The notes under the pieces: generated by a model | Told to the model about the DNA's origin: nothing | Databases searched by the model: none | What the model saw: the letters and a program-made list of their open reading frames with translations, nothing else | Part shown: one piece after another, positions 1 through 64,000 of the stretch | Layout: each line of letters opens with the position of its first letter | Position numbering within the stretch: position 1 is the stretch's first letter | Made by a program: the position numbers and the translations under genes | Source of the DNA: Chloroflexia bacterium | GTDB taxonomy: Bacteria; Chloroflexota; Chloroflexia; QHBQ01; JADMIH01 | DNA: 64,000 nucleotides | Direction: 5' to 3' | Assembly: GCA_035274425.1 (NCBI GenBank) | Contig: DATEOC010000031.1 | Coordinates: 1,995 to 65,994, forward strand

Positions 1-1797
1 GACCACGGTACCGCAAGCCAGTACCAAAATAGCGATAACGCGGGCACACCTGAAACCTTCAAGATTTTCGTGGTGGGCGGCGCGCTCGGCGGTGGAGGCA
101 CGAACTATACGGGAAACTATACGAACGCGACATCGGCTACACCCTCCCGTACCTTTACTAATGTCGGCAACATGATAGACACGGCGCAAGGCCCCAACGG
201 CACTTTCGCTTCCGGCTCGAACGTCACCCAGGATTTCACGGGCTTCGTCGGTGAGAAGACCCCCAACCAGCGCATCAGCAAGGTGGAAGTGGTGCTCAAG
301 GGATATGCGCCCGTGCGCCTCCCTACCACCTCCGACCCGAGGTTCACCATCTACGTAGGGAGCCAGGCCGCCAGCAGCGTTACACTGCAAAGCACCGGCT
401 TCGACCCATACACGTCTGCTGCTAACGCGGGCACTATCTACGCAAATATAACCGGCTCGCGCACCTGGCAGTGGTCCGACTTCGACAACAATCTGCGCCT
501 GACTATTGACCAGGGAAGCTTCGACCCTCGATACGCTATTTATTACGATGCCATAGGCCTGCGCATCACCACGGCGAGCGGCACGGATAACACCGGTGGC
601 CTGCCGGCTACTAACGATACTAACGCCCTCATAGACCCCAACAAGCTGAGCAATGCCTTCAACAAGGCCGTGCGCGTGACCGACGTGTGGTCGGGCCTGG
701 CTGCCGGGCGGGCCTTGCAAGGCCAGGGTATCAAAGTAGCCGTCGTGGATAGCGGCGTGGTCAAGACCGAGGACCTCGGTGACCGCTTGACGGGGTCGGT
801 CAACCTTAACGACGACCGCCACGACTCGGTGGATGGCAATGGGCACGGCACCTTCGTAGCCGGTATCGTCGCGGGTGACGGCACGATGTCCGACGGCGAG
901 TACATGGGTATAGCTCCCAGGGCCAGTATCCTCTCGGTGCGCATCTCAGATGACGCCGGGGTATCCACAGAGGCTGACGTGGTGGCAGCTCTACAGTACA
1001 TCTACAATAACAAGTCCAGCCAGAATATCAATGTTGTAAACCTCTCCCTCAATTCGACAGCCATGCAGTCTTACCATACCAGCCCGCTCTGCGCGGCAGT
1101 AGAGGTACTCTGGTTCGGTGGCATCGTGGTGGTAGTCTCGGCAGGCAATAACGGCACGGCCAACCTCTATCCGCCCGCGAACGACCCGTTCGTGATAACG
1201 GTGGGCGCGACCGACGACCGTGGCACCGTAAGCTTGAGCGATGACACAGTTCCTTCCTTCTCGGCTTACGGGACCGATTGGAACGGCGGCGCCAAGCCCG
1301 ACCTGGTAGCGCCCGGCAGGAACATCGTCTCGCTCCTACCGGACAACAGTGACCTGAAGATAGGTGAGGACCACGGCGATCACCGCGTAAACGCAAACTA
1401 CTTCAGGATGTCAGGCACCTCAATAGCCGCACCTATGGTCGCCGGCGCGGTGGCCCTCCTCCTACAGGACGAGCCTAACCTTACCCCCGACCAGGTGAAG
1501 TACCGCCTGAAGGCGACGGCCGCGAAGGGAGACAAGTGGCCCGGTTACACGGCTAACGCGGCCCGTGCTGGGGCAGGCTACCTCGATATATACGCAGCGG
1601 TGCGCGGCACGACTACGCAGAGCGCTAACACCGGAATAGAGGCCAGCCAACTCCTCTGGACCGGCCAGAACCCGGTCACGTGGAGTAGCGTCAACTGGAA
1701 CTCGGTGAACTGGAATTCCGTCAATTGGAACTCCGTCAATTGGAACTCCGTCAATTGGAACTCGGTGAACTGGAACAGCACTTACTGGGGACCATAA
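1..1797 (+). CDS. S8 subtilisin-like serine peptidase, 5'-partial; the frame is open from base 1, so the gene starts upstream of the window
   Basis: Catalytic triad motifs VAVVDSGV (Asp), HGTFVAG (His), GTSIAAPMVAGA (Ser). C-terminus carries 7 tandem NSVNW repeats. Confidence 0.85.
   Translation, partial: DHGTASQYQNSDNAGTPETFKIFVVGGALGGGGTNYTGNYTNATSATPSRTFTNVGNMIDTAQGPNGTFASGSNVTQDFTGFVGEKTPNQRISKVEVVLKGYAPVRLPTTSDPRFTIYVGSQAASSVTLQSTGFDPYTSAANAGTIYANITGSRTWQWSDFDNNLRLTIDQGSFDPRYAIYYDAIGLRITTASGTDNTGGLPATNDTNALIDPNKLSNAFNKAVRVTDVWSGLAAGRALQGQGIKVAVVDSGVVKTEDLGDRLTGSVNLNDDRHDSVDGNGHGTFVAGIVAGDGTMSDGEYMGIAPRASILSVRISDDAGVSTEADVVAALQYIYNNKSSQNINVVNLSLNSTAMQSYHTSPLCAAVEVLWFGGIVVVVSAGNNGTANLYPPANDPFVITVGATDDRGTVSLSDDTVPSFSAYGTDWNGGAKPDLVAPGRNIVSLLPDNSDLKIGEDHGDHRVNANYFRMSGTSIAAPMVAGAVALLLQDEPNLTPDQVKYRLKATAAKGDKWPGYTANAARAGAGYLDIYAAVRGTTTQSANTGIEASQLLWTGQNPVTWSSVNWNSVNWNSVNWNSVNWNSVNWNSVNWNSTYWGP
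1684..1790 (+). repeat. In-CDS tandem 15-bp repeat (about 7 copies) encoding (NSVNW)n at the protease C-terminus
   Basis: aactcsgtsaaytgg repeated head to tail. The antisense ORF 1462..1851 reads PIDGV repeats and is an artefact of this. Confidence 0.8.
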
Positions 1798-1848
1798 AGA
1801 GGGCACTAGAGGTGGTTTGGAAACAACCTCGTGGAGGTACGCTTTGGA

Positions 1849-1891
1849 CATCGCGGTAGGGGTGGCTTTTAGCTACACCCCTACCGCGATG
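1849..1891 (+). terminator. 16-bp perfect stem-loop downstream of the protease gene (no U-tract)
   Basis: catcgcggtaggggtgg ... cacccctaccgcgatg. Confidence 0.4.
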
Positions 1892-2074
1892 TATCCCAAA
1901 CGTAGCAATAGGTGCCTAGCATAAAGGTACTAGTGATAATAGCCATTTATGTTATTGCGTTCCTATCAGAATGGACGTAGGATTGAGGTAGGTGCAGTTA
2001 CAACTGCTACCTTTGAAGCGCTGATTACTGGAGCGTAGAGACGATATAGTCGGGGATCGTGGGAGCCATAGGTT

Positions 2075-5002
2075 ATGTCCCGTACCGCATGGGTATACAT
2101 AGGAGTGGTCTTATTTGGCGCAGCCACCTTGAGTGGCCTCGTGGCGCTTAACCTCGGCTCGGCGACGCTCAATTGGCAGACTTTCATCACCTTCACGGTG
2201 CTCGCTACAATCGCCCAGCTCTTCGAGGCTGAGCACGGGAAGCAGTCCTTTTACCCTCATTTCGTTTTCTTCTCAGTTGGCGTGGTGCTCCTTGACCCCT
2301 TCCTCCTGATACTGCTGGTCTCTATACCTCACTTTGTGGAGTGGGGTAAGGAATGGCTTACGCCGGGCGCACGCCGCCGCAAATGGTATATCCAGCCCTT
2401 CAACATTGCCGCCCATATCATACCGGGTCTATCCGCGTATTGGGTCTATGCTCTCGTGGTGTCCAACACAACGGACCTACAGGCCGCGTCGCCGCTATTG
2501 GCTGCGAGCGCGGCGATAGCAGCGTATATCGGATTGAACCACCTCATGGTCGGACTGGTGCTGGCGCTGGCGAGGGGTATATCGTGGAAGCAATCACGCG
2601 TGCTGACGTTGGACTGCCTGCTGCCGGACGCGATAATGTCCGCGCTCGGCTACGTAGTGGCGGTGCTTTGGGTATTTAACCCCTGGCTGACGATACTGGC
2701 GCTCTCCCCACTCGTGCTGATGTACCAGGCGCTCATGGTCCCACAGTTGAAGCAGGACGCTTACACGGACGCCAAGACCGGCCTGTGGAATGCTCGCCAT
2801 TTCGCCACTCTCTTCAGCGCCGAAATGGAGCGCGCCAGGCGATTCGACAGGCCCATATCACTCATCATGGCCGACCTTGACCTGCTGCGTAATATCAACA
2901 ATACCTACGGGCACCTGGCGGGCGACGCTGTGCTTGAGGGGATAGGGCGCATTATCAAGGAGAAAATACGCGACTTCGACATCGCCGGGCGCTTCGGCGG
3001 CGAAGAGTTCGCCATCGCTCTGACGGAGACCCACCCAGAAGAGGCCCTCGAAATAGCCGAGCGACTGCGTGAGGCTGTCGAAGCGTCCAGTTTTGATGTA
3101 ACGACGAGCGCCGCGCCCATCCAGGTCACGATGAGTATTGGGGTGGCCTCATTCCCAGGGGACGCCATCACGTCTAACGACCTGATACACGAAGCGGATG
3201 TGGCCGTATATCAGGCGAAGCTGATAGGTCGAAACTGCGTCGTCCGTACCTCCAACGTGCCTCACTACGTCAAGCTGGGTATCCCTCCAATAGAGGACCG
3301 GCTGGACTCAGTATCTACGCACACATTCATCCCCAGGCCCACAGCTGTGGGTAGGACCGCCGTCTTACCCTCTCAGGAACCAAGAGCCAACCATACATCG
3401 CCTCTCACCAGTGTGCTCTTAGAACCGGTCCAGCCGGAAGCCGAGACGCAGAGCAGTCAGCAGAAGGCAGCAGGCACTATCTCGCCTGAACGACCTAAAC
3501 AGCCAGAGGGTCCCCAAAATCCAAAATCCAAAATCCAAAATCAAGGTGCTATCTCTTCTGCCACGCTGCTGCATATACTCGTGTGGAGTGTAATCGCGAT
3601 TGGCCTGACCGCTGCCGGTCTGGGCGCGATTATAAGCCCACAATATGACCTGCTTGCGCTCGTGCTATTCACAGCCCTGGCCGCTATCGCTGAGATGCGC
3701 CAGATAAGCTTATATGGGGAGAACACAGTATCGGTGTCGGTGGCGCTGGCGTTCGCTGCTGCCTTGATAGTGGGCATACCGGGCGTGGCCTGTGTGAGCG
3801 CGGTCATAGCGCTGGCCCACTTTATTCAAAAGCGCCCCGCTTTGTATAAGACCGCTTTCAACTGGGCGACTCATCTGCTGGCGGGGCTGGCACCGGCGCT
3901 CACGATGCTCATCTTGAGAGCGAGCGGCATACAGGTAGAAGTGAGCGCGGCCGATCTGCCTGTACTGGCTCTGCCGGTCGCGGCTGCATCTATAGTGTAC
4001 TACCTGATAGACACCGGGCTTATAGCCGGGGCTATAGCGCTATCGACGGGGACGCGGTTGGTGCCTGCATGGCGCGAGACCTTCGGGTGGCTTGCCATGC
4101 ACTATGTCGTGCTGTGCGTGATGGGCCTCTTCCTGGGTATAGCCTATACGGCAATCGGCGTGGTGGGCGTGGTCGTCTTCACCCTGCCTGTGGTGATGAT
4201 GCGCGTGGCGCAGAAGCAGTATGTGGAGAAGACACAGGATAGCATGCAAGAGCTAAAGCGCATGAACGTACAGCTAGCTTTAGCGAATGAGGAAGTAGTG
4301 TCAGCACACGCCGCGATGCAGCACCTCAACGACGAGCTATTCTTCACACTATCCAAGCTGATCGACGCCCGCGACCCGTATGTGGGTAACCATGCGTCGA
4401 AGGTGGCCGACTATGCGGTCGCGATTGCCGTCGAGCTGGGGTTGAGCCAGGACCGGATGGAGCCATTGCGCCAGGCAGGCTTCCTGCACGATATTGGCAA
4501 GATCGCGCTTTCAGAGGAAGTGCTTCACAAGCCGAGTAAGCTGACCGACGAAGAGTACGAGTATGTGAAGACGCATGCCGCCCTGGGAGGGGAGTTCCTG
4601 GAGATGTGCGGGGGCTTGCGCCACCTGGTGCCTTTCGTGCGGCACCACCACGAGCGTTGGGACGGCAGGGGCTATCCCGACTGCCTGAAGGGTGAGGATA
4701 TACCACTGGAAGCACGCATCCTGTCAGTCTGTGACTCCGCCGAGGCGATGGCCTCTGACCGGCCATATCGCAAGGGGATGTCGCTGCAAGAAGTGATAAA
4801 CGAGGTCAGGCGTTGCGCAGGAACGCAGTTCGATCCCGACGTGGCTGAGGCGTTCGCGCAGATAGCCGAGCGAGAGCGAGAGGAGTTCGTGACCAATTCC
4901 GCCGCATCGGTGATGCCGAGGTACTTTGGCAACGGGAACAGGCCGGTTATGATCAACGAAACCCCCAGTCCGAACAGAGTGGAGATGCCTGTAGCGGTCT
5001 AG
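2075..5002 (+). CDS. Membrane c-di-GMP turnover protein: polytopic TM domain, GGDEF cyclase, second TM domain, HD-GYP phosphodiesterase
   Basis: RxxD I-site plus GGEEF (RDFDIAGRFGGEEF); HD-GYP signatures HDIGKIAL and HHERWDGRGYPD; two hydrophobic blocks of about 8 and 7 TM helices. Linker PQNPKSKIQNQ is encoded by a (ccaaaat)3 repeat at 3518-3540. Confidence 0.85.
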   Translation: MSRTAWVYIGVVLFGAATLSGLVALNLGSATLNWQTFITFTVLATIAQLFEAEHGKQSFYPHFVFFSVGVVLLDPFLLILLVSIPHFVEWGKEWLTPGARRRKWYIQPFNIAAHIIPGLSAYWVYALVVSNTTDLQAASPLLAASAAIAAYIGLNHLMVGLVLALARGISWKQSRVLTLDCLLPDAIMSALGYVVAVLWVFNPWLTILALSPLVLMYQALMVPQLKQDAYTDAKTGLWNARHFATLFSAEMERARRFDRPISLIMADLDLLRNINNTYGHLAGDAVLEGIGRIIKEKIRDFDIAGRFGGEEFAIALTETHPEEALEIAERLREAVEASSFDVTTSAAPIQVTMSIGVASFPGDAITSNDLIHEADVAVYQAKLIGRNCVVRTSNVPHYVKLGIPPIEDRLDSVSTHTFIPRPTAVGRTAVLPSQEPRANHTSPLTSVLLEPVQPEAETQSSQQKAAGTISPERPKQPEGPQNPKSKIQNQGAISSATLLHILVWSVIAIGLTAAGLGAIISPQYDLLALVLFTALAAIAEMRQISLYGENTVSVSVALAFAAALIVGIPGVACVSAVIALAHFIQKRPALYKTAFNWATHLLAGLAPALTMLILRASGIQVEVSAADLPVLALPVAAASIVYYLIDTGLIAGAIALSTGTRLVPAWRETFGWLAMHYVVLCVMGLFLGIAYTAIGVVGVVVFTLPVVMMRVAQKQYVEKTQDSMQELKRMNVQLALANEEVVSAHAAMQHLNDELFFTLSKLIDARDPYVGNHASKVADYAVAIAVELGLSQDRMEPLRQAGFLHDIGKIALSEEVLHKPSKLTDEEYEYVKTHAALGGEFLEMCGGLRHLVPFVRHHHERWDGRGYPDCLKGEDIPLEARILSVCDSAEAMASDRPYRKGMSLQEVINEVRRCAGTQFDPDVAEAFAQIAEREREEFVTNSAASVMPRYFGNGNRPVMINETPSPNRVEMPVAV

Positions 5003-5026
5003 TGTTGCAGTAACCCCCACCCCCGA

Positions 5027-5110
5027 CCCCTCCCCATTGGGGAGGGGAGTTTGAAAAGGGATAAAATAAAGGTTCGGCTGCGCCGAACCTTTATTTTATC
5101 CCTTTTTCAA
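5027..5110. terminator. Bidirectional terminator between convergent genes: palindrome cccctcccca/ttggggagggg followed by an inverted repeat with ~29-bp arms
   Basis: tttgaaaagggataaaataaaggttcggc tgc gccgaacctttattttatccctttttcaa. Confidence 0.6.
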
Positions 5111-5162
5111 GAGGCTGAGCACAAGTCGACATTCATAGGGAAAGTCCTTGATAGGAGCAGTT

Positions 5163-6119
5163 TTAGACTTTAAGCTCGCTGTACTGGCCCATGCGGCGGT
5201 ACTTGGCGCGGCGCGCTTCGAGGAGGCTGCGGGTGCCTTCGGGGGTAGTGAGGTCAAATTGTGAGCGGAGGTCAGCGAGGTGGCGGGTAATCGCCTCGCC
5301 GGTGGCGTCTACAGCATCGTTAGTCCTGGTGTGAGCACCCCCTTCCGGCTCAGGTATTATTTCGTCGGCTATCCCTAGCTCATGCAGGTCGGGGGCGGTG
5401 ATGCGCATAGTTTCGGCGGCGGCAGATGCCTGTGCGGCGTCTCTCCAGAGGATGGCGGCTGCGGCTTCGGGGCTGGCGACGGAGTAAATGGAGTTCTCAA
5501 GCATGAGGATGCGGTCGCCCAGGCCGATAGCGAGCGCCCCGCCGCTGCCACCCTCGCCTATAACGGTGGCTATTACCGGCACCTCTATCTCCAGCATCGT
5601 AACGAGGTTGTAGGCGATGGCCTGGCCGATTCCGCGCTCCTCCGATTGCACGCCAGGACTCGCGCCGGGGGTGTCTATGAAAGTGAGGATAGGGAAGGCG
5701 AAGCGGGCGGCATGGAGCATGAGGCGCTGGGCCTTGCGGTAGCCCTCCGGCTGGGGCATCCCGAAGTTGCGGCTGATGTTTTCCTTGGTGGAGCGGCCCT
5801 TCTGCTGGCCTATAACCATAACCGTCTGCCCCTCGAAGCTCGCCAGGCCGCCTACTATGGCTTCGTCGTCTCCGTAGAGGCGGTCGCCGTGCATCTCCAC
5901 GAAGTCTGAGCAGAGGCGCTGGATGTAGTCGAGGGTGTGGGGACGGTCGGGGTGGCGGGCGATTTGGACGCGCTGCCACGGGGTAAGCGCCGGCTTCTGT
6001 GGGTGGAGAGGGATTACCACGTCAGGCTTGCGACTCACGCCGGGGGGCACCATGCTGCGGTAGGAACCGGCAGGGCCGCGACTGTTGGAGTTTGTATCTT
6101 GCTTTGGTTCAGTAGCCAT
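5163..6119 (-). CDS. accA: Acetyl-CoA carboxylase carboxyltransferase alpha subunit
   Basis: [34 protein letters not shown]...FIDTPGA; lies immediately downstream of accD. Confidence 0.9.
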
Positions 6120-6129
6120 AGTTCCAAGT

Positions 6130-6197
6130 AAAAAGGATAAGGGATAAAGGATAAATTATGACAGGCAGTTTTATCCTTTATCCTTTATCCTTTTTCC
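6130..6197. repeat. Hairpin of GGATAAA-type modules in the accD-accA spacer. The right arm encodes accD's last 6 codons (RIKDKG).
   Basis: aaaaaggataagggataaaggataaa ... ttatcctttatcctttatcctttttcc. The 28-mer aaggataagggataaaggataaattatg recurs at 29731. Confidence 0.6.
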
Positions 6198-7073
6198 TTC
6201 CGTAAGGTAGAGTCGTAGGAGCTTGCTGATTGTGGGCTTTAGCTCCCTGCGGGGGGATACCATATCTATCATGCCATGCTTGAGCAGGAACTCGGCGGTC
6301 TGGAAATCGGAGGGGAGCTTCTGCTTTATGGTCTGCTCGATGACGCGAGGCCCCGCGAAGCCTATCAATGCGCCCGGCTCGGCCATTACCACGTCGGCTG
6401 AGGAGGCGTAAGATGCGGTGACGCCACCCATGCAGGGATCGGTTAGCACGGAGATGTGGGGGAGGCGGGCCTCGCTGAGGGCGCTGAGGGCGGCGGTGGT
6501 CTTCGCCATCTGCATGAGGGAAAGTATACCTTCCTGCATACGCGCTCCGCCGGAGGCCGATATGGTGACGAGACCTACGCCTGTGGTTACGGCCATTTCG
6601 GCGGCACGCACCAGTTTCTCGCCATAGACCGAGCCCATGCTGCCGCCAAAGAAGCGGAAATCGCTCACCACGAGCATGGCAGGCGTGTCCTCTATGGTAG
6701 CGGGGCCGTAGACGAGCGCTTCAGGTATGCCCGCTTTTTTGGTGGTATCGTCGAGCTTGTCGGAGTAGCGCTGGCCGAGAGATACAAAGTCTATGGAGTC
6801 GACGGGTAAGATGTCCTCTCCCTCTTCATGGAAGCTTCCCGTGTCAGCGAGGTATTCGATGCGCTCGTCGGAGGAGAGGCGGAAGTGGTAGGTACATTTC
6901 TGGCAGACTTTGAGGTTGTTTTGCAACTCGCGGGTGTAGAGTAGCTCGTTGCACCTGGGGCACTTGGTCCAGATGTCCCCGGCGGCATCGCGCTCGGACT
7001 TGTCCTTTGGGTTAGCACGCGTGTCCTGGCGCTTCTCCTGACCTATTGAAAAGTAGCGCGGGCGGCGCAGCAT
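6171..7073 (-). CDS. accD: Acetyl-CoA carboxylase carboxyltransferase beta subunit with N-terminal Zn ribbon
   Basis: CPRCNELLYTRELQNNLKVCQKCTYHFR zinc finger followed by a carboxyltransferase domain. Confidence 0.9.
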   Translation of the reverse strand: MLRRPRYFSIGQEKRQDTRANPKDKSERDAAGDIWTKCPRCNELLYTRELQNNLKVCQKCTYHFRLSSDERIEYLADTGSFHEEGEDILPVDSIDFVSLGQRYSDKLDDTTKKAGIPEALVYGPATIEDTPAMLVVSDFRFFGGSMGSVYGEKLVRAAEMAVTTGVGLVTISASGGARMQEGILSLMQMAKTTAALSALSEARLPHISVLTDPCMGGVTASYASSADVVMAEPGALIGFAGPRVIEQTIKQKLPSDFQTAEFLLKHGMIDMVSPRRELKPTISKLLRLYLTEGKRIKDKG

Positions 7074-7127
7074 GAGTGTCTCCTGTATTGTTGGCCCTCG
7101 TGGGCGGGTCTATTATACCACACTCTT

Positions 7128-7220
7128 GACGACAGACGACAGACGACAGACGACAGACGACGGACGACGGACGATATTCACCGCAGAGGCGCAGAGGTTT
7201 TGGGGTGATGCGTGAGTGAG
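7128..7220. repeat. Modular repeat block in the accD 5' region: (GACGACR)n + TTCACCGCAGAGGCGCAGAGG + GTGATGCGTGAG
   Basis: gacgacagacgacagacgacagacgacggacgacggacga; the same modules recur at 23388, 27511, 50574, 52393 and 57327. Confidence 0.5.
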
Positions 7221-7590
7221 GGTAAGTTGCGGGGAGGGGCGGGACCTGCGGGCAGGGAGATAGACCTGATACCTGGCGGGTTGATGGCCGCGTGGGTAGC
7301 GCCCCTATCGTCGCAACTGGTTTGGGTTCTATGGCTGAGTGCGTAGTGGCGCTCAGGGTTATTAGCTTGTAAGGCTCTGTGGGTAAGCACAGAGGGGCTT
7401 CCATGTTCATGTGGAAGCTGTGGGATATCGTGATCCCAGGATAGGGGCACCAGCGGGTCCCTTGATAGACACCTCTGCTGCGTCACAGGGGTGGAGTATG
7501 CATCCTCTATATTAATTAATCCCCTTTCTATGCCTTTTTGGGACAGGTTTTGGGACCAATTTACCTATTTCCTAATTTTTCATTTTGTAG

Positions 7591-7619
7591 ATTGACAAAT
7601 CAAATATAGTATGATATAT
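7591..7619 (+). promoter_or_regulatory. Sigma70-like promoter candidate in an AT-rich spacer upstream of the 7757 operon
   Basis: TTGACA, 17 nt, tgaTATATT (TG-extended -10). Confidence 0.35.
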
Positions 7620-7756
7620 TATTTACAGCAGGTTCAATCCTCTTAGGAATGGCCTATCATTATAGCTTACTCGAACTGTCGTATCGTCCTAGCTATTGAG
7701 TATTCTTGCCCCTTTCTCCATATATCGAGAAGGTATTATTTCACCTCTAAACCTAT

Positions 7757-8551
7757 TTGAGAAGGTGGTATACGAGCATGAGCAAATTTAACCCTATTAT
7801 AGCGATGTTGCTGTTGCTACTCGTAGCAATAGCCCTCAGCATAACGCTGGGAATAGGTGCCTCACGCACGAACGTGGGGCAGGCTCCAGCATCGCCTGTC
7901 GTTGTAACGGCATCACCCACAGTTCCAACAGAGACTTCTGTTGTGGCTTCGCCCACCACGTTAGAGAGTACCCCGCCACCTCCGGTAGGTACTGTATCGA
8001 ATCCCCTCCCAACTACTGTGATAGGGACGAGCACGCCCTTGCCTTTACTGACCGCGACTGCTGAAGCTCTAATGACACGTATGGCCGAATATCCTCCAAT
8101 ACCAAATCTCACTCCGAACCCGCAGGAGCAAGAGCGAAGGGCTGAATTGGAGATGTTGCGGTCGTTGTACCATTTGCCTGGCACTATCACTGCGCAGGGA
8201 TCGAATACAACCCCCAGCGGCGCTTTCCAACTGAAGACGTATCGTATTGAGGAAATAGAACTGCCTGAGCCAGTCACTTTCACTGAGCTCACGATTGGCA
8301 ACATTACTGTTGACAGGGTTTGGCGTATCGTCATAACAGGAGGGCCATTTCATGTGGGGCAACAATCTCTAGTCCTATACATCGACGGCAAGCCCGTAGC
8401 GAGCGGTTACGTCAGTTCTGCCAGTGGCGATGGGGTCCAATTCATTCTGTTTGATGATGCGTTGTTGCAGGAAGGCGCTATGATAGGCGTCAGTTTGACG
8501 ATGGGCGTGCCCTTGGTCACCTTACCGGAAACACTCCACTTTCAGCCGTAA
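7757..8551 (+). CDS. Secreted hypothetical protein: N-terminal TM/signal, Pro/Thr-rich linker, C-terminal domain of unknown function
   Basis: Hydrophobic N-terminus (IIAMLLLLLVAIALSITLGIGA) followed by a P/T/S-rich stretch; 23-bp gap with RBS ggag before the next gene. Confidence 0.6.
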   Translation: MRRWYTSMSKFNPIIAMLLLLLVAIALSITLGIGASRTNVGQAPASPVVVTASPTVPTETSVVASPTTLESTPPPPVGTVSNPLPTTVIGTSTPLPLLTATAEALMTRMAEYPPIPNLTPNPQEQERRAELEMLRSLYHLPGTITAQGSNTTPSGAFQLKTYRIEEIELPEPVTFTELTIGNITVDRVWRIVITGGPFHVGQQSLVLYIDGKPVASGYVSSASGDGVQFILFDDALLQEGAMIGVSLTMGVPLVTLPETLHFQP

Positions 8552-8574
8552 TCATTTAATGGAGAAATAGAATA

Positions 8575-11500
8575 ATGAAAAAGATTCTGAGTGCATTTGT
8601 ACTGGGTTGGGTAGTGATATTTTCTCTTACCACAATGCAGACCAACCAGGTCGGAGTTGCAGCGCCATTAGCCGATGAGGAGCAAGAGGCGTCTCTATTC
8701 TCTGTCGCACAAGGCGTAGATGAGCGGACGGATTACGGCTTCACGCCCCCATCTCTGGGCTTCCCCGTCGAAGCGCGTAGCATCTTTTGGTATCCAATTG
8801 GCTCAGGTCCGTTCCCTTTAATTGTGCTTCTGCATGGGAACCATGCACCCTGTGTGAATTTGTCGACCCAGGAGACTAGATCAGACTGGCCCTGTAGTCA
8901 CATAGGCACAGGTTGGACATCCTTACCTAGTCACGAAGGTTATAACTATTTAGCTTCGTACCTTGCAAGTTTTGGCTACATCGTCGTATCTATCAGTTCC
9001 AATGGGATTATCCACCTGAGTGACACTAGTACCGACGACAATGGGGCAAGGGCACGCGCCGAATTGATCGATTATCACATTGGGCTTTGGGACAGTTATA
9101 ATAACAGTTCAACCGCCAAGCCCGTCGATCCGATCATCCAGGCAGGGTACTTCCACAACAAGATAAACATGACCAAGATTGGGCTAATGGGACATTCGAG
9201 AGGAGGTGAAGGTGCTGTTCAACTGGCGGCCCTGACCACCAGGTGGCATATCAAAGCGGTTTTGGCCATAGCACCCACAAATAATACACGCTATTATGGT
9301 ACCGAATTCTATTTGGACCCCCCGGCACTAGGGGTGCTCCTGTCATATTGTGATGGCGATGTCCATGATTTATCCGGTGTCCGTTATTATGATGATAGCC
9401 GTTATACTCCGGATATGAATTTAACTGCGGAGCATTCTTTCCTGGTAATGGGAGCAAACCATAACTACTACAATCTCAACTGGTCTGACAGAGTCACCTT
9501 GCCGGCCGGGAGTCCGACGCCAACACCCGTACCGGGGGGATATGATGATTGGGAGAAATTTCAGAGGGGTTTTAATGATCCTTACGGTTTTAATGATCCT
9601 TACTGTGGACGATCCAACGGGCAACGCTTAAGCCAAGACGCACAACGATATACTGCCAAGGTATATGCCAGAGCTTTCTACCGCGCTTATCTCGAAGGAG
9701 ACAAGTCAGAGTTTCCATTGCTGGTGGGCAACGCGACACCTCCCGCCCCAGCAGGAACGGTACGTGTTTCTTACAATGCATCTGCCTTGATTGACATGCG
9801 CAAAGATCTCAATAGACTGTCGGAGGCAACGGATATACTATACAGTGACCTTGGTGGTGTTGCAACAGGGAGCGGGTTAGCACCGTATACTATGTGCGGT
9901 GGTAACAGCTCTCAACATTGCATGACCCCAGACGCAACGCCAACACCTCCACCAGGTTATCTTGCGAATTACCCCGTATTGTACCAACCACGCCTGCCCC
10001 ACACTTCAGACACCTATACAGAACGTTTTCCTATTACGACACCAACAGGGAATCCAACACCAACGCCTTACCCAACAGCGCGGCACGGTCTAAGTCAACT
10101 TAGCGTGGGTTGGAACAGCACAACAGCCTCATACAAGAATACTATCGCAACGCCCCAGGGCGACGTAAGCCGCTATGAAGCTCTTCAGTTTCGGGTAGGT
10201 GTTAATTTCAAGGACACCCGTAATGCAGCAGGTGTGACACAGGACTTTAGCGTAGTTCTGACCGACGGGCAGCCAACACCTAAAGTTGCTTCGGTGCGAG
10301 TTGGAAGCCTTTATACTTCGCGTCCGAACCCTTTATTTTATCCTCCCGGGTCGATGAGTCTCGGGTGGCCTTATGCCGTCCCACATTCGGTTCTAAATAC
10401 GGTCCGAATACCACTCACTCAGTTCAAGACCGCAGTCCCTAACCTAGACCTAGACAACATCCGGTCTGTTGAGATGAAGTTCAACCAAACATCGTCTGGG
10501 GCGCTACTCTTTAGCGATATAGCTTTCGCTAATAGCTACTGCGTATCGCCAACGCCGGGGCCAGCGCCTGATTGCTCTGATACCGATTATACAGTCAGAC
10601 AGAGTGAAGTAGCGACTCCGATTGTAGCAGCAACCGCACAAGTACTGACAGACTGTGGTTCTTGTGAAGTTACTATCAATCTACCATCGGGATTTACGTA
10701 CAGGATGTACGATCGGAATTTTACCTCAGTAATCGCAGGAAGCAATGGGACGTTAGGCTTTAGGGGTAACACCAATCCAGTTCCAACACCAGGAAGCAGC
10801 GCGCTACCCTCAAGCGCATTCGACTATGCGATATTGCCCCATTGGGCCAACATGTACCTCATCAATAGCACAACTGGGGGTATAGGATGCGTGGGGAACC
10901 AGCTGGATCCCAATCCATGTGGCATCTATACTTCAACGAGTGGCCAAGCACCTAATCGAGTGTTCAACATCAGGTGGCATGCCTGCCAGTTAGATCCGGG
11001 CAATTCAGACGCATGGGAAGAGGCTTTGAAAGGAGACTTCCCCTGCCAAACTGAAGGCTCAGACTTGGTGAATTTTGAGGTGAGATTATACGAGGGCAGG
11101 AGTCAGGCTGAAATAATCTACGGAGACCTCGGAGATCACGGTGGAAAGGGTGCAGTCATAGGAGTCCAGAAGGACACGGGGAGTAAGTACACCTTATACT
11201 GGCAGGGCACCAATAGATTGCCTGACACTGTTAGATGGCTGACTTTCACGCAGCCCCCATGCATGCCTGCATCATGCACTACTGAGTTCCAGGACGTGTC
11301 GAACCTCAATGGCTTTCGCCCGCAGGTAAGCTGTCTAACGTGCCGGGGTGTTCTGAGTGGGTATGGCTGTGGCGGACCAGGAGAGCCATGCGTGTGCCCG
11401 ACCAATAATGCTTACTTCCGACTTTATAATAACGTGACACGCGGGCAAGCAGCCAAGATAATCGCCGTCTCCGCAGGGTTCAATGAAGACCCAGGCAGCC

Positions 11501-12000
11501 GGATATACGAGGATGTACCGTCGAGCAACACTTTCTATCCGTGGATTAACAGGTTGAGCATGCGTGGCATAATGGGCGGATACCCATGCGGGGGGACTGG
11601 GGAGCCATGCGGCTCAGGTAACAGGCCATATTTCCGCCCGTTTAACGAAGCTTCCAGAGGACACATTGCCAAGATAGTTTCGAACGCATGGGGATTTATC
11701 GATCAGGTATCTGGCCAGATATTTGAGGATGTGCCAGCGGACAGCACCTTTTATACATGGGTCCAGCGCCTCTATATGCATGGCGTAATGGGCGGATACC
11801 CATGCGGCAGTCCGGGGGAGCCGTGCGTCCTACCTAATAACAGGCCATATTTCCGCCCATACAACGCCACTACACGAGCTCAATCGTCGAAGATTATCTC
11901 TAACTCCTTCTTCCCGAATTGTAATCCGGTTTTACTGGATATACCTGAACCTGTGCCCACAGCCGAAATGGAAATGCCTATGCCTCTGCCTACGCCGTAA
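8575..12000 (+). CDS. Large secreted alpha/beta-hydrolase (lipase/esterase-like) with three C-terminal SLH cell-surface anchoring repeats
   Basis: Signal peptide; LLHGNHAPC (oxyanion HG) and nucleophile elbow GHSRGG; three repeats YFRxYN..R...AKII......F.D......IYEDVP...FY.W..RL...G.MGGYPCG matching S-layer homology domains. GC visibly lower than neighbours. Confidence 0.8.
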   Translation: MKKILSAFVLGWVVIFSLTTMQTNQVGVAAPLADEEQEASLFSVAQGVDERTDYGFTPPSLGFPVEARSIFWYPIGSGPFPLIVLLHGNHAPCVNLSTQETRSDWPCSHIGTGWTSLPSHEGYNYLASYLASFGYIVVSISSNGIIHLSDTSTDDNGARARAELIDYHIGLWDSYNNSSTAKPVDPIIQAGYFHNKINMTKIGLMGHSRGGEGAVQLAALTTRWHIKAVLAIAPTNNTRYYGTEFYLDPPALGVLLSYCDGDVHDLSGVRYYDDSRYTPDMNLTAEHSFLVMGANHNYYNLNWSDRVTLPAGSPTPTPVPGGYDDWEKFQRGFNDPYGFNDPYCGRSNGQRLSQDAQRYTAKVYARAFYRAYLEGDKSEFPLLVGNATPPAPAGTVRVSYNASALIDMRKDLNRLSEATDILYSDLGGVATGSGLAPYTMCGGNSSQHCMTPDATPTPPPGYLANYPVLYQPRLPHTSDTYTERFPITTPTGNPTPTPYPTARHGLSQLSVGWNSTTASYKNTIATPQGDVSRYEALQFRVGVNFKDTRNAAGVTQDFSVVLTDGQPTPKVASVRVGSLYTSRPNPLFYPPGSMSLGWPYAVPHSVLNTVRIPLTQFKTAVPNLDLDNIRSVEMKFNQTSSGALLFSDIAFANSYCVSPTPGPAPDCSDTDYTVRQSEVATPIVAATAQVLTDCGSCEVTINLPSGFTYRMYDRNFTSVIAGSNGTLGFRGNTNPVPTPGSSALPSSAFDYAILPHWANMYLINSTTGGIGCVGNQLDPNPCGIYTSTSGQAPNRVFNIRWHACQLDPGNSDAWEEALKGDFPCQTEGSDLVNFEVRLYEGRSQAEIIYGDLGDHGGKGAVIGVQKDTGSKYTLYWQGTNRLPDTVRWLTFTQPPCMPASCTTEFQDVSNLNGFRPQVSCLTCRGVLSGYGCGGPGEPCVCPTNNAYFRLYNNVTRGQAAKIIAVSAGFNEDPGSRIYEDVPSSNTFYPWINRLSMRGIMGGYPCGGTGEPCGSGNRPYFRPFNEASRGHIAKIVSNAWGFIDQVSGQIFEDVPADSTFYTWVQRLYMHGVMGGYPCGSPGEPCVLPNNRPYFRPYNATTRAQSSKIISNSFFPNCNPVLLDIPEPVPTAEMEMPMPLPTP

Positions 12001-12020
12001 TGTAACCTAGCTGGGCCAGA

Positions 12021-12065
12021 AACACACGCCATTACCAAATTACAGTGGCGTGTGTTTTCTTTTTG
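12021..12065 (+). terminator. Rho-independent terminator
   Basis: aacacacgcc-loop-ggcgtgtgtt followed by ttctttttg. Confidence 0.75.
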
Positions 12066-12210
12066 TGCGTGTTAATGCTCCGTGAAGTATAGCTCTCAGC
12101 AGTGGTCGCTACGCTTGACGATGAGAGTTAGCACGCCATATACTGGCAGTACAAGTCGAAGAGAACCTAGGATGCTCGCGGCGAGCAGACCAATTGAAAG
12201 AGGATAGATA

Positions 12211-13614
12211 ATGTTTACAAGTCGAGCCCGAATATTGCTCCTTTTGGGGGTGCTAGTGGCATTGCTGGTTGCTTGCGATGCGAGGGGGCTGCCGGATAAT
12301 CCAACCCCGCAGCCTACGGTGGCCGTGCAGGCTACGCCGACCGTGCCGGACGTTGCTCAGGATGCGACCAGGACTCCGCAGCCGACGGTGCCCCGTAGGA
12401 CACCTACTGGGGAGCCTACAGCGGAAGCTCTGACGACGGGCACGGTAACGCCGGGGACATCGAGCGCCGATATCGAAGTGATTGAGATCGAACTGAATGC
12501 TGAGAGAGTGCGCGGGCTATCGCCTAAGCAGGACGTACCGGAGATGTTCATCAATAAGGACCAGATGCGGACGAACATCACCAAGCTGTTCGAGGAAGAG
12601 TACAGCCACGAGGAGGCCCAGCAGGACGCCACAGAGCTATGGCTCATGCGCCTGATTGACAGCCAGACGCTTGACCTCTACCAGTTGCAGGTTGACCTGC
12701 ACAGCGACGTGGTGCTGGGCTATTACGACCCGGAGAAGAACGAGCTGTTTGTGTTGCAGGAGGGGAGAGTGCTCAGCGCCCAGGGCCGGAGCACCGTGGC
12801 ACATGAATTCGTCCACAGCCTGCAAGACCAGTATTTCGACCTCGAGAAGCTCTTGCCGGATGATAGCGTCGAGTATGACCGCGACACGGCTGTGAGGGCA
12901 GTGGTCGAAGGGGACGCGGTTTCGTCGGAAATAGAGTATGTGCGCAGGTACTTCACCCCGGACGAAATCCAGGAGCTCATTCAGCAGGAAAGCTCAGGGC
13001 CTAGCGACGTACTGACCCGCGCGCCACGCTATATACGCGATACCCTCTACTTCCCCTACATACAGGGAAATGCATTCGTCGAGGAGCTGCGAATTGCGGG
13101 CGGTTTCAATAAAGTAGATGAGGCGCTGGACGATCCTCCGCAGTCGACCGAGCAGATAATCCACCCCGAAAAGTACACAGACAGCCCCAGGGACAATCCT
13201 CTCAAGGTGACGATCCCTCCGCTGACCAGCACGCTCACGACATTGGACCCTGGCTGGAAGTATATGGACGGGGGATCGATTGGGGAGCTTGACCTGCAAC
13301 TGATGCTGAAAGTGAACGGGCTGGCAGATGATGATGCTGACGAGGCGGCAGCCGGTTGGGGCGGGGCGTGGTACGTACACTACCAGGGCGGCGACACTAG
13401 CGTGCTGGCCCTCGATACGCAGTGGGACACCTCAAGGGATGCGGGCGAGTTCAACGATGCCTTGGGAACGAGCTTCAGAAGCGCGTCTAAAGATGGCGAC
13501 CTGTGGGTGCAGGGCGGACGCTATTTCTCTGTTACGCAGAGTGGCAAGAGGGTGCTGTATATCGCCGCGACCGACAAGAGAGCGCTTGAGACGGTGCTGG
13601 GGGAATTGAAGTAA
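12211..13614 (+). CDS. Lipoprotein with HExxH motif (putative zinc metallopeptidase-like), Pro/Thr-rich linker
   Basis: Lipobox LLVAC; P/T-rich spacer; TVAHEFVHSLQDQ. Confidence 0.65.
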   Translation: MFTSRARILLLLGVLVALLVACDARGLPDNPTPQPTVAVQATPTVPDVAQDATRTPQPTVPRRTPTGEPTAEALTTGTVTPGTSSADIEVIEIELNAERVRGLSPKQDVPEMFINKDQMRTNITKLFEEEYSHEEAQQDATELWLMRLIDSQTLDLYQLQVDLHSDVVLGYYDPEKNELFVLQEGRVLSAQGRSTVAHEFVHSLQDQYFDLEKLLPDDSVEYDRDTAVRAVVEGDAVSSEIEYVRRYFTPDEIQELIQQESSGPSDVLTRAPRYIRDTLYFPYIQGNAFVEELRIAGGFNKVDEALDDPPQSTEQIIHPEKYTDSPRDNPLKVTIPPLTSTLTTLDPGWKYMDGGSIGELDLQLMLKVNGLADDDADEAAAGWGGAWYVHYQGGDTSVLALDTQWDTSRDAGEFNDALGTSFRSASKDGDLWVQGGRYFSVTQSGKRVLYIAATDKRALETVLGELK

Positions 13615-13617
13615 GGT

Positions 13618-13674
13618 AGATAAAACAAAAGAGCCTTCCTTCGTTGCACGAAGGAAGGCTCTTTTGTTTTATCT
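13618..13674. terminator. Bidirectional terminator, perfect 26-bp palindrome arms
   Basis: agataaaacaaaagagccttccttcg ttgca cgaaggaaggctcttttgttttatct between convergent genes. Confidence 0.75.
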
Positions 13675-13682
13675 ATAACTCC

Positions 13683-15251
13683 TTAGGGCTGAAATGTATC
13701 GTCGTGCACTTCCCACCTGTCTATCTCGGTGAAGCGGACGTGCGGACCCTGGTAGGTGTAGGCATAGCCGGAAGTGTTGTAGAGGACGTATATCTTCCTG
13801 TCCGCGACGTTTGGATAGACCATGAGGCCGCCGTCGAAGTACTGCACGGGGCTGCCGCCTGTGCCATCCTTATTTAGCTGTATGGTCTCGGCGGGCGAGG
13901 TGGCATTGCCGAGGCGGGAGCGTGCGGAGGGGTTGGCCGCCAGCACGCTGGCGAAATTGCGCGGCAAACTGAAGGTGCCTGGAGGAGCTGTAGGTACGGG
14001 CCCAGGGGGAGTATTCGTGTCTACAGGTAGGAACGAAGCGCTCTGGGCTGTGCGGTCGTAGTAGAGGATGAATACGTCCTCATAGAAACGGCCCGAATAG
14101 AAGTCATAGTAAGTCACGCCAAGCATATATTGTTCATGCTCGAAACGCTGGCGGGTCACGGTAAGCCGGGTCTCTGCGGCCATCTGGCAGCCAAGCTGGA
14201 ACTTAACGATATTGTTTTCGTAGACCTTGCCGAAGCCTAGCATGGGATAGCCGAGGCCGCACCTGCCCGTCAGCGTCGGCGGTTTGCCCTGGTCTCTGTA
14301 GCGCCAGTCGTAGTAATGCTGCCCGATATTGCCCATCTGTACCTTGAACCCTGCCGGGGCCGAAGGGACGTAGGTGAGCACGCGGCGCTGGTAAGGCTGG
14401 ATGAGGACGGGAGTGCCAACTTTGCCTTCGATCTTGACGGAGGCCCAGTAGGCGTCAGCGATGGGGTATCCGGTTGCATAGAAGTAGGGATCGTTCAAAC
14501 GGGCGTTGACCTGCTGATTGTTGTCGCTCATGACTTGACCAGTGGCGTTGAGGAATGACCAGAAGACGTCGGGTATGTTGTGCTTCGTGGCGGCCTCATA
14601 GTAAGCGTTCTTGACGTTGTACGTGTCGTAGGTCATATAGGGAGCGCCTCCATGCACGAAGTCGAGCGCGCCTGTCCTGGAGACGAGGTTGATGACGACT
14701 TTACCGACTGCGTTCGCGTCGGTACGGGCAATAGCTCCGCGAAAGCTGGCATAGGTGGGCGCGCTTTGGTCGTCAACGTCGCTGGCGATGGGGATGTCGG
14801 CGGGCCAGCGCGTGATGAAATCATAGTCACCTACCTGCATTTTGCCGGTAATAAGCTCCGTAGTGAGGAGGCCGTTGGTGACAAAGAACTTATCGTTGCG
14901 GTTGCCGTTGGGGTTGTTGATTTCCATTCGGGACTTGTCGAAGTACTGCACCCGGTGGGTTCCACCGATGCCCTCGGCGTATTGCTCGTTAAGAGACGGG
15001 CTAATAGGCCCCGGCCCCCAGAAGTAGCTCCGCTTCACTTTGCTATTGAGGACGAGCCAGTCGGTGCGCCTCCAGACGCGTTCGAAGGCGGGATCGGCGA
15101 ATGGGTAGCCCTGGGCGCTCTGCCCATTGGGCGGTGTAGACATCTGTGCGGCTACTGTATATGGGTTGCCCACGCGCGCAAGGCCGCTAGCGAGCAGGGT
15201 AGTCAAGACGATGGTTGTTGATACTTTACTGACGAAATTGCGCCCGTTCAT
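13683..15251 (-). CDS. Secreted hypothetical protein (522 aa)
   Basis: Signal peptide MNGRNFVSKVSTTIVLTTLLASGLARVG...; long ORF with coding-like composition; no recognised catalytic motif. Confidence 0.65.
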   Translation of the reverse strand: MNGRNFVSKVSTTIVLTTLLASGLARVGNPYTVAAQMSTPPNGQSAQGYPFADPAFERVWRRTDWLVLNSKVKRSYFWGPGPISPSLNEQYAEGIGGTHRVQYFDKSRMEINNPNGNRNDKFFVTNGLLTTELITGKMQVGDYDFITRWPADIPIASDVDDQSAPTYASFRGAIARTDANAVGKVVINLVSRTGALDFVHGGAPYMTYDTYNVKNAYYEAATKHNIPDVFWSFLNATGQVMSDNNQQVNARLNDPYFYATGYPIADAYWASVKIEGKVGTPVLIQPYQRRVLTYVPSAPAGFKVQMGNIGQHYYDWRYRDQGKPPTLTGRCGLGYPMLGFGKVYENNIVKFQLGCQMAAETRLTVTRQRFEHEQYMLGVTYYDFYSGRFYEDVFILYYDRTAQSASFLPVDTNTPPGPVPTAPPGTFSLPRNFASVLAANPSARSRLGNATSPAETIQLNKDGTGGSPVQYFDGGLMVYPNVADRKIYVLYNTSGYAYTYQGPHVRFTEIDRWEVHDDTFQP

Positions 15252-15415
15252 TTCCTTCCTTCTCCTTTAGATGTGGTCGTATGAGACCGTGATATGTGTT
15301 TGCCAATATAACAACGGGGGAGTTGGTTGGAGGTTTCGCGGCGATTGGAAAGTGGTGGAAAAAGAGAATATGCTGAACCGTTAGACTGTAGAAAATGTAG
15401 GTGTAAATGTAACAA

Positions 15416-17305
15416 ATGGGCCGGAAAGGATATATGAAGATGAGAAAGTGGCTACCGATCTTATTGGCTATCTGCCTGGTACTATCATTGGCGCAAGCTG
15501 GGGGAGAAGCTGGCGCTTCACCTTCTTTGCAGGATGATAGCAGGCACTTCCCGGAGACGGGGCAAACGGTAAAGGGTGCGTTTTTGCAGTACTGGGAGGA
15601 GCATGGAGGGTTGGCACAGCAAGGCTTACCCATTTCGGCGGAGATGCAGGAGCGGAGTGAGACAGACGGCAAGATGTACACGGTGCAGTACTTCGAGCGT
15701 GCGGTGTTTGAGCTGCACCCAGAGAACGAAGCTCCTCACGATGTGCTTCTCTCCCTGCTGGGGGTCTTCGAGTATAAGCGCAAGTACGGCGCGGGTGGAG
15801 CGCCCGATCAGCATGCAAGCGCCGACAGCCCGTTCTTATTCAAAGAGACGGGCAAGACGCTGGGAGGCAAGTTCAGGCGATATTGGGAGACGCACGGGGG
15901 ATTGCCCCAGCAAGGTTTCCCGATCTCCGATGAGTTTCAGGAGAGGAATGAGCTAGACGGCAAGATTTACACGGTGCAGTACTTCGAGCGGGCGGTGTTT
16001 GAGCTACACCCGGAGAATGCCGGTACAGAGTACGAGGTGTTACTGTCGCACCTGGGCAGGTTCCGGTACGATAGGCGGGGCGTACCTGCCGAAGCTACCA
16101 GGTGGTTGCGGGAGCACATGGTCCCTTTGAAGACGGCGGAACCTACCGACGACTTCAGCGATCTGATGCACCTGAAGCAATTCATCGGTGACGCACGGAT
16201 CGTCGGATTGGGGGAGGCAGCGCACGGCGGGCGGGAGTTCTTCACGATGAAGCACCGCCTCCTGAGGTTCCTGGTGAAGGAGATGGGTTTTACGCTCCTT
16301 GGGTTTGAGGACGGATGGGCGGAGTCGTTGAGCGCCAGCGATTACGTAGAGAGTGGCAAGGGTAGCGCCAAGAGCGCAGTGAATCGACTCCTCGCCTGGC
16401 CCTGGAAGGCGCAGGAAGTGGTTGACATGGTCGAATGGATGCGGGGTTATAACGAGGGCAGGGGAAGTGCTCCCGCGATCAGCTTCCAGGGGTTCGACAT
16501 GCAAGAGGCTAGCGGGGCGATGAACTTCGTGATTGCTTATCTGCAAACGGTAGACGCGCCGGCAGCAGAGCGAGCAATCGAGCGATACAAGTGCCTGGGC
16601 GCGGGGTTCGATTATCGCTCACTACCGCAGGATGTCAAAGCGCAGTGTCGTGCCGCATTGCAGCAAGTCCACGACGAGATGGCCGCGAACCGGGGGGCTT
16701 ACGAGGCAGCATCCTCCTCTCAGGCTTTTACCCAGGCCCAGTTCGGGGCGCGCGTGGTCTTGCAGACGGAAGAGCTATTCAGCACGCCAGACAATTTCGA
16801 CGTGCGGGACCACTATATGGCTGAGAACGTATCGTGGCTGCTGGAGCAACGCGGACCTAACGCTAAGGCTGTGGTGTGGGCGCACAATGGACACGTCGGC
16901 AATCTCCAGTATGCAGGGCACGATTATCCCAGTATGGGAATGCATTTGAGGCAGAAATACGGTGATGATTACAAGGTAATCGGCTTTGAGTTCAACGGAG
17001 GCTCCTTTAACGCCACATCGGGGCGGCTCCAGGTAAACACAGTTAAGGGAGCAACTGAAGGGAGCTACGGGCAATACTTCCACAGCGCTGGTATACCTTT
17101 GTTCTTCCTCGACCTGCGTGGTGTCAGGGCTGCTGGAGGGTCTGGCGAAACAGATTGGCTGGTAGGCCCCAGGAGGATATGGGATATAGGGCACCGTTTC
17201 CACCCAGGCGATCCCCTGGCCACTACAGCGGAGGTGAGCCTTCCCCAGGTATTTGATGGAGTTATCTTTGTAGACACGATAAGTGCGACGACTTTGCTGC
17301 CGTGA
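15416..17305 (+). CDS. Secreted erythromycin-esterase (Ere/ChaN) family protein with two N-terminal LGFP-like repeats
   Basis: Two ~70-aa repeats FPETG.T..G.F..YWE.HGGL.QQG.PIS.E.QER.E.DGK.YTVQYFERAVFELHPEN; then ARIVGLGEAAHGGREFFTMKHRLLRFLVKEMGFTLLGFEDGWAE, typical of erythromycin esterase. Confidence 0.75.
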   Translation: MGRKGYMKMRKWLPILLAICLVLSLAQAGGEAGASPSLQDDSRHFPETGQTVKGAFLQYWEEHGGLAQQGLPISAEMQERSETDGKMYTVQYFERAVFELHPENEAPHDVLLSLLGVFEYKRKYGAGGAPDQHASADSPFLFKETGKTLGGKFRRYWETHGGLPQQGFPISDEFQERNELDGKIYTVQYFERAVFELHPENAGTEYEVLLSHLGRFRYDRRGVPAEATRWLREHMVPLKTAEPTDDFSDLMHLKQFIGDARIVGLGEAAHGGREFFTMKHRLLRFLVKEMGFTLLGFEDGWAESLSASDYVESGKGSAKSAVNRLLAWPWKAQEVVDMVEWMRGYNEGRGSAPAISFQGFDMQEASGAMNFVIAYLQTVDAPAAERAIERYKCLGAGFDYRSLPQDVKAQCRAALQQVHDEMAANRGAYEAASSSQAFTQAQFGARVVLQTEELFSTPDNFDVRDHYMAENVSWLLEQRGPNAKAVVWAHNGHVGNLQYAGHDYPSMGMHLRQKYGDDYKVIGFEFNGGSFNATSGRLQVNTVKGATEGSYGQYFHSAGIPLFFLDLRGVRAAGGSGETDWLVGPRRIWDIGHRFHPGDPLATTAEVSLPQVFDGVIFVDTISATTLLP

Positions 17306-17336
17306 CGATAGACGATAGACGATAGACGATAGACGA
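17304..17336. repeat. (GATAGAC)n tandem heptamer run starting at the stop codon of the esterase gene
   Basis: gacgatagacgatagacgatagacgatagacga; inverted copies at 52505-52527. Confidence 0.5.
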
Positions 17337-17381
17337 AATGTCAGGTTCCGTCCTTCGTCCAACCAGCGCCTTCGCATCCGC

Positions 17382-17410
17382 TTGACTATGCCCCCATGCG
17401 GTGGTATACT
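17382..17410 (+). promoter_or_regulatory. Sigma70-like promoter for the riboswitch-controlled operon
   Basis: TTGACT, 17 nt, TATACT, about 28 nt upstream of riboswitch P1. Confidence 0.45.
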
Positions 17411-17438
17411 CGCGGCATAGACAACTGAATATGTGTAC

Positions 17439-17639
17439 CACAGAGGTCGCCCGAAGCACGGAAGCGAGGGCGTCAATGGGGGAAGCCGGTGTAGTCCGGC
17501 GCTGTCCCGCAACTGTAGTCCGAAAACGAGTTGAAAGTTCAAGGTTCCAGGTTCAAGGAAGACCGTACTGCCGGTAACTTTGAACGTTGAACTTTGAACC
17601 TGAAACTAATCCCGGAGAGCCAGGATACCCACCTCTGTG
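17439..17639 (+). promoter_or_regulatory. Cobalamin (AdoCbl) riboswitch aptamer
   Basis: Core GGGAAGCCGGTGTAGTCCGGCGCTGTCCCGCAACTGTA; B12 box GAGCCAGGATACCCACC; P1 cacagaggt/acctctgtg. The variable peripheral stem holds a GTTCAAGG-repeat hairpin (17529-17607). Confidence 0.8.
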
Positions 17640-17792
17640 AGACTCCAACACCTTCGCGAGAAAGGGGGATAGGAGCGATGACGCAGGCATGCACCTTGCC
17701 GCGCATACCGCCTTAGGCCAGAAGGCAGTAAGCAGAGGGCAGTAGGCAGTAACGGGTCGTCGGGACGGGGAGCGAGGCTCCCAATTATGTCA

Positions 17793-17824
17793 CCCTTGTC
17801 GCAATGACAAGGGATTTTTGTTTT
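17793..17824 (+). terminator. Intrinsic terminator serving as the riboswitch expression platform
   Basis: cccttgtc gcaat gacaaggg then atttttgtttt; RBS aggagga then ATG 17891. Confidence 0.7.
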
Positions 17825-17890
17825 AGTGGGATGGTATGCCGTAGGAGCGTGCCGACGGCACGCCCCTACAAGACATGACAGGAGGAGAAG

Positions 17891-19009
17891 ATGAACACGA
17901 TAGGATGGAAGATTAGAAAAGCGGGTGCCGCATGGCTGGCGGCGTTGATGGTGTTTATTATGGCTGCGGGGGCGGTATCGGCTACGCCGGAGTTCCCGGA
18001 CGTTGCTAATGCCGCGCTCACGTGGATGAAGGGGCAGCAGCAGCCTGATGGGTCGTTCCCGGGCTTCGGGGCGGGGTCGTCGGTTGATGCGCTGCTCGCT
18101 TTCGTGTCGGCGCAGGATGATAAAGAGGCGGGGCACGAGGACCTGCATATGTATACCGGGGAGGGGAGCAAGCTCATCACCTTCCTTGAGAGCAAGGTCG
18201 GCGACCTGACAAAGACGCCGGGCGGCGCGGGCAAACTGCTCGTCGCAGTGGCGGGGAACAGGATGGATGGGAAGGCGTTCGGCGGGGTAGACCTGATAGG
18301 CGTGATAAATGCCTCTTACGACGCGAAGACTGGGCAGTACGGCCAGGATGTAATCGGCCATGCCTTCGCCATCCTGGGTCTTGCGGCAGCGGGTGAGGAA
18401 GTGCCCCTTCTTGCGGCCAACTTTCTCGCCGATGCGCAGGGGCCGGAGGGTGGCTGGGCCTTCTCAGGAGACACCGCTCCTGGAGCGGCTGACACCAACA
18501 CTACGGCAGTCGCGTTGCAGGCGCTCCTCGCCATGCACGTTGGCACGAGCGACCCTACGATAGATAGAGCGGGGAAATGGTTGGCGGAGCAGCAGAATGA
18601 AGATGGGGGCTTCCCTTACCAGAAGGGAGGGGAGTTCGGCAGCGACAGCGATGTGAACTCGACAGCGTATGTGGCGCAGGCGTTTACTGCCCTGGGGATG
18701 TACGACGAAGCGGGGATGGCGAAGAGCTTCATCCGCTCTATGCAACTGGAGAGCGGCGCGTTCCAGTGGATGAAGTCGGAGCCGGGCGAGAACGCGGGTG
18801 CGACCTACCAGGCGATACCCGCGCTGCTGGACGCTACGCTGGTGGCTCCGGCTGGTGTGAGCAGAGAGGGGGGTGGAGTCGTGCCGGGTGGTATGCCGAC
18901 GACGGGGCAAGGTGCTATAGGAGTGGCTATAGCGCTATCCTTGCTCGCAACGCTGGCGCTGGGCGCAGGCATCTCCATGCGGAGAACAGCTTTCTCTTCG
19001 AGAAAGTAA
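17891..19009 (+). CDS. Secreted alpha/alpha-toroid (prenyltransferase / squalene-cyclase-like repeat) protein with C-terminal TM anchor; putative cobalamin-capturing alpha-domain protein
   Basis: Signal peptide; QW-type repeats QQQPDGSFPG, PEGGWAFSGD, QQNEDGGFPYQKGG, QLESGAFQW; C-terminal hydrophobic helix plus basic tail RRTAFSSRK. Confidence 0.7.
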   Translation: MNTIGWKIRKAGAAWLAALMVFIMAAGAVSATPEFPDVANAALTWMKGQQQPDGSFPGFGAGSSVDALLAFVSAQDDKEAGHEDLHMYTGEGSKLITFLESKVGDLTKTPGGAGKLLVAVAGNRMDGKAFGGVDLIGVINASYDAKTGQYGQDVIGHAFAILGLAAAGEEVPLLAANFLADAQGPEGGWAFSGDTAPGAADTNTTAVALQALLAMHVGTSDPTIDRAGKWLAEQQNEDGGFPYQKGGEFGSDSDVNSTAYVAQAFTALGMYDEAGMAKSFIRSMQLESGAFQWMKSEPGENAGATYQAIPALLDATLVAPAGVSREGGGVVPGGMPTTGQGAIGVAIALSLLATLALGAGISMRRTAFSSRK

Positions 19010-19023
19010 TAGACAATATTAAT

Positions 19024-19071
19024 TTGAGAAATCATCAAAATCACCTTCGGTGATTTTGATGATTTCTCAAA
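19024..19071 (+). other. Perfect 22-bp stem-loop between operon genes 1 and 2 (attenuator or mRNA-stability/processing hairpin)
   Basis: ttgagaaatcatcaaaatcacc ttcg ggtgattttgatgatttctcaa. Confidence 0.6.
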
Positions 19072-19116
19072 GATAGTTTTCAAGGGTTTTATCCCGGTAT
19101 CGTGCCGGGGGCGTTT

Positions 19117-20286
19117 ATGAAACGAATTGATCGAACATTCGCATATATTTTAGGGCTAATGGCGCTGGTCGCCCTGGGGGGCGGTGCACATCTGACCTCA
19201 GCGCAGGGTGCGCAGAGCAGGGCGGGACTTGTGGTGCAGTTCGGGGACGGGAGCGTGCGAAGCTACTGCATCGCGTTCGAGAGGGAGAGCATCACCGGCT
19301 TCGACCTGCTGCTCAAGTCGGGCCTGAATGTGACAGCCGAGGGATTCGGCGGCATGGGCGGGCTGGTGTGCAAAATCGAAGCAGAGGGGTGCGATTACCC
19401 GGGTGAGGCGTGCGTGTGCAAGTCGTATGGGCCGAACGGGGTCTACTGGAGCTACCACCACCTGCGTCAAGGGAAGTGGAAGACATCTTCGATGGGAGCG
19501 GGCGGCTACCGAGTCCGCAACGGCGAGGTAGACGGTTGGGCGTGGAGCGCGGGTAAGCCACCCGTTGTGAGAACATTCGACCAGTTGTGTGGGGCTGCGC
19601 AACCGAGGCCGACTAATACGCCCGTACCTCCCACAGCTACACCTCGCCCGCAGCCGTCCAACACGCCTAAGCCACCTACGGCTACAGCCACTCGGCAACC
19701 AGCCAGGCCGACCGGTACAGCTACGGCGCGGGCAGCTACCTCGACCCCTGTAGCGGCACGACCTACGAATACGAAAGAGCCACAGGTGGTCAGGCCATCC
19801 GCAACCAAGCAAGTAATCCGGCAGGTAACACCTACACGGCAGCCACCCCTTGTCATCGCAACCTCGACGCCGAAGAAGGGCATTACATCTACATCTACAT
19901 CGATGTATACACCTACCTCTGTCCCTACAAGACGTCCGACCCAGGTGGCACCAACACCTGTGCCCACAGAGGCCAGCCCAACACGAGTGGATGCGGTCAC
20001 TCCTACAGCGAGCGCGACACAGACGACAATACCACCCACCGGGACAAATACGCCTATACCGACGCCTACAGAAACCGCCATTCAAACCCAAACCAGCACT
20101 CCGGCTGCACCACTCGCCACGAATAGCCCAACCCAAACCCCGACCCCCGACCCTCAACCCCCATCTACAGATACCGCCCGCACTATCAGTATGGTTATCG
20201 GCGCTGCCGTCATTGGCGGACTGCTGGTGTGGGGAGGGGTGACGCTGGCGACGCGGCGAGTTGGTGGGAAGAGCAGGAGAAGCTAG
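19117..20286 (+). CDS. DUF4430-like (transcobalamin/intrinsic-factor beta-domain-like) surface protein: signal peptide, globular domain, long Pro/Thr linker, C-terminal TM anchor
   Basis: GFDLLLKSGLNV ... GGLVCKIEAEG ... YWSYHHLRQGKW ... GYRVRNGEVDGWAW fits the DUF4430 pattern; about 200 aa of P/T-rich linker; terminal TM plus RRVGGKSRRS. The start may be GTG 19102. Confidence 0.65.
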   Translation: MKRIDRTFAYILGLMALVALGGGAHLTSAQGAQSRAGLVVQFGDGSVRSYCIAFERESITGFDLLLKSGLNVTAEGFGGMGGLVCKIEAEGCDYPGEACVCKSYGPNGVYWSYHHLRQGKWKTSSMGAGGYRVRNGEVDGWAWSAGKPPVVRTFDQLCGAAQPRPTNTPVPPTATPRPQPSNTPKPPTATATRQPARPTGTATARAATSTPVAARPTNTKEPQVVRPSATKQVIRQVTPTRQPPLVIATSTPKKGITSTSTSMYTPTSVPTRRPTQVAPTPVPTEASPTRVDAVTPTASATQTTIPPTGTNTPIPTPTETAIQTQTSTPAAPLATNSPTQTPTPDPQPPSTDTARTISMVIGAAVIGGLLVWGGVTLATRRVGGKSRRS

Positions 20287-20287
20287 C

Positions 20288-21358
20288 GTGTGGGATGATG
20301 GCGTGGTGAGGTTCCACGTTGGGGCGTGGCTGCTGTGGCTCATGGCGGCTATGCTCGGCGCGCTCCTGACGCGCAATCCCATCTACCTCGCGCTGGTCAT
20401 AGCTGTGGCCTTGCTGGTAAATGCCCGGTTGAGTGGGAGTGCGGGGGATAATCAGGGAGATACGACGCGACGTGCGACCGCGGGCTTCATAAAGGTGGTG
20501 GTCGTGCTGACGGTGCTGGTTACCATCTTCAAGGGGTTGTGGATGAACAACGGCCAGACTGTGCTGTGGCGGCTCCCCGACTGGTGGCCCGACTTCGGGC
20601 GCGTTGCTACGTTGGAGGGCTTATTAGCCGCGGGGTTGGACGCGATGCAGATACTGGCTGTGCTGGCGACCTTCATGGCATTCAGCGCGGGGGTCGACTA
20701 TTACGCCCTTCTCCGTGCGACGCCACAATCTATGAGGCAAGTGGGGCTGGTGACATCTATTGCGCTCACATTTGTGCCTCAAACGGTAACGCGCTTCGGA
20801 GAGGTGCGTGAGGCGCAGGCCCTGCGCGGCCACAGGATCAGGCGGGTGGGGGACCTGGTGCCGCTGGTAGTGCCGCTCCTGGGTGGCGGCATAGAGCGCT
20901 CGATAGACCTCGCAGAGGCGATGGAGGCGAGGGGATTTAGTAGAGACCTGGCAGGGGGGCGGAGGATGCCGCCCATAGTTGTGCAGCTAGGAATAGCGGC
21001 GGGGCTGGCGCTTGTGCTGGCGGGAGGGACGCTGTTCGCATTCTGGCCCCCGGAGATGCATTGGGCCGATTGGGTGCTGATGTTCGCGGGACTGCTCCTT
21101 ATCGCGGGCACGCTGTGGAGCGTGGGGAGAGGAGCGAAGCGCACCCGCTACAGACATACAGTGTGGCGCGAGCGGGATACGGTGCTAGCAGCGATTTCGC
21201 TCGGTATCGTAGCGATATTAGGCACCTACAAGCTGCTGGAGCCTGCCGTGCTGGGGTACAACCCCTTCCCACGCGTAAGTATGCCCACTTTCGATGTTGT
21301 GCTCGGATTGGCACTGGTAGCACTCATCTCTCCTGTGCTCATTTTGGGGAGAGAATAA
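20288..21358 (+). CDS. ecfT: ECF transporter transmembrane (T) component (CbiQ family)
   Basis: Polytopic membrane protein with ALRGHRIRRVGDLV...AMEARGF signature; GTG start with RBS AGGAGA 8 nt upstream (the ORF tracker's TTG 20261 overlaps the upstream gene). Confidence 0.8.
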   Translation: MWDDGVVRFHVGAWLLWLMAAMLGALLTRNPIYLALVIAVALLVNARLSGSAGDNQGDTTRRATAGFIKVVVVLTVLVTIFKGLWMNNGQTVLWRLPDWWPDFGRVATLEGLLAAGLDAMQILAVLATFMAFSAGVDYYALLRATPQSMRQVGLVTSIALTFVPQTVTRFGEVREAQALRGHRIRRVGDLVPLVVPLLGGGIERSIDLAEAMEARGFSRDLAGGRRMPPIVVQLGIAAGLALVLAGGTLFAFWPPEMHWADWVLMFAGLLLIAGTLWSVGRGAKRTRYRHTVWRERDTVLAAISLGIVAILGTYKLLEPAVLGYNPFPRVSMPTFDVVLGLALVALISPVLILGRE

Positions 21359-21359
21359 A

Positions 21360-21712
21360 GACGGAACCGCAAAGACGCCAAGAGCGCCAAGAAACCGCCA
21401 AGATTTTTAGGGTTATGTTCACCGCAGAGACGCTGAGAACGAGTCTAATAAGAATGTTGAAACAAGAGTACCTATGGATAACGAAGCACCCTTTTGCCTG
21501 TCACTCCGAACGAAGTGAGGAATCTCCAAGCTTGGACGTATGGATAAATTTCTAGATTCTTCGCTTCGCTCAGAATGACAGGCAAACTATTACAGTTCTT
21601 GCACATTTCTGAATGGCGCGAAGAATGATAGGCAGAAGCGGGTTGTTCTTACAAAGCTTCTGGGGTTTCATAGAAAGATCAGGCAATACGCACGCACCAC
21701 GAATTAAGCAAG
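21360..21712. repeat. 350-bp non-coding spacer inside the ECF operon carrying CGCCAAGA and TTCACCGCAGAGACGC modules and an imperfect ~95-bp inverted repeat
   Basis: acgccaagagcgccaagaaaccgccaagattttta (near-identical copy at 52443); gcctgtcactccgaacgaagtgaggaatc / gattcttcgcttcgctcagaatgacaggc. Confidence 0.45.
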
Positions 21713-23443
21713 ATGTCTAAGCCGATCATCTCCATCAACAATGTGACTTACCGCTACCCGGGCGGGGATGGGGCCGCGTTGCGTGATTTCTCGCTTGATG
21801 TTGAAGAGGGGGAGTTTCTGTTGGTGGCCGGGGTGTCGGGGGCGGGGAAGTCTACGTTGCTGAGATTGCTCAATGGGCTTGTGCCGCACTTCTATGGAGG
21901 TGAGGTGGCGGGAAGCGTTATGGTAGCGGGAAAGGACCCTGTGAAGTTGGGGCCTGGAGAGATGAGCGAGGTGGTCGGGCTGGTCTTCCAGGACCCGGAA
22001 GCGCAGATGGTGGCCGAGCGGGTAGAGGACGAGGTAGCGTTCGGCATGGAGAACGCGGGACTGCCTCTTGCCCTGATGCGCAAGCGAGTGGAGGAGAGCC
22101 TGCACGCCCTCAGCATCGAGCATCTGCGCGGGAGGAGGGTGAGCACGTTGTCTGGTGGAGAGAGGCAGCGCGTGGCTATCGCGTCGGTGCTGACGATGCA
22201 GCCTCGGGTGCTCGTGTTGGATGAGCCTACGTCACAGCTGGACCCACAATCAGCTGAGGAGGTGCTCGACAGCGTCGTGAGGCTGAACAAAGACCTGGGT
22301 CTGACGGTAATCATGTCGGAGCACCGGCTGGAGCGCGTTGTGCAGCACGTTGATCGCATCCTATACATGGCCCCCGGCGGCGAGACGGTGTTGGGAGAAC
22401 CCCGCGAGGTGCTATCGCAGATACCAATTGCCCCACCTCTAGTGCAGGTAGGTAAATTGCTAGGCTGGAGTCCCCTGCCGCTTAGCATCAAGGAGGCGAG
22501 AAGGTTTCTAGTAGGGGTCGGGGATCGGGGGTCGGTAATTACGAATTACGAATTACGAATTACGAATTGCGGGTTGCCGGAAGGTGAACAGGGCATGATA
22601 AATCATGCCCCTACAGAACGCTCTACCGACCCCCGGCCCCTGGCCCCCGACCCTCAATCCAAAATCGAGAATGTTTGGTTTGGGTATGGCGGGCGGGAGG
22701 TGCTACGCGATTTCAGCATGGAACTGCGGGCCGGGGAGATAACGGCGCTTATGGGGCGGAATGGGGTGGGAAAGACTACAATACTCAGGCTCATATTGGG
22801 ACTGTTGAAGCCCGCAAAGGGGAAGGTGGTTACGGAGGGATTGGATACGAGGCATACACCGTTGGAGGAGATGTCCAGGGTGGTAGGGTACGTGCCGCAG
22901 CAGCCTGACGTGTTGCTTTTTGCCGACACGGTAAGTGGAGAAATAGATTTTACGCGGCGGGCGCATAGATTGCCACCGGACGGCGCGGCCTTGCTGGAGA
23001 ACCTGGGGCTGACTCGATACCGCGAGCACGACCCCCGCGACCTGAGCGTGGGGGAGAGGCAGCGGGTGGCGCTGGCGGCGGTGCTGGCGGGGGAGCCTCG
23101 AATGCTCGTGCTGGACGAGCCTACACGTGGCCTTGATTACTTGCAGAAAGAGGCGCTCGCGGAGATACTGCGCGACTTACGCGACAAGGGGCGGACGATA
23201 GTGCTGGCGACCCACGACGTAGAGCTTGCGGCACAGATAGCTGACCGGGTTGTGCTGCTGGGAGATGGAGAGATAATAGCGGATGGTCCAGCCCGCGAGG
23301 TAATGTCAGGTACGCTCGCCTTCTCCACCCAGGTAAGTAAGCTCTTCCGCGATCCGAGGTTTGTGACGGTTGGGGACGTGGACGCTATTCACCGCAGAGA
23401 CGCAGAGAGCGCAGAGGTTTTTGGAGTGACGCATGATGCGTGA
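21713..23443 (+). CDS. Fused tandem ECF ATPase EcfA-EcfA' (two ABC domains in one 576-aa ORF)
   Basis: Walker A GVSGAGKST and GRNGVGKTT; signatures LSGGERQRV and LSVGERQRV. The ~50-aa inter-domain linker is encoded by an in-frame repeat hairpin element (22514-22670), and the second domain keeps its own RBS and ATG (22595). Confidence 0.85.
   Translation: MSKPIISINNVTYRYPGGDGAALRDFSLDVEEGEFLLVAGVSGAGKSTLLRLLNGLVPHFYGGEVAGSVMVAGKDPVKLGPGEMSEVVGLVFQDPEAQMVAERVEDEVAFGMENAGLPLALMRKRVEESLHALSIEHLRGRRVSTLSGGERQRVAIASVLTMQPRVLVLDEPTSQLDPQSAEEVLDSVVRLNKDLGLTVIMSEHRLERVVQHVDRILYMAPGGETVLGEPREVLSQIPIAPPLVQVGKLLGWSPLPLSIKEARRFLVGVGDRGSVITNYELRITNCGLPEGEQGMINHAPTERSTDPRPLAPDPQSKIENVWFGYGGREVLRDFSMELRAGEITALMGRNGVGKTTILRLILGLLKPAKGKVVTEGLDTRHTPLEEMSRVVGYVPQQPDVLLFADTVSGEIDFTRRAHRLPPDGAALLENLGLTRYREHDPRDLSVGERQRVALAAVLAGEPRMLVLDEPTRGLDYLQKEALAEILRDLRDKGRTIVLATHDVELAAQIADRVVLLGDGEIIADGPAREVMSGTLAFSTQVSKLFRDPRFVTVGDVDAIHRRDAESAEVFGVTHDA
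22514..22670. repeat. Repeat hairpin element lying in frame within the ecfA-ecfA' linker
   Basis: ggggtcggggatcgggggtcgg + (aattacg)4-5 + palindrome gggcatgataaatcatgccc + ccgacccccggcccctggcccccgaccc + ccaaaatc. Confidence 0.6.
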
Positions 23444-23565
23444 TGCGTGAGGCTTGAAACGCAAAGACGCAAAGGTGGCAAAGGGCAGGAAGATATTATG
23501 GTTGGATGCTAACAATGGATGTAGCGGTAGTAAATCCGAAATCCGAAATCCGAAATTCGAAATCG
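23388..23565. repeat. Composite module block spanning the ecfAA' C-terminus, spacer and ecfS N-terminus
   Basis: ttcaccgcagagacgcagagagcgcagagg; gtgacgcatgatgcgtgatgcgtgagg; gaaacgcaaagacgcaaaggtggcaaaggg; (aaatccg)3aaattcgaaatcg. Confidence 0.5.
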
Positions 23566-24405
23566 TCCAGGGCGATAAGCGCGGTGATTCTCGCGCTTAC
23601 AACGCTGCTTGGGATATGGGCGTTCGTTTACCCTTTCTTTATACCGCCTACCGCAGCTGGGGAAGCGCAGGCACATGCGTCGGATGCGCCCCTTATCTTT
23701 CTGCTGGTGATGGCGCTGTCGCTCGCGGCTATCGTTGCCGACCTGGAGACTCGGACGATGGACAGCAAGACCGTCGCGCTGCTGGGGGTGCTGGTGGCGA
23801 CTAATTCGCTGCTGAGGCCGTTGCAGGGGCCTGGGGGGTTCTCGGTATTCCTTGTGCTGCCGATGCTGTGCGGGTATGTCTTCGGGGGGCGATTCGGGTT
23901 CCTGATGGGGTCGCTGTCGGTGCTGGTGTCGGCCCTCTTCACGGGCGGGGTCGGGCCGTGGATGCCGTTCCAGATGCTGGCTATTGGGTGGGTGGGGTTG
24001 CTATCGGCAGCATTACCTCAGAAGATTATGTCAAGCATATGGGGAGGGAGAGCTGAGAAATGGGCACTTGCGGGGTGGGGCGTCGTGATGGGGTTGCTGC
24101 TTGGGGCGGTGCTGAACCTATGGTTCTGGCCCTATATCAGCCAGAACGCGGACCTGCCAGCCAGCCAGCTATGGCAGCCGGGGGCGGGGTTGATAGAGGC
24201 TCTGCAACGCTATGGTGCGTTCTATCTGGCAACCTCCCTCCCCTTCGACATCTGGCGTGCTGCCGGAAACGCTCTCTTCCTGTTGGTGCTGGGGCCGCCA
24301 GTGCTGAGGCTGCTCAGGAGGTATAAGCAGCGCTTTTTCTTCGTTGAGCTTGATAGATTTAATCACAAAGAACACAAAGACACGAAGAACACAAAGGATG
24401 ATTAG
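23506..24405 (+). CDS. ECF transporter substrate-specific (S) component candidate, putatively cobalamin-specific (CbrT-like role)
   Basis: Small ~6-TM membrane protein last in the ECF operon. The first 20 and last 15 codons are repeat-encoded, and the true start may be GTG 23583. Confidence 0.55.
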   Translation: MLTMDVAVVNPKSEIRNSKSSRAISAVILALTTLLGIWAFVYPFFIPPTAAGEAQAHASDAPLIFLLVMALSLAAIVADLETRTMDSKTVALLGVLVATNSLLRPLQGPGGFSVFLVLPMLCGYVFGGRFGFLMGSLSVLVSALFTGGVGPWMPFQMLAIGWVGLLSAALPQKIMSSIWGGRAEKWALAGWGVVMGLLLGAVLNLWFWPYISQNADLPASQLWQPGAGLIEALQRYGAFYLATSLPFDIWRAAGNALFLLVLGPPVLRLLRRYKQRFFFVELDRFNHKEHKDTKNTKDD

Positions 24406-24501
24406 GGTTTAATATCCGAGGAGCAATATCTGTATCCCCTATAATAAACCCATAATAATCTTTGTGGCCTTTGTGTCTTTGTGCTCTTTGTGATTAAATC
24501 T
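24355..24501. repeat. Near-perfect 43-bp inverted arms of CACAAAG heptamers around an AT-rich 60-bp loop; the left arm encodes the ecfS C-terminus
   Basis: agatttaatcacaaagaacacaaagacacgaagaacacaaagg ... ctttgtggcctttgtgtctttgtgctctttgtgattaaatct. Confidence 0.7.
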
Positions 24502-24508
24502 CCGCGTT

Positions 24509-25642
24509 TCACTTCGCCAGCAGCCACTTCTCCATAGTGGTGCTGTCCACGACGCCGATGTGCACGTCGCGGATGATGCCCTCTTTGTCTATGAAGAAGG
24601 AGGTGGGGATGGGGAGGACGTGGTAGAGGCTGGTTGTGCGGCTGTCCACGTCTGGAAGGATAGGGAAAGTCATGCCGAACTCCTGGGCGAATGACTTGAT
24701 AGTCCGGTTGTCGCTCTGGGTGGCGATGCCAAGTATCTCGTAGCTCCCCTCTTTGTGGGTGGTTTTGTAGAGCTTCACGATGTCGGGTATCTCGGAGCGG
24801 CAGGGGGGGCACCACGTCGCCCAGAAGTTGATCATTACCGGGCGGCCTCGAAGCGCGCTCAACTGGACCTCGTTGCCATCTATATCTGTAAGGGTGAAGT
24901 CGGGAGCTTCGGAGCCGACGCGAGGGGCGGGACCGGAGCCGGCAGGCTTGAGGCGGTCTATGCGGGCCGACTGCGAGACCCGCGTTTGCCACTCGTTGGT
25001 GATAGCCCGCTTCTCGTCGGCGGTCTTGCCCGATATAGCGACGTTCTGGCTAATGTGCCTGCTTATGAGAAGCGCGTCGCGGAGGGAAGCACGCATGTCA
25101 GCGAGCGTGCAATTATACCTTGACAGCACGACAGAAAACTGCTCGGTGGAGAGTCTGAACTGGGAAGAAAAGGTAGCCAGCGCGTTCTCAATATCTGCCT
25201 CACTGATAACGACCCCGGCCTTCTCAGCGTCCTGCACCTGTACCAGTCTGCTGATGAGATTTTCCAGGGCGAGGGCAGCGGTAGGGGTAGTTACAGTAGC
25301 AGGTTTTCCCAAATCTTTGACGGCACGTTCGAGGTCCATTTCGCGGGTAATGTCGCGCTCGTAGATGTACTCTCCGTTGACGCGTGTCACCGCGTCCGAT
25401 GGGACCAGAGTATTGGGGTTGGAGAGCCATGCCCACAATATTATCGCCCCGAAGAGGAGAGCGGACGCGACTATGACCAGGGTAGTGCGTCTCCGGGCGC
25501 GAGCTTTCGCGGCGGCACGCGCAGGGGAAAGGGTGAGGGCAACACGCGGGGTTTGCCCCCCGTCATGGGCACGACCCCCGCTCGTTATCTCTACCTCGAA
25601 GCCGGGGTTGGGGGGCGCTTTGGTTATGTCGGTTTTGTTCAT
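24509..25642 (-). CDS. Membrane-anchored thiol-disulfide oxidoreductase: TM, SurA-N-like chaperone domain, TlpA/ResA thioredoxin domain
   Basis: INFWATWCPPCRSEIP (CxxC). Start chosen at ATG 25642 (MNKTDITK); the longer tracker ORF overlaps ccdA. ATGA overlap with the ccdA stop. Confidence 0.7.
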   Translation of the reverse strand: MNKTDITKAPPNPGFEVEITSGGRAHDGGQTPRVALTLSPARAAAKARARRRTTLVIVASALLFGAIILWAWLSNPNTLVPSDAVTRVNGEYIYERDITREMDLERAVKDLGKPATVTTPTAALALENLISRLVQVQDAEKAGVVISEADIENALATFSSQFRLSTEQFSVVLSRYNCTLADMRASLRDALLISRHISQNVAISGKTADEKRAITNEWQTRVSQSARIDRLKPAGSGPAPRVGSEAPDFTLTDIDGNEVQLSALRGRPVMINFWATWCPPCRSEIPDIVKLYKTTHKEGSYEILGIATQSDNRTIKSFAQEFGMTFPILPDVDSRTTSLYHVLPIPTSFFIDKEGIIRDVHIGVVDSTTMEKWLLAK

Positions 25643-26451
25643 ATTGGGAGGATAGAGGGACGGCCAACCTCGATATTTATTGGAGGGGTGATGGTGCTCA
25701 AGAAGCCCAGGGCATCGGTGAGGACGAGTATGCCCATGAGTATCAGCACGAGGCCGCTGATCAGTGAAATGATGTTGACCTCCCTGATGACCTGCCAGTT
25801 GCCAATTTTGAGCGAGTAGCCACGCCTGGTTATTCTCTTGAGACCTGACGATATCTGTCCGAGCGCGAGCGCCGCCAGCAGGAAGGGCAATCCGAAGCCG
25901 AGCGAGTAGATAAGGAAGGGTATGAACGCCCCTCCTGGGTCGTCCCGCGCCAGGGTGAATATCAACCCAAGCTGGATGCTCGTGCAGGGGGTCCAACCGA
26001 CGGCGAACCCTACGCCGATGATGAAAGAGCGTAGATAACCGAGGTTCTGAGAGGGGCGCAGGTCGAGGCGCTTGGTGTAGTCGAGGAAGCCTATCCTGAT
26101 AAGGCCAACGGAGTGCATACCGAAGATGATAAGCATGATGCCCATGACCCGGTTTATGAGGTCTCTGTTTTTGAAGAAGAACTCGGTCAGGAAGCTTGCC
26201 AGGCCACCGAAGACCGCGCCGAATATGAAGGTGAAGCCGAGCATGAACATGAGGGCGTGGCCCAGCACTATCCAGCGGGCAGCGGAGGTAGACATAGTGG
26301 CGGTGCCGCCCTGCGCGGATGCGGCCCTGGCCGCCATGACTGCGGGGCCGCTCAGGTAGCCCAGGTAGACGGGCACGAGGGGGAATACGCAGGGGGAGAG
26401 AAAGGAGAGGAGACCTGCCAGGAATGATAGAAAGAGATCTGGTGAGTTCAT
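25639..26451 (-). CDS. ccdA: Cytochrome c-type biogenesis / thiol-disulfide transfer membrane protein CcdA (DsbD family)
   Basis: FLSPCVFPLVPVYLGYLSG motif; 6 TM. Confidence 0.85.
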   Translation of the reverse strand: MNSPDLFLSFLAGLLSFLSPCVFPLVPVYLGYLSGPAVMAARAASAQGGTATMSTSAARWIVLGHALMFMLGFTFIFGAVFGGLASFLTEFFFKNRDLINRVMGIMLIIFGMHSVGLIRIGFLDYTKRLDLRPSQNLGYLRSFIIGVGFAVGWTPCTSIQLGLIFTLARDDPGGAFIPFLIYSLGFGLPFLLAALALGQISSGLKRITRRGYSLKIGNWQVIREVNIISLISGLVLILMGILVLTDALGFLSTITPPINIEVGRPSILPI

Positions 26452-26498
26452 ATATGAATATCCACTCTTGGTCTATTTGAGCTACTAGAAGTTATCGC

Positions 26499-27413
26499 CT
26501 ACTGGCTGGGAGCTGCGGGCATTCGCCTGCTGGCCGCTACCGACTGCCGGTAGGCTATCTGCACCGCTTCCGACTCGGCGACTACGCGGGCCATGCGCGG
26601 GAAGGCGAACCAGGCCACGCCCAGGGCTGCCAGGCCACCCGTGATTATCCGCAGCCACCAGTTGAGCGAGAAAGCTTGCGAGCCGATGTAGAAGGAGCCG
26701 AAGGAGGTGTCCATATCCATCGAGAGCATGTCGCGCAGGCCGAACATGTGGGTCACGCCGTCGAGAAACATCGGCACGAGAAGGAGGACGAACCAGTACC
26801 AGTGCAGAGGCCTGCGCAGCCAACGCAGCCACGACACGTTGCGATCACGGGCGACGGCAAAGAGGATGCCGAAGATGAGCACGCCTGCATAGATGGCGGT
26901 GTTGCGGTAGCAGAAGGCAACCTGGTAGCCGAATATGAAGCCTGCACGCTCCGGCAGCTGGTGGCAGGTAAGCGCGTAAGCCGTGTATATGGGGTTGGCG
27001 AGGTCCCACCAGCCGAGCGCCGCGAAAACAGGCGCGAGCCAGGGCAGACCTACGAAGATGCCCAACGCTATGCAGATGAAACGCAACCAGTGGTGACTTA
27101 TGTAGTCAAGCACACGGTCCAACTTCGTTTCCTGGTAGACGACGACACGTCTAGGCGGAGCGCCCCCGCGCTCAACCATGCCCAGATAGCCGCGTAATTC
27201 TGCCTCGTCTATTGGCGCGAATAGCCATCCGTACTTGCCGTCCCCGGCCACGATGACAGGTATCCTGTCATGATACGCCTTCTCTAGCTCAGGGTCGTCC
27301 AGGATATTGACCTCACGTACGCTGAGATCATACTCCGGGGCGATCCGGTCGAGGAGGGCCAGTACCTCTTCACAGAGATGGCATTCCGGTTTGCTGTAGA
27401 CGGTAATCTGCAT
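26499..27413 (-). CDS. Glutaredoxin-like domain fused to a DUF2085-type polytopic membrane domain
   Basis: N-terminal MQITVYSKPECHLCEEV...DDPELEKAYHDRIPVI (Grx2-like CxxC); membrane part with conserved LTCHQLPERAGF and AFCYRNTAIY Cys motifs. Confidence 0.65.
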   Translation of the reverse strand: MQITVYSKPECHLCEEVLALLDRIAPEYDLSVREVNILDDPELEKAYHDRIPVIVAGDGKYGWLFAPIDEAELRGYLGMVERGGAPPRRVVVYQETKLDRVLDYISHHWLRFICIALGIFVGLPWLAPVFAALGWWDLANPIYTAYALTCHQLPERAGFIFGYQVAFCYRNTAIYAGVLIFGILFAVARDRNVSWLRWLRRPLHWYWFVLLLVPMFLDGVTHMFGLRDMLSMDMDTSFGSFYIGSQAFSLNWWLRIITGGLAALGVAWFAFPRMARVVAESEAVQIAYRQSVAASRRMPAAPSQ

Positions 27414-27510
27414 AGGTATCGAGCGACAAGTCGAATAAGAGCGTAGTAGCTACGCCCATGGGATGGGACCTGCATAATTATACGTAGGGGGGTGATTGGG
27501 TGTCAATGTA

Positions 27511-27658
27511 GACGGGACGACGGACGACGGACGACGGTATAAAGCGTGATGCGTGATGCGTGAATCCTCAATACATCTCTGCGCCTCTGCGTCTCTGCGG
27601 TGAATTCTATCGCCTATCGTCCATCGTCCATCGTCCATCGTCCATCGTCCGTCGTCGG
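27511..27658. repeat. Nested modular hairpin: (GACGACG)n ... GTGATGCGTGA x2 ... rc(TTCACCGCAGAGACGCAGAG) ... (CCATCGT)n
   Basis: gacgggacgacggacgacggacgacgg / ccatcgtccatcgtccatcgtccatcgtccgtcgtcgg. Confidence 0.7.
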
Positions 27659-27736
27659 ATTGTCGGCTCAAGCGCCTCTATGCTACAATGTGGGGTGCCC
27701 GCTAGACGGTGGGTTACAGTGTCGTAACCGTTTCCA

Positions 27737-29134
27737 ATGGAGGAATCCCTTATGGCTATAGATACGGATGTTGTCGGAAAAGGTCTCCTTGATACACAAG
27801 ACTTGAGCGCCGAGGATCACAAACCCGATATAAGAGGCGCTTTACCCGGACCGTTAGGTGAGGAGATCGTGAAGCGCGACGATGCAGTGGTGTCGCCTTC
27901 CTATACGCGCTCCTATCCCTTCGTCATGGACCACGGCAAAGATTGCATGGTGTGGGACGTGGATGGGAACCGCTTTATAGATTTCACAGCGGGCGTGGCA
28001 GTGCTCGCCACAGGGCACGCTCACCCCCAGATCGTAAAGGCTATACAGGAGCAAGCCGAAAAGTTCATCCACATGGCAGGCACCGATTTCTACCTGCCTA
28101 ACGCGGTCGAGCTTGCCGAGACGCTATGCCGCATCACCCCCGGCGACTTCGACAAGCAGGTGTTCTTCACCAACTCCGGTACGGAGTCTATAGAGGCCGC
28201 GATGAAGCTGTGCCGCCATCACACGGGGCGACCGGCGCTGATTTCATTCCTGGGGGCCTTCCATGGGCGCACTTATGGCTCGATGTCTTTATCATCTAGC
28301 AAGTACCTGCATCGCACAGGCTACCAGCCCCTCGTGGCGGGCATCTACCATGCGCCCTACCCCAACAGTTACCGCCCTCCATTTGACGTGCCCACCGAAA
28401 AGCTAGGCCGCGCTTGCGTAGATTACATCGAGAAGACGATGTTCCGCCATCTTGTGTCGCCGCACGAGGTAGCTGGCATATTCGTGGAGACGATCCAGGG
28501 CGAAGGGGGCTACGTGGTGCCGCCCGACGATTTCTACCCGGCGTTGCGCGACCTGTGCGACCGCCATGAGATACCACTGGTGGTTGACGAGGTGCAGTCT
28601 GGCATGGGGCGCACGGGCAAGATGTTCGCCATCGAGCACTGGGGCGTGGAGCCTGATGTGGTGTGCATCGCCAAGGGGATAGCGTCGGGCATGCCTATGG
28701 GCGCGATTGTGGCTCGCAAGAGCATGATGACCTGGCCGTCCGGCGCGCACGCGAACACGTACGGCGGCAACGCCCTGGCGGTAGCAGCTGCCCTCACGAC
28801 CATACGCCTTCTCGAAGAGGGGTTGATGGAGAATGCTATTCGCGTAGGGAATCACATGAGAGAGAGGCTCAACACCTGGGTCCATCGCTATCCATTCGTC
28901 GGAGAGGTGCGTGGGAAGGGACTAATGCTTGGGGCCGAGATTGTGTCTGACAGGGCCGCCAGAACCGGCGACCCCACCTTACGTGACCGCATCGTGGACG
29001 AGTCGTTCAAGAGCGGCTTGCTTCTGCTGGGCGCAGGGCCGTCAACGATACGCTTCTGCCCGCCGCTTACGCTTGATAAGGATACGGCTGACGCGGGGCT
29101 GGATGTAATGGAAGATGTGATGGATGCACTCTAA
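27737..29134 (+). CDS. Class-III PLP aminotransferase (GabT/ArgD-like)
   Basis: VVDEVQSGMGRTGKMFA, GAFHGRT. Confidence 0.85.
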   Translation: MEESLMAIDTDVVGKGLLDTQDLSAEDHKPDIRGALPGPLGEEIVKRDDAVVSPSYTRSYPFVMDHGKDCMVWDVDGNRFIDFTAGVAVLATGHAHPQIVKAIQEQAEKFIHMAGTDFYLPNAVELAETLCRITPGDFDKQVFFTNSGTESIEAAMKLCRHHTGRPALISFLGAFHGRTYGSMSLSSSKYLHRTGYQPLVAGIYHAPYPNSYRPPFDVPTEKLGRACVDYIEKTMFRHLVSPHEVAGIFVETIQGEGGYVVPPDDFYPALRDLCDRHEIPLVVDEVQSGMGRTGKMFAIEHWGVEPDVVCIAKGIASGMPMGAIVARKSMMTWPSGAHANTYGGNALAVAAALTTIRLLEEGLMENAIRVGNHMRERLNTWVHRYPFVGEVRGKGLMLGAEIVSDRAARTGDPTLRDRIVDESFKSGLLLLGAGPSTIRFCPPLTLDKDTADAGLDVMEDVMDAL

Positions 29135-29157
29135 ACCCATTCCTGGGAGGATAGGAA

Positions 29158-29218
29158 TTTCGTATTACATCAAAAATCGGGACGCTACGCGTCCCGATTT
29201 TTGATGTAATACGAAAAA
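29158..29218. terminator. Bidirectional terminator, ~28-bp palindrome arms
   Basis: tttcgtattacatcaaaaatcgggacgc ta cgcgtcccgatttttgatgtaatacgaaa; same architecture as 37574. Confidence 0.7.
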
Positions 29219-29239
29219 AGGACTTCAATATATCCGCAG

Positions 29240-29482
29240 CTAAAGTCCAGGCGAGCGCTCGTGCAAATACCTGTAGAAGCCATAGGCTGCTATGCATACG
29301 AATGCTACGGCGAGGGCGATGAGTAGCGCTCGCAGTAGAGATTGCATGAGGATGGCAGTGGAAGTCAGGCCGTACTGGGTCGCGAAGAGGAGGAACATCG
29401 CGACGAAGACAAACAGGGGTATGATGCGGAATACGCGCCGCGCTACTCGCAGCCGAGCCTGGCGAATGCTGGGAGAAGACAT
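29240..29482 (-). CDS. Small 2-TM membrane protein (hypothetical)
   Basis: ORF with two hydrophobic helices; start ambiguous (ATG 29482 or 29575). Confidence 0.3.
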   Translation of the reverse strand: MSSPSIRQARLRVARRVFRIIPLFVFVAMFLLFATQYGLTSTAILMQSLLRALLIALAVAFVCIAAYGFYRYLHERSPGL

Positions 29483-29510
29483 AGAGTTGGGGGGTACCTT
29501 GCTTCGCCGT

Positions 29511-29723
29511 CTATTTGAATAGAAGAGAGAAATTGGAGACACCCCAGAACACCATGGTAAGTATAAGGAAGCCAAGGGTTACTGCCATAGACCAGACCAT
29601 ACATGTAGGGGCCAGCTTCGCATCGAAGCCGATGTCCGAACCTCCACGTCTCTGCACAACCGGGGTCTCGGCCTCCATTTCCTGGGCATCCGGCATTGCT
29701 TGACTATCTCCTGCCATGCTCAC
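29511..29723 (-). CDS. Small 1-TM membrane protein (hypothetical)
   Basis: RBS aaAGGAGtgagc before ATG; the 5' leader carries the GGATAAA 28-mer also seen upstream of accA. Confidence 0.4.
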   Translation of the reverse strand: MSMAGDSQAMPDAQEMEAETPVVQRRGGSDIGFDAKLAPTCMVWSMAVTLGFLILTMVFWGVSNFSLLFK

Positions 29724-29805
29724 TCCTTTTTGAAGGATAAGGGATAAAGGATAAATTATGGATTGCGATGGTGTATGTGCAGTATATCATAATGGGATTA
29801 GTGAC

Positions 29806-29893
29806 TAGGGATTTAGGGTCGGGGGTCGGAGATTGAATGATAAGAGTTCATAGTGCCGTCTGACCCCCGACCCCCGACCCCTAATCCCTAATC
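29806..29893. repeat. Hairpin of TAGGGAT and CCGACCCC modules overlapping the lldD-like gene's stop
   Basis: gggattagtgactagggatttagggtcgggggtcgg ... ccgacccccgacccctaatccctaatc. Confidence 0.6.
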
Positions 29894-31002
29894 TTGACAA
29901 GCGAGGCGTCTATGCTCTCAACGGTGGGGCGGCCTGAGAGGGCCATAGCCAGGGTGATCTCCTGCTTGAGGAGGGAGAAGACGCGGCTCACACCCGTTGC
30001 GCCTCCGATAGCGAGGCCGTACAGGTAGGGCCTACCGATCAGCACGGCGCGTGCGCCCAATGCAAGCGCTTTCAGCACGTCGGTGCCCCGCCGCACACCG
30101 CCATCCATCAGCACTTCGATGGAGCTGCCGGCGTCCCTGACCGCCCGAACGACCTCGGGGAGAGCCTCTATGCCTGATGGGAGGGAGTCTAGCTGCCGCC
30201 CGCCGTGGTTGCTGACTACTACGGAGGCGGCCCCGTGCTCGGCAGCAAGTATGGCGTCCTCTCCCGTCATTATCCCTTTTACGATGACCGGAAGCCTGGT
30301 TATCGAAGCGAGCCAATCTACGTCCTTCCACGAAAGCGTAGGGTCCCACTTGGAAGCGATATAGGAGCCGAGGCCGGAGGAGGAGCCTACGACCCCAACA
30401 GGCATCTTCTCTAACTGCATGTCGACGAAGTTCGCCAGGGGGAAGGGGAATGAGAAGGCGTTCCGCAGGTCGCGCTCGCGGTGGCCGATGAAAGGCACAT
30501 CTACAGTGAGGCACAGCCCTTTGTATCCAGTGTCTTCCGCCCGGCGGACGAGGGTGCGCGTCACCTCTCGGTCCTGGTAGACATAGAGTTGGAACCACTT
30601 GGGGCCATCGCTCGCGGCGGCTACTTCCTCCATTGGCGTGGTAGATAGAGTAGAGAGGACCATGAGCGTGCCCGCCTCGGCAGCCCCCTCCGCTGTGGCA
30701 AGCTCGCCGTCGGGACAGCAGAGCTTGTGCCCCGCGGTTGGAGCGAGCATGACGGGCATACTGATGGGGGTGCCCAGCACAGTGGTGGAGGTGTCCACGT
30801 TGCTCACGTCCACGAGCACGCGAGGGCGGAGCACGATACGCTCGAAGTCCTCGCGGTTGCGGCGGAGGCTTACTTCATCATCAGACCCACCGGCGATGTA
30901 ATCGAAAGCCCCAGGCTCGATAAGCCCCCGCGCCAGGGCCTCCAACTCGATCAGGTTAGTAAATTGCATGAGGTCTATACTCCGAAGAAAAGTTACTCTC
31001 AA
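29881..31002 (-). CDS. FMN-dependent alpha-hydroxy-acid dehydrogenase (L-lactate dehydrogenase/glycolate oxidase family)
   Basis: SNHGGRQLD active-site motif; TIM-barrel FMN-enzyme signature. Confidence 0.85.
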   Translation of the reverse strand: MRVTFLRSIDLMQFTNLIELEALARGLIEPGAFDYIAGGSDDEVSLRRNREDFERIVLRPRVLVDVSNVDTSTTVLGTPISMPVMLAPTAGHKLCCPDGELATAEGAAEAGTLMVLSTLSTTPMEEVAAASDGPKWFQLYVYQDREVTRTLVRRAEDTGYKGLCLTVDVPFIGHRERDLRNAFSFPFPLANFVDMQLEKMPVGVVGSSSGLGSYIASKWDPTLSWKDVDWLASITRLPVIVKGIMTGEDAILAAEHGAASVVVSNHGGRQLDSLPSGIEALPEVVRAVRDAGSSIEVLMDGGVRRGTDVLKALALGARAVLIGRPYLYGLAIGGATGVSRVFSLLKQEITLAMALSGRPTVESIDASLVKIRD

Positions 31003-31082
31003 ATATACACTATAACTGCCAAATAGCTATGTAGGTCATATCTATCCGGGACGTATAGGCTATCTTTATCAGCTCTTTTTTG

Positions 31083-31112
31083 TTGACAAGGAGACGTGCC
31101 GCCAAGTATACT
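31083..31112 (+). promoter_or_regulatory. Sigma70-like promoter
   Basis: TTGACA, 18 nt, TATACT, about 130 nt upstream of ATG 31243. Confidence 0.45.
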
Positions 31113-31242
31113 TTCCATACCATGTCAGATGGTTGCTACGTAGGAAAATTCGTATATCATCGCGCATCTTGCCAATAATTATAGCAATTGAGCCGGGCCT
31201 CGACGATGGGCCTGCTATCCTCAATGAGGAGGACCCCACCCC

Positions 31243-32781
31243 ATGACCATGCCTCGCCAGGCGTCTGACGCCGCGAGTACTTTAGGCGTAAACTCGACAG
31301 TGCCCCTCTCCACGACCTCGCCCACGCCCACACAAACGCAGTCTCACTTATTACCCTCAGCCCCAGCGTCAAGTAACGGTAGCCATATGCCCGAAGATGA
31401 GCAGGTAGCGCTGGTACGTAGTCTGCGCCGCGAAACGGTAGGGCGATACAGGCCAATCTTTGCCGCTACCGCATCGCCTATCCGCCTGATGGCCCGCATG
31501 GTCAACGAGGTGCAGACCTCTGCCCGTAAGGATGGGGTCTCAGAGCAGGTGCTGGCGCGGGAGGTAGTCAACCGCACCATTGGTGATGTGAATGTGCGCA
31601 TGATCACCGAGAAGATAGACGGCGTAGACTATAGCACGATAGGCGAGGACTTAGGGTTGATACTGCCGGGAGAGGAGATAGCGGGGCGGGTCAGCACGGG
31701 TGAAATTCATACCCTCCTGAATGATCGGGAGGATGAGGTAGAGCGCCGCCTCCTGTACGATTACGGCTGGGACATTCGCGTGTACGACGTGTTTGGCGTG
31801 GGCAACCCCTACCTGCGCGAGCTTCTTGCCACGCGCTTCACCGACACGTGGGGCATCCCCGTGACCACTGACCAGACATTCATCAGCGTGGGCGCTCTCG
31901 ATGCGCTGTATAAGTGCATTCTGTCGCTCGGCTATCACTTCAAGAAGAAGTATGGCAAGCCGGCCACTTTCGCCTTTCCATCTCCCAGCTTTGCCGTAGT
32001 CAACTGGCAGGTGGAGATGGCGGGACTCAAGCTGCTGAATATACGCACAGATGAGAAGAGGAACTTCACGCTGAGCTATGAGGAGATGAAGCGCGCCCTT
32101 GCTGAAGACCCAGAGCTGCGCATCCTCTACCTTACGGTGAGCAACAATCCTACCGCCTTCTCTTACGAGCCGGAGGATATCCGGGCCGTGTACCGCGCTA
32201 TCGAAGAAGATGGGCGTGAGTTCGCGGTACTGGCCGACCTTGCGTATATGGGCACTGGCATCGAGGAGGAAGACAAGGCACGCATGGCCGCGTTCAACGC
32301 GCCTGAAATCCTCCAGCGCACCCTCTTTATCAACTCGCTGTCAAAGGTCTTTACGTTGACGGGCGATAGGTGCGGGTGGGTGTCGTTTCTGAACTCGGAG
32401 TGGTCCGACCTCCTCCGCGCCACCTGGAACAACACCACCGCCGGGCTTCCCGCGGAGTGGCAGCTTCGCTTTACCGCGTATATCGAGTGGTTCGATGAGC
32501 ACCCGGAGATACAGGAGAAGATAAAGTCGCTCTATAACCTGCGCCGCGAGCACTTCCGCGCCCAACTGCGCGAGCTGAACGAGGAGCACAATCTCTTCGA
32601 CGATATCGGCCTGGACGACCACACGACTATATACAACTGGAGCAAGCTGAAGCCTGGCGAGAATGCGCTGTCGCTCTTCGAGAAGACGGGCGTCGCGGGT
32701 GTGTCGGGGAGCGCCTTCGGATATAGCGACAGCTACATCCGGTTCTCGGTAGGGTTCATACCGATACCAAGTGATGGATAA
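31243..32781 (+). CDS. PLP-dependent aminotransferase class I/II with S/T/P-rich N-terminal extension
   Basis: SKVFTLTGDRCGW (PLP-lysine region); the true start may be the internal MPEDEQ. Confidence 0.75.
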   Translation: MTMPRQASDAASTLGVNSTVPLSTTSPTPTQTQSHLLPSAPASSNGSHMPEDEQVALVRSLRRETVGRYRPIFAATASPIRLMARMVNEVQTSARKDGVSEQVLAREVVNRTIGDVNVRMITEKIDGVDYSTIGEDLGLILPGEEIAGRVSTGEIHTLLNDREDEVERRLLYDYGWDIRVYDVFGVGNPYLRELLATRFTDTWGIPVTTDQTFISVGALDALYKCILSLGYHFKKKYGKPATFAFPSPSFAVVNWQVEMAGLKLLNIRTDEKRNFTLSYEEMKRALAEDPELRILYLTVSNNPTAFSYEPEDIRAVYRAIEEDGREFAVLADLAYMGTGIEEEDKARMAAFNAPEILQRTLFINSLSKVFTLTGDRCGWVSFLNSEWSDLLRATWNNTTAGLPAEWQLRFTAYIEWFDEHPEIQEKIKSLYNLRREHFRAQLRELNEEHNLFDDIGLDDHTTIYNWSKLKPGENALSLFEKTGVAGVSGSAFGYSDSYIRFSVGFIPIPSDG

Positions 32782-33124
32782 TAGACAGGAGTATAGAGAC
32801 CTGCCCGCCTGGCGGAAGGCGATGGACCTGGGCGTACATGTCTACAAAATAGTACGAAAATGGCCTGAAGAAGAGCACGACGTGCTGACAGAAGATACCC
32901 TGCGCTCCACCATGTTTATCGCCACCAATATCAAGATGGGACACGACTCGGACTCCCTAAGCGAATTGTTCGATCACCTGGATGTAGCAAGGGGCAAGCT
33001 GGGGAGACTGCAATCGCTGTTGATTTTGGCGCAGCAATTAGGCTATTATTCATTAGAAGAATATGAAGAGCTTGCTGATGAGATAGACGAAGTCAGAGTG
33101 CTCATAGACAGCATGGTCCGTTAG
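32771..33124 (+). CDS. Four-helix-bundle protein (TIGR02436-like)
   Basis: DLPAWRKAMDLGVHVYKIVRKWPEEEHDVLTEDTLRSTMFIATNIKMGH pattern; overlaps the upstream gene by 11 nt. Confidence 0.65.
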   Translation: MMDNRQEYRDLPAWRKAMDLGVHVYKIVRKWPEEEHDVLTEDTLRSTMFIATNIKMGHDSDSLSELFDHLDVARGKLGRLQSLLILAQQLGYYSLEEYEELADEIDEVRVLIDSMVR

Positions 33125-33170
33125 AGCATGTTGCAAAGGGTGAGGTCGCCGAAGAGAAAGAGGTGAATAC

Positions 33171-33401
33171 GTGAGCACAGTAATCCCCGAAAAGGAGTTG
33201 ATAATCTCGCGTGACCCCGAAGTCATGGGTGGGACGCCTGTGTTTGCGGGCACGCGCGTGCCTGTGCAGGCACTGATCGATGTGCTTGCAGCAGGTCACT
33301 CAATTGCCGAGTTTAAAGAAGGATTCCCACGTGTCACAGATGAGCAAATCGCTGAGGTTTTACGTCGTATCGGCGAGATGCTGCAAACAGCGCGTATATG
33401 A
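33171..33401 (+). CDS. DUF433 antitoxin-like protein (orphan copy)
   Basis: SRDPEVMGGTPVFAGTRVPVQALID...FP.V. Paralog of 34975..35205 (about 65% nt identity). Confidence 0.75.
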   Translation: MSTVIPEKELIISRDPEVMGGTPVFAGTRVPVQALIDVLAAGHSIAEFKEGFPRVTDEQIAEVLRRIGEMLQTARI

Positions 33402-33433
33402 AGGTCTTTGTTGACGAGGGCTTCATATACTAA
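33398..33433 (+). pseudogene. 11-codon remnant of a DUF5615 (PIN-like) toxin gene, truncated at an insertion junction
   Basis: ATGA overlap with the DUF433 stop, then MKVFVDEGFIY*, matching MRIFVDECVNRK of the intact copy at 35202. Confidence 0.5.
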
Positions 33434-33457
33434 AAGCTAAACAGGTAGAATAGAGAA

Positions 33458-34789
33458 TTGGCAAAGGTCATGAAACACCAGATAGCTCGACCCCTGACGA
33501 TAACTTTACTAATTACCCTGGTCATCCCAACCTTCTCAGTCGGTGTCGATGCAAGGCATTCTTCCGCATATCCAGCCTACTCGGCGCAGGGCAATTCACG
33601 CCTCTTCCCGGAGACGGGCAAAACCGTCGGTGGAAGGTTTCTCGAATATTGGGATAGTCATGGGGGTCTCGCGCAACAAGGATTTCCGATTAGTGAGGTG
33701 ATACAGGAACGGTCAGATACCGACGGTAAGATATATGATATGCAATATTTCGAACGAGCTGTCTTCGAGCGTCACCCAGAGAATCCACAGCCGAATGATG
33801 TTTTGCTTTCATTGCTGGGGACGTTTCAGTACAGTAAGACGTATGTCGGCGGCGGACTAGGTCAGAAGACAAGTACAGATAATCCCTATTTCTTCCCTGA
33901 AACGCAGCATACGCTCGGAGGAAAATTCAGGACATATTGGGAGACCCATGGAGGATTAGCCCAACAAGGATACCCGATCAGCGATGAGTTTACAGAGGTA
34001 AGCAGCCTCGATGGTAAACCGTATGTGGTGCAATACTTCCAACGGGCGGTTTTCGAATTGCACCCTGAGAACGCGAATACACCCTACGAAGTTTTGCTTT
34101 CCCATCTTGGCAAGTACCGGTTGGTGGAGAAGCAGACGCCGCCCACCCCTACGGCTACAGTAACAATAGCTCCTCAGGCCACTGCTACACCAGAAGCAAA
34201 AACACCCTTCGCAGGTGAGTATCGAGTCATGTCCGGTAATGCGCCTGTTTATATTGACAATCGTAAAGCACAGGCACTAGATAAAGATCATGCGGTGGGA
34301 ATTGTGCCAGGACCTCAAGATGTACTTGACGCTCTTAAAGCTGCCTGGCCAGCTGCGTTAAAATCGCTAAATATCATACGAATAGTGAGCCCGACAGAAC
34401 TGAACCAATACATCCGGCAGCCGGGTAAGTGTGCCCCCAGCCTTTATTGCAACGATTATGGGGGTGCAAATGGTTTTGAATATAGGATAAATATAGAGGA
34501 ACAGGCTGATGGTGAAGTGCTCACCCTTTATATAGCTGTTGCTAACACTCCAGGCGATGATAGTGGGAATAGGGAAAGAGTAACTTACTTATCCGATCCA
34601 GCTAAAGCTAGATCGACTAGTGGTTTTTTTGTGTCAAACCTGATTTATCATAGGGGCCGATTACTAGGGAAAACGCCAGACGAACTAAGACAGCTTATGG
34701 CTCAAGATGCAGTAAGGAAAGCAATAGGTGTAGATGAAAACGGATACTACACAAAACCTACTGCGCTTGAATTCTACACTAATAAATAA
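33458..34789 (+). CDS. Secreted protein with three LGFP-like repeats and a C-terminal domain of unknown function; lower GC
   Basis: Signal peptide; repeats FPETGKTVGGRFLEYWDSHGGLAQQGFPISE...DGKIYDMQYFERAVFERHPEN. Confidence 0.7.
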   Translation: MAKVMKHQIARPLTITLLITLVIPTFSVGVDARHSSAYPAYSAQGNSRLFPETGKTVGGRFLEYWDSHGGLAQQGFPISEVIQERSDTDGKIYDMQYFERAVFERHPENPQPNDVLLSLLGTFQYSKTYVGGGLGQKTSTDNPYFFPETQHTLGGKFRTYWETHGGLAQQGYPISDEFTEVSSLDGKPYVVQYFQRAVFELHPENANTPYEVLLSHLGKYRLVEKQTPPTPTATVTIAPQATATPEAKTPFAGEYRVMSGNAPVYIDNRKAQALDKDHAVGIVPGPQDVLDALKAAWPAALKSLNIIRIVSPTELNQYIRQPGKCAPSLYCNDYGGANGFEYRINIEEQADGEVLTLYIAVANTPGDDSGNRERVTYLSDPAKARSTSGFFVSNLIYHRGRLLGKTPDELRQLMAQDAVRKAIGVDENGYYTKPTALEFYTNK

Positions 34790-34974
34790 TGCAAACCACC
34801 TCATTTCCGTTATGGAAAGCTGGCGAGGATCCAGTCGCTGCTTCCGGTGCAGCAGCTGGTCAATTGCTCACTTGAGGAGTACTAGGAGATAGATAGAAAT
34901 AGGCTGGTTATAGACAGCGTGGTTCGCTAAGAAGAGGCCCCTGTGGGGTTTACGAACATGAGAGGAGTATACAG

Positions 34975-35205
34975 ATGGCTACAGTAATATCCGAACAAGA
35001 GTTGATTATCTCACGCGACCCAGAGAGGATGAGCGGAGCACCCGTGTTTGCAGGGACACGAGTGCCCATCGCGTATTTGATTGAGCATTTAGCAGGCAAC
35101 TACTCAATTGACGACTTTATTGATAGCTTTCCAACGGTGGAGCGCAAGCAGGTCGTGGAGCTACTACATCGAATCGGTAAACTCTTAGAAGATGCCCAAA
35201 TATGA
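34975..35205 (+). CDS. DUF433 antitoxin-like protein
   Basis: SRDPERMSGAPVFAGTRVPIAYLIEHLAGNYSIDDFIDSFP; ATGA overlap with the downstream DUF5615 gene. Confidence 0.75.
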   Translation: MATVISEQELIISRDPERMSGAPVFAGTRVPIAYLIEHLAGNYSIDDFIDSFPTVERKQVVELLHRIGKLLEDAQI

Positions 35206-35546
35206 GGATATTCGTAGATGAATGCGTCAACAGAAAGCTCCTATCTCAATTCGCCAAATATGACTTCACCTATATCAAGGATACTCCCTGGCGCGGCACT
35301 AAGAATGGGGCATTGCTGAGTTTAGTTCAAGCAGAGTATGACGTATTCCTAACAACTGACCGCCACTTCCCTAAGCAGCAGAACTTAAGTAAATTCAACC
35401 TGACTTTCGTTATCATGCGTGGTATATCTAACAACATTGAGGACTTGCTGCCGCTCGTGCCCGACACGCTCGCGGCGTTAGATAAGATCAGGGACGGCAA
35501 ACCCGACCCAGGCACCGTTTACGAAATCACACTGCGTCAAAGTTGA
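35202..35546 (+). CDS. DUF5615 (PIN-like / Mut7-C-like) putative toxin
   Basis: MRIFVDECVNRKL...VFLTTDRHF. Confidence 0.7.
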   Translation: MRIFVDECVNRKLLSQFAKYDFTYIKDTPWRGTKNGALLSLVQAEYDVFLTTDRHFPKQQNLSKFNLTFVIMRGISNNIEDLLPLVPDTLAALDKIRDGKPDPGTVYEITLRQS

Positions 35547-35651
35547 AGATAAGCGTACAACCTACAACCACCGTCAACCGTTCATATATCAGGCCACTAT
35601 CGCGCCTGAGAGTATAGGTCGAGCCATTTTCTATACGTAAAGGGGGAAAAA

Positions 35652-37565
35652 GTGCACAAGAGGCTGGTAGTTTCCGCATCGTTATTACTCATCGCGTTAT
35701 TGGTGTTATCGTCGGGTCCCGTAGCTACATACGGACAGGAAGGGCCGGGCACACCCACGGCCGGTGCGTCCAGCACCGCCACACGCACGCCCGGTACATC
35801 CACGACACCCACGACACCGGTAGCATCCGCGACACCCGCCGCTTCTCCAACGACAAGCGCGGGCGACCGCCACTTCCCGGAAACCGGCTTTACGGTTCCT
35901 GCGGTCTTCATCAAGTACTGGGATTCTCATGGGGGCTTGCCCGTCTTCGGGTTCCCTATCTCCGCGGCGCGCACTGAAAAGAACCTTACCGACGGTAAGG
36001 ACTACCTGACACAGTATTTCGAGCGCAACCGCTTCGAGTATCACCCTGAGTTCAAGGATACGCCGAATGAAGTGCTTCTGGGCCTGCTCGGAGTGGAGCT
36101 GAACAGGTGGCGCACCTTCGACCCCGTCGAGCCATTTACCGATACCTCGTCGAAGATATACATGGCACCCACCAAGCACTCGCTCGCCGAGCCGTTCTTG
36201 AGCTACTGGAACAAGAATGGCGGCCTGGGGATATTCGGCTATCCGATCTCCGAGCCGTTCGATGAGAAGAGTGCCACGGATGGCAAGACTTACCAGGTGC
36301 AGTACTTCCAGCGCAATCGCTTCGAATACCACCCTGAGAATCAAGCGCCTTATGACGTGCTGCTCGGCTTGCTCGGTATAGACTTCATGGAGATGCAGGC
36401 GCAGATGACGGTATGGGGTCCACCTATAGCAGGGGGCATACCGGTGCAGCAGCCCATCATGCAGCCCGCCAAACCCGCCGATGGCAGCGGCAAGTTCCTC
36501 AAAGGACCTACCGTTGGCGACGGGATGATCATCCACTCCTATTACCTGGACTACAACCGCATAATGAACAACGTCACCGACCTGGAGTTCACCTGGATCA
36601 AGCAGCAAGCTGAGTGGAAGGATACGGAGAATCCCAAGGGCAATTACCACTGGGACGAGCTGGACCGCATCGTAAATGCTGCCCAGTTGCGTAAGATCAA
36701 GGTGCTGATCTCCGTGGTGAAAGCGCCTGAGTGGGCTACCGGCGGCAAGCAAGGCTTCCCGCGAGACCCGAAGGATATGGGCGACTTTATGCGCGCCATG
36801 GCGACCCACTTCAAGGGGCGCGTCGCCGCGTATGAGATATGGAACGAATATAATCTGATGGGGGAGAGCGGAGACCTCAACCCTGGGCGCTACGTAGAGT
36901 TGCTGAAAGCGGCTTACACTGCCGTAAAGTCGGTGGACGCGAGCGCGGTGGTGGTCGCGGGCGCGCTCACCCCTACCGGCGTGAATGACCCTAAGGGGGA
37001 GCGTGCTCCCGGCGCGGAAGGTGCGCTATCCGACACGAGGTTCCTGGAGATGATGTACCAGTACAACGACGGGGAGTTCAGGAGCTACTTTGACGCGATG
37101 GCAAGCCACCCCTATGGCTTCAACAATCCGCCCGACACGAACTGGCCCGACACTCCTAATCTCAACCCGGCCTTCCCATTCAACGCCAAGAAGGGGATAC
37201 CGGACTACTATAACACCCACAACTCATTCTACTTCCGCCGCATCGAGGAGCAGAGGGCCATTATGGAGAAGTACGGCGACACTCAAAAGCAGATGTGGCT
37301 TACCGAGTACGGCTGGTGCAGCGACTTCCGCCCCGACGGGTATGGCGAGTGCAGGTACAACACCGAGCAGCAGCAAGGCGAGTACATCTTAGGAGCGATG
37401 AGCCGAGCGGAGAAGTACTACCCGTGGATGGGCGTGATGTTCCTGTGGAACCTGAACTTCTCGACCTTCCAGCCCTGGTACACAGGCCCCAGCCACTTCA
37501 GCATCCTGAATGAGGACTGGAGCGGAAGGCCCGCGTACTTCGCGTTGAAGAACAGACCAAAATAA
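35652..37565 (+). CDS. Secreted clan GH-A glycoside hydrolase (GH5/GH39-like) with P/T linker and about four LGFP-like repeats
   Basis: Signal peptide; repeats FPETGFTVPAVFIKYWDSHGGLPVFGFPIS..., YQVQYFQRNRFEYHPEN; catalytic-region motifs EIWNEYN (acid/base) and LTEYGW (nucleophile). Confidence 0.75.
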   Translation: MHKRLVVSASLLLIALLVLSSGPVATYGQEGPGTPTAGASSTATRTPGTSTTPTTPVASATPAASPTTSAGDRHFPETGFTVPAVFIKYWDSHGGLPVFGFPISAARTEKNLTDGKDYLTQYFERNRFEYHPEFKDTPNEVLLGLLGVELNRWRTFDPVEPFTDTSSKIYMAPTKHSLAEPFLSYWNKNGGLGIFGYPISEPFDEKSATDGKTYQVQYFQRNRFEYHPENQAPYDVLLGLLGIDFMEMQAQMTVWGPPIAGGIPVQQPIMQPAKPADGSGKFLKGPTVGDGMIIHSYYLDYNRIMNNVTDLEFTWIKQQAEWKDTENPKGNYHWDELDRIVNAAQLRKIKVLISVVKAPEWATGGKQGFPRDPKDMGDFMRAMATHFKGRVAAYEIWNEYNLMGESGDLNPGRYVELLKAAYTAVKSVDASAVVVAGALTPTGVNDPKGERAPGAEGALSDTRFLEMMYQYNDGEFRSYFDAMASHPYGFNNPPDTNWPDTPNLNPAFPFNAKKGIPDYYNTHNSFYFRRIEEQRAIMEKYGDTQKQMWLTEYGWCSDFRPDGYGECRYNTEQQQGEYILGAMSRAEKYYPWMGVMFLWNLNFSTFQPWYTGPSHFSILNEDWSGRPAYFALKNRPK

Positions 37566-37573
37566 TATTGTTT

Positions 37574-37622
37574 GTGAATAGAAAAATGCCGGACGCTTCG
37601 CGTCCGGCATTTTTCTATTCAC
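37574..37622. terminator. Bidirectional terminator, perfect 23-bp stem
   Basis: gtgaatagaaaaatgccggacgc ttc gcgtccggcatttttctattcac. Confidence 0.75.
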
Positions 37623-37643
37623 ATTATTGAGTGGTCCATGCAA

Positions 37644-38909
37644 CTACCCAATAGCCGCCTCTTGCGGCCTGACCTCCTCAACCTCCACCCGTGCATTTCG
37701 CAGGGTAGGGGTAAAGGCGACTATCAGCCCTAAACTTAGTGTGATGGCTGAGAAGACCCACACTGTCGGTATTGAGCCGATGTTCTCCAGCAGTAGCCCG
37801 GCCAGAGCCGACCCTAGCGGCTGGAAGCCGAACGCCAGGAGCCGGACGGCGCTATTCACCCGCCCCTGTAGCGCGTCAGGGATGAGCACCAGCCGGTAAC
37901 TCAGTACGGCCACGCTGTAGACCGGCACAGTGAAGAACGTGATGCCGGAGATTATCCCCAACACCCATACATTAGGCGCGAAGGCATATAAGGGGAAGGC
38001 GAGCACCGTAGTCCAGGTGGTAGCCATGATAATCTTACCTATGGCAAAACGACGGTGGATGCGTCCGCCCAGGGCAGCTCCAACTATCCCGCCAACCGCT
38101 GCCACGCTGAAAATCGCGCCCGTAGACGCCTCGTCCGCGCCCATCTCCTTTGCCAGCAGAATGACTATCAAGAAGCTCCCGGCACCGATGAGGTTCAGAC
38201 CCCCGCTCAAGAAGGAAGTGAGGCGTATTAGAGGCTCGTTCCACATCCAGGCCAGCCCCTCGCCTATCTCCCCACGCAGGTTCCGCGATGAGCGCTTGCG
38301 CTCCTCCTGGAACCGCGCCTTTATGAGTACCAGGGAGATGGCAGAAATGAGGTAGGAGACGGCATCGACGATAAAGGGGACCATGCGCCCCACGCTCTGG
38401 TAGAGGAAGCCACCGAGGCCCGGCCCGACCAGGCCCGCCGCGCCGAAAGTCGCCATGTTCTGAGCGGTGGCGTCGCCCATCTGCGCCTTTGGCACCACGC
38501 GAGGCAAGGCCGCGACCTCCGCGATGTTGAAGAAGACGAAAAGTGTGCCTTCGACCAGGGCTACAGCGTAGATTTGCCAGATGGTGAGCACGTCCAGAAA
38601 GATGGCAACCGGGACGCTGGCGAAAGCTGCCGCACGTCCCAGGTCGCACAGCACCATCACCCTCTTGCGGTCCCAGCGGTCAACCATCGCCCCCGCGGGC
38701 AGGCTGAGGAGCACGTAGGGGATAGTAGCGAACATCCCCGCGACACCGGCAGCAGCAGGGGAGCCTGTCAGGCCGAGTATAAGGAGAGGCATAACGAGGC
38801 CTGCTATGCTGCTTCCAAGCACCGAGACTACCTGCCCGCTCCACAAGAGCATATAGTCGCGGTTGCGATATAGAGGTATGGGTGGGGTAGGTGGGGCTGC
38901 TTCGTTCAT
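37644..38909 (-). CDS. MFS transporter
   Basis: 12-TM pattern; MFS motif region GRAAFASVP...DRWDRKRV. Confidence 0.8.
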   Translation of the reverse strand: MNEAAPPTPPIPLYRNRDYMLLWSGQVVSVLGSSIAGLVMPLLILGLTGSPAAAGVAGMFATIPYVLLSLPAGAMVDRWDRKRVMVLCDLGRAAAFASVPVAIFLDVLTIWQIYAVALVEGTLFVFFNIAEVAALPRVVPKAQMGDATAQNMATFGAAGLVGPGLGGFLYQSVGRMVPFIVDAVSYLISAISLVLIKARFQEERKRSSRNLRGEIGEGLAWMWNEPLIRLTSFLSGGLNLIGAGSFLIVILLAKEMGADEASTGAIFSVAAVGGIVGAALGGRIHRRFAIGKIIMATTWTTVLAFPLYAFAPNVWVLGIISGITFFTVPVYSVAVLSYRLVLIPDALQGRVNSAVRLLAFGFQPLGSALAGLLLENIGSIPTVWVFSAITLSLGLIVAFTPTLRNARVEVEEVRPQEAAIG

Positions 38910-38925
38910 GATGTAATTATACTTT

Positions 38926-38989
38926 AGGAGTCAGGAGTCAGGAATCAGGAATCAGGAGTCAATGTAGCAGATTCATGATTCCTGACACG
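38926..38989. repeat. (AGGAGTC/AGGAATC)n tandem heptamers with a partial inverted partner
   Basis: aggagtcaggagtcaggaatcaggaatcaggagtca ... tcatgattcctgacacg. Confidence 0.5.
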
Positions 38990-38990
38990 T

Positions 38991-40631
38991 TTAGCGCACC
39001 AGCCTACCATCCCGCAGTTCCCATATCATACCTCCGAAACGTTCGATGAAGCGCCTGTCGTGAGAAGCGGCTATTATTGGACCGGGGAAGTTTAGCAGCG
39101 CCTGCTCGAAGTCCTCTAGTATGTCGAGGCTGATGTGGTTGGTCGGCTCGTCGAGTAGGAGGAGGTTGGCACGCTGAGCTAGGAGCCTGGCGAGTTGCAG
39201 CTTTTGGCGCTGGCCGACGCTGAGTTGGCTCACCTGTTTGGCTATGTCGTCATACGAGAAGAAGGCATAGCGGAAGAGGTCTGCCAGCAGTTCCTCTTGA
39301 GTGCCAGTCAGTCCCTCACGGTAGGCTTCAAAGAGGGTCTTGCGGGGGTCGAGGGTTTCTTGTCCCTGGGAGAGGTAGCCTATCCTGGCCGAGCGCGTAA
39401 CCCACACGTCTCCTGCGTCCGGGGTCTCATGCCCGGCGAGGATTTTCAGCAAGGTGCTCTTGCCCGCGCCGTTCGGGCCGATGATGACTATATGGCTATC
39501 TTTCGCGAGCGTGAGGCTCACATCTTCCAGCACGGAGCGGCCTCCGTAGGACTTGTAGATGTCGGACACGACCAGAGGGGTCGTGCCGCCGAGGGTGAGC
39601 AGGTCGAAGTCGGGGCTGATGCGTAGCTCCTGGGGTGGCCTCGGTATGGGGTTGGCCTCGATACGGCGCAGCTTCTCTTCAGCGTTGCTCACGTTGCGGG
39701 ATATTGCTCTCTGCACGCGTCCGCCAAAGAAGCCCGCGGCGAACTTGTCATTGTCCCTGGGTGCGCGATTGTTGTGCCCCACATGCCGCGCCTTCTCTCT
39801 TATCTCCTGCCTGAGAGCCTTTATCTCTTCCTGCTGGACCCTGTACTCCTCTTGCCACCTTTCACGCGCTCGCTGTTTGCTTTCCACGTAGGAGTCGTAG
39901 TTGCCCGTATACTCCTTAATCCCTCTCGTACGCTCATCTATCTCCAGGATGACATTGGCGGTGCAGATCAGGAAATGCCTGTCGTGCGAAGCGGCTACGA
40001 GTATCCCCTTGTAGCCTGCAAGGTATGCCTCGAGCCAGTCCAGCGCGGAGATGTCGAGATGGTTGGTCGGCTCATCGAGCAGGAGTATGTCCGGGGATTT
40101 GAGCAGGAGAGCAGCGAGGCCAACTCGCGCCTTCTCACCACCTGATAGGGTTGCTACGCTGCGGTCACGTGGGATGTGGCCGATGCCGAGGCCCTGTAGC
40201 ACCTGGCCAATCCTGTAGTCGAGGTCGTAGCCGCCGCGCCGCTCGAAGCGCTGGGTGGCGTCGTCATATTGGGCCAGCTTCGATGCCAGGTCACCGCCAC
40301 TCGCTCGGCTGATCTCTTCTTCTAGCTGGCGTAAGCGTATTTCGAGGCAGCGCACGTCACCCTGGCTCTCGTAGACGAGATCGTCTATCGTCTCGCCTGT
40401 AAAAAGAGGGGTGGTCTGCGCCAGGTAGCCGACTTCTGCGCCTTTAGGTAAGCCAACGGTCCCACCGTCCGGCTCGACCTCTCCGGTGATGATTTTGAGG
40501 AGAGTCGATTTCCCGGCACCATTTGCCCCGACCAGACCGGCGCGCTGTCCTATGCCTAGCACGAATGAAATGTTGTTCAGAACCTGCTCGACCCCGTATG
40601 ATTTTGTAAGACTTGAAACGGACAATTGCAT
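38991..40631 (-). CDS. ABC-F family ATPase (tandem ABC domains, no TM; translation-associated)
   Basis: Walker A GANGAGKST and GPNGAGKST; LSGGEKARV; start taken at ATG 40631 (MQLSVSSLTKSYG) with GGGAG RBS. The tracker's longer N-terminus is implausible. Confidence 0.85.
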   Translation of the reverse strand: MQLSVSSLTKSYGVEQVLNNISFVLGIGQRAGLVGANGAGKSTLLKIITGEVEPDGGTVGLPKGAEVGYLAQTTPLFTGETIDDLVYESQGDVRCLEIRLRQLEEEISRASGGDLASKLAQYDDATQRFERRGGYDLDYRIGQVLQGLGIGHIPRDRSVATLSGGEKARVGLAALLLKSPDILLLDEPTNHLDISALDWLEAYLAGYKGILVAASHDRHFLICTANVILEIDERTRGIKEYTGNYDSYVESKQRARERWQEEYRVQQEEIKALRQEIREKARHVGHNNRAPRDNDKFAAGFFGGRVQRAISRNVSNAEEKLRRIEANPIPRPPQELRISPDFDLLTLGGTTPLVVSDIYKSYGGRSVLEDVSLTLAKDSHIVIIGPNGAGKSTLLKILAGHETPDAGDVWVTRSARIGYLSQGQETLDPRKTLFEAYREGLTGTQEELLADLFRYAFFSYDDIAKQVSQLSVGQRQKLQLARLLAQRANLLLLDEPTNHISLDILEDFEQALLNFPGPIIAASHDRRFIERFGGMIWELRDGRLVR

Positions 40632-40975
40632 ATAAAAAGCTCCCTCACCCCCATCGCGGCCAAACACAAAAAACACGAGCATATAGCTCGTGGGTGCAGG
40701 CAGAGTATGGGAAGGGTGCGCCATCAAGGCGGCGAGAGGATTAGCGGATATGGATGCAGGCTCGCGATGAGCCAGGCGCAAAGAGGGGCGGGCAGAGTAA
40801 GCGGCTGCCACGCCAATGTCCCTTACTCTGCCCCAGCTACTTGCGCACGCTCCAGCTCCTACTATCAACAACGCCAGTGTCACAAGCAGTGATTGCCGTA
40901 ACACGTTGCTATTATACAGTGCGCCTGATAGGAGTGCAATGCGATGAGATAAAACAAGAATTTATAGAGGAAATA

Positions 40976-41500
40976 TTAGGGTTGTGTTGCCAGAAAGTCG
41001 GTTAGTAAATCAACAATCACATCTGTCAGGCTATTCATATCATAAGGGTCATAATAAGGAAAGTTATACTTGGCAGTGTTACTCAAATAGAGCTTGGCTA
41101 TATCACGAGTGCGACCAAAAGCTCTAGGCTTCTTCCCTACACCGAAAGCCACCCCGTATTCAAGAACTACGTTTGCATTGGGATAAGAAACGGTATAGTC
41201 CCTATGAGTAAGATCGAATAAGGCGTGGGCACAAGCGTATATTACGGCGCTGATTTGATCCCAATAATCTCCCCCTAACGAGAAGCGATTAGAAGCACGG
41301 ATGCGCGCAAGGAGAGGTCTCATAAAAGGGGCATTTAGCCTGGTATCGCCGTATACGATGTGGAAACGAACATCATACTGCCACTGCATAGCCCAGGCAT
41401 CAGCTGCGCTTACAGCCGCATTGACCGCTGCCCGGTAATCAGCTTTTCGCTGGGTATCACCGAAGAAATCGTGGCCGAGGAAGACGTATATATCTTTCAT
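40976..41500 (-). CDS. Nucleoside 2-deoxyribosyltransferase-like / TIR-like fold protein (small stand-alone), low-GC islet
   Basis: N-terminal KDIYVFLGHDFF resembles the NDT 'kIYlAGPfF' motif; NVVLEYGVAFGVGKKP resembles the catalytic 'FElGyA..GKP' region. Confidence 0.5.
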   Translation of the reverse strand: MKDIYVFLGHDFFGDTQRKADYRAAVNAAVSAADAWAMQWQYDVRFHIVYGDTRLNAPFMRPLLARIRASNRFSLGGDYWDQISAVIYACAHALFDLTHRDYTVSYPNANVVLEYGVAFGVGKKPRAFGRTRDIAKLYLSNTAKYNFPYYDPYDMNSLTDVIVDLLTDFLATQP

Positions 41501-41528
41501 GGCAGGACTCGTAGCAAATAACAAGTAT

Positions 41529-41562
41529 GAGAAAACCGGCATTTAAGGCCGGCTTTTCTAAT
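41529..41562. terminator. Hairpin with flanking T-tract between the wHTH gene and the NDT-like gene
   Basis: gagaaaaccggc atttaa ggccggcttttc. Confidence 0.4.
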
Positions 41563-41608
41563 TCACATTACATTAAAGGGTATGATTAAAGGGCGGTACG
41601 CAAAGGTT

Positions 41609-41929
41609 TTACTTATGCGCTGCTATCCTGTATGAAGGAGCAGGTCCAAATCCCTTATCTATGATTTCAACTTTATCCTGGCTGACGAGAAGATTGGCAG
41701 CAGTGACCACTTCCTGAGTAGGCAGACCCAGGTCTTCTGCGATGATTGTTGCACGTATAGGATAGTTCCCTGTATTGAACTTGCTTTCGTAAGCGCGCTG
41801 AAGGTAGCGACGCACTCGTAGGGCAATCGGACTCTGCAAGGAAGGATTTATTCGGGTACGCGGGCTTCTGCGCTTCCGCGTCCGGCTATTGATACTGTAC
41901 ATCTTCATAACACCCATCTCCTGCCTCAA
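41609..41929 (-). CDS. Small basic protein with predicted C-terminal winged-HTH
   Basis: Arg/Lys-rich N-terminus (RTRKRRSPRTR), then IAEDLGLPTQEVVTAANLLVSQDKVEII; start ambiguous (M1, M5, M8 or M10). Confidence 0.4.
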   Translation of the reverse strand: MRQEMGVMKMYSINSRTRKRRSPRTRINPSLQSPIALRVRRYLQRAYESKFNTGNYPIRATIIAEDLGLPTQEVVTAANLLVSQDKVEIIDKGFGPAPSYRIAAHK

Positions 41930-41977
41930 TTATACACTACTTTATGGGGCTATCAAGAGTTGTTCTCACGCGCGGCG

Positions 41978-42283
41978 CTAATAAAATAGGGATCGTAGGA
42001 GCCATACCAATGCCACGCCTCCCACCACTGCCAGCAGGAAGTTGCGAGTGCGCACGGCAACCAGCGCAGTCGCCAGCACCGACACCGCTTCGGCGGGGCC
42101 ACTCGTCAGGGCAGTAGGGGCTATCAGCGAGACCAGCACCGCACCCGGTATGTGCTTGAGCCACGCTTCAATGCGGGGTGTGGAGGCGATATGGCCCATA
42201 AGCCACAGGCCTCCCGCACGCGTCAGGTAGGTGACGAGCGCCATACCGAGTATAGTCAGGATAGCAGTGGGGTCAGCCTGCAT
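41978..42283 (-). CDS. azlD: Branched-chain amino acid exporter small subunit AzlD
   Basis: ~100-aa 3-TM protein overlapping azlC by 11 nt. Confidence 0.8.
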   Translation of the reverse strand: MQADPTAILTILGMALVTYLTRAGGLWLMGHIASTPRIEAWLKHIPGAVLVSLIAPTALTSGPAEAVSVLATALVAVRTRNFLLAVVGGVALVWLLRSLFY

Positions 42284-42983
42284 CTCTGAGTGCTCCCACC
42301 ACGCTGCCCGCTATGCCGCCTGCCAGTATGTACCACGTGCCCGGCAGCCACCATTTGGCTACTACCGCCACCAGCGCGGCGACTCCCCATGGGAGGAGGT
42401 CGGACTTGCCGCGCCACATCCCCGCGAGGAGAGCTGTGAAGACCGCCGCGAACATGAAATCGAGACCCCACCGCACCAGGTCTTCCTGACGCAAGGCAGA
42501 CCCAGCAACCGTGCCGGCTACAGTGCCGCCTACCCAGCCAGTGAATAGGGTCAGGCCGCTCCCAAGGATGAAGGCAGCGTCACGCTCACCTTCCCTGTAC
42601 TCCTTGATGGAGAGCGCCCAGGTTTCGTCGGTCATGAAGAAGATGGAGCCGTAAACTTTAGACGCGGGGAGCTTGGAGAGCCAGGGGCGTAGCGCCGCGC
42701 CCATCAGGACGTGCCGCAGGTTCACGATGAGAGTGGTGAAGATAATGGTGAATATGGGGAGAGGGCTTATCCATAACTGCAAAGCGATAAACTGCGCCGC
42801 GCCCGCGAAGACCAGCCCACTCATCATCGCAGCCTCTACCAGAGTCAAGCCTGACTGACGAGCCAGCACCCCGAACACCGCCGCGAAGGCCGTGGCACTC
42901 ACTGCCAGTGGCAGGGTACGCCTCACGCCGAGCAATAGCCCGGCGCGAGCGAATGTTGGCTTATCTTCAGGAGTGGGGTTCAA
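42273..42983 (-). CDS. azlC: Branched-chain amino acid exporter AzlC
   Basis: AzlC-family membrane protein (GSIFFMTDETWALSI). The start codon appears to be TTG, embedded in the repeat hairpin's left arm. Confidence 0.8.
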   Translation of the reverse strand: MNPTPEDKPTFARAGLLLGVRRTLPLAVSATAFAAVFGVLARQSGLTLVEAAMMSGLVFAGAAQFIALQLWISPLPIFTIIFTTLIVNLRHVLMGAALRPWLSKLPASKVYGSIFFMTDETWALSIKEYREGERDAAFILGSGLTLFTGWVGGTVAGTVAGSALRQEDLVRWGLDFMFAAVFTALLAGMWRGKSDLLPWGVAALVAVVAKWWLPGTWYILAGGIAGSVVGALRDAG

Positions 42984-43073
42984 AGTTCAAGGTTCAAAGT
43001 TCAAGGTTCAAGGTTCAAGGTCTTAATTGGTCCCCTATTCGTGGTTAGACCTTGAACTTTGAACTTTGAACTC
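42978..43073. repeat. GTTCAAGG/GTTCAAAG module hairpin between the ClbS-like gene and azlC
   Basis: ggttcaaagttcaaggttcaaagttcaaggttcaaggttcaaggtc ... gaccttgaactttgaactttgaactc. Confidence 0.7.
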
Positions 43074-43582
43074 TATTTCAGCCATGCGCGGACAGAGGCG
43101 GAATGCTCGTCGTAGTGCTCGAAGGTGTCGCCTGCTATCCAGTCGTAGAGGGGGTTGTCCTTCGTGAAGGTGAAATGCCCGCACTCGAATATTTGCTGCT
43201 CCGATAGACCGCGCACGCGCTCCAGGAAGCGATCATAGGTCTCACGCGCTTGTGCCAGCACATCCTCTAGCGGAAGGTCGCGGTTGCGCTCGTAAAAGGC
43301 AACGTTGATCTCGTCTACAGTCTGCCCAAGCACCTCAAGCTGCTTGCCGGTAGTGTCGGCGTTCATACGGTCAAGGACACGCTGCTGCCATGAGGAGAGA
43401 TGAGCGACCAGGTCCTTCACCGACCAGTCGCTCTCTACGCCCGGTTCTGTCATGCGGTCCTCGCCTACCTCGGTAAGCACCGACTCCCACTCCGAGTGAG
43501 ACTGTTCAATCTTGTCAATCAGCTCCTCTTTAGTCATCTGGTAGGCCCTCCGAAGCCACGCCAATGGAGGCGCTTCTGCCAC
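43073..43582 (-). CDS. ClbS/DfsB-family (DUF1706) four-helix-bundle protein
   Basis: KEELIDKIEQSHSEWESVL...WSVKDLVAHLSSWQQ...FEHYDEHSASVRAWL architecture matches the colibactin self-resistance ClbS family. Confidence 0.6.
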   Translation of the reverse strand: MAEAPPLAWLRRAYQMTKEELIDKIEQSHSEWESVLTEVGEDRMTEPGVESDWSVKDLVAHLSSWQQRVLDRMNADTTGKQLEVLGQTVDEINVAFYERNRDLPLEDVLAQARETYDRFLERVRGLSEQQIFECGHFTFTKDNPLYDWIAGDTFEHYDEHSASVRAWLK

Positions 43583-44028
43583 TCACGGCTGCTAAAGTTG
43601 TCACGGCTATCTACGCTCCACAACATGGCGGATACGTTCAGTATAACCAATCCCAACAGTCCATATAAGATTTCCATAGTAACCTCCTCAAGCCCTTACC
43701 GCTCAGCGCAAACCTCTAACGAGTTAGATGCGGCGACTGTATGTACTGTGCGCCAATCTCGTCAGCCCCAACGCAGGCCCGGGCCTGCAAACGCTTCCCC
43801 ACACCGACCAGCCAGCGACCCACTATCGTGAAGCTCTTGTCGAGAGGTGTGGGACCTTGCTTCAAGCTTGCATTGATCTGCCGGAGTAAGATGTACCTCT
43901 CCATCTCCTTAACACGCTCCCTGTGCCGCTCTGTCGCTTGCTCTGCATACCAGTCCATTGCCGATACCTCCACTCTTAGCTACGCTTGCTATTCGCTATC
44001 CGTCTGCCAGATCGGTCCAATCAACCCC

Positions 44029-44057
44029 TTGACTTTCTTACCCTAACCACCTATAAT
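44029..44057 (+). promoter_or_regulatory. Consensus sigma70 promoter
   Basis: TTGACT, 17 nt, TATAAT; about 100-nt leader to ATG 44163. Confidence 0.5.
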
Positions 44058-44162
44058 GTTTTTACTAGTTAGATTATACATCCACTTTTCTAACCTGTCA
44101 AGGGGTTTTTACCGGTTATATAGAGCAATTGGCCGAGAAGATATAAGAAAATAATTGGAGAT

Positions 44163-44801
44163 ATGGTAATGAGTGAAACAGAGAGCTATACATTTTCGGA
44201 TGTGGGCGGGGCCCTGTGCCTCGACTTCGTCAACACGGTAAGTTCGCACCTGTCCGAAGCGCCGAACGAGTACATGAATAGCTATGATGCCCTGCTGTTA
44301 TGGGGAAGGCAGAAAGAGGTTATTTCGGAGAGAGAAACTGCCGAGCTGGCCGGGCAGGCGAAGCGCCGTCCCGAAGAGGCGGAAGCCGCCCTCCAAAGCG
44401 CGCTCGACCTTCGGCGTATTATCTACAGGGTATTTTCAGCTGTCGCAACAGAGCAACGTGTCTCCGAAGAAGATATGCAGAGGTTCAATAGCTACCTATC
44501 CAACGCGCTCTCTCACGTACGAGTCGTGGAAGAGGAAGATGGTTTCGCCTGGGGGTGGGCACCTCTAGAGGGGCATTTGAACAGGGTGCTGTGGCCCGTC
44601 GTGCGCTCGGCAGCAGACTTGTTGGTATCCGAGCAGTTGGGGAGGGTGCGAGAGTGTGGGGGCCACGATTGTGGGTGGCTCTTCGTTGATCTTAGCAAGA
44701 ACCACAGCCGCCGCTGGTGCAGCATGAGCGACTGCGGCAACCGTGCGAAGGTGCATAGGCATTACTACCGCAAGCAGAAGGCAGTAATTGCTAACCAATA
44801 A
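44163..44801 (+). CDS. ABATE-domain / CGNR zinc-finger protein
   Basis: C-terminal CGGHDCGWLFVDLSKNHSRRWCSMSDCGNRAKV. Confidence 0.8.
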   Translation: MVMSETESYTFSDVGGALCLDFVNTVSSHLSEAPNEYMNSYDALLLWGRQKEVISERETAELAGQAKRRPEEAEAALQSALDLRRIIYRVFSAVATEQRVSEEDMQRFNSYLSNALSHVRVVEEEDGFAWGWAPLEGHLNRVLWPVVRSAADLLVSEQLGRVRECGGHDCGWLFVDLSKNHSRRWCSMSDCGNRAKVHRHYYRKQKAVIANQ

Positions 44802-44849
44802 GTAGGAGGTAATAGGTGGTAGTTGACAGGTGAGGATGCTTTCTGTCGC

Positions 44850-45161
44850 CTATGATTTATCCGATACTTGTACCTTCCTGCGCTTGAAGAAGCACACAAT
44901 AACATCCTTGACTCCATCGTGGATATGCACAGTTGAAAACATCTCCCACCCCTTTGCACCCGCGTCGGCTATGCTAGTAAAGTCGGTGGTGCCATCTTTA
45001 TATTTGCTATTCCATATCTTAGTAACATCGATATGCCTTGACATACTACCAGCACTGAGATCACTGGTAACTATTATGTTGTATTCCCAAACCTCATTTG
45101 AACCAGACACAGCAATATACCTCCCCAAGTAATAGAGTAGTATACCATACTTCATAAGCAT
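44850..45161 (-). CDS. DUF4177-like small protein; low-GC
   Basis: VWEYNIIVT ... GAKGWEMFS ... FFKRRK pattern. Confidence 0.45.
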   Translation of the reverse strand: MLMKYGILLYYLGRYIAVSGSNEVWEYNIIVTSDLSAGSMSRHIDVTKIWNSKYKDGTTDFTSIADAGAKGWEMFSTVHIHDGVKDVIVCFFKRRKVQVSDKS

Positions 45162-45337
45162 GTAGGCTTGCGTTCAATGGAGAGGCTGTCTGAAGATGTA
45201 CTTATTGGAGCGCTGAGCGTAATACACCACCAAACCTTCCTCCTACCATTTTGTTACTCTCAACAGAGAACTTCAGCAAGGTAACTAAGAGCACAGCGGA
45301 TGGTTGCTACAGGAGCCCCATAACAGACTAATTAAAC

Positions 45338-46549
45338 TTAACCCTTCCCACCAGCTAAGAGTCGTGCTTCCGGCAAGCGCCGTAAAACTCCCATAGCCCA
45401 TACCCCCAGCGCGGGGCCTATAGCGAGGAAGGCGAAGGCCCACTGCCAGCCGACCATACCTTCCAGCCAGGGTATCAGCCATATGGTGAACATCGTCAGC
45501 AGGAAGCCGAGGCTCGTCTGTAGGGTGAGTGCGGTGCCGATGTACTCCCTTAGCGAAAGCTCGCTGATGCAGGCTGAGAACTGGGCGGAGTCGGCTATCA
45601 CCGCGAAGCCCCACAACAAGCATAACGTTGTCAGCAACACAGGGTTGCCGCCGTACAACAGCCCCACGAGTAGAGCACACGCACCACTAACAAGCATAGA
45701 AGCCATCGTGATGGTGGTGCGTCCCAGCTTGTCCGCCATCTTCCCCGCGACTACGCTACTCACACCGCCGATCCCTATCACCGCGAAGGCTGCCAGGCTT
45801 GCCCATATTGACTCGACACCGGCGATACGGAAGCTGGCGAGCAAGAAGACAGGCACCCACGCCCACATCGCGTACAGCTCCCACATGTGCCCCAGGTAGC
45901 CGAGGTTAGCCAGCACTACCTCGCGCTGGTGGAGGATATTGCCGATGTACCTGGGGTTGAAGGGAGGCGATGGGGTCTTGTATGGGCCGTCAGCCACGAA
46001 TAGCACGGCGATGAATCCGCCCAGAGCAGCCAGGACCGCCGCCCCGTATAACACCAGTTGCCACTCGCCCGCGCCGCCAAAGGCATTGAGCAGGTGAGGT
46101 GCGGCTGAGCCGAGGGTGAGCGCGCCTACCAGTAAACCGATACCCAGCCCTCGGTCCTCCTTAGTCCACGTCGCCATGATCTTCATACCGACCGGATAGA
46201 CGCCCGCCAGGAATAGCCCTGTGACGAACCTGAGCGGTAGAGCTAGAAGCAGCCCTGTGGCGAGTAAGGGGATCAGCGCGGTGGCGAAGGCTGCGAGCCA
46301 GGCGGAGATCGCGAAGAGGCGGCGGGTAGGGAGGCGGTCGGCCAGGTTCAGCACCGCCGACAGGAACGCGCCTACCACGAACCCGCCTTGCACCGACATG
46401 GTGAGCCATGCCCGGCCCGACCCATCCAGACTCCAGGACTGGGTCAGAGCGGGCACGACAGCAGAGGCTGAGAACCAGACGGACATCCCCAGTAGCTCCG
46501 CCAGCGACAGGAGCATTAGCGTGCGCCACTTTCCAGGGTGTTGCTGCAT
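45338..46549 (-). CDS. MFS transporter
   Basis: 12-TM MFS topology. Confidence 0.8.
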   Translation of the reverse strand: MQQHPGKWRTLMLLSLAELLGMSVWFSASAVVPALTQSWSLDGSGRAWLTMSVQGGFVVGAFLSAVLNLADRLPTRRLFAISAWLAAFATALIPLLATGLLLALPLRFVTGLFLAGVYPVGMKIMATWTKEDRGLGIGLLVGALTLGSAAPHLLNAFGGAGEWQLVLYGAAVLAALGGFIAVLFVADGPYKTPSPPFNPRYIGNILHQREVVLANLGYLGHMWELYAMWAWVPVFLLASFRIAGVESIWASLAAFAVIGIGGVSSVVAGKMADKLGRTTITMASMLVSGACALLVGLLYGGNPVLLTTLCLLWGFAVIADSAQFSACISELSLREYIGTALTLQTSLGFLLTMFTIWLIPWLEGMVGWQWAFAFLAIGPALGVWAMGVLRRLPEARLLAGGKG

Positions 46550-46622
46550 AATCTCTCTATATCAAAAATGTGTGAAAGTCCGCCACAGGCGGACTTTCAC
46601 ACATTTTTCAGGAAAGCTCTAC

Positions 46623-47915
46623 TTATCGATTCTTGAACTTGGGGAAGAGGAAGGGGGGTATGTCGAGTTCATCGCCACTCTGCGGCTGGGATGGGCGGGC
46701 GGGCATGGCACGGGGGCCAGTGGAAGGTTGCTCAATAGGGCGGACCTGCGGGCCGGTCGAGGGCTGGGGCGATGGGGTATTACCGTCATTTGCAGGATAT
46801 GAGGGTGCGGGCTGCGCCTGGACCTGGGACTGGTGCGAAGAGGAGCCGTAGCCCTGGGTGTAATCGCGCTGGCTGTAGCTGCGGTGTACCTCGTTAGGGC
46901 GCCGTATCGAGTCGAAGCCGGTGGCGATGAGGGTGATTTTCACGTCGCTCCCCATCTCAGGGTCGATCACCGCGCCGAAGATGATGTTGGCGTCGGGGTC
47001 GGCGGCCTGCTGGATGACGGACGCGGCCTCATGTACCTCCAGCATACCGAGGTCTTGCCCACCTGTCACGTTGAAGAGGACGCCCTTCGCGCCTTCGATG
47101 CTGATTTCAAGCAAGGGCGACTCGATGGCCTGGCGGGCGGCGTCTATACAGCGGTTGTCGCCAGTGCCGCGCCCTATCGCCATGAGAGCCGAACCCGCCA
47201 TCTGCATGATGCTTTTAACATCAGCGAAGTCGAGGTTGATGAGGCCGGGGTCGGTGATAAGGTCGGAGATACCCTGGATGCCCTGGCGGAGCACGTCGTC
47301 GGCGATGCGGAAGGCCTCGTTAAGTGTGGTCTTCTTGTCAGCTATCTGGAGGAGGCGGTCATTCGGGATGGTGATGAGGGTGTCTACCTGCTCCTTGAGC
47401 GCGCTGATGCCCTCATCGGCTGCCGTGCGCCTGCGCGAGCCTTCAAAGGTGAAAGGCTTGGTGACGACGCCCACCGTGAGCGCGCCTATCTCGCGGGAGA
47501 TTTGGGCGATCACCGCCGAAGCGCCCGTGCCCGTGCCACCGCCCATGCCCGCCGTGATGAAGACCATATCGGCCCCTTTGAGAACCTCGAACAACTCTTC
47601 GCTCGTCTCGTCGGCGGCGCGGCGGCCTACGTCAGGGTTGCCGCCTGAGCCGAGGCCCTTGGTCAGCTTGTCCCCTATCCTGATGCGCGTGGGCGCTTCC
47701 GAATGCAGAAGAGCTTGGGCGTCGGTATTGACCGCGATGAAGTCAACGCCTTTCACGCCTGCCTGGATCATGCGGTTGACGGCGTTTGAGCCGCCGCCAC
47801 CCACACCTATTACCTTGATTTGAGCGAAATTATCCGCGGGTATGCCGTTGTCACGCCCCGTGCCGTACTGGATGTGCACAGGGCGGTTTGAGTTACCGCC
47901 GCCTGGTGGAAACAT
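46623..47915 (-). CDS. ftsZ: Cell-division GTPase FtsZ
   Basis: [10 protein letters not shown] tubulin signature; NTDAQAL; P/Q-rich C-terminal tail. Confidence 0.95.
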
Positions 47916-48113
47916 CGCCTACCTCCTATCCCCCTTGGTCCGCCTGCCTCTGTAAAAGAAACTAGATAATTGCGGGTTGGTGTTGCGCCCCCACGATATG
48001 CTACTTAGTGTAAACAGTGCCTAACGTTAGATGATACACCATCAGGCAGCATAGTTCAAGGCTAAAACACCTCTAACAGCCATATTTTACGGAATTATGC
48101 GTACTGTTTTACC

Positions 48114-49493
48114 TCATCCATGAGGTAGGAACATTCTTAGCCACTTAGCCAACAGACCTTCACGCTCCTCCGCAACGTTGGAACGGCGCAGCTGAGGACC
48201 CGTTCCAGGTGAGGCAACGCTGCCCGCATTCTCCTTCGCTCCCCACAGGATGAGACCGACGCTGGTGGCGTACATAGGGCTGTCGAAAGCGTCTGTAAGG
48301 CCGCCTATCTGGCGAGGGCGACCTACGCGTGCTGGCATCCGCAACTTGCGAGATGCCACGGAAGCGATGTTCGGCATGGAGGCGACTCCACCCGTCAGCA
48401 CTACACCTGCGGGAAGCATACCATCATAGCCACTCCGGCGTATCTCGTCGCCCACGAGGCCGAAGAGCTGGTCCAGGCGCGCTGCCATAACTGCGTTTAG
48501 CTCGTCACGTGGTATGCGGCTCGGCTTGCCCTCGAAGGTCTGGGTCTCGAGCATCTCGGAGTGCGGAGTGCGGAGTGCGGAGTGCGGAATTTCCGTGCTG
48601 CCTTCTGCGTGACCGTTAGACTCGATGCGCCGTCCGGCACTCTGTGTATGAGCTTTGACTTGGGCGGGTTGGGGCTTGGGGGCTTGCATTTCCGAGGGAG
48701 TCTGAGCTTCGCCGTATTGTAGCTTCAGCGCCTCCGCAGCGTCGAACGGGATGTTGAAGACGAGCACGAGGTCGTTGGTGAGCTGCCAGCCCCCTACCGG
48801 GATTATGCGGCTGTGCCACACCGACCCCTCCACGTAGATGGAGATGTCGGTGGTGCCATGCCCGATGTCTACGAGAGCCACGCCCAAGTTCTTCTCCTGC
48901 TCGGTCAGAGTGGCCTCCGCCGAAGCGAAAGGAGATAGCACCAGGTCGTCCACCTCTACATCGGCCTTCTGCACGCAGCGTATGAGGTTCTCGCGGACGT
49001 TGCTGCCGCCCGTCACAACGTGGGTCTCGACGTCGAGGCGAAAGCCCGAAAGGCCGAGAGGGTTGCGTATCCCCTCCTGCCCATCTACGGTGTAGGTGCG
49101 CGGGATGACGTGGAGCACATCGCGCCCTGCCGGGATCGCCATAGCGCGCGCCGCGTCTACGGCACGAGCAACGTCGTCCTGGCCTATGATGCGCTCAGGG
49201 TGGGACACCGCGACCAGGCCGCGGCTGTTGGTGGAGGAGACGTGGTTCCCGGAGATGGAGACGTAGGCCGACAGGATGCGGCAGCCGGACTGGCGCTCGG
49301 CTGCGTCGAGAGACGAGCCTATAGCGTTGCTGGCCTTCACGATGTCGGTAATCATCCCCTTCGCCACTCCCTCCGAAGCTACGGCTCCAACGCCCAAGAC
49401 GTTGAGCCTGTTGGGACCCGAGTCCGATTCCGCTACGACAGTGCATATTTTGTGCGTGCCGACATCAATGCCGACAATGATCTTGGTGGGCAT
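48114..49493 (-). CDS. ftsA: Cell-division protein FtsA (actin-like ATPase) with low-complexity insertion
   Basis: MPTKIIVGIDVGTHKICTVVAE; insertion ...IPHSALRTPHSEMLE... encoded by (ggagtgcgg)3 at 48555-48585. Confidence 0.9.
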   Translation of the reverse strand: MPTKIIVGIDVGTHKICTVVAESDSGPNRLNVLGVGAVASEGVAKGMITDIVKASNAIGSSLDAAERQSGCRILSAYVSISGNHVSSTNSRGLVAVSHPERIIGQDDVARAVDAARAMAIPAGRDVLHVIPRTYTVDGQEGIRNPLGLSGFRLDVETHVVTGGSNVRENLIRCVQKADVEVDDLVLSPFASAEATLTEQEKNLGVALVDIGHGTTDISIYVEGSVWHSRIIPVGGWQLTNDLVLVFNIPFDAAEALKLQYGEAQTPSEMQAPKPQPAQVKAHTQSAGRRIESNGHAEGSTEIPHSALRTPHSEMLETQTFEGKPSRIPRDELNAVMAARLDQLFGLVGDEIRRSGYDGMLPAGVVLTGGVASMPNIASVASRKLRMPARVGRPRQIGGLTDAFDSPMYATSVGLILWGAKENAGSVASPGTGPQLRRSNVAEEREGLLAKWLRMFLPHG

Positions 49494-49777
49494 GTGCGGT
49501 ATTTCGGGTAGAAGGCCTCCCCTTCTAACCTAGTTCCTCCTATCGTTTAGCTGGGAGGCCATTCTACTATCTCGTTGGTCTATTATAGCGCGCTTTGCAC
49601 ATTTTGTGGATAACAGTTCGAATAGTTATAGTTATATCTCCCCTTTTCCTCAATAACAATTACTTAATAATTGTACGAAAGCGTTATAAGCGGGTTGGCT
49701 AATGCAAAAACCCTTCTCGGCAAAAGATGATTTATTTCGGGAAGGAAACCATCTTATGTCGAGAAGAAGCGGGTGGG

Positions 49778-50563
49778 TTAGCGGAGGATGCTTGGGCGCT
49801 CGACGGAGCGTACGTCTAGCACGCTCCAGGGTTGGTTGCGGGTGTAGTAATCGCGGACAACGGCCTGCACCAGCTTCATCTTCTGGTCGAGTTTCTCGCC
49901 GGTACCGAACTCGATGCGCCCGCCCGTTACGGTGATCGCGGTGATGCCGTTGTTGGGTGCCCACTCCATCTGCCGTAGATCGATGCCTGCGGCGGCGGGG
50001 AGGGTCAGATAAATCTGCTGGGCGGTGTCGGAGGCGTCGGCTTTGTGGACGGGCATCGGCTCGCCTATCTTCAGAGCGTCGGTCATTGGCCCCCTGTCGA
50101 AGATAGTAACGAAGCCATCGAGCGTGGTTGCCTGGCCCACCACTACATGATCGTCGCTCGCCAGCAAGGGTGTGCCGTCTCCGATGACCCACACGGTAGC
50201 GGGGCGGCGCTCCTGGACGTGGATGATGACATGATTGGGCAGGAGCGTCTCTACCGTTACCCCTTTGAGGAGAGCAGCCTTCTCCGCCAGGCGCGCCTGC
50301 ACCTCGGAGGGGACGATGGTGAAGATATTCTGCCCCTGGACGCCCGCTATGGCGTTGGCCTGCTCGACGCTCAGCACTTTGCTCCCCACCACCGACACCG
50401 ATTGCACGATGTACTCAGGTGAGGTGGCAAACGACACGGCAGCCGCAGTCAGGAAAGCCAGCCCGACGAGGGCGAAGAAGCTCCCGCGCCGGATGTCCTC
50501 GTTGAAGAGCCGCCAGCCGGCCTTGCGATTTTGGATTTTGGATTTTGGATTTTGGATTTCCAT
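49778..50563 (-). CDS. ftsQ: FtsQ/DivIB (POTRA domain) cell-division protein
   Basis: Single TM plus POTRA (EYIVQSVSVVGSKVLS); N-terminal MEIQNPKSKIQNRK is encoded by the (ccaaaat)n repeat. Confidence 0.8.
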   Translation of the reverse strand: MEIQNPKSKIQNRKAGWRLFNEDIRRGSFFALVGLAFLTAAAVSFATSPEYIVQSVSVVGSKVLSVEQANAIAGVQGQNIFTIVPSEVQARLAEKAALLKGVTVETLLPNHVIIHVQERRPATVWVIGDGTPLLASDDHVVVGQATTLDGFVTIFDRGPMTDALKIGEPMPVHKADASDTAQQIYLTLPAAAGIDLRQMEWAPNNGITAITVTGGRIEFGTGEKLDQKMKLVQAVVRDYYTRNQPWSVLDVRSVERPSILR

Positions 50564-50666
50564 ACTTTGTTATTCACCGCAGAGGCGCAGAGTTTGCAGA
50601 GATTTTTGGGAATTATGCATTACGCATAATCTCACGCATCACGCATCACGTTTCACGTTTCACTCA
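50527..50666. repeat. Composite element: (ATTTTGG)5 + TTCACCGCAGAGGCGCAGAG + palindrome ttatgcattacgcataa + rc(GTGATGCGTGA)n; spans the ftsQ start to the ddl stop
   Basis: See modules above; both coding termini are overlapped. Confidence 0.7.
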
Positions 50667-51812
50667 CACACTCAGGTCGCTCCCCATCTCTTCCAGGGCG
50701 GCTTTGTTTCTTACCCGATCGTCGTGGCGCTCTATCGCGAGTTGGATGAGGCGGTCTACCAGTTCGGGGTAGGGGACGCCGGAGGCTTCCCATAGCTTGG
50801 GGTACATGGAGATGCGGGTGAAGCCGGGTATGGTGTTTATCTCGTTGAGCCAGACGGTCGAAAAGTCACGCGCTACGAAGAAGTCTACGCGGGCCATACC
50901 TGCCGCGTCTATCGCCTGAAACGCCTCCACCGACAGGCGGCGTACCTCTCCCGAGATGCTCGCAGGGAGATCGGCAGGGATTATCAGGTCGGAGTTGTCG
51001 TCAACGTACTTGGCGCGGTAGTCGTAGAACTCGTTGCCCGGCACGATCTCGCCCACAACGGATGCCTCCGGTGAGTCGTTGCCCAGCACGGCACACTCGC
51101 ACTCACGAGCGTCCATCCCCTGCTCTATAATCAGGCGGCGGTCGAAGCGGGCGGCCTCAGTTAGCGCGGGGGCGAACTCATCGGGGCCGTGTATCTTCGA
51201 GATGCCGACGCTCGACCCCATGTTGGCGGGTTTGGCGAACATCGGGTAGTCAAGTCTCTCTTCAACATCGCGCTGCGTGCGTACGGGGTCGCGCTCCCAA
51301 CTGGACCGGAGGACGCATACGTAAGGCACGACAGGCAAGCCACGCGAGATGAAGATGCGCTTCATCGCGTCCTTGTCCATACCTACCGCCGAGCCTAACA
51401 CACCGGCACCCACGTAAGGTATGCCCGACAGCTCAAGCAGCCCCTGGATGGTGCCGTCTTCGCCGTAAGGCCCATGCAACACAGGAAATATCACGTCGAG
51501 CGGTTTGCCCGCCTTAGCCGACATCCCCTCGCTTTCGGGAGAGAAGTCTACTATCTCGGCACGCCCATCGCCGCTGGGGTCGGGAGTTAGCACCGAGCCA
51601 AGTAAGGGCACGTCGGGGTCTACGCCTGAGCGAAGGGTCTGCATTGGGTCGCCCGAAGTAAGCCACATGCCGCGCTTGGTGATGCCTACCGGCACAACCT
51701 CATATTTGGCAGGGTCCATCGCGGACATGACGCTTCGAGCCGAGGCAAGCGATACCTCGTGCTCGCTCGACTGTCCGCCGAATAATACGCCTATTCTGAG
51801 CTTGCGCGGCAA
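50664..51812 (-). CDS. ddl: D-alanine--D-alanine ligase
   Basis: RIGVLFGGQSSEHEVSLASA; ATP-grasp. Confidence 0.9.
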   Translation of the reverse strand: MPRKLRIGVLFGGQSSEHEVSLASARSVMSAMDPAKYEVVPVGITKRGMWLTSGDPMQTLRSGVDPDVPLLGSVLTPDPSGDGRAEIVDFSPESEGMSAKAGKPLDVIFPVLHGPYGEDGTIQGLLELSGIPYVGAGVLGSAVGMDKDAMKRIFISRGLPVVPYVCVLRSSWERDPVRTQRDVEERLDYPMFAKPANMGSSVGISKIHGPDEFAPALTEAARFDRRLIIEQGMDARECECAVLGNDSPEASVVGEIVPGNEFYDYRAKYVDDNSDLIIPADLPASISGEVRRLSVEAFQAIDAAGMARVDFFVARDFSTVWLNEINTIPGFTRISMYPKLWEASGVPYPELVDRLIQLAIERHDDRVRNKAALEEMGSDLSV

Positions 51813-51824
51813 CGTTTTCTCCCA

Positions 51825-51917
51825 GGGGTCGGGGAATAGGGGTCAGGGGCCTGTAACTGGAAAATGCTGGGCTTTGATTCCTACTCCCTGATCCCCGACC
51901 CCCGACTCCTAATCCCT
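51825..51917. repeat. CCGACCCC/GGGGTCGG module hairpin between cupin and ddl
   Basis: ggggtcggggaataggggtcagggg ... ccctgatccccgacccccgactcctaatccc. Confidence 0.6.
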
Positions 51918-52262
51918 CGCGTAATCATCTTCCAACCTTACAACATCCTCCAGGAATGGCGTGGAGACTTCCAGGAGGACCGCGTCTTCTATCGCCTCGA
52001 AGCGATGCACCGTTCCGGGGGGGATGTGGACGAACTGGCCCGGTCTCCAATCGTGGATAGCATCTCCGTAAGTCAGGCGGACCTTGCCTGAAAGGAGATA
52101 TAGGGTCTCCTCCTTGACGCGGTGCTTCTGGAGGCTGAGGCGATGCCCCGCCTTCACGTGGAGCACTTTTCCGGCGTAGTGCTCGGTGTGAGCATACCAT
52201 ATCTCGCGGCCCCACGGTTTTTCCACAACCTTAGGAGCCTCCAAAGGACTTTCCATTCTCAC
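51909..52262 (-). CDS. Cupin-domain small protein
   Basis: Two-His cupin motifs GHRLSLQKH...and HRFEA. Confidence 0.7.
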   Translation of the reverse strand: MRMESPLEAPKVVEKPWGREIWYAHTEHYAGKVLHVKAGHRLSLQKHRVKEETLYLLSGKVRLTYGDAIHDWRPGQFVHIPPGTVHRFEAIEDAVLLEVSTPFLEDVVRLEDDYARD

Positions 52263-52392
52263 CTCTATCTAACTCGCGTGTGCGGATTGGGCGGGAGATT
52301 TGCCCACAACCAGCCCCAATATTATATCGCACAGGCTCTGGGAAGCTAACCATACCTTACGCTTCACAGCTAGAGGAGGTTTTCCACAACCT

Positions 52393-52623
52393 GACGACGG
52401 ACGACGGAGTGATACGTGATACGTGATGCGTGAACGTTTAACCGCCAAGACGCCAAGAGCGCCAAGATACCGCCAAGATTTTTATGGATTAATAGATTAA
52501 GTTGCCTATCGTCTATCGTCTATCGTCCCTCATCACGTTTCACGTTTCGCGTATCATACCGTTGTCCGTTGTCCGTTGTCCGTTGTCCGTTGTCCGTTGT
52601 CCGTTGTCCGTCGTCTGTCGTCC
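52393..52623. repeat. Large composite hairpin: (GACGACG)n-(GTGATACGTGA)n-(CGCCAAGA)4 ... rc(GATAGAC)3-rc(GTGAAACGTGA)-(CCGTTGT)7-(CGTCGTCTGTCGTCC)
   Basis: Left arm 52393-52436, right arm 52505-52623; divergent-promoter region between the cupin and DUF2382 genes. Confidence 0.7.
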
Positions 52624-52696
52624 TTCGGTGCTATCTGGCACGAAAGCTGCTCTATGGGATTTGCCGAATTGAACACCATAGAGATAGGGGACAGGC

Positions 52697-53218
52697 ATGA
52701 ACAATAACCTGCCGGATGATAAAACGCGGCCCATACCCTTGGTCGAAGAGCAAATAGAGGCTGTTTACGCCGAGGAGAATGGGGCTTCAGCCAAGAGTTT
52801 ACCCGCGGTTGCTGATGCGGCTGTCGTGCAGCTACGAGCTGAAGAGTTAGTCCCTGTAAAGGAATGGGTAGAGACGGGGGCGGTGCTGATAAAAAAGGGA
52901 GTAGAAGCATACCCGCAGACAATCCCCGTAGAAGTCCTGCACGAAGAGGTACACGTCGAGACCGTTCCAGCGAACAGGGTGCTGGCGGAAGGCGAAGTGG
53001 CTACGCCTCGCCAGGAGGGAGACGTGCTAATCATACCGGTCGTGCATGAGGAGCTGGTTGTCGTCAAGCGTTACGTCGTGCGCGAGGAGCTGCGCGTCAC
53101 AAAGGTGCGCGTAGCGGGTGTTCAAGAGGTGAGCGGCAGGGTACGCCGCGAGAACGTTAGCCTGGAGACGACAGGCAATGCGAAGATCCTGGCGGACGAT
53201 AATCTGCCCAGGGCCTGA
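52697..53218 (+). CDS. YsnF/DUF2382-repeat stress-response protein
   Basis: Two L.L.EE.L.V.K..VE.G.V...K-type repeats (EELVPVKEWVETGAVLIKK; EELVVVKRYVVREELRVTK). Confidence 0.7.
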   Translation: MNNNLPDDKTRPIPLVEEQIEAVYAEENGASAKSLPAVADAAVVQLRAEELVPVKEWVETGAVLIKKGVEAYPQTIPVEVLHEEVHVETVPANRVLAEGEVATPRQEGDVLIIPVVHEELVVVKRYVVREELRVTKVRVAGVQEVSGRVRRENVSLETTGNAKILADDNLPRA

Positions 53219-53316
53219 TACTTTTGTAGGTTTGTGCCGGGACCACTTCTGTGGAGGGCGCGGTTGCGGCGCGGATCGAAAATGGTCAAATCTTTATATC
53301 ACAACGATGAAAGGAC

Positions 53317-54117
53317 GTGAAATCAATGGCAAGCAACAATGAGAAGGTAGTAGGCGTTTTCCTCGATGAGTCTTACGCACAGAGGGCTTTGCAGGCACTC
53401 CAGGCCGCCGGGTATAGCGCCCAGGTGGCTGACGAGTCGGCAATCAAGGCGTTCAGGAACTCAGGCTTCCAGGATGAAGTAGTGAGCATGTACCAGAGCC
53501 GATACAACGAGGGGAATAGCATTCTCGTCGTCAACGGCGGAGGTCGCGGCGAGGACGCCCTGGGCATTATGCTGGAGAACGGGGCCGAGTACATCAACCT
53601 GTCGGACAAGAGCGGCGGCAACGGCCAGATGACTGCCCAGCAGTATGCCAGGCTGGATGCGGGGAGCCGCCAGTACGGGCGCTACAACGCCGATACGGGC
53701 CGCGCCAATACGGCTGAGGAGCTTCGAGTCCAGCTGCATCGCGAGGAGCTTTCAGCCACCAAGACCTCACAGCAGGCGGGCGAGGTAGAGGTACGCAAGG
53801 TCGTGCACGAGCGTGAGCAGCAAGTGCCCGTGAGCCTGCGGCACGAGGAAGTGTACGTAGAGCGCCGCGCCGTGGACGAGCCCGCGAACCCCGACGAGAT
53901 ACGCGACATGCGGGACGAGGTAATTCGCGTGCCCGTCTACGAAGAGCAAGCCCAGCTACAGAAGCAGGCCCGCGTCACCGAGGAAGTGGCTATAGGGAAG
54001 CGCGCCGTTGAAGAGCAGCAGACCCTATCGGGCACGGTGCGACACGAGCACGTAGAGATCGTGAATGACGGCAACGTGCAAGTCCATGGCGATGCGCAGG
54101 TAGATAACCCCGCCTAG
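53317..54117 (+). CDS. General-stress-protein-like N-terminal domain + DUF2382 (YsnF) C-terminal domain
   Basis: EELRVQLHREELSATKTSQQAGEVEVRKVVHEREQQVPVSLRHEEVYVERR. Confidence 0.7.
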   Translation: MKSMASNNEKVVGVFLDESYAQRALQALQAAGYSAQVADESAIKAFRNSGFQDEVVSMYQSRYNEGNSILVVNGGGRGEDALGIMLENGAEYINLSDKSGGNGQMTAQQYARLDAGSRQYGRYNADTGRANTAEELRVQLHREELSATKTSQQAGEVEVRKVVHEREQQVPVSLRHEEVYVERRAVDEPANPDEIRDMRDEVIRVPVYEEQAQLQKQARVTEEVAIGKRAVEEQQTLSGTVRHEHVEIVNDGNVQVHGDAQVDNPA

Positions 54118-54139
54118 CCTCTTCACAATCAAGAATTTT

Positions 54140-54178
54140 CTTACCAAAATGAGCGCCGCTGGCGCTCATTTTGGTAAA
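54140..54178. terminator. Bidirectional terminator
   Basis: cttaccaaaatgagcgcc gct ggcgctcattttggtaaag. Confidence 0.7.
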
Positions 54179-54187
54179 GGAAGACTT

Positions 54188-55180
54188 TTAGAAATCCCCA
54201 ATGAACTCGATCTCAGGCTCAAGCTCTATGCCGAACTGCTCTTTGACGCGGGCGCGAGCGAGGTCCATCAGGTGGCGCACGTCTGAGGCGGTGGCCCCGC
54301 CCAGGTTCATCATGAAGTTGGCGTGCTTGGGGGAGAACTGCGCCTGCCCATACCTCTCTCCCTTGAGGCCGGCCTGCTCTATGAGGTAGCCTGCGGATGA
54401 GCCCGGGGGGTTCTTGAAGGTGGAGCCTGCACTCTTGCCCTGGGGCTGCTTGGCCTGCCGCTCCTCAAGGTATGAGCGCATCCTGGCGTCGCACTCGCCT
54501 TGCGTGTCGCGGTGGAGGGTAATGTCGGCGCTTAATATCACTTCAGGAGGTGAGAGAGTACGGTTGCCGTGCGCTTTGAAGATGCTCGTGCGATAGCCGA
54601 GTTGCAACTTCTCGGTGGGCCACTCTTCTTTAACTCCATCGCGGGTGAGAACCTGGATGGAGACCATGTCATCCTTTAGCTCTTTGCCGTGCGCCCCGGC
54701 GTTGCTCACCACGCCGCCGCCGACGCTGCCGGGAACGCTGTTTGACCACTCCAACCCCGTCCACCCTTGCTGGCAGGTGAGGCGAGACAGCTTGCTGAAA
54801 AGCACCCCAGAATCGACACGCCACAGGCTCGTGCCGCCCTGACGCTCCTCGTGGGAGATGCCCTGCGACTTGTTGTGGATCACAAGTCCATTTATGCCGT
54901 AATCAGCGACGAGCATGTTCGTGCCATTGCCTATAACGAGGTAGGGTATATCGCTCTCCCTGGCGAAGAGTACAGACGCTACTAACTCCTCGGTGGTCGT
55001 TGCGGTGACGAATAGGGTAGCAGGGCCACCGATACGTAGCGAGTTGTGCTTACTCATCAACTCGTCTCGCGTCACCTTGAGACCAGTGGCCTCTTCAAGC
55101 TCGGCAGCCACGTCAGGTTGGAAGGTGATGGCGGCGCGCCTGGCGCTTGCTTGATTGTTTTTATTATTTGCCTGGTCCAT
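54188..55180 (-). CDS. murB: UDP-N-acetylenolpyruvoylglucosamine reductase
   Basis: FAD-binding LRIGGPATLFV; C-terminal GSTFKNP. Confidence 0.9.
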   Translation of the reverse strand: MDQANNKNNQASARRAAITFQPDVAAELEEATGLKVTRDELMSKHNSLRIGGPATLFVTATTTEELVASVLFARESDIPYLVIGNGTNMLVADYGINGLVIHNKSQGISHEERQGGTSLWRVDSGVLFSKLSRLTCQQGWTGLEWSNSVPGSVGGGVVSNAGAHGKELKDDMVSIQVLTRDGVKEEWPTEKLQLGYRTSIFKAHGNRTLSPPEVILSADITLHRDTQGECDARMRSYLEERQAKQPQGKSAGSTFKNPPGSSAGYLIEQAGLKGERYGQAQFSPKHANFMMNLGGATASDVRHLMDLARARVKEQFGIELEPEIEFIGDF

Positions 55181-55189
55181 ATCTGTATC

Positions 55190-56623
55190 TTATGGGATAT
55201 GTAAACTCTCTAGTATTGCCTCTCCCACTTTCCACACGTCGCCAGCACCCATCGTCAGCAGCACGTCGCCGGGACGCAGCTCGTCAAGCAAGGTGTTTGT
55301 AGCATCTTCCAGGGTTGGGACGAATGTGGCATTTTCTCCTGGCATTTTCTCGACGATGTGGCGGCCACTCATGCCGAGGGTGTCGCGCTCGCGGGAAGCG
55401 TAGATTTCGGTGACTAATATGTGGTCTGCGGCGCTCAAAGAGGATGCGAAGTCGTCCAGAAAGTCGCGGGTGCGGGTGTATGTGTGAGGTTGGAACAGGA
55501 CGACCAGGCGGTTGGAGGGGTAACGCTGGCGTGCGGCCTGCAATGTGGCGTCTATCTCCGTGGGGTGGTGGGCGTAGTCATCCACGACGGTGATGCCTTT
55601 GACCTCGCCCTTGACCTCGAAGCGACGACCCGCACCTACAAAATCGCCAAGCAATCGCGCCGCATCTTCAGCGGGCACACCCACTTCGACGCAAGCAGCT
55701 AACGCCGCGAGTGAGTTGAGGGCGTTATGCTTTCCAGGTATCTGTAAGGATACCCTGGTCAATTCCTCCCTATCTCGGAACGCTATATAGCTCGTACCAC
55801 CTTGCTCATTCGCCTCTATATTGCGCGCCTGCCAGGCTGAAGCGCCGTTTGTCCCATAAAATGGAGTCCTGTAGGGGAGGTCGCCATCAGCGCTGTGAGC
55901 AAATATAAGCCCTTCCAGGATGGCTCTGACGCCGTAAGCGTCATCGCAGAGTAACAATAGGCCCCCAGGGCGCACACTCAGAGCAAACTGCAAGAATGCC
56001 TGGTGGATAGCTAGATGGCTGCCGTAATACTCAAGATGGTCGCTCTCGACATTGGTGATGACGGCCACGTCGGGGCGCAGGTGGAGGAAAGAGCGGTCAT
56101 ACTCGTCCGCCTCTGCCACAAGCTCTTCGCCGGAACCCCAGTGCCCCCCCGGCCCCAACCCTCGAATGGTCCCACCGATCATGTACGAGGGGTCGCGTCC
56201 GGCTTTCGATAATATCCAGGCGATCATCGATGAGGTGGTGGTCTTGCCGTGCGTGCCTGCCACCGCGATGCCGCGTCGCAGGTCCATAAGCTCCCCAAGG
56301 AGGGCGGCGCGCTTTATGACGGGTATGCCACGCTCGTGGGCCGTAACAAGCTCAGGGTTATCGTCGGAGAGGGCGGCAGTCACTACCACGCGAGTAGCGT
56401 CGCCCAGGTTGTCCGCGCTATGCCCGATGTGGATGCGCGCACCACGCGCCTCAAGCTCCTCGGTAGCATCGGAAGCCGCCATGTCGGACCCCGAAACGGA
56501 CGCGCCCAGGTCAAGCAATGCAGAAGCAAGAGCGCTCATACCCGCTCCACCAATGCCGATGAAATGCCACGATTCCGAATTTTGAATTTTGAATTTTGAA
56601 TTTTGAATTTTGGGTGTGGTCAT
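55190..56623 (-). CDS. murC: UDP-N-acetylmuramate--L-alanine ligase
   Basis: HFIGIGGAGMSALA; GTHGKTTTSSMI. Its N-terminal MTTPKIQNSKFKIQNSE is encoded by the (gaatttt)n repeat. Confidence 0.9.
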   Translation of the reverse strand: MTTPKIQNSKFKIQNSESWHFIGIGGAGMSALASALLDLGASVSGSDMAASDATEELEARGARIHIGHSADNLGDATRVVVTAALSDDNPELVTAHERGIPVIKRAALLGELMDLRRGIAVAGTHGKTTTSSMIAWILSKAGRDPSYMIGGTIRGLGPGGHWGSGEELVAEADEYDRSFLHLRPDVAVITNVESDHLEYYGSHLAIHQAFLQFALSVRPGGLLLLCDDAYGVRAILEGLIFAHSADGDLPYRTPFYGTNGASAWQARNIEANEQGGTSYIAFRDREELTRVSLQIPGKHNALNSLAALAACVEVGVPAEDAARLLGDFVGAGRRFEVKGEVKGITVVDDYAHHPTEIDATLQAARQRYPSNRLVVLFQPHTYTRTRDFLDDFASSLSAADHILVTEIYASRERDTLGMSGRHIVEKMPGENATFVPTLEDATNTLLDELRPGDVLLTMGAGDVWKVGEAILESLHIP

Positions 56624-56692
56624 GAAGCAATCTGGCTCGCCCGCGAAATCTCACTCCCAATTCAAAATTGAGAATTAAGAATTCAAAATTCC
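56575..56692. repeat. (GAATTTT)n / (AATTCAAAATT) inverted hairpin spanning the murC start
   Basis: ccgaattttgaattttgaattttgaattttgaattttggg ... cccaattcaaaattgagaattaagaattcaaaattcc. Confidence 0.7.
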
Positions 56693-57315
56693 TACAGGGC
56701 TGTGCGGAGCACGCGCCAGATAGTGTACACGATTATGATGAGGAGGAAAAGGCCGAGCGCGACGGTCGAGATGCCCATGAGGGGGTTGGTGCTGGGGAGG
56801 CCGCCCACGCCTATGGAGATTTGGGGGACTGTGACCGCCGCCGCGCCGGAGGGGTTGGAGCCACTCCGCTTTACGAAGTCGCTCCAGTAGTCGAACGCGC
56901 CTGAGAGGGCCAGCACGGCAGCAATGCCGCCGAACGCGCCCCCGATGAGGCGGCCCAGGAGTCCGACGTCGTCACGCCCGGCCAGCTTGCGTGCTACCCA
57001 CCACGCCACCACCACCAATACAAAGAAGAGTATAGCTGTAGCGAGCGGCTCCCAGGGCGAGGCGATTTCGACCTGCGGGGTCTGGATGCTGTTTTCGTCC
57101 TTGTCGGCGGCGATAGCGAAGAACTGCCCCAGGACGCTGAAGAACTTGTTTATAAAGAGGTCGAGCTTCGGCCCCAGGCGGCCTGCCACCAACCCTGAGA
57201 AGAAGACCCCAACAGTCCACACCGCCATCACCCTCCAGCCCATGTAGAGGCCCATGACCACGCACGCGAGCATGGCTGGAAGGACCCATTGCCACCATTC
57301 GAGCTGGATAACCAT
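56692..57315 (-). CDS. Polytopic membrane protein, possibly CvpA-family; occupies the usual murG slot
   Basis: 4-5 TM helices; loosely CvpA-like; no glycosyltransferase motifs. Confidence 0.45.
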   Translation of the reverse strand: MVIQLEWWQWVLPAMLACVVMGLYMGWRVMAVWTVGVFFSGLVAGRLGPKLDLFINKFFSVLGQFFAIAADKDENSIQTPQVEIASPWEPLATAILFFVLVVVAWWVARKLAGRDDVGLLGRLIGGAFGGIAAVLALSGAFDYWSDFVKRSGSNPSGAAAVTVPQISIGVGGLPSTNPLMGISTVALGLFLLIIIVYTIWRVLRTAL

Positions 57316-57326
57316 GTGTTACCTCT

Positions 57327-57446
57327 GGACGACAGACGACGGACGACGGACGACGGATGATAGGCAAGGACTGAGGACTGAGGACTCAGGACTGAGGGGT
57401 AAACCACCTGTCGTCCGTCGTCCGTCGTCCGTCGTCTGTCGTCTGG
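57327..57446. repeat. Hairpin (GACGACR)n - (GGACTGA)4 - rc(GACGGAC)n
   Basis: ggacgacagacgacggacgacggacgacgg ... ggactgaggactgaggactcaggactgagg ... cctgtcgtccgtcgtccgtcgtccgtcgtctgtcgtctgg. Confidence 0.7.
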
Positions 57447-57448
57447 CG

Positions 57449-58621
57449 TTACGCATTACGTAGCACTCTCATGCGCTGCCTTGCTGGGCTTGGCCTCGGG
57501 GCTTCGGCTACTGCTGAGTTGGCGTACTTCGATATGTTGAGCAGGAGACCTACTCCCGCCAGGGTGATAATGAGGGAGGAGCCGCCGTAGCTCACGAATG
57601 GGAGGGGCACGCCAGTGAAGGGGATAGCGCCGCTGACCGCGCCGATATTCAGCATCGCCTGGAAGATCAGCCATGTGGTTATGCCGGTGGCGACGAGGGA
57701 GCTGAAACCGTCGGGAGCTTTCTGGGCGACTCGATAGCCGCGCCATGCCAGGAGAAGGAAGAGGCTAATCATCAGCGCCGCGCCTATAAAGCCCATCTCC
57801 TGGCCGTATACCGAGAAGATGGCATCTGTAGATTGCTCAGGCAACCAGCCGAACTTCTGGCGCGATGCCCCCAGGCCCATGCCTGTGACGCCCCCTGAGC
57901 CGAGCGCCAGGAGCGACTGCACCGAGTGGTAGCTCACGCCGAGGGGGTCGTGCCAGGGGTCCATGAAGGAGAGGACGCGCCCCCAACGATAGGGCGCGAC
58001 TACGGCAGCAAGTAAGAAGCCACCAATCGCCAGCAAAAGGCCTACGGCCATGTGCTTGAGAGCCGCTCCTGACACAAAGTACATCGCCACCCCGATTGAG
58101 AATATTACCAGCGTGGTGCCCATGTCCGGCTCCATGAAGACCAGTCCACCGAGCATGCCGAGCATGATACCGAATGGGATGAGGCCATTGTGGAAGTCGC
58201 GCACTTTCTCACCCTTGGTGGAACACCAGTCCGCCAGGTAGAGCACGAACGCCAGCTTCGCGAACTCAGAGGGTTGCAGGCCGATGGGAAGGTTGCCGAG
58301 CGACAGCCACCGCTTCGCACCCTTGATCTCCTCCGAGATGAAGGAGGGACCAACCAGCACGAGCACGAGGAGGATGAGGGCTATCACGACGGCGGGGACC
58401 GAGTAGCGCCGCCAGCGGGTGTAAGGCACGGTCATCGTGAGCACGAGCGCGCCCGCCCCGAACAGGAGCATCATCATATGGCGGTTTATCAGGTAGGTAG
58501 GGTTGTCAGGGTCAATCCCGCTTGAGGAGAAGACCATGAGCATACCGATCAGACACAGCACCCCCACGAGGGCCAGTATCCAATAGTCGGGTCGTTCAAA
58601 TCTGCGGGAGCGTCCGGGCAT
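57449..58621 (-). CDS. ftsW: SEDS-family peptidoglycan glycosyltransferase FtsW (dcw context)
   Basis: FtsW/RodA/SpoVE topology and motifs (PSEFAK; GGSSLIITLAGVGLL). Confidence 0.9.
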   Translation of the reverse strand: MPGRSRRFERPDYWILALVGVLCLIGMLMVFSSSGIDPDNPTYLINRHMMMLLFGAGALVLTMTVPYTRWRRYSVPAVVIALILLVLVLVGPSFISEEIKGAKRWLSLGNLPIGLQPSEFAKLAFVLYLADWCSTKGEKVRDFHNGLIPFGIMLGMLGGLVFMEPDMGTTLVIFSIGVAMYFVSGAALKHMAVGLLLAIGGFLLAAVVAPYRWGRVLSFMDPWHDPLGVSYHSVQSLLALGSGGVTGMGLGASRQKFGWLPEQSTDAIFSVYGQEMGFIGAALMISLFLLLAWRGYRVAQKAPDGFSSLVATGITTWLIFQAMLNIGAVSGAIPFTGVPLPFVSYGGSSLIITLAGVGLLLNISKYANSAVAEAPRPSPARQRMRVLRNA

Positions 58622-58743
58622 AAGAGGTCAGGGGTTACATTTCATTCTTTTTCCACTGCGGGTCCAGAAGAATGAAATGTAAAATTAGGATGGCAATTAT
58701 GGGGCATAGCGGCCCTGGAAGATTAGTCTACCTTATGGGGAGG

Positions 58744-60174
58744 TCAGGAAGGGGGGTTTTCCACAGGGGCAAGCGAGGCCACGATAGCCCGGAAAAGCTC
58801 GCCACGATGGAATTCATTGTTGAACATGCCGAAGGAGGCAGTGCCGGGGGAGAGGAGGACCGAGCCGCCATCAGGCGCTGCCCGCCAGGCGGCACGTATA
58901 GCAGCCTCGAAGTCGTCGTAGCGGCCTATCACGTTCGCGCCTGCTTCGCGTAATTGGCGAGCCATCAATTCCGTAGCGCTACCTTCCAGGAGGGCTACAG
59001 CGTAGGTTCGCTCGGCGGCTACGCTCGACAGGGCTGCGAAGTCGAGGCCCTTGTCAGCCCCGCCTGCTATCAGGACGATTGGCCCCTCGACTGCGTTGAG
59101 CGCGGCGATGGTGGAAGTGGGCGTGGTAGAGGTGGTGTCATTGTAGAAACGCACGCCGTCCAGGGTGGTGAGGTATTCCAGGCGGTCAGCCACGCCCTGA
59201 AAGGACTTTAAGCCCGCTTGTACAGCACTAAGTGGTGCACCGGCCAATATCGCTATCGTGGCGGCGCATGCGGCGTTCGCGAGGTTGTGGGGGCCGGGCA
59301 CCTGCACGTCGCTCGTGGGAGCGATAAGGGTCTGCTCTCCTGATGCATCTATCCATAGAAAGTCATCTTCGGTTACGAAGACGCCAGGCTGGCGTCCAGG
59401 GGAGAAGCCAATGCCGAACCAGGCGACACCCACTGGGGCCTCTGACGCCCATGCGGACACAGTAGGGTCGTAGGCGTTCAGCACGGCCCAGTCGCCAGGG
59501 CGCTGGTGGAGGAAGACCAGCTTCTTGGCCGCGCCGTACTCTTCCATGCTCCCCTTGTACCTGTCCATGTGGTCGGGGGAGAGGTTGGTGACGGCACCGA
59601 TACGGGGGGCAAGGCGAGGCTCCTCAAGCCCCTCAAGCTGGTAGCTGGAAAGCTCCAACACTACGGGCGTACCGGGCGCGATACGGGGCAGCGCTTCAAG
59701 GGCGGATACGCGCAGGTTGCCTGCCAGCAATGCATCGGGCCGCCAATGGCGCACCATCTCCCACGTCCAGGTCGCGGTGGTGGACTTACCCTTCGTACCT
59801 GTCACGGCCAATACTGGGCCGTCATAAAGGCGCAGGAAGATGCTGAACTCCATCTCGACCGGCTTGCCCAATTCGCGGGCGAGGCGCACCCAGGGCGATG
59901 AGAAGGGCACCGCCTGGTTCTTCACGATCAGGTCGGCCCACCGGAAATCCTCCTCGCGGTGCTCACCCAGGGTGTAGGTGATGGGGTGCGGGAAGTGCTC
60001 GCTCTCCAGCGCATCGAGGGAGTCCTGCATTTTGTCAGCAGTGCGCAGGTCAGTGACGCGCACGTAAGCGCCCTGGCGTGCCATGAAACGGGCGACGCCA
60101 AGCCCGCCCCCGTGTACGCCGAGGCCCATGACGAGGACATGCTTGCCTGAGTAAAGTGATAGAGGGTCAGACAT
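58744..60174 (-). CDS. murD: UDP-N-acetylmuramoylalanine--D-glutamate ligase
   Basis: GKHVLVMGLGVHGGGLGVARF; GTKGKSTT. Confidence 0.9.
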   Translation of the reverse strand: MSDPLSLYSGKHVLVMGLGVHGGGLGVARFMARQGAYVRVTDLRTADKMQDSLDALESEHFPHPITYTLGEHREEDFRWADLIVKNQAVPFSSPWVRLARELGKPVEMEFSIFLRLYDGPVLAVTGTKGKSTTATWTWEMVRHWRPDALLAGNLRVSALEALPRIAPGTPVVLELSSYQLEGLEEPRLAPRIGAVTNLSPDHMDRYKGSMEEYGAAKKLVFLHQRPGDWAVLNAYDPTVSAWASEAPVGVAWFGIGFSPGRQPGVFVTEDDFLWIDASGEQTLIAPTSDVQVPGPHNLANAACAATIAILAGAPLSAVQAGLKSFQGVADRLEYLTTLDGVRFYNDTTSTTPTSTIAALNAVEGPIVLIAGGADKGLDFAALSSVAAERTYAVALLEGSATELMARQLREAGANVIGRYDDFEAAIRAAWRAAPDGGSVLLSPGTASFGMFNNEFHRGELFRAIVASLAPVENPPS

Positions 60175-60180
60175 ACTAGG

Positions 60181-61323
60181 TTAGACGAGAGCAAGTGCTA
60201 CGCCCAGCATGCCCGCTACTATGCTAACCAGCCAGAATCGCATAGTTATCTGCGTCTCGGACCAGCCGAGCATCTCGAAATGGTGATGTAGGGGGGCCAT
60301 CCTGAAGAGGCGCTTGCCGCCCGTCAGCTTGAAGTAGAGCACCTGTAGAATGTCCGAGACTATCACGGCCACGAACACGATGCCTATGAGGGGCAGCAGC
60401 AGCCACTGGTTAGTCATCAGCGCACATACCGCCAGCAATGCGCCAAGGGTCAGCGCCCCCGTATCGCCCATGAAGACCATCGCGGGGTGAGCGTTGAACC
60501 AGAGGAAGGCCAGCAGCGACCCCACTACCGCGAAGCACAATGCGACGACGTGCGGCTGCTTCTGCAAATACGCGATTATGCCATAAGAGACGAAGGCGAT
60601 TGCCGAGGTGCCGCCCGCCAGCGTGTCCAAGCCATCGGTCAGGTTGACCGCGTTCGCCATACCCACGATAGCTATTATCGCGATGGGGATATACCATATC
60701 CCGAACTCTATAGGTGTTTGCAGGAAGGGGAAGTAGAGCTTATCTAGCCTCAAGGGTACGTACAGTATGTAGGCGGTCAAGCTGCCGATGGCGAGGAGCC
60801 AGGCCATCTTGAAGCGCGCAGTCAGCCCACCTCTGTTGCGCACTACCGTGCTCAGGAGGTCGTCGAAGCCGCCCAGGATGCCGCACGACACCACTATCCC
60901 CAGGGGGAGGAGCAGGGATGGAAAGCGCGGAATGTCCATAAATATGCCGATAGCTATCACCAGGGGGATGAGGAATATCAGCCCGCCCATCGTCGGCGTG
61001 CCGGTCTTCACCTGGTGGCGCTCCGGCCCTTCGATGCGTATGTGCTTACCTATGCGATGGTCGCGCAACCAGGTGATAATAGGCTTGCCGATAATGAGAC
61101 CTATCACGAAAGCCACCGCGCCGAGCGTCAACCCACGTATCATATCTATTGGGGCCAGTGACGCCAGCGTGCCGGGGATGGGCGTTGGAGTGGCCGCCGG
61201 AATAGGAGTGGCAATTGGCGTGGCCTGCGCTAGCACGGATAGGGCTGAGTTTTGGATACCAAGTATGGGGTCCGCACCTGCGGACAGACATAGCAAAGTA
61301 TCGATTAGGGAGTTATGTAACAT
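60181..61323 (-). CDS. mraY: Phospho-N-acetylmuramoyl-pentapeptide transferase
   Basis: 10-TM protein; NAVNLTDGLDTLAGG. Confidence 0.9.
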   Translation of the reverse strand: MLHNSLIDTLLCLSAGADPILGIQNSALSVLAQATPIATPIPAATPTPIPGTLASLAPIDMIRGLTLGAVAFVIGLIIGKPIITWLRDHRIGKHIRIEGPERHQVKTGTPTMGGLIFLIPLVIAIGIFMDIPRFPSLLLPLGIVVSCGILGGFDDLLSTVVRNRGGLTARFKMAWLLAIGSLTAYILYVPLRLDKLYFPFLQTPIEFGIWYIPIAIIAIVGMANAVNLTDGLDTLAGGTSAIAFVSYGIIAYLQKQPHVVALCFAVVGSLLAFLWFNAHPAMVFMGDTGALTLGALLAVCALMTNQWLLLPLIGIVFVAVIVSDILQVLYFKLTGGKRLFRMAPLHHHFEMLGWSETQITMRFWLVSIVAGMLGVALALV

Positions 61324-61411
61324 AATTTAGTCAAGGGTTTTGGATTTATTCACAGCAGAGACGTAGAGGTCGCAGAGATTTCTATCATCATATAGGACTT
61401 CGAGCCATCGA

Positions 61412-62815
61412 TTATGCCCTCAAGCCATCTACTATTTGCTCCATCTGAAGGCCCCTGGAGCCTTTGACCAGCACGTAATCGCCCGTTTTCAGTACGCGCA
61501 TGAGGTATTCAATAACTTGCTCATTATCCGCCGCGAAGAAGACGCGCTCAGGAGCCATGCCAATGCGTAGCGCCTCCTCACCGATAAGCCGCCCCAGCGT
61601 GCCGACAACCACCAGGCGGTGGGCCACCACGCTCGCACGGCGCGCCACCTTCAGGTGACCCTCTTGCTCGTAGCTGCCAAGCTCCAGCATGTCGCCCAGT
61701 ACCGCGATGCGATTCCCCTTCATGTCATCCAGGAGGTTAAGCGCGGCGATGGTCGAGTCGGGCGACGCATTGTAGCTGTCGTCTATGAGAGTGGAACCGT
61801 TGTAGCCTGGGACGACGATGAGGCGTACCTGAGCATCGAGGCGTTGCAGGGCGTGCACGATTTCGTCCCAATCCATACCCGCGGCGTGAGACGCACCGGC
61901 GGCGGCCAGTGCGGTATGTACGCTGTGGCGACCCAGGAGTGGGAGGCGCACCCGCCAGCTTCCGCCCCCGGTGCGCTCGTGCAGAGTGAAATGCACACCC
62001 GCGAGGCCTTGCCCCTCGATATTAGTGGCGTGGAGGTCGCAGCCCTCCTCTAAGCCGTAAGTGATGACGCGGGCAGAGGTGGTATCGCGCATGGCGAGAA
62101 CGAGGGGATCATCACCATTCAGGACGGCTGTACCATCGGAGGGTAGGGCACGGATGATCTCACTCTTGTTGAGGGCGATGTTTTCAATCGTGCCCATACG
62201 CTCAAGGTGGACAGGCTTGACGTTGGTGACGACCGAAATCTCCGGCTTCGCCAGCTCGCACAGCAGGGTTAGTTCTCCAAGCGCGTAGCCTCCCCCCATC
62301 TCAAGGACCGCTTTCTGATGGCTATCGGTGAGCTGCAAGAGGGTAAGGGGCAATCCAATCTCGTTGTTGAGGTTGCCTGCGTTCTTGAGGGTCTTGAAGC
62401 GGCTCGACAATACGGCAGCCGTAACTTCCTTGGTAGAGGTCTTGCCCACGCTGCCGGTGATGCCGATAACCTGCACGTGGCGGTGCTTATCACGCCACCA
62501 TGCCGCCAGCTTTTGAAGGGCTGCTAGAGGGTTGTCGACCCGAACGAGGACCACATCCGAGGAGAGAGCTTCGGGAGGCTGCCAGGTTGGGCTGACGAGC
62601 GCGCCGCGAGCACCGTGCCCCACAGCATCGAGCACGAAGCTATGCCCATCCACATGCTCCCCTGGGAGCGCCACAAATAGCCCGCCTGCCAGCGACGCAC
62701 GCGAGTCTGTCGCCACGCAGGTGAAGAAGGTCGTTAGTCCATCGAGCGCGTGGGAGGCTTCGCCTCTATCTACGTACCCTTCGGTGGCTACCAGTATGTC
62801 TTTCAGAGTGAGCAT
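61412..62815 (-). CDS. murF: UDP-MurNAc-tripeptide--D-Ala-D-Ala ligase
   Basis: GITGSVGKTSTKE; C-terminal VLGDMLELG...VLVKGSRGLQMEQIV typical of MurF (no DNPR motif of MurE). Confidence 0.85.
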   Translation of the reverse strand: MLTLKDILVATEGYVDRGEASHALDGLTTFFTCVATDSRASLAGGLFVALPGEHVDGHSFVLDAVGHGARGALVSPTWQPPEALSSDVVLVRVDNPLAALQKLAAWWRDKHRHVQVIGITGSVGKTSTKEVTAAVLSSRFKTLKNAGNLNNEIGLPLTLLQLTDSHQKAVLEMGGGYALGELTLLCELAKPEISVVTNVKPVHLERMGTIENIALNKSEIIRALPSDGTAVLNGDDPLVLAMRDTTSARVITYGLEEGCDLHATNIEGQGLAGVHFTLHERTGGGSWRVRLPLLGRHSVHTALAAAGASHAAGMDWDEIVHALQRLDAQVRLIVVPGYNGSTLIDDSYNASPDSTIAALNLLDDMKGNRIAVLGDMLELGSYEQEGHLKVARRASVVAHRLVVVGTLGRLIGEEALRIGMAPERVFFAADNEQVIEYLMRVLKTGDYVLVKGSRGLQMEQIVDGLRA

Positions 62816-62827
62816 GGGGGTTTAAGT

Positions 62828-62986
62828 CCAAAGTTCGAGGTTCGAAGTTCGAGGTTCAAGGTTCAAGGTTAGAACAAGGAAAAGGATAACCTATATTTTC
62901 CAAAGAGGCAATAAGCCTTGTTACCTCTGGGACTTTGAACTTTGAACTTTGAACTTTGAACTTCGAACTTTGAACTTTAGACTTCG
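62828..62986. repeat. GTTCGAGG/GTTCAAGG module hairpin between ftsI and murF
   Basis: ccaaagttcgaggttcgaagttcgaggttcaaggttcaaggtt ... gggactttgaactttgaactttgaactttgaacttcgaactttgaactttagacttcg. Confidence 0.7.
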
Positions 62987-62993
62987 CTCGTGG

Positions 62994-64000
62994 TCACGGC
63001 GTGGGCGTGGGTAGCGGCTCGGAGGGCTGGGCATTCATATAGAGTAGAAGCTCCTTGGCGAGGCGACCCCACGAGACGGAGGCGGTGTTCTCACCCCATT
63101 GGCTTGTCCTGGGGTTGAAGAAGCCGATATAGAGGGTGAACTGGGCATCGTGTGAGGGGGCAAAGCCCATTGCGGATGCGAGCGAGCCATCAGCCAGGTA
63201 GCCCCCCTTTCCGTCAGGTAACTGTGCCGTGCCCGTCTTGACCGAAACGTGGTAGCCAGGCACTTGAGAGAAACGCGCCACCAGCTTGTTCTCCACACCG
63301 TAGGCCAGCATATCGGCTATGTCGCGGGCGGTCTCAGGCTTGAGCACACGGCGTATTTCTGTCGTCTCGAACTGCTCTATTACTTTATCCCCTTGCCTGA
63401 TCTCCTTCATAACGTGCGGCTTGAGGAGACGCCCTCCATTTGCCACCGCCGATACCGCGTTGATAAGCTGTATGGGAGTGGTCGCTACACCCTGCCCGAA
63501 GGAGTTCGTGTATAGGTTGATAGGGCTGTAACCCTCATCTTCGGGGTAAGTGATAAGGCTTGCTACTTCCCCAGAGAGGTCTATTCCTGTGCGCTTCCCT
63601 ATACCGAACGACTTTATGTACTCAAAGAACTTCCGCTCACCCAGCTTCTCTGCGGCGAACATAGAGGCTACGTTGTCCGAGCGTCCCAGGCCCAGCGTCA
63701 TGCTCTGATTGCCCCATTCAGTATGAGTTGCATTCCAAAGTGTCCAACCATAACGCTGAAAGTACGCCATTCCGTAGAAGGTTGTATTCGACATGACCGC
63801 GCCCGCATCTATGGCTGACGCGTAAGTGAGTACCTTCATGGTGGAGCCAGGCTCGACCATGTCGTTTACATTGGTGTTCTTGAAGAGGGAGTAGTCCGTC
63901 ACCTTGCTGAAGTCATTTGGGTTGAAGGTGGGGAAGTTGGACATCGCCAGGATGCCGCCTGTGTTGGGGTCCTGCACGATAATGTAGCCGCTATCCGCCT
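62994..64000 (-). CDS. ftsI: Penicillin-binding protein transpeptidase (FtsI-like), 5'-partial (continues past window end)
   Basis: Transpeptidase motifs STMK (GSTMKV), SSN-equivalent, KTGT (KTGTAQ). Confidence 0.85.
   Translation of the reverse strand, partial: ADSGYIIVQDPNTGGILAMSNFPTFNPNDFSKVTDYSLFKNTNVNDMVEPGSTMKVLTYASAIDAGAVMSNTTFYGMAYFQRYGWTLWNATHTEWGNQSMTLGLGRSDNVASMFAAEKLGERKFFEYIKSFGIGKRTGIDLSGEVASLITYPEDEGYSPINLYTNSFGQGVATTPIQLINAVSAVANGGRLLKPHVMKEIRQGDKVIEQFETTEIRRVLKPETARDIADMLAYGVENKLVARFSQVPGYHVSVKTGTAQLPDGKGGYLADGSLASAMGFAPSHDAQFTLYIGFFNPRTSQWGENTASVSWGRLAKELLLYMNAQPSEPLPTPTP

Follow-up and report, generated by a model that had tools for sequence, protein, structure and literature searches.

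The window, i.e. the whole stretch of 64,000 nucleotides that was analysed, has a G+C content of 57% and comes from a 142-kb metagenome contig named "Chloroflexia bacterium" at NCBI. Its genes, whose identities were checked with Pfam and NCBIfam, include accD and accA, ecfAA' and ecfS, a GGDEF-HD-GYP gene, an lldD-like gene, and ftsA, ftsQ, ddl, murC and ftsW. Tandem arrays, observed directly in the DNA at the positions collected in Table 1, were catalogued with TRF: its 85 rows, with overlapping rows merged and other periods dropped, gave 48 curated arrays, 39 of them with a period of 7. A separate scan found 30 period-7 arrays against 0-1 per shuffle (about 0.4 by chance), and in that same scan of the window periods 8-12 showed no excess over the shuffles. 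Among 166 loci, the period-7 excess appears in the lineage of the window and in a few others.

About 30 of the 48 arrays are intergenic although coding sequence makes up about 87% of the window, and several of these start exactly at a stop codon. Many intergenic arrays form inverted pairs with the potential to fold into long hairpins; z ranges from -5.7 to -13.5 for the paired-array hairpins other than that of murC. Arrays within genes lie at most 30 nt from a terminus or, as judged by Pfam and NCBIfam domains, occupy linkers and insertions, and none of the 48 curated arrays of the window was found in a domain core. All nine stop-free coding arrays specify hydrophilic heptads. Concerning the units, those of the N-terminal arrays are all A-rich, of the AAAWYYS type, and G+C-rich units occur only between genes or in linkers. 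An earlier note on this DNA had claimed that repeat modules reach into coding termini, and all eight overlaps that it listed are present, with the peptides read off the DNA; three arrays in the inter-domain linker of ecfAA' and one in hyp389 had been overlooked.

Table 1. Repeat arrays and paired arms in the window
Feature	Position	Strand	Remark
(CCAAAAT)4.1 array, hypervariable linker of GGDEF-HD-GYP protein (PQNPKSKIQNQ)	3514..3542	+	
Inverted partner arm (TTTATCC, gene strand), accD-accA spacer	6132..6155	-	fold -32.1 kcal/mol, z -6.9
(GGATAAA) arm, accD C-terminal RIKDKG and stop TAA	6170..6199	-	
Array in hyp389	20138-20162		
(GGGGTCG)3, (AATTACG)4.6 and (CCGGCCC)4, ecfAA' linker joining two ATPase domains, VITNYELRITNCG	22514..22653	+	
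Module TTCACCGCAGAG + (CGCAGAGN)3 + (GTGATGC)3.6	23388..23450	+	encodes ecfAA' C-terminal ~18 residues, provides stop codon
(AAATCCG)4.7 array, ecfS N-terminal tail (NPKSEIRNSKS)	23532..23564	+	
(CACAAAGA/A) array, ecfS C-terminal tail HKEHKDTKNTK	24364..24396	+	5' arm of -70 kcal/mol hairpin
Inverted partner arm TCTTTGTG, 3' of ecfS	24459..24492	+	hairpin z -13.5
(GATTAGG)2.1, last 3-4 codons and stop of lldD-like gene	29879..29893	-	marginal
Inverted arrays (AAGTTCA)...(TTGAACC) across DinB-azlC spacer	42977..43072	-	z -5.7; adjoin DinB stop codon, overlap called azlC start
(CACTCCG)4.6 array in ftsA, IPHSALRTPHSE	48557..48588	-	C-terminal end of ~41-aa lineage-specific loop insertion
Degenerate 8-nt repeat (QAPKPQPAQ) in ftsA	48659..48686	-	near start of ~41-aa insertion
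(CAAAATC)4.7 array, ftsQ codons 2-12 (EIQNPKSKIQN)	50527..50559	-	without inverted partner
Six arrays nested as composite, cupin-DUF2382 spacer	52393..52623	.	
(AAAATTC)5.1 array, murC 5' coding end, codons 5-16, KIQNSKFKIQNS	56577..56612	-	3' arm of hairpin enclosing start codon
Inverted partner arm GAATTTT/GAATTCT, hyp207-murC spacer	56659..56691	-	begins directly after hyp207 stop codon
(GACGACG)n ... (CAGTCCT)n ... (CGTCGTC)n, ftsW-hyp207 spacer	57327..57443	-	purely intergenic; hairpin -78 kcal/mol

MurC begins with MTTPKIQNSKFKIQNSE, encoded by its (AAAATTC)5.1 array, and the nearly invariant motif WHFIGIGGAGMS (at least 90% conserved) comes directly after it; the TIGR01082 match starts at residue 19. 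Six related genomes (65-89% identity) have an A-rich array at this site, the unit being AAAATTC, AAAACTC, AAAATCC, AAATCCG or AAAATCT depending on the genome. The N-terminus of FtsQ reads MEIQNPKSKIQNRK, and its array has the same length in four genomes and is decayed in L169. At the ftsA site the unit is ACTCCGC in the window and in L085, AATCCGC in L169 and AATCCAA in L084, and the length of the insertion differs between genomes by 0, +3 or +15 nt. The ftsA insertion had rightly been described as repeat-encoded, but not with the right unit, which is the heptamer CGGAGTG in 4.6 copies and not the 9-mer of (GGAGTGCGG)3.

The N-terminus of EcfS is NPKSEIRNSKSS; in L167 the array at this site is equally long but built from AAAATTC, and many ecfS homologues have N-tails encoded by heptads. 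Its C-terminus, HKEHKDTKNTKDD, is encoded by an array of 8/9-nt units. The stop codon precedes this array in L167, the window reads into the array, and L168 reads through the loop. Four distinct C-tails occur among EcfS proteins that share at least 90% identity. The C-terminus of ecfAA' is IHRRDAESAEVFGVTHDA followed by the stop codon, encoded by TTCACCGCAGAG, (CGCAGAGN)3 and (GTGATGC)n. This long tail is missing in L167, L168 and L086-L090, the L168 protein terminating with VVRGR where that of the window has a 20-aa tail, and the linker arrays of ecfAA' amount to a 19-aa insertion relative to L167. AccD ends with GKRIKDKG and its TAA stop falls within (GGATAAA)n, whereas the L172 protein terminates with LYLT ahead of an unrelated array pair. 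Judging from these endings, the position of the first in-frame stop relative to the array decides the C-tails of EcfS, EcfAA' and AccD. Neither the closest homologue found, at 59% identity, nor 10 further ones have the GGDEF-HD-GYP linker insertion. As for the lldD-like gene, the reported overlap at its C-terminus (KIRD and the stop) exists but is marginal, with 2.1 copies and 13 nt.

Both the patterns among orthologues and the constraint on frame and length were observed directly by comparing metagenome consensus sequences, one per genome. L084 has indel errors, so its array sequences were used and its gene lengths left out. Between the window and L085 (about 90% nucleotide identity), copy number differs in the ftsW-hyp207, DUF2382-cupin and ddl-ftsQ intergenic arrays and the unit family differs in the cupin-ddl intergenic array, whereas the lengths of the murC, ftsQ and ftsA arrays are identical. 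In the ftsW-hyp207 module, relatives differ in copy number and unit, with both arms co-varying. Across these alignments, coding arrays hold their length or vary by multiples of 3 nt, unlike intergenic arrays, and the array units evidently evolve in concert. In the orthologue alignment, which the earlier note had suggested, the repeat-encoded residues are missing or replaced by a different array, which indicates lineage-specific additions at permissive sites, namely tails at either terminus, linkers between domains and the FtsA loop. Its proposal that repeats give rise to short tails and linkers of low complexity, and that copy number can alter protein termini, is supported by the four C-tails of EcfS and by one related MurC (P0007) that is shorter by exactly 7 aa, i.e. 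three units.

The same note had offered misannotation as the other reading, in which the true starts would lie 3' of the arrays and the arrays would be untranslated leaders or trailers. In the ENA (Prodigal) annotation, MurC has 449 aa and starts at the internal M29, which leaves the array out, but this start would cut the GxGxxG motif and delete the conserved HFIGIGGAG, and NCBI PGAP annotates the long forms. Some gene callers place the start of ECF-S homologues inside TM1, the azlC TTG start within an array is doubtful, Shine-Dalgarno motifs are weak near the upstream ATGs of murC and ftsQ, and rare ATT or ATC starts may be present inside some arrays. However, the murC array of L085 contains neither ATT nor ATC, and in murC, ftsQ and ecfS wrong starts are rejected by the lack of any ATG, GTG or TTG between the array and the conserved residues. 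The sole in-frame ATG upstream in murC is 5' of the array and is kept in five of the six relatives (the called start of L171 is TTG), and in L085 ftsQ has lost the ATG position of the window but has an ATG 9 nt further upstream that keeps the frame. Wrong stops are likewise rejected, since stops are set by the sequence itself, independently of annotation. Misannotation is thus very improbable. The chance that the arrays are mis-assembled or chimeric is close to negligible: the sequence (a k141 contig) was assembled from short metagenome reads and repeats classically cause mis-assembly, but no array exceeds 65 nt and matching arrays occupy matching sites in assemblies obtained independently, from other samples and archives (JGI 3300044812, 3300066659, 3300077141 and 3300004643; ENA ERZ25039588 and ERZ1760152; NCBI GCA_036399775.1).

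Since murC, ftsQ, ftsA and accD belong to the essential genes of model bacteria, an OFF state of these genes would be lethal. This weighs against contingency loci, in which slippage by one unit in either direction would switch genes on and off or grade their expression. Arrays do lie directly after the start codon, as for neuO (PMC13001214), and intergenic arrays of the same type vary in copy number among relatives. Nevertheless, the coding arrays count just 4-5 units (neuO has 3-53) and are equally long in 3-4 genomes, in contrast to the varying intergenic arrays nearby, and no out-of-frame allele was found among the consensus sequences of the compared genomes, so we give this switching little credence. 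Selection for a function of the coding-end arrays is conceivable but rather unlikely; A-rich, weakly structured 5' coding sequence could aid initiation, a start-codon hairpin could regulate or stabilise the mRNA, or Lys-rich cytoplasmic tails could support the topology of FtsQ and EcfS, whose K/R-rich tails stand before a TM helix. The persistence of the A-rich murC array, the A-rich type of every N-terminal array, the confinement of G+C-rich units to intergenic and linker sites, and the co-variation of the upstream and coding arms of murC in L084 and L170 are consistent with such roles. On the other hand, the peptides differ radically from one close relative to the next (PHSALRT, NPQSAIR, NPKSKIQ), the ftsQ array has decayed in L169 without gene loss, and arrays are missing from more distant orthologues. 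Moreover, the murC hairpin (-32.5 kcal/mol) is weak (z -2.3) and uncompensated in L085, and ftsQ has no partner arm.

We therefore consider it likely that STRR-like arrays endemic in this Chloroflexia lineage lie at gene boundaries, where they are translated or supply stops and are filtered by selection. These 7-nt tandem arrays often form inverted pairs, which would fold into long hairpins. As 7 and 3 have no common factor, an array would be read in all three frames successively, so that a unit that is stop-free on the gene strand is open sequence and its peptide would have the same 7-residue period whichever frame enters, while a unit containing a stop would terminate any ORF within seven codons. 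An array at a gene end, in a linker or in a surface loop would thus give a short hydrophilic low-complexity segment or a source of stop codons. Selection would tolerate only peripheral or disordered positions and hydrophilic orientations, only frame-keeping lengths would survive, and concerted turnover of the units would probably continue, by slippage or conversion. Taken together, the 7-base arrays that reach the ends and a few internal loops of real genes, cell-division genes included, are almost certainly translated as short hydrophilic lineage-specific tails, as far as can be deduced from DNA. Most likely, the residues gained in this way are tolerated and presumably neutral passengers rather than functional parts of the proteins, and any function of the arrays is probably at the nucleic-acid level, as intercistronic hairpins.

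The phenomenon is already known in outline from other bacteria, and its documentation is unusually good in this one. Related elements are the cyanobacterial STRR heptanucleotide arrays and the heptameric long SSRs of Mrazek et al. 2007, as summarised in PMC4692102 and PMC4679880. STRRs and the arrays of the window share 7-nt tandem units, several unit families per genome, lineage-restricted abundance, a mainly intergenic location near ORF ends and the occurrence of inverted pairs. In 1997 Vioque reportedly described STRRs within RNase P RNA, and here, likewise, arrays are found within a structured RNA gene, a cobalamin riboswitch. In contrast to STRRs and long SSRs, the host is an uncultured member of the Chloroflexia, not a cyanobacterium or Xanthomonas, and the units differ and are not of the G4 type. 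Furthermore, inverted pairing is the rule here and the exception in STRRs, and the window has composite multi-array modules and an invasion of essential-gene ends backed by orthologue evidence.

The TAACTGA heptamer repeats of marine Beggiatoaceae, cyanobacteria and Bacteroidetes overlap stop codons of upstream genes and encode residues at the extreme start (corrinoid ABC permease) or end (MurG) of proteins, outside conserved domains (MacGregor 2015, PMC4679880). This is the same phenomenon with the same periphery-only pattern, although TAACTGA is one unpaired unit, which in one orientation has a stop in every frame and mostly stands immediately 5' of start codons, whereas the window combines dozens of different units with inverted pairs, with insertions in internal linkers and loops, and with comparative support for frame constraint and concerted evolution. 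The 5'-coding (AAGACTC)n tract of neuO, in prophage CUS-3 of E. coli K1 (PMC13001214), is also a heptamer array right after the start codon; it is translated as a heptad peptide, as the N-terminal arrays would be, and a full-length product needs a frame-keeping copy number divisible by 3. However, neuO is a hypervariable phase switch, with 3-53 copies and many OFF alleles, in a non-essential surface-modification gene, unlike the arrays of 4-5 copies and invariant length in essential genes, with zero OFF alleles among the compared genomes. Finally, the stable hairpins in short spacers within operons (accD-accA, ftsW-hyp207-murC) recall enterobacterial REP/BIME-type palindromes. They differ in having a site-specific unit with no shared consensus and arms made of tandem heptamers, not a unique palindrome, and no RAYT-like transposase was seen within the window. 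By this analogy, an effect of the intercistronic hairpins on the stability or processing of mRNA is plausible.

The window corresponds to bases 1980-65979 of ENA metagenome contig ERZ27257050:k141_509755 (141,853 bp). Tandem repeat detection returned 85 TRF rows for the window (G+C content of 57%), which were reduced to 48 curated arrays by merging overlaps and removing other periods; the period is 7 nt in 39 of them. A separate scan of the window found 30 period-7 arrays (975 bp) versus 0-1 in shuffled sequence, with no excess over shuffled sequence at periods 8-12. These are head-to-tail direct repeats of 7 nt, far above chance, as in heptanucleotide arrays of the LSSR (long SSR) or STRR (short tandemly repeated repetitive sequence) type. 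As in that class, they occupy many loci, comprise several units (more than 20 distinct ones in the window) and lie mainly in intergenic regions and near ORF ends. About 87% of the window is coding and about 13% non-coding, yet ~30 of the 48 arrays are in spacers. An array starts exactly at the stop codon of ddl, DinB and the hypothetical gene hyp207, and all coding arrays correspond to termini, linkers or a surface-loop insertion. Furthermore, abundance is limited to particular lineages, which is also a feature of the class: 135 of the 166 fetched loci have no arrays, and the relatives of the window carry 4.7-7 arrays per 10 kb.

The names of the eight array-bearing genes were confirmed by Pfam and NCBIfam (see table). 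The earlier note had proposed that several gene termini are encoded by repeat modules, and each claimed peptide was recovered by reading the DNA. The ftsA repeat, described there as a 9-mer in three copies, is actually a heptamer in 4.6 copies. Regarding the C-terminus of the lldD-like gene, the overlap exists but is marginal, with two copies and only 13 nt (KIRD*). Three arrays in the inter-domain linker of EcfAA' and a degenerate second repeat in the ftsA insertion were absent from that list, as was an array in hyp389, a hypothetical protein of the ECF operon.

Features of the window and of two related loci, with predicted folding of array hairpins
Feature	Position (strand)	Content	Energy (kcal/mol)	z
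accD		TIGR00515, 367 bits
ftsQ		POTRA_1
murC	55190-56623 (-)	TIGR01082, 501 bits
ftsA		TIGR01174, 394 bits
ecfS		ECF S component
ecfAA'		fused ECF ATPase
GGDEF-HD-GYP gene		TM-GGDEF-TM-HD-GYP protein
lldD-like gene		FMN-dependent 2-hydroxy-acid dehydrogenase
ftsA array	48557-48588	(CGGAGTG)4.6
EcfAA' linker arrays	22514-22653	...GVGDRGSVITNYELRITNCG...
hyp389 array	20138-20162 (+)	(CCCCGAC)3.6, encodes PRPPTPD near the C-terminus
azlC	42273-42983 (-)	called TTG start inside an array
azlC array	42977-43021	(TTGAACC)
PF05635 gene (23S rRNA intervening-sequence protein family)	32822-33124 (+)	free-standing, between aminotransferase and DUF433 genes
Cobalamin riboswitch	17427-17650 (+)	RF00174, 62.4 bits
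Riboswitch array	17537-17558	GTTCAAG
Riboswitch array	17576-17607	AACTTTG
Unique palindromes with T tracts	5058-5102, 13624-13668, 19024-19070	long, perfect, not heptamer-built
Composite TTCACCGCAGAG module	7177, 21418, 23388, 27593(-), 50573
accD-accA spacer hairpin			-32	-6.9
ecfS 3' end hairpin			-70	-13.5
ftsW-hyp207 spacer hairpin			-78	-8.9
DinB-azlC spacer hairpin			-37	-5.7
Hairpin at 62.8 kb	62.8 kb		-51	-6.6
murC 5' pair		start codon enclosed	-32.5	-2.3
ftsQ 5' array		without partner arm	-27	-0.9
ftsA of L169	17853-19259 (L169)	second array type in insertion
murC-murB fusion of L171	8339-10804 (L171)

Two explanations had been left for these termini: either the annotated starts and stops are wrong, or the elements add short low-complexity tails and linkers whose copy number may alter the protein ends. 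Wrong starts are rejected for the three N-terminal cases, MurC, FtsQ and EcfS. In MurC, the TIGR01082 equivalog model is aligned from residue 19, and WHFIGIGGAGMS, immediately after the array, is at least 90% invariant in 19 orthologues. The ATG at 56623 is the sole canonical in-frame start upstream, with an in-frame stop 12 codons further up. In FtsQ, none of the codons ATG, GTG and TTG occurs after the array before the invariant KAGWRLFNEDIRRGSFF-TM segment is reached, and in EcfS the family-wide conserved (A)LS.(V/I)IL.LTTLLG starts immediately after the array, the first possible start (GTG) being inside that motif. The start codon is 11 nt from the array in murC, 4 nt in ftsQ and 17-26 nt in ecfS. 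Wrong stops were discarded as well: the position of a stop does not depend on annotation, and accD, ecfAA' and ecfS read into arrays. Repeat arrays at 5' ends nevertheless mislead start prediction. The NCBI PGAP call for MurC has 477 aa, and the ENA Prodigal call has 449 aa from the internal M29 and loses the HFIGIGGAG nucleotide-binding motif; such misplacement of starts by gene callers at arrays is of practical importance. The called start of azlC is doubtful.

Close relatives were obtained from protein searches and by fetching their contigs. L085 (JGI 3300044812, 410 kb) is syntenic with the window at ~87-91% nucleotide identity, and L084 (ENA ERZ25039588, contig_28982, 620 kb) shows ~85-90% identity and frameshift errors. 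In L084, each of the genes ftsA, ddl, murD and ftsQ is broken into two ORFs, probably through indel errors of a long-read assembly rather than by pseudogene formation; for that reason the comparisons did not use L084 gene lengths. The other loci are L169 (JGI 3300066659; MurC 76%), L170 (ENA ERZ1760152; MurC 65%), L171 (NCBI GCA_036399775.1; MurC 67%), L166 and L167 on one 23-kb JGI contig (accD 86%, ecfS 85%), L168 (JGI; ecfS 94%) and L172 (JGI; accD 86%). The metagenome-contig search with EcfAA' gave relatives of at most 70% identity, used for alignment of the C-tail and linker only. The genome-contig search with Ddl gave only distant relatives (at most 64% identity), used for phylum placement, the FtsA comparison and the lineage census, and excluded from the copy-number comparison. 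Coding-array lengths were taken straight from the alignments, the anchor-based measurement having given NA or values 1-3 nt off.

The genes murC, ftsQ and ftsA are essential in model bacteria. An A-rich array precedes WHF in murC in all six genomes, and in five of them it follows an in-frame ATG, the called start in L171 being TTG. Its units across genomes are AAAATTC, AAAACTC, AAAATCC, AAATCCG and AAAATCT and have thus changed in concert. The homologous MurC protein P0007 is shorter by exactly 7 aa, that is, three units (21 nt), and more distant MurC proteins read MDLSTHHWHF without an array. Many relatives at 64-71% identity (P0008-P0013 and others, L171 included) have murC and murB fused into ~790-830 aa; in the window both genes are separate, 9 nt apart.

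The window, L085 and L084 have ftsQ arrays of identical length. In L085 ATC stands in place of the ATG of the window, with a new in-frame ATG 9 nt further upstream. L169 has a decayed array of unchanged length (MIVQTSKPKTQNHK), and L171 has none. In the FtsQ cluster at ≥90% identity, the tail is the sole variable part. Concerning ftsA, the array is the end of a ~41-aa insertion, which neither solved FtsA structures (7q6g) nor 11 other FtsA proteins from Chloroflexota possess. The window and L085 share the unit ACTCCGC (TPHSALR), L169 has AATCCGC (NPQSAIR) and L084 has AATCCAA (NPKSKIQ). Wholesale replacement by an unrelated array was considered and dropped, since the intermediate unit of L169 indicates stepwise concerted substitution: the changes run across all units with the frame intact. 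The insertion lengths are 149, 149, 152 and 164 nt (differences of 0, 3 and 15 nt). The L169 insertion also holds RRTTDDGRPTT, which corresponds to the heptad of (GACGACG), a unit confined to intergenic positions in the window, so that a second array type has entered the same loop.

The N-terminal array of ecfS keeps its length with unit AAATCCG (window, L168) or AAAATTC (L167), and across 120 homologues this tail is hypervariable and often heptad-encoded, e.g. MVTNPKSKIQNPKSS and MVNPQSAIRNPQSALS. After the end of the EcfS core (RRYKQRFFF), L167 has a TAA ahead of the same (CACAAAGA) array as the window (FFAVKV*), the window reads into that array (299 aa), and in L168 and the homologous protein P0514 the frame continues through the hairpin loop (313 aa); EcfS proteins at least 90% identical show four different C-tails. 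The relatives of EcfAA' align only up to residue 557-561 of 576. The tail of the window protein is DAIHRRDAESAEVFGVTHDA*; L167 ends in VRGMNG* and L168 in VVRGR*, its stop being part of a different (GACGATA) array. The window linker has a 19-aa array insertion. The arrays were ruled out as the cause of the ecfA-ecfA' fusion, which is ancestral and common to all relatives, including those without linker arrays. In most of 120 homologues the AccD core ends in ...KLLRLY plus 1-4 residues; the window ends in LTEGKRIKDKG*, L166 in ERKKAKG* and L172 in LT*, where an unrelated (AGTTCAA)/(TTGAACT) inverted pair directly follows the stop and fills the spacer to the accA ATG. The two-module architecture of the GGDEF-HD-GYP protein is widespread, its linker (~residues 400-495) is hypervariable, and the insertion QNPKSKIQNQ is absent from the 11 closest representatives. 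Altogether, the repeat-encoded residues are lineage-specific, being missing or different in the relatives' MurC, FtsA, AccD, EcfS, EcfAA' and GGDEF-HD-GYP, and the explanation by added tails and linkers is the one supported.

Between the window and L085, the lengths of the murC, ftsQ and ftsA arrays are identical. In the spacers, the left arm (one member of an inverted array pair) of ftsW-hyp207 is three units shorter, ~6 units were gained or lost in the arms of DUF2382-cupin, ddl-ftsQ is ~23 nt longer, and in cupin-ddl the unit family is GGGGTCG/CCCCGAC versus AAGTTCA/TGAACTT. The arms of an inverted pair change jointly, from GACGACG/CGTCGTC (window, L085) to GACGAAA/TTTCGTC (L084). The frame is kept in all orthologues, and coding arrays vary in length only by multiples of 3 nt. 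Nine coding arrays are free of stops, and the heptads they specify are without exception hydrophilic (Kyte-Doolittle -0.4 to -2.2); read from the opposite strand, the A-rich ones would give a hydrophobic peptide (ILDFGFW, +1.3).

Since 7 and 3 share no factor, a heptamer array passes through all three frames in succession and, when translated, gives one and the same heptad peptide from any entry frame. If one strand of a unit contains no stop, all its frames are open; if it contains a stop, an ORF that runs into the array ends within seven codons. Both kinds of unit occur among the arrays of the window. Arrays arising or expanding at the edges of genes can thus join the neighbouring ORF or replace its stop. 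The relatives show what then passes selection: peripheral positions, hydrophilic orientation and frame-preserving length, with the peptide sequence itself free for concerted rewriting. The coding arrays are presumably translated, and the unit turnover suggests ongoing slippage or conversion. This would be a clean natural example of non-triplet microsatellites turning into coding sequence. Moreover, noisy protein-family boundaries are to be expected in these Chloroflexia, and repeat-encoded heptads (KIQNPKS and similar) will create spurious similarity between unrelated proteins.

Many arrays are inverted pairs with tandem-heptamer arms that fold into long hairpins. None of them has the appearance of a canonical intrinsic (rho-independent) terminator, which consists of a short G+C-rich stem and a 3-8 nt loop with a T tract behind it; the accD-accA hairpin does end in TTTTT. 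The terminator scan of the window flagged no array hairpin, the terminator-like sites being other, unique palindromes. The three unique palindromes look like the real, partly bidirectional terminators of this genome. The sole module recurring across array sites is TTCACCGCAGAG, within a composite of TTCACCGCAGAG, (CGCAGAGN)2-3, TTTTTGG and (GTGATGC or its complement)n. It occurs in five exact copies versus 0.38 expected, and one copy encodes the EcfAA' tail. The ftsW-hyp207 spacer of L169 holds this module where the window has other arrays. Its placement suggests mobility or recombination between spacers. No Rfam family matches the modules; the only hit is the cobalamin riboswitch, upstream of the prenyltransferase-like/hyp389/ecfT/ecfAA'/ecfS operon, with an inverted heptamer pair in its variable insertion.

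Two observations point beyond passive slippage: unrelated unit families occupy one spacer in close relatives, always as an inverted pair (cupin-ddl, accD-accA), and the composite module is dispersed across loci. A lineage-specific process could write paired, inverted heptamer arrays where cistrons meet and keep their units uniform, the hairpins acting as intercistronic RNA or DNA elements with co-evolving arms; as a by-product, even essential proteins would have their termini, linkers and loops continually rewritten. We regard this as unlikely. If it were true, new coding sequence would be supplied steadily and irrespective of frame, and actively generated hairpins would represent a new kind of intercistronic element together with a mechanism of protein-terminus remodelling.

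The classic case of heptameric repeats is the STRRs of cyanobacteria. The window arrays, whose units include AAAATCC, GACGACG and AAGTTCA, agree with the STRR/LSSR class in every structural feature tested, and those inside the cobalamin riboswitch resemble the STRRs inside cyanobacterial RNase P RNA. They differ from strict STRRs in their host, which is not a (heterocystous) cyanobacterium: FtsA is present, and the closest proteins and NCBI entries are 'Chloroflexia bacterium' (HKP52117, HKP52118, HKP52147, HKP52153). According to PMC4692102, which cites Mrazek 2007, some bacteria contain more heptameric SSRs than expected, and coding regions contain fewer.

MacGregor (PMC4679880) reported that TAACTGA repeats of Beggiatoaceae overlap stop codons and supply terminal residues, the very first ones in a corrinoid ABC permease and the very last ones in MurG. 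Stop overlap and extreme-end residues outside conserved domains are shared with the window, whose TRF list has no array of that unit. The neuO gene is dispensable and behaves as a hypervariable switch; its 5' heptanucleotide array is translated, and the number of copies must be a multiple of 3 (PMC13001214). The window likewise has 5' coding heptamer arrays just after the start codon in murC, ftsQ and ecfS, and frame-keeping lengths are found in these arrays and their orthologues. Unlike neuO, the coding arrays have 4-5 units, their length is constant across 3-4 genomes and within clusters at ≥90% identity, and out-of-frame (OFF) alleles were not seen among the compared genomes. Stable hairpins in spacers of co-oriented genes (-32 to -78 kcal/mol, z -5.7 to -13.5) recall REP/BIME elements, but a shared consensus is lacking, as the unit varies with the site and, at a given site, with the relative, and no RAYT (IS200-like) transposase is among the called genes of the window. 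The literature searched contained no report of heptanucleotide repeats in Chloroflexi. New here are the lineage, the prevalence of inverted pairs and composite modules, and the comparative evidence that arrays persist, keep the frame and evolve in concert inside murC, ftsQ and ftsA.

Follow-up and report, generated by a model that had tools for sequence, protein, structure and literature searches.

Heptanucleotide arrays in the window

The window, i.e. the whole stretch of 64,000 nt of a Chloroflexia metagenome contig that was analysed, includes the accD-accA and DUF1706-azlC gene pairs, a cobalamin riboswitch and the dcw genes, and is punctuated by tandem arrays of short units. A scan for such arrays, in which a score of at least 12 denoted a strong array, returned 22 with a period of 7 nt as opposed to 0.0 in ten dinucleotide shuffles; at this score, periods of 2-5 and 8-13 nt gave none and period 6 gave one. 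The original prediction had placed one family of 6-8-nt modules in nearly every intergenic spacer and at almost every dcw gene junction. Modules are indeed present at 19 of the 19 coordinates that it listed (TRF, sequence inspection) and constitute real, recurrent, modular elements, most of which are inverted blocks able to fold. However, the unit is essentially 7 nt, a 6-nt class is absent, and the CGCAGAG, CGCCAAGA and CACAAAGA modules form a separate 8-9-nt class. The distribution is also sparser than proposed, with strong arrays in 12 of the 44 spacers of at least 40 nt (about 18 if weaker TRF arrays are added) and arrays at only 6 of the 11 dcw junctions. Non-coding DNA makes up 12.6% of the window, yet holds 16 of the 22 strong arrays (binomial p = 1e-10), with three further strong arrays at doubtful ORF ends. 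Within the window the 20-mer TTCACCGCAGAGRCGCAGAG occurs six times at up to 2 mismatches (0 expected), and GTGATGCGTGA ten times (1.3 expected).

Several junctions are filled by a hairpin. That between accD and accA (6126-6199; (AAAGGAT)n against (TTTATCC)n, 93% complementary, z -6.5) overlaps the accD stop codon and stops 9 nt short of the accA start codon's end, while that between DUF1706 and azlC (42978-43072; TRF, (GTTCAAR)x6.4 against (TTGAACT)x3, z -6.5) spans stop codon to start codon with 0 nt unpaired at either end. The ftsW-orf207 junction (57327-57445) is filled by (GACGACR)x4.4, a loop of (AGGACTG)x4.4 and (YGTCGTC)x4.9 (95% complementary, -77.9 kcal/mol, z -8.9), and the orf207-murC hairpin (56577-56691; TRF, (GAATTTT)x5 against (AATTCAA)n, z -3.0) runs from the stop codon on. 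Between the PBP gene and murF (62824-62986; (GTTCRAG)n against (ACTTTGA)n, -60.2 kcal/mol, z -6.9) the loop holds a promoter-like TTGCCT-17-TATCCT motif, which is kept in four genomes, including the loops of related loci L123, L124 and L128. Further elements are a hairpin of GAGTCGGGGGTCGGGGATCAGGG with CCCTGACCCC and CCCCGACCCC in cupin-ddl (51815-51905; -43.7 kcal/mol, z -3.8), (AGGAGTC/AGGAATC)x5 with a short partner at the ABC-F-MFS junction (38924-38961; TRF, array scan, z -5.3), a hairpin between convergent genes with 61-nt arms of (CACAAAGAA)n and (TCTTTGTGG)n (24355-24501; TRF, z -11.5), and (AAGGATA)x3.3 followed by a TAGGGAT/GGGGTCG ... GACCCCC/CCCTAAT hairpin (29733-29893; TRF, z -8.4). 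Two further elements are nested: one at 27511-27656 of (GGACGAC)x3, (GCGTGAT)x3, a loop, (CTCTGCGY)x3-GGTGAA and (CYATCGT)x6 (-61.8 kcal/mol; z -2.7 and -3.8 in two foldings), and the largest, at 52393-52623, of (GACGACG)x2, (GTGATRC)x4, (CGCCAAGA)x4, a loop, (CTATCGT)x3, (TCACGTT)x3 and (CCGTTGT)x9 (-82.4 kcal/mol, z -3.7).

The cobalamin riboswitch (17427-17650; Rfam, 62.4 bits) carries on the + strand a (GTTCAAG)n/(AACTTTG)n hairpin (17537-17607; z -4.4) that falls in its unaligned, variable insertion. On the same strand lie (GACGATA)x4.7 (17304-17336; TRF, array scan), the first bases of which are in the upstream gene's stop codon, and a degenerate (TAGGCAG)x5 array in the leader 3' of the riboswitch (17714-17751; TRF, 70% matches). 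Arrays also occur within ORFs, and those at 3514, 20138, 22514-22653, 48557 and 48659 had been missed as intra-ORF arrays in the original prediction. They comprise (CCAAAAT)x4.1 between both domains of a 975-aa GGDEF/HD-GYP ORF (3514-3542; TRF, array scan, scored coding); (CCCCGAC)x3.6 in ORF 19102-20286 (20138-20162; TRF); a nested hairpin, (GGGGTCG)n-(AATTACG)x4.6-small palindrome-(CGACCCC)n (22514-22653, + strand; TRF, z -5.3), translated in frame to form the linker that joins the two ABC_tran domains encoded by ORF 21713-23443; and (CGGAGTG)x4.6 with (CTTGGGGG)x3.5 in ftsA (48557-48686; TRF, array scan, alignment), in frame within a hypervariable insert (alignment columns ~265-330 unconserved among relatives).

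Folding of the elements

Folding gave z values of -3.0 or below against shuffles at 13 of 19 array loci (-30 to about -78 kcal/mol; lowest z -11.5), the inverted arms in the window being 24-61 nt long and 80-96% complementary. The proposal that each locus folds thus holds for most, while about a third form no hairpin, among them 5 of the 6 that carry the TTCACCGCAGAG module (z from -1.6 to +1.1). Non-hairpin elements on the + strand are (GACGACR)x6.7, TTCAC(CGCAGAGG)x2, TTTTGG and GTGATGCGTGA (7128-7215; TRF, z -0.2); (CGCCAAGA)x3 then TTCACCGCAGAGACGCTGAG (21368-21437; TRF, z +1.1); TTCAC(CGCAGAGN)x3, (GTGATGC)x3.6, (ACGCAAAG)x2 and (AAATCCG)x4.7 (23388-23564; TRF, z -0.2); and a degenerate single arm, TTCACAGCAGAGACGTAGAGGTCGCAGAG, in murF-mraY (61349-61377; 2 mismatches, z +0.4). 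The ddl-ftsQ composite (50527-50663; TRF, z -1.6) consists of (GATTTTG)x4.7, TTCAC(CGCAGAG)x2-3, (TCACGCA)x2.7 and (TCACGTT)x2.6. No Rfam family was matched by the hairpin elements. A reading of the arrays as transcription terminators was rejected. The window's five perfect-palindrome, terminator-like sites differ from them, as had been predicted.

Insertion sites, turnover and spread

Counted from the first base of the stop codon upstream, stems start after 0-12 nt; of the 12 co-directional junctions examined in the window and its relatives, 10 have a stem whose other side stops 0-13 nt short of the start codon's end. Elements occupy operon stop-to-start spacers, flank a promoter-like motif, and lie at a riboswitch stem tip and in protein linkers; what these sites look like they share is tolerance of a self-folding insert. 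At the same junctions the units are replaced rapidly among relatives. Indeed, relatives whose FtsW is 65-89% identical have, at the same dcw junctions, arrays or hairpins built of unrelated units, the ftsW-orf207 unit being GACGACR in the window, GTATTGC in the 89% relative and GGAATGC/AATCCGC in L123.

As predicted, the modules are not limited to the window, and a repeat vocabulary is common to several genomes and phyla: 11 of 54 unit classes recur in at least two Chloroflexota genomes, and 8 of 22 arrays of other phyla have units also present in Chloroflexota (a manual count across both array sets). The notion of one family gave way to two classes of arm that differ in where they occur: heptamer arrays are mostly a feature of Chloroflexia, with examples in some other lineages, and the 8-9-mers of CGCAGAG type span more than 20 phyla. 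The TTCACCGCAGAG module likewise occurs in more than 20 phyla, plus phage-like contigs.

Gene-bearing cassettes with the same kinds of arms

In related genomes and metagenomic loci, heptamer inverted arrays bracket a small gene for a four-helix bundle, which belongs to TIGR02436/PF05635, the family of the '23S rRNA intervening-sequence protein'. In L128 and L124 inverted arrays enclose this gene at junctions occupied by short hairpins in the window, L122 and L123, and at mraY-murD the GGATTTT/AAAATCC arms are common to L122 and L124. Inverted repeats flanking the gene exceeded the control 95th percentile at 28 of 32 non-redundant metagenomic loci; at these loci the 8.1 kb of gene flanks contain 25 period-7 arrays, versus 4 in 80.8 kb elsewhere, a roughly 60-fold concentration beside the four-helix-bundle gene in genomes otherwise without arrays.

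The original prediction had suspected that the elements move and that a protein recognises the TTCACCGCAGAG module, which fits the module's presence as the terminal inverted repeat of GxxExxY (PD-(D/E)XK) gene cassettes, although movement itself is putative. In all 5 complete contexts (L029, L075, L218, L223 and L229), the gene is preceded by ACCGCAGAGRCGCNGAG and followed by the reverse complement of that sequence; in L024 a single arm is present, at a contig edge. Identity among GxxExxY homologues from Chloroflexota classes, Acetothermia and Tritonobacter is 72-82%, and an ORF-less hairpin in L075 retains 20 N-terminal codons of the gene.

Origin of the elements

We give about even chances to the elements being gene-less miniature relatives of two selfish cassettes of the intervening-sequence (IVS) type, overlaid by ordinary tandem-repeat expansion and contraction. 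The first type would have tandem heptanucleotide arrays as arms and, at full length, a gene for a four-helix-bundle protein of ~120 aa (TIGR02436/PF05635, Avd-like) between them; the second would have TTCAC(CGCAGAGN)2-4 arms around a GxxExxY gene of ~127 aa (TIGR04256, PD-(D/E)XK fold). Short hairpins may derive from, or be moved by, the gene-carrying forms in a MITE-like manner, and would be retained at sites where an insert that folds on itself makes no structural difference. Joining the upstream stop to the downstream start, a stem could leave translational coupling intact; RNase III would cleave the long stems once transcribed, as happens to rRNA intervening sequences, and slippage in a 7-nt register would then homogenise and resize the arms. 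If true, this may explain the old puzzle of bacterial heptamer repeats.

A number of observations count against such an origin. Neither an insertion event nor an empty site or target-site duplication came to light, and near-identical contigs of other samples have the same copy numbers. The window's own four-helix-bundle gene (32771-33124, + strand; PF05635/TIGR02436) lacks inverted flanks (inverted-repeat score 7), the window has no GxxExxY gene, and only 1 of about 70 ORF-less hairpins has a recognisable gene remnant. We know of no demonstrated mobility function for either protein family. The third of loci that do not fold, including five of the six with the TTCACCGCAGAG module, and the sense-strand mismatches described below also weigh against it, part of the cross-phylum heptamer sharing could reflect mis-binned MAG contigs, and the 7-nt period is left without explanation.

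Pure simple-sequence-repeat dynamics, i.e. in-place polymerase slippage preferring 7-nt units, with no mobile element and with inverted pairs surviving as harmless self-folding inserts, would account for point variants homogenised within an arm (AAGGTTC in one arm and AAAGTTC in the other at 62824-62986), for one-step mutation networks of units (GACGACA/GACGACG/GACGATG/GACGATA), and for arrays in any tolerant site, coding linkers included. Such an origin was reportedly proposed by Mrazek in 2007 for long simple sequence repeats. The window has no transposase, and no gene family is common to the neighbourhoods of the 20-mer loci; heptanucleotide repeats are, according to the introduction of PMC4679880, the commonest class of long simple sequence repeats in many genomes. 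Nevertheless, random local seeds cannot yield identical units at many loci, genomes and phyla, and slippage leaves unexplained the exact 20-mer in more than 20 phyla, whole-unit replacement at a single junction in a relative whose FtsW is 89% identical, and the concentration of arrays beside one small gene family; we consider it unlikely.

Alternatively, the stems could be selected cis-acting RNA structures that tune operon expression by translational coupling (for example, a terminating ribosome melting the base of the stem, which otherwise masks the next start site), RNase III processing or transcript-end protection. Stems spanning stop to start codon are in keeping with this, leaving no room for a free Shine-Dalgarno site at mraY-murD of L122, orf207-murC of L123 and DUF1706-azlC of the window, as is the stem bridging accD and accA, a 1:1 enzyme pair; hairpins of unrelated sequence at the same junctions in different genomes indicate that structure is kept and sequence is not. 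But in many relatives the corresponding junction has no hairpin (ftsW-orf207 of L122 is 33 nt), non-hairpin loci and protein linkers are not accommodated, and the conserved promoter-like motif in the PBP-murF loop means that both arms need not share one transcript. Furthermore, where the arms of the two strongest dcw hairpins mispair, the mRNA strand has A.C and the antisense strand G.U, which speaks against strong selection for a sense-strand RNA stem. Such a role seems quite improbable.

It is very doubtful that the arrays are double-stranded binding sites (operator-like, centromere-like or nucleoid-organising), each 7-bp unit binding one dimer of a small protein, in the manner of the omega ribbon-helix-helix repressor of plasmid pSM19035, which binds runs of 7-bp heptads, direct or inverted. 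The strict 7-bp register whatever the sequence, arrays on both sides of the promoter-like motif and in divergent promoter regions (7128, 27511, 52393), and a limited vocabulary suited to a limited set of proteins are compatible with this; however, no candidate protein was found, the at least 25 unit classes within 64 kb would need many specificities, arrays lie within ORFs and the riboswitch, and the mirror symmetry of the arms would play no role. Equally remote is REP/REPIN-type movement in trans by a RAYT (REP-associated tyrosine transposase) encoded elsewhere: the elements are intergenic hairpins and inverted doublets, often BIME-like mosaics, and the 20-mer hairpins (10 divergent, 26 convergent, 48 tandem) are, like REPs, depleted between divergent genes, but they lack a conserved REP palindrome of 20-40 nt, the arms being tandem repeats of variable number, a Y1 transposase is absent from the window and the surroundings of 119 loci, and the arms bracket two other gene families.

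Comparison with known systems

Ribosomal RNA genes are where such small selfish gene cassettes were first seen, as 'intervening sequences'. The closest known systems are these, the cyanobacterial STRRs and the inverted heptamer arrays of Xanthomonas; the arms of the first type resemble STRRs and the heptamer repeats of Xanthomonas and Chloroflexus. The heptanucleotide repeats of these bacteria and the rRNA intervening sequences have been described (PMC4692102, PMC6749651, PMC4990558), and the original prediction drew no connection to them. The 23S rRNA IVS of Coxiella has a gene of the same family as the four-helix-bundle gene, a 28-bp terminal inverted-repeat stem that is cleaved by RNase III, and tandem GACAGAT heptamers that vary in number among strains (PMC4990558).

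Heptamer arrays in the window

The window sequence, which recurs identically as part of a 141,853-bp metagenome contig (ENA ERZ27257050 k141_509755), is ordinary chromosome. A dcw cluster on the minus strand comprises PBP, murF, mraY, murD, ftsW, a conserved 207-aa ORF (orf207), murC and murB, then ddl, ftsQ, ftsA and ftsZ. Other genes include accD/accA, an ECF/cobalt transporter behind a cobalamin riboswitch, transporters and toxin-antitoxin-like pairs; no transposase was found among the window genes.

TRF found arrays at every locus for which repeat modules had been predicted. A period scan returned 22 strong period-7 arrays and a single period-6 array, with none at periods 2-5 or 8-13, and ten dinucleotide shuffles of the window gave no arrays at any period; since enrichment over the shuffles is confined to period 7, the repeat unit is 7 nt. 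The original prediction of tandem modules of 6-8 nt narrows to 7 nt for the heptamers (22 arrays versus 0 shuffled); the CGCAGAG-type modules (CGCAGAG(N), CGCCAAGA, ACGCAAAG and CACAAAGA(A)) form a separate class with a period of 8-9 nt. The 20-mer TTCACCGCAGAGRCGCAGAG occurs six times in the window versus zero expected. As with STRR-type repeats, the heptamers form head-to-tail arrays of at least three copies and individual units are dispersed, GACGACR being present at four loci, GTTCAAG at three and GTGATGC at five. Non-coding DNA makes up 12.6% of the window yet holds 16 of the 22 strong arrays (p = 1e-10), with three more at ORF ends that are probably over-called. Their frequency had nevertheless been overestimated: rather than occupying nearly every intergenic spacer and almost every dcw junction, strong arrays are present in 12 of 44 spacers of at least 40 nt, and arrays at 6 of 11 dcw junctions. 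On inspection, CRISPR could be dismissed, as the units follow one another without spacers. A 15/30-nt tandem repeat of 5.9 copies at 1689-1776 (plus strand), within a subtilase-family ORF, is coding and unrelated to the heptamer arrays.

Hairpins and their sites

Thirteen of the 19 array loci folded much better than shuffled sequences (z, the folding score relative to shuffles, -3.0 to -11.5), the hairpin in the ftsW-orf207 spacer having a predicted energy of -77.9 kcal/mol (z = -8.9). The inverted arms are 24-61 nt long and 80-96% complementary, comprising a long terminal inverted-repeat stem of the kind found in rRNA intervening sequences (IVS). The expectation that each locus would fold into a hairpin was borne out at these 13 loci but not at five of the six loci with the 20-mer, copies of which in the window are mostly single arms adjoining heptamer arrays. 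At co-directional junctions the stem begins 0-12 nt past the first base of the upstream stop codon and reaches to within 0-13 nt of the end of the downstream start codon, a stop-to-start layout seen in 10 of 12 cases from the window and its relatives, such that the hairpin is in effect the entire spacer. No U-tract follows the array hairpins; a Shine-Dalgarno site and start codon come next, inside operons.

A role as intrinsic (Rho-independent) terminators was rejected because a terminator scan of 47000-64000 called none of the array hairpins and the U run is absent, in keeping with the predicted distinction between these elements and terminators. At gathering threshold, a search of Rfam 15 over the window returned the cobalamin riboswitch as the sole pass, and permissive searches for a known family among the hairpins yielded only sub-threshold, generic microRNA-precursor hairpins. 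Five perfect palindromes are also present (5054-5106, 13617-13675, 19023-19071, 29158-29216 and 37573-37623), with arms of 23-28 nt that are 100% complementary, a loop of always 3 nt, a G+C-rich centre and A-rich/T-rich outer parts. They lie directly past gene 3' ends, mostly between convergent genes, and have the look of two-way terminators; perfect symmetry across more than 50 nt is unusual.

Elements were also located outside simple spacers. One hairpin is placed in the variable insert of the cobalamin riboswitch, which otherwise scores 62 bits, and two arrays lie within an FtsA insert that is not conserved among relatives. In a fused ABC protein, the segment linking the two ATPase domains is an in-frame translation of one nested hairpin. 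The feature shared by the sites is tolerance, in that extra self-folding sequence does little harm. The fused protein is encoded by a 576-aa ORF at 21713-23443 (plus strand), with two ABC ATPase domains and a linker of ~50 aa representing the translated repeat hairpin (..VGVGDRGSVITNYELRITN..STDPRPLAPDP..); two ABC genes may have been fused here by an intergenic element.

The loop of the PBP-murF hairpin contains TTGCCT-17 nt-TATCCT, with counterparts at the same place in three other genomes (TTGTCT/TATCCT, TTGCCA/TATGCT and TTGCCA/TATGCT), and is a putative promoter. The murD-ftsW spacer (58622-58743, minus strand; 880-996 in the relative's dcw locus L125) has a promoter-like TAGACT/TAAACT motif followed by a 16-bp hairpin. 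In the relative whose FtsW is 89% identical, this hairpin has a completely different stem sequence but retains the AACCGCAKGG-like loop; it may be a conserved leader structure of ftsW. Between ftsW and murC, a conserved ORF of 192-211 aa (56692-57315, minus strand) was present in every dcw cluster examined (also L122, L123, L124, L126 and L128) and occupies the usual position of murG. It matches nothing in Pfam or NCBIfam, and the clusters showed no murG. When G.U and A.C mismatches were used to assign a strand, the plus strand folded better at five loci regardless of gene direction, with similar counts elsewhere, and a replication-linked C>T bias could be the source of this advantage.

Turnover among relatives

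In Chloroflexia dcw loci with FtsW 65-89% identical, period 7 was again the main enriched period (3-9 arrays per 21 kb), one relative having two period-8 arrays besides. Arrays and hairpins were present at the same, orthologous junctions but with unrelated units; the ftsW-orf207 spacer, for example, starts with (GTATTGC)n in the 89% relative versus (GACGACR)n in the window. Units did recur at non-orthologous sites, with 11 of 54 unit classes found in at least two genomes and 24 between-genome coincidences counted versus ~2 estimated by chance from ~1,170 possible classes. The main rival to a mobile origin is slippage in place, with no mobile element involved, which accounts for homogenisation within an arm yet fails on this shared vocabulary. 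Copy-number polymorphism was not seen, the window being identical to loci L120 and L121, and L126 differing from L127 by three substitutions with no array indel. Nor was a consistent flanking direct repeat (target-site duplication) apparent by eye at the junctions inspected.

Short-read contigs from other samples start or stop within heptamer arrays (L121 1-30 and 5545; L125 2170-2200). Arrays evidently break such assemblies, two contigs here ending in them, and their abundance in MAGs is therefore probably underestimated. The hairpins also create spurious small ORFs and over-extended gene starts, and may fuse neighbouring genes, as with the ABC ATPase.

In L128, one unit alternates in orientation around whole genes (6324-8118), in that (CTAACTT)n precedes ftsW, (TAGAAGT)n follows it and (TTCTAAC)n follows a four-helix-bundle gene; such arrays could thus pair over a long range, with a gene between them. 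A second palindromic element, GTCATYCTGAGCGNAGCGAAGRATC plus its reverse complement, forms inverted pairs in many Chloroflexota loci (21493-21586 in the window; also L003, L020, L052, L063, L122, L123 and L128). In L063 its arms are 400 nt apart and may thus bracket a small gene too.

Cassettes with a four-helix-bundle gene

In L124 and L128, a ~120-aa PF05635/TIGR02436 gene lies between inverted heptamer arrays at junctions which, in the window, L122 and L123, have short hairpins. The mraY-murD arms GGATTTT/AAAATCC are common to L122, without the gene, and L124, with it. The family is annotated as '23S rRNA intervening-sequence protein', a four-helix bundle with a weak match to DGR Avd, and has been recognised as Avd-like (PMC10053308). 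A metagenome scan with the family gave 32 non-redundant loci (G+C 0.30-0.65), at 28 of which flanking inverted repeats scored above the control 95th percentile (median 17.75 versus 7.5 for controls, the top control being 14.5). Period-7 arrays numbered 25 in 8.1 kb of flanks versus 4 in 80.8 kb elsewhere, and this concentration beside one gene family is a second observation on which slippage in place fails. No hairpin of the window carries an S23p/four-helix-bundle ORF, such ORFs between inverted repeats being those of L124, L128 and the 28 metagenomic loci, and the window's one four-helix-bundle gene is without arms. Just 3' of that gene, at 33171-35546 (plus strand), are two DUF433 genes, one followed by a PIN-like/DUF5615 gene, resembling toxin-antitoxin pairs. 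A scan of viral contigs with the family returned one locus.

The 20-mer and GxxExxY cassettes

Exact scanning for the 20-mer, with one genome per species, located it in at least 119 stretches, hence the modules are not confined to the window. Hosts among the matches listed include Chloroflexota, Acidobacteriota, Planctomycetota, several proteobacterial classes, Desulfobacterota, Verrucomicrobiota, Bacteroidota, Gemmatimonadota, Nitrospinota, Nitrospirota, Armatimonadota, Firmicutes and candidate phyla, and carriers in this set include megabase contigs and one isolate. One arm sequence is identical across more than 20 phyla. Slippage in place fails on this exact cross-phylum identity also. The left boundary of the 20-mer is sharp at TTCAC. 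Among the matches listed, its reverse complement is within 260 nt for 55% of copies, with a loop that is not conserved, and most copies lie between genes, divergent pairs being underrepresented (10, versus 26 convergent and 48 tandem). The 8-9-mers are cross-phylum, whereas heptamer units are mainly those of Chloroflexota, yet 8 of 22 arrays of other phyla share those units; binning errors could lie behind the latter. Contigs of other phyla with Chloroflexia heptamer units are L028, L046, L062, L079, L100, L113 and L116. In IMG/VR contigs the 20-mer was present in 49 stretches, together 415 kb, whose 92 period-7 arrays draw on the same vocabulary, and the two stretches checked are phage- or GTA-like structural clusters.

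All-versus-all ORF BLAST of the 119 loci for a common neighbouring gene yielded only one large family, at 15 loci, and a gene association surfaced only on looking inside long 'loops' of the 20-mer. Four copies, among the matches listed, have a partner 444-856 nt away, two of the intervals (in L029 and L075) consisting of a GxxExxY gene (TIGR04256; PF13366, PD-(D/E)XK). Three more independent contexts, fetched via homologues, all have the same arm layout, with ACCGCAGAGRCGCNGAGRRCGCAGAG directly 5' of the start codon and its reverse complement directly 3' of the stop codon. The best homologues, 72-82% identical, are from Thermomicrobiales, Anaerolineae, Dehalococcoidia, Acetothermia and Tritonobacter. 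An ORF-less hairpin next to the full cassette in L075 retains 20 N-terminal codons, and is the only ORF-less hairpin in which gene remnants were found in the loop. The window has no GxxExxY gene, and a scan of viral contigs for the family gave nothing confirmed. Elsewhere, two ORF-less TTCACCGCAGAG...CGGCGGTG hairpins lie in tandem directly 5' of a full cassette (L218 500-700). In loci L229-L238 (e.g. L235 373-1561), a cassette sits between an AFOR_C ORF and an AFOR_N/AFOR_C ORF, and may have landed within or next to an aldehyde ferredoxin oxidoreductase gene.

Interpretation

The observed architecture, positions, turnover, shared vocabulary and bracketing of two gene families are most simply explained if the many elements in the window are relatives, lacking a gene, of two IVS-type cassettes, with superimposed slippage that alters the size of the arrays and makes their units uniform. 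The hairpins would be derived from, or mobilised by, the gene-carrying cassettes; their stems would be processed by RNase III; and they may survive because the stop and start codons remain next to each other when the insert folds on itself.

A broader proposal, plausible but to our minds somewhat short of an even chance, is that STRR-type heptamers and the CGCAGAG hairpins shared across phyla both stem from tiny selfish cassettes of a large, undescribed class, as their inverted ends and as their descendants without a gene. Each cassette would carry either a four-helix-bundle, Avd-like gene (TIGR02436) or a GxxExxY PD-(D/E)XK gene (TIGR04256), and rRNA IVS would be merely the first members to have been noticed. 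Such cassettes would have spread across phyla and into phage-like regions, inserting wherever self-folding RNA or DNA is tolerated, and both proteins would recognise or move the arms. Reports of heptanucleotide repeats date back to 1990 for cyanobacteria and later extended to Xanthomonas, Burkholderia, Beggiatoaceae and Chloroflexus, with no agreed origin, function or reason for the 7-nt unit; rRNA IVS are equally old and equally unexplained, and the two gene families are among the most abundant 'hypothetical' small proteins of environmental bacteria. The evidence ties all of these together, in that similar tandem-repeat arms bracket genes and stand alone as hairpins. If true, the selfish-cassette proposal explains the 7-nt repeats that fill some bacterial genomes, and makes the question directly testable, by way of arm binding by the proteins, nuclease activity, cleavage by RNase III, and gains or losses between strains.

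Comparison with known systems

Exact-sequence searches of the literature found no paper quoting the module sequences, and none was found tying either gene family to flanking tandem-repeat arms outside rRNA. STRRs have been reported within the RNase P RNA of heterocystous cyanobacteria, likewise a structured RNA, and in this resemble the riboswitch-insert hairpin described here. The canonical STRR units (CCCCAGT, TTGGTCA and CAACAGT) are absent from the window, relatives having only the one-mismatch variants CTGGTCA and CAACTGA, and the host is a Chloroflexia MAG rather than a heterocystous cyanobacterium. As summarised in later papers, heptanucleotide STRRs and long SSRs of cyanobacteria and other bacteria (Mazel 1990, Mrazek 2007, cited in PMC4692102 and PMC4679880) are, like the present arrays, 7-nt, head-to-tail, intergenic and dispersed over many loci with few units, heptamers having been reported to outnumber all other long simple-sequence classes in many genomes (Mrazek 2007, via PMC4679880). 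They differ in host phylum and units, and those summaries describe neither paired inverted arrays, nested modules nor a link to bracketed genes.

Xanthomonas genomes contain ~185 GGGAATC arrays, including 70-75 convergent inverted pairs (PMC4692102), which are likewise intergenic, with 2-26 units and often two opposite-strand arrays that could form a stem-loop or cruciform; that single G-rich unit was studied as a quadruplex former, whereas at least 25 units, few of them G-rich, are present here. The four-helix-bundle family occurs in Xanthomonas too, a structure having been solved from X. campestris (PMC4990558), with no repeat link drawn there. Chloroflexus aurantiacus, of the same phylum, has (GATAGRA)n satellites scattered genome-wide (PMC6749651), with a unit that is nearly GACGATA. 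TAACTGA repeats of Beggiatoaceae, cyanobacteria and Bacteroidetes represent one heptamer common to distant phyla, often just 5' of start codons, for which horizontal spread is suspected but the vehicle not known (PMC4679880). Unlike the present elements, both were described as plain direct repeats, with no hairpin architecture, modular nesting or associated genes.

The elements also resemble rRNA IVS (Coxiella burnetii, Leptospira, Salmonella; PMC4990558), selfish inserts with inverted-repeat ends and a ~28-bp stem, placed at an RNA helix tip, that may carry the four-helix-bundle ORF (S23p, PF05635). The Coxiella 23S rRNA IVS, termed a selfish element, combines an S23p ORF with a 28-bp stem, which is formed by terminal inverted repeats and cut by RNase III, and with tandem GACAGAT heptamers that differ in number between strains (PMC4990558). 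In contrast, the elements described here occupy mRNA spacers, a riboswitch and ORF linkers at ~1 per 3 kb, Rfam detecting no rRNA in the window; most have no ORF, their arms are long pure arrays, and RNase III cleavage is presumed.

REP and REPIN were rejected, the arms being variable-number tandem arrays with no conserved 20-40-nt imperfect palindrome; no Y1 transposase (RAYT) was found in the window or near the 20-mer loci. BIME and BOX share a mosaic or modular make-up with the present elements. Small dispersed repeats with nested insertions and an association with heptamer arrays were reportedly described by Elhai in 2008. MITEs, REP/BIME/REPIN, BOX and cyanobacterial small dispersed repeats (PMC3116915) are all short, non-coding and intergenic with inverted ends, as here, although their ends are of fixed sequence rather than variable-number arrays. 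Inspection by eye showed no target duplication of the MITE kind, and the products of the bracketed genes, one a four-helix bundle (Avd-like) and the other of PD-(D/E)XK fold, are not known transposases. As in MITEs, however, ends are common to a longer, gene-carrying element, both for TTCACCGCAGAG (ORF-less hairpins and GxxExxY cassettes) and for the GGATTTT arms (L122 hairpin and L124 cassette), and one hairpin, that of L075, is a deletion derivative of a cassette.

Follow-up and report, generated by a model that had tools for sequence, protein, structure and literature searches.

The leader at positions 17382 to 17890 of the window (the whole stretch of DNA that was analysed, 64,000 nucleotides from an uncultured Chloroflexia bacterium) raises two questions: what does it control and how, and does the long repeat hairpin within its aptamer take any part in that control? 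An initial annotation had described a complete cobalamin riboswitch unit with promoter, aptamer, terminator and RBS, and we found every element that it named in the place where it had put it. All features of the locus are on the + strand, and orthologous leaders are referred to by their L numbers.

We observed a match to the Rfam family RF00174 (Cobalamin, clan CL00101) at 17427-17650(+), with a score of 62.4 bits and an E-value of 4.7e-13 over the full model (1-189). The gathering score of this family is 31.5 bits, and the cmsearch check that the annotation had recommended was thus passed at about twice the threshold; its claim that the aptamer core and the B12 box fit the cobalamin consensus holds. 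This was the sole Rfam match within the 64-kb window. P1 closes as cacagaggt (17439-17447) with acctctgtg (17631-17639), just as had been read earlier, and the P1-closed junction holds P3-P6, with P4 (17484-88/17495-99), the C-rich loop L5 (17503-17511, containing CUGUCCC) and the base of P6 (17519-22/17613-16). The B12 box GAGCCAGGATACCCACC (17617-17633) aligned to that of RF00174, and a conserved P2 arm occupies 17448-17472. P1, P2, P4 and P6 are present in the covariance model (CM) alignment, and also in the MFE fold, whether or not the inserted hairpin is included. The locus belongs to the cobalamin riboswitch family, and the riboswitch itself is ordinary, i.e. one more member of one of the commonest riboswitch families.

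Upstream of the aptamer lies the TTGACT-17-TATACT promoter that had been proposed (17382-17410), which is of the sigma-70 type with a TG extended -10. It fits the consensus at 10 of 12 positions and is the lone promoter-like site in 17000-18200, and the pattern TTGACW-17/18-TGnTATACT is kept in about 18 of 21 related leaders at a similar spacing to the aptamer. Transcription would start at about 17417-17419. An inverted repeat around the promoter (17382-92/17414-24) was also considered, and was dropped since it was not conserved in L002.

Downstream, the GC stem and U-tract that had been read as a terminator (17793-17824) were likewise borne out. The intrinsic terminator (17788-17824) has a 9-bp stem (17793-17801/17805-17813), followed by ATTTTTGTTTT and a U-tract reaching to 17824, and it is conserved in the orthologous leaders of other Chloroflexia. 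Its 5' arm CCCUUGUCG is almost invariant across the orthologues; the 3' arm is variable yet still paired. The RBS and start region (17880-17893) follows, with AGGAGGA at 17880-17886 and the ATG of the first regulated gene at 17891, and this RBS is strong and unpaired in the fold. Downstream of the terminator, a 14-bp hairpin (17841-17869) precedes the RBS but leaves it uncovered, and is a lineage-specific filler (present in L002, but not in L048 or L049).

The regulated operon (17891-24405) encodes an ECF-type transporter and proteins of the SCO2321 and SCO2322 families. Its first gene (17891-19009) specifies an SCO2321-family protein of 372 aa, an alpha/alpha-toroid that bears an MPTTG sorting signal. 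After it come genes for an SCO2322-like protein of 394 aa (19102-20286), for CbiQ/EcfT (20261-21358), for an ATPase in which EcfA and A' are fused (21713-23443) and for the ECF S component (23506-24405). B12-related transport genes (CbiQ, the fused ECF ATPase and the S component) thus lie downstream of the switch, and homologues of the first gene have a cobalamin-family riboswitch upstream at more than 25 other loci. In a sequence-profile search of the PDB, the 372-aa protein matched squalene-hopene cyclase and terpene cyclase alpha/alpha-toroid folds only, with no match to transcobalamin or intrinsic factor. By sequence, then, the toroid showed no link to B12-binding proteins; it appears to be the surface-anchored member of an ECF-type transporter operon that probably serves B12 uptake. 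Our main reading, to which we give a probability of roughly 0.8, is that a probable corrinoid-uptake operon has its 5' leader here, and that this leader carries a bona fide cobalamin riboswitch that most likely turns the operon OFF when B12 is abundant.

The expression platform contains three elements that were absent from the initial annotation: the P13 hairpin, a Pro-Pro-stop uORF and a second heptamer array (17714-17751). P13 (17643-17675) comes after P1 and is nearly invariant in the orthologues. It consists of an outer helix (CUCC 17643-46/GGAG 17672-75) and an inner helix (CCUUC 17651-55/GGGGG 17664-68) with the loop GCGAGAAA, and in an alternative register (CCUU 17651-54/AAGG 17662-65) the loop is CGCGAGA. 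The classes of cobalamin riboswitches and their L5-L13 kissing loop have been defined previously (PMC7367189). Here, L5 (CUGUCCC) is complementary to GGGAUAG in P13 (-13.3 kcal/mol), whereas the L13 loop CGCGAGA pairs with L5 at just -5.7 kcal/mol. With two candidate partners, the kissing partner is therefore ambiguous, and the better one, GGGAUAG, sits in the stem/internal loop and not in the terminal loop. Covariation between L5 and L13 was confined to L036 and to the group with a 'CCAC' L5. In these predicted pairings the G-rich 3' strand of P13 (17662-17672) is a candidate to pair either with L5 or with the 5' arm of the terminator.

For the second of these pairings, an alternative duplex (17656-71/17788-17802) has an energy of -17.2 kcal/mol and is mutually exclusive with the pairing of the 5' arm in the terminator. 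The initial annotation had made its reading depend on alternative terminator/antiterminator folds, and such a fold is predicted here: the predicted structures include a GC-rich stem, a U-tract and an alternative pairing of the 5' arm. In 15 orthologues the antiterminator duplex ranges from -12 to -20 kcal/mol, and is mostly stronger than the terminator hairpin. When the terminator 3' arm was withheld, the antiterminator was the MFE structure in four of seven leaders (the window, L002, L003 and L006), but even so not in L005, L007 and L008. At equilibrium the state with terminator and P13 had -69.0 kcal/mol, versus -60.1 kcal/mol for the enforced antiterminator. Composition-matched shuffles of the G-rich strand equalled the observed duplex energy in 7-57% of the trials, which is a weak discrimination. 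RNAalifold on chimeras of P13 and the terminator gave nine pairs, eight of them invariant, and a single compensatory change was seen in the antiterminator (C-G to U-A, in L056). Since its pairs are almost all invariant, covariation neither supports nor refutes the antiterminator; we infer its role from the predicted folds. Another candidate antiterminator, CAGAGG at 17730-35 (a mimic of the 5' strand of P1), was rejected as it was not conserved in L003 and L004.

The uORF, MTQACTLPRIPP with its stop codon (17678-17716, 12 codons), is conserved in the orthologues. Its Shine-Dalgarno (GGAG, 17672-75) lies within the P13 outer helix, and is only 2 nt from the ATG, a short spacing that counts against the uORF. 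Among 14 distinct leaders, we observed 12 in which the ATG, the frame and a Pro-stop end are all preserved, with variation in the wobble bases. Pro is invariably the last codon (as CCA, CCT or CCG), the penultimate codon is Pro in 12 of the 14 leaders, the stop may be TAG, TAA or TGA, and every difference between the uORFs of L006 and L007 is synonymous. The canonical uORF is missing in two orthologues, the frame being broken in L050 and the ATG replaced by ATA in L054. This comparative signature suggests that the uORF is coding. In the predicted folds of all the orthologues, a hairpin of the spacer sequesters its start codon. The heptamer array in the spacer (17714-17751, of the TAGGCAG type, detected with Tandem Repeats Finder) is common to L002, L048 and L049, and in the MFE fold it is paired with the uORF's 3' half.

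The modules of the leader are all conserved, and we propose that they could work as follows. Transcription would start from the conserved extended -10 promoter, and the G-rich strand 17662-17672 could engage in three ways: with the 5' strand of P13 plus L5 (in a kissing contact stabilised by B12), with the terminator 5' arm (forming the antiterminator), and with the ribosome. The ribosome enters as a third partner since the G-rich strand abuts the Shine-Dalgarno of the Pro-Pro-stop uORF. With B12, L5 would keep P13 closed, so that no antiterminator would form and the uORF start would be masked; the hairpin at 17793-17813 would form, and transcription would terminate. Without B12, the G-rich strand would bind the terminator 5' arm, RNA polymerase would read through, and the uORF would be open to translation. 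As modelled, a B12-dependent OFF switch acting by termination is most likely, and the uORF is probably involved. In this scheme we infer which way expression is regulated, which strand L5 kisses and what the uORF does in the switch.

The second question concerns the hairpin at 17529-17607. The initial annotation held that one of the genome's repeat hairpins fills the variable arm of the aptamer, and we could locate it at the tip of P6, with repeats of the same type elsewhere in the window. Its 5' arm is (GTTSAAR)n and its 3' arm (AACTTTG)n, and the 79 nt (outermost pair A17529-U17607, loop 17559-17577) form 29 pairs with -32.7 kcal/mol (z = -5.5 versus shuffles). The hairpin falls in the variable P6 insertion of the Rfam alignment. 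The P6 region measures 101 nt in the window versus 19-23 nt in the five closest orthologues (L048, L002, L049, L050 and L052, with 77-90% identity in the downstream protein), and an alignment with L002, L003 and L004 confined the insert of about 80 nt to the P6 tip. The RF00174 score is identical with the insert (window) and without it (L002), at 62.4 bits, and deleting the hairpin in silico left P1, P2 and P4 unchanged, so that the folding comparison suggested earlier came out alike both ways.

In place of the elaborate conserved P6 extension of class I (P7-P11), which bends back over the binding pocket (PMC7367189), the orthologues carry a simple hairpin of 15-25 nt, and the long P6 arm of the window has no conserved sequence, being a lineage-specific heptamer-repeat insertion. 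Since only 19-23 nt are found there in the five closest orthologues, the hairpin is, by these comparisons, a recent insertion at the tip of an ancestrally short P6, and not a functional class-I extension. It is presumably a tolerated passenger and not a working part of the switch; it folds on its own in the predictions and, by analogy with solved short-P6 structures, would project away from the core. Growth of the insert in situ from the ancestral loop (L002 TTCTAAGGAAG versus window TTCAAGGAAG) was not separable from coincidence, since copies of GTTCAAG are present at two further loci. In L005/L030, L054, L021, L034 and L013, i.e. in at least five other orthologous riboswitches, the same P6 tip carries heptamer hairpins built from different repeat units, and these are independent of the insert in the window.

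Hairpins of the GTTCAAG/ACTTTGA type are also found at 42977-43072 and 62824-62986. Of the 85 rows that Tandem Repeats Finder gave for the window, 39 were period-7 arrays; 27 of these 39 were intergenic, while non-coding DNA is about 15% of the window. Within the window, then, the period-7 tandem arrays occur in multiple copies and are enriched intergenically. The STRR sequences of cyanobacteria are likewise intergenic heptamer tandem repeats. The likeness to these, and to the TAACTGA repeats of Beggiatoaceae and cyanobacteria (PMC4679880), lies in abundant period-7 arrays that are mostly intergenic and often just 5' of start codons. In contrast to other bacterial heptamer repeats, there are here many units per genome, and two arrays are often complementary and fold together into a long hairpin. 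The literature that we searched held nothing specific on heptanucleotide repeats in Chloroflexi or on repeat insertions in riboswitch aptamers, and no description for Chloroflexia of paired complementary heptamer arrays forming long hairpins.

A parallel in another RNA is the Nostoc tRNA-Leu(UAA) group I intron, which, according to PMC3488679 (citing Costa et al. 2002), has a heptanucleotide-repeat hairpin in P6b. In both cases a structured, functional RNA has a peripheral stem whose tip carries a hairpin with arms of degenerate heptamers, with a lineage-dependent length; one is an intron of Cyanobacteria, and the other a riboswitch of Chloroflexota. Unlike in P6b, the repeat unit in the riboswitch is wholly different between lineages, and close relatives are without the insert.

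Could the hairpin be a working arm, i.e. a class-I-like extension that aids the adenosyl pocket, or a selected module for folding, stability or protein binding, such that heptamer hairpins recur at the P6 tip because selection favours them there? Six independent orthologous switches do carry them at exactly this tip, with a similar size (about 65-80 nt, about 4 units per arm), and an A-rich internal loop (AAAACGA) is retained beside the P6 base. However, the five closest relatives and most of the orthologues manage with a P6 tip of 15-25 nt, the orthologues lack an equivalent of the conserved P7-P11 extension of class I (PMC7367189), and the repeat units, wholly different between lineages, match the generic intergenic repeats of the same genome. 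Pairing is kept through G-U wobbles on the transcribed strand (-32.7 kcal/mol for the + strand versus -26.7 for the - strand), but the + strand folds better at 42977 and 62833 too, despite flanking genes on the - strand. Non-heptamer expansions at the P6 tip in L053 and L055, and expansions at the P2 tip in L049 and L050, fit simple insertion tolerance at apical loops. We consider a functional arm unlikely. That the hairpin is an assembly artefact or a chimera of the metagenomic contig, or that the insertion disabled the switch and left a decaying element, seems highly improbable to us. The contig does come from a metagenome assembly, in which repeats are easily misassembled, and among close relatives the insert is limited to this lineage; however, an independently listed contig, L001 (Logan SRR5195144), has the identical 224-nt aptamer including the hairpin, comparable inserts occur on five other unrelated contigs, and the aptamer core, the P6 base pairs and the expression platform are all intact, with a CM score equal to that of the insert-free orthologue. 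A tolerated passenger in an intact riboswitch is the reading that we prefer.

The output of this riboswitch has a rival explanation as well. The main target of the switch may be uORF translation, as in the ppe2 leader of M. tuberculosis (for which PMC11260477 is the precedent), with a terminator that is constitutive and leaky, or else coupled to uORF translation; stalling at Pro-Pro-stop would then set read-through or shield the transcript from Rho, giving a riboswitch combined with a peptide attenuator. The coding signature and the Pro-Pro-stop ending are in keeping with this, as are the position of the Shine-Dalgarno in the P13 outer helix, adjoining the L5-complementary strand, and the sequestered start codon in all orthologues. 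However, the uORF stop is 45-86 nt 5' of the terminator, L050 and L054 retain the terminator without a canonical uORF, and the main gene owns a strong, unpaired RBS. Ribosome-dependent attenuation by refolding (a simple trp-type 2:3/3:4 model) was not supported either: when the bases under a ribosome at the start or at the stop of the uORF were constrained to be single-stranded, the terminator stayed in every MFE structure of seven orthologous leaders. Control mainly through the uORF is possible, and we hold it only tentatively; B12-dependent termination is the output that we favour.

Compared with known B12 switches, the locus shares with RF00174 the B12 box, P1, the four-way junction P3-P6, the C-rich L5 and a terminator-type expression platform. 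It differs in the 79-nt heptamer-repeat hairpin at the P6 tip, and in the long (240 nt) expression platform with a uORF and a second heptamer array. The mgtA leader of Salmonella has a Mg2+ riboswitch with a proline-codon leader peptide, mgtL, and Rho-dependent termination, and TnaC also ends in Pro-stop. Like the mgtA leader, the present one combines a riboswitch and a short proline-containing uORF, although the ligand is another one and termination in mgtA is Rho-dependent, and no homology is implied. The yvrC riboswitch of B. subtilis is an 'atypical' or 'hybrid' cobalamin riboswitch that controls a B12 uptake system (PMC7367189). A mark of its type is that AdoCbl, MeCbl and OHCbl are bound promiscuously. 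The resemblance to yvrC, which is one of secondary-structure layout alone, lies in a class I-type loop-stem-loop P2 arm (17448-17472, conserved) together with a class II-type short P6 hairpin (the ancestral P6 tip being short, as in the orthologues L002 and L048); control of a B12 uptake system is a further likeness.

In the ppe2 B12 riboswitch of M. tuberculosis, the L13 hairpin masks the start site of the uPPE2 uORF (PMC11260477). Here too, the hairpin with the L5 partner (L13) would mask the Shine-Dalgarno and start site of a short uORF, which makes the uORF the first candidate target of the switch. The difference is that the uORF has 6-12 codons and a Pro-Pro-stop end, and that an intrinsic terminator and a strong RBS of the main gene's own come after it; since it does not overlap the main gene, no termination-reinitiation is possible.

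For the organism, the operon hints at a widespread, uncharacterised candidate system for B12 capture in Chloroflexia and Actinobacteria, made up of a sortase-anchored alpha/alpha-toroid protein, an SCO2322-like protein and an ECF transporter. The position of the uORF between the kissing-loop hairpin and the terminator suggests that riboswitch/leader-peptide hybrids, hitherto shown for B12 in M. tuberculosis, may exist in Chloroflexia with a different output. A bolder proposal, which we regard as doubtful, is that the leader is a three-layer attenuator undescribed for B12, in which the kissing contact gates both an arrest-type Pro-Pro-stop leader peptide and an antiterminator, and that, independently of this, a lineage-specific process produces the heptamer hairpins. 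If true, expression would respond jointly to B12 and to the status of translation, proline or EF-P, and a process would exist by which complementary heptamer arrays are built or inserted again and again at the tips of existing hairpins, the P6 arm of orthologous riboswitches having been remodelled at least six separate times. This would be a Chloroflexia counterpart of the P6b repeats of the Nostoc intron, and would provide a natural insertion-tolerance map of the aptamer. The related leaders with and without the 80-nt P6 hairpin, together with the five independent analogous insertions, constitute a natural experiment, and they mark the P6 tip of short-P6 cobalamin riboswitches as an open site, at which tags or sensors could usefully be built into the aptamer. 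They also show cleanly how the repeats of a genome have colonised a structured regulatory RNA.

We observed that the Rfam cobalamin model RF00174 matched the window at 17427-17650 (+) over model positions 1-189, scoring 62.4 bits (gathering score, 31.5) with an E-value of 4.7e-13, and no other Rfam family reached threshold within the 64 kb. The aptamer belongs to the cobalamin riboswitch family, as the initial annotation had claimed, and P1 (17439-47/17631-39, +), the core (GGGAAGCCGG...CAACTGTA) and the B12 box (17617-33, +) were all present as it had named them. The proposed promoter, TTGACT-17-TATACT with a TG extended -10, was the single site returned by a promoter scan of 17000-18200 (17382-17410, +), and a terminator scan recovered the proposed terminator (17793-17813, +; a 9-bp stem with ATTTTTGTTTT after it). 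Alignment with orthologous leaders on related contigs (L-numbers here) showed a near-identical promoter, aptamer, post-P1 hairpin and terminator; judged by sequence, the promoter, this hairpin (P13), a short upstream ORF (uORF) and the terminator are conserved in these leaders. We are nearly certain that the leader is a functional cobalamin riboswitch (probability about 0.95), and, taken as a riboswitch, it adds an ordinary new member to RF00174. A GACGATA x4.7 array (17304-17336) lies just before the promoter, beginning at the stop codon of an erythromycin-esterase-family gene (15416-17305) for which no terminator was predicted.

The repeat hairpin that had been reported in a peripheral arm runs exactly from A17529 to U17607, at the P6 tip, and its arms consist of tandem heptamers (5', GTTGAAA, GTTCAAG, GTTCCAG and GTTCAAG; 3', AACTTTG, AACGTTG, AACTTTG and AACCTGA). 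It has 29 pairs and a folding energy of -32.7 kcal/mol (z = -5.5 against shuffles). In the alignment, the window carried about 80 extra nt at this tip. The stretch from CAACTGTA to the B12 box is 101 nt in the window, and in the five closest relatives 21 nt (L048, 90% protein identity to the window), 19 nt (L002, 87%; L049, 81%) and 23 nt (L050, 81%; L052, 77%); it is 15-25 nt in L003, L004, L006, L007, L008, L035 and L056. These sequence comparisons show the hairpin to be an insertion in P6, and the identical long form was found on a second listed contig. A class-I P7-P11 extension was also considered as the identity of this arm. It was rejected, since P6 is short in the relatives, the covariance-model score is 62.4 bits with or without the insert, and P1, P2 and P4 fold unchanged after in silico deletion of the hairpin. 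Ancestrally the aptamer had a P2 arm and a short P6, a layout shared with the atypical Bacillus subtilis yvrC riboswitch, whose P7/L7 stem-loop projects outward from the core (PMC7367189). With such a stem-loop pointing off the core, an apical insertion at P6 would be tolerable by analogy, and we consider it quite probable that the hairpin is a neutral passenger.

Heptamer-array hairpins with unrelated units were seen at the same P6 tip in other orthologous riboswitches (ATTTTRG/CCAAAAT in L005 and L030, RTTYTGG/ATCCGCA in L054, and GTCAAGT-like, GTTGCAR-like and GTCAGGT-like units in L021, L034 and L013, respectively). L053 and L055 have non-heptamer expansions at this tip, while in L049 and L050 the P2 tip is expanded. 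Period-7 arrays account for 39 of the 85 tandem-repeat (TRF) rows in the window, a density of about 0.6 per kb; 27 of these fall between genes, in non-coding DNA that makes up roughly 15% of the window. The units are many, and many arrays occur as complementary pairs forming hairpins of 70-155 nt (examples of arrays are 6132-6199, 27515-27656, 42977-43072, 52393-52623, 56577-56691, 57327-57443 and 62824-62986). They are present in closer relatives and absent from distant ones. We interpret this as a pervasive process, specific to the lineage, that places heptamer repeats wherever a site permits them, the P6 apical loop being the main such site in the aptamer. Intergenic heptamer repeats are abundant in cyanobacteria, Beggiatoaceae and some Bacteroidetes (PMC4679880); we found no description in the searchable literature of such repeats in Chloroflexia, nor of repeat hairpins inside riboswitch aptamers. 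Arrays also lie directly 3' of other cobalamin/AdoCbl aptamers or their terminators (L009:1353-1459, L014:226-288, L006:1349-1385), and colonisation by them is general among riboswitch leaders of this group. The GTTCAAG-type hairpins at 42977-43072 and 62824-62986 fold better as + strand RNA (-44.4 and -80.7 kcal/mol) than as - strand RNA (-36.7 and -60.2 kcal/mol), because G-U wobbles turn into A-C mismatches, although their flanking genes are on the - strand.

Directly after P1 is a module nearly invariant in the orthologues, ACUCC-N4-CCUUCGCGAGAAAGGGGG(A)UAGGAGCGAUG, which folds as P13 (17643-17675, +; -10.4 kcal/mol). Its G-rich 3' strand has three possible partners, namely L5, the terminator 5' arm and the ribosome. 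L5 (CUGUCCC) makes 7 pairs with GGGAUAG (-13.3 kcal/mol), and pairing instead with the P13 terminal loop CGCGAGA would be weaker (-5.7 kcal/mol); the limited covariation (L036 and the CCAC-type L5 group) fits either partner. As an alternative to the terminator fold, its 5' arm can enter a duplex of 17656-71 with 17788-802 (17656-59/17799-802, 17662-66/17793-97 and 17668-71/17788-91) at -17.2 kcal/mol, against about -12 to -13 kcal/mol for the terminator hairpin, and equivalents in 15 orthologues at -12 to -20 kcal/mol. The 5' arm of the terminator, CCCUUGUCG, does not vary, whereas the 3' arm does yet still pairs, as would follow from a 5' arm with two partners. There is one compensatory change in the antiterminator (C-G to U-A), and when the 3' arm was left out of the fold, four of seven leaders had the antiterminator as their MFE structure. 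The terminator state is favoured at equilibrium (-69.0 vs -60.1 kcal/mol), so any switch must be kinetic. The odds that these specific antiterminator pairs are correct seem to us about even. Between the terminator and the RBS there is a near-perfect 14-bp hairpin (17841-17869), common to L002, where one change improves the pairing; L048 has GGGCACA-type heptamers instead.

GGAG at 17672-75, 2 nt before an ATG at 17678, opens a 12-codon uORF, MTQACTLPRIPP* (17678-17716). Of 14 distinct leaders, 12 retain the ATG, the frame and a short, 6-12-codon ORF, the exceptions being L050 (frame broken by a 2-nt indel) and L054 (ATA for ATG). The last codon is always Pro (CCA, CCT or CCG) and the penultimate is Pro in all but L005 and L030 (Gly; 12/14), while the stop may be TAG, TAA or TGA, and all three codons differing between L006 and L007 are synonymous. 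This pattern reads as the signature of a translated peptide and not of an RNA motif, and translation of the uORF appears likely. Pro-Pro-stop endings terminate slowly and depend on EF-P. Constrained folds of the leaders gave no simple ribosome-dependent antitermination. A second heptamer array (17714-17751) folds back to pair with the 3' half of the uORF, both in the window and in its closest relatives. As in the Mycobacterium tuberculosis ppe2 B12 switch (PMC11260477), the uORF start site lies in the hairpin holding the putative L5 partner; unlike in ppe2, an intrinsic terminator follows 45-86 nt after the uORF, and then a separate unpaired RBS.

Together, these elements suggest how the leader may work. 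B12 would stabilise the L5-P13 contact, which would keep the G-rich strand from the terminator 5' arm and mask the uORF start site; the terminator would then form and the uptake operon would be OFF. Without B12, the antiterminator would form and transcription would read through. In our view, control is probably by an OFF switch that works through the terminator.

The operon begins with a 372-aa secreted alpha/alpha-toroid protein (17891-19009; NCBIfam SCO2321 family, with weak squalene-cyclase and prenyltransferase-like matches) ending in a sortase-type anchor (MPTTG, a hydrophobic stretch and RRKAF). It continues with a 394-aa SCO2322-like protein (19102-20286), CbiQ/EcfT (20261-21358), a fused EcfA-A' ATPase (21713-23443) and an ECF S component (23506-24405), and corrinoid uptake is the natural inference for its role. 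The exact first protein was matched on metagenome contigs only, and all its relatives belong to Chloroflexia or Chloroflexota MAGs. RF00174 or the related AdoCbl family RF01482 lies upstream of homologues of the first gene at more than 25 further loci; therefore, B12 control is the rule for this gene family. An in-frame heptamer hairpin (22514-22653; GGGGTCG x3, AATTACG x4.6, CCGRCCC x4) lies within the stretch of the ATPase ORF that links its two domains; it resembles a repeat that once stood between ecfA and ecfA' and that the fused reading frame now runs through. In some orthologous operons, a gene of the Diphthami_syn_2 family (PF01902) is inserted after the SCO2322-like gene and ahead of the ECF T gene (L053:4293-5036, L055:4391-5089). 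Gene pairs for sortase-anchored (MPTTG) SCO2321-family and SCO2322-like proteins stand behind B12 riboswitches and beside ECF modules in many Chloroflexia, and these proteins are candidates for cell-surface corrinoid capture.

The initial annotation was correct in its finding, and its interpretation was supported. Two features merit a note: a repeat hairpin has recently entered P6, as others have done independently in orthologues, and the expression platform contains a conserved uORF ending in Pro-Pro-stop. Neither feature overturns existing knowledge of cobalamin riboswitches.
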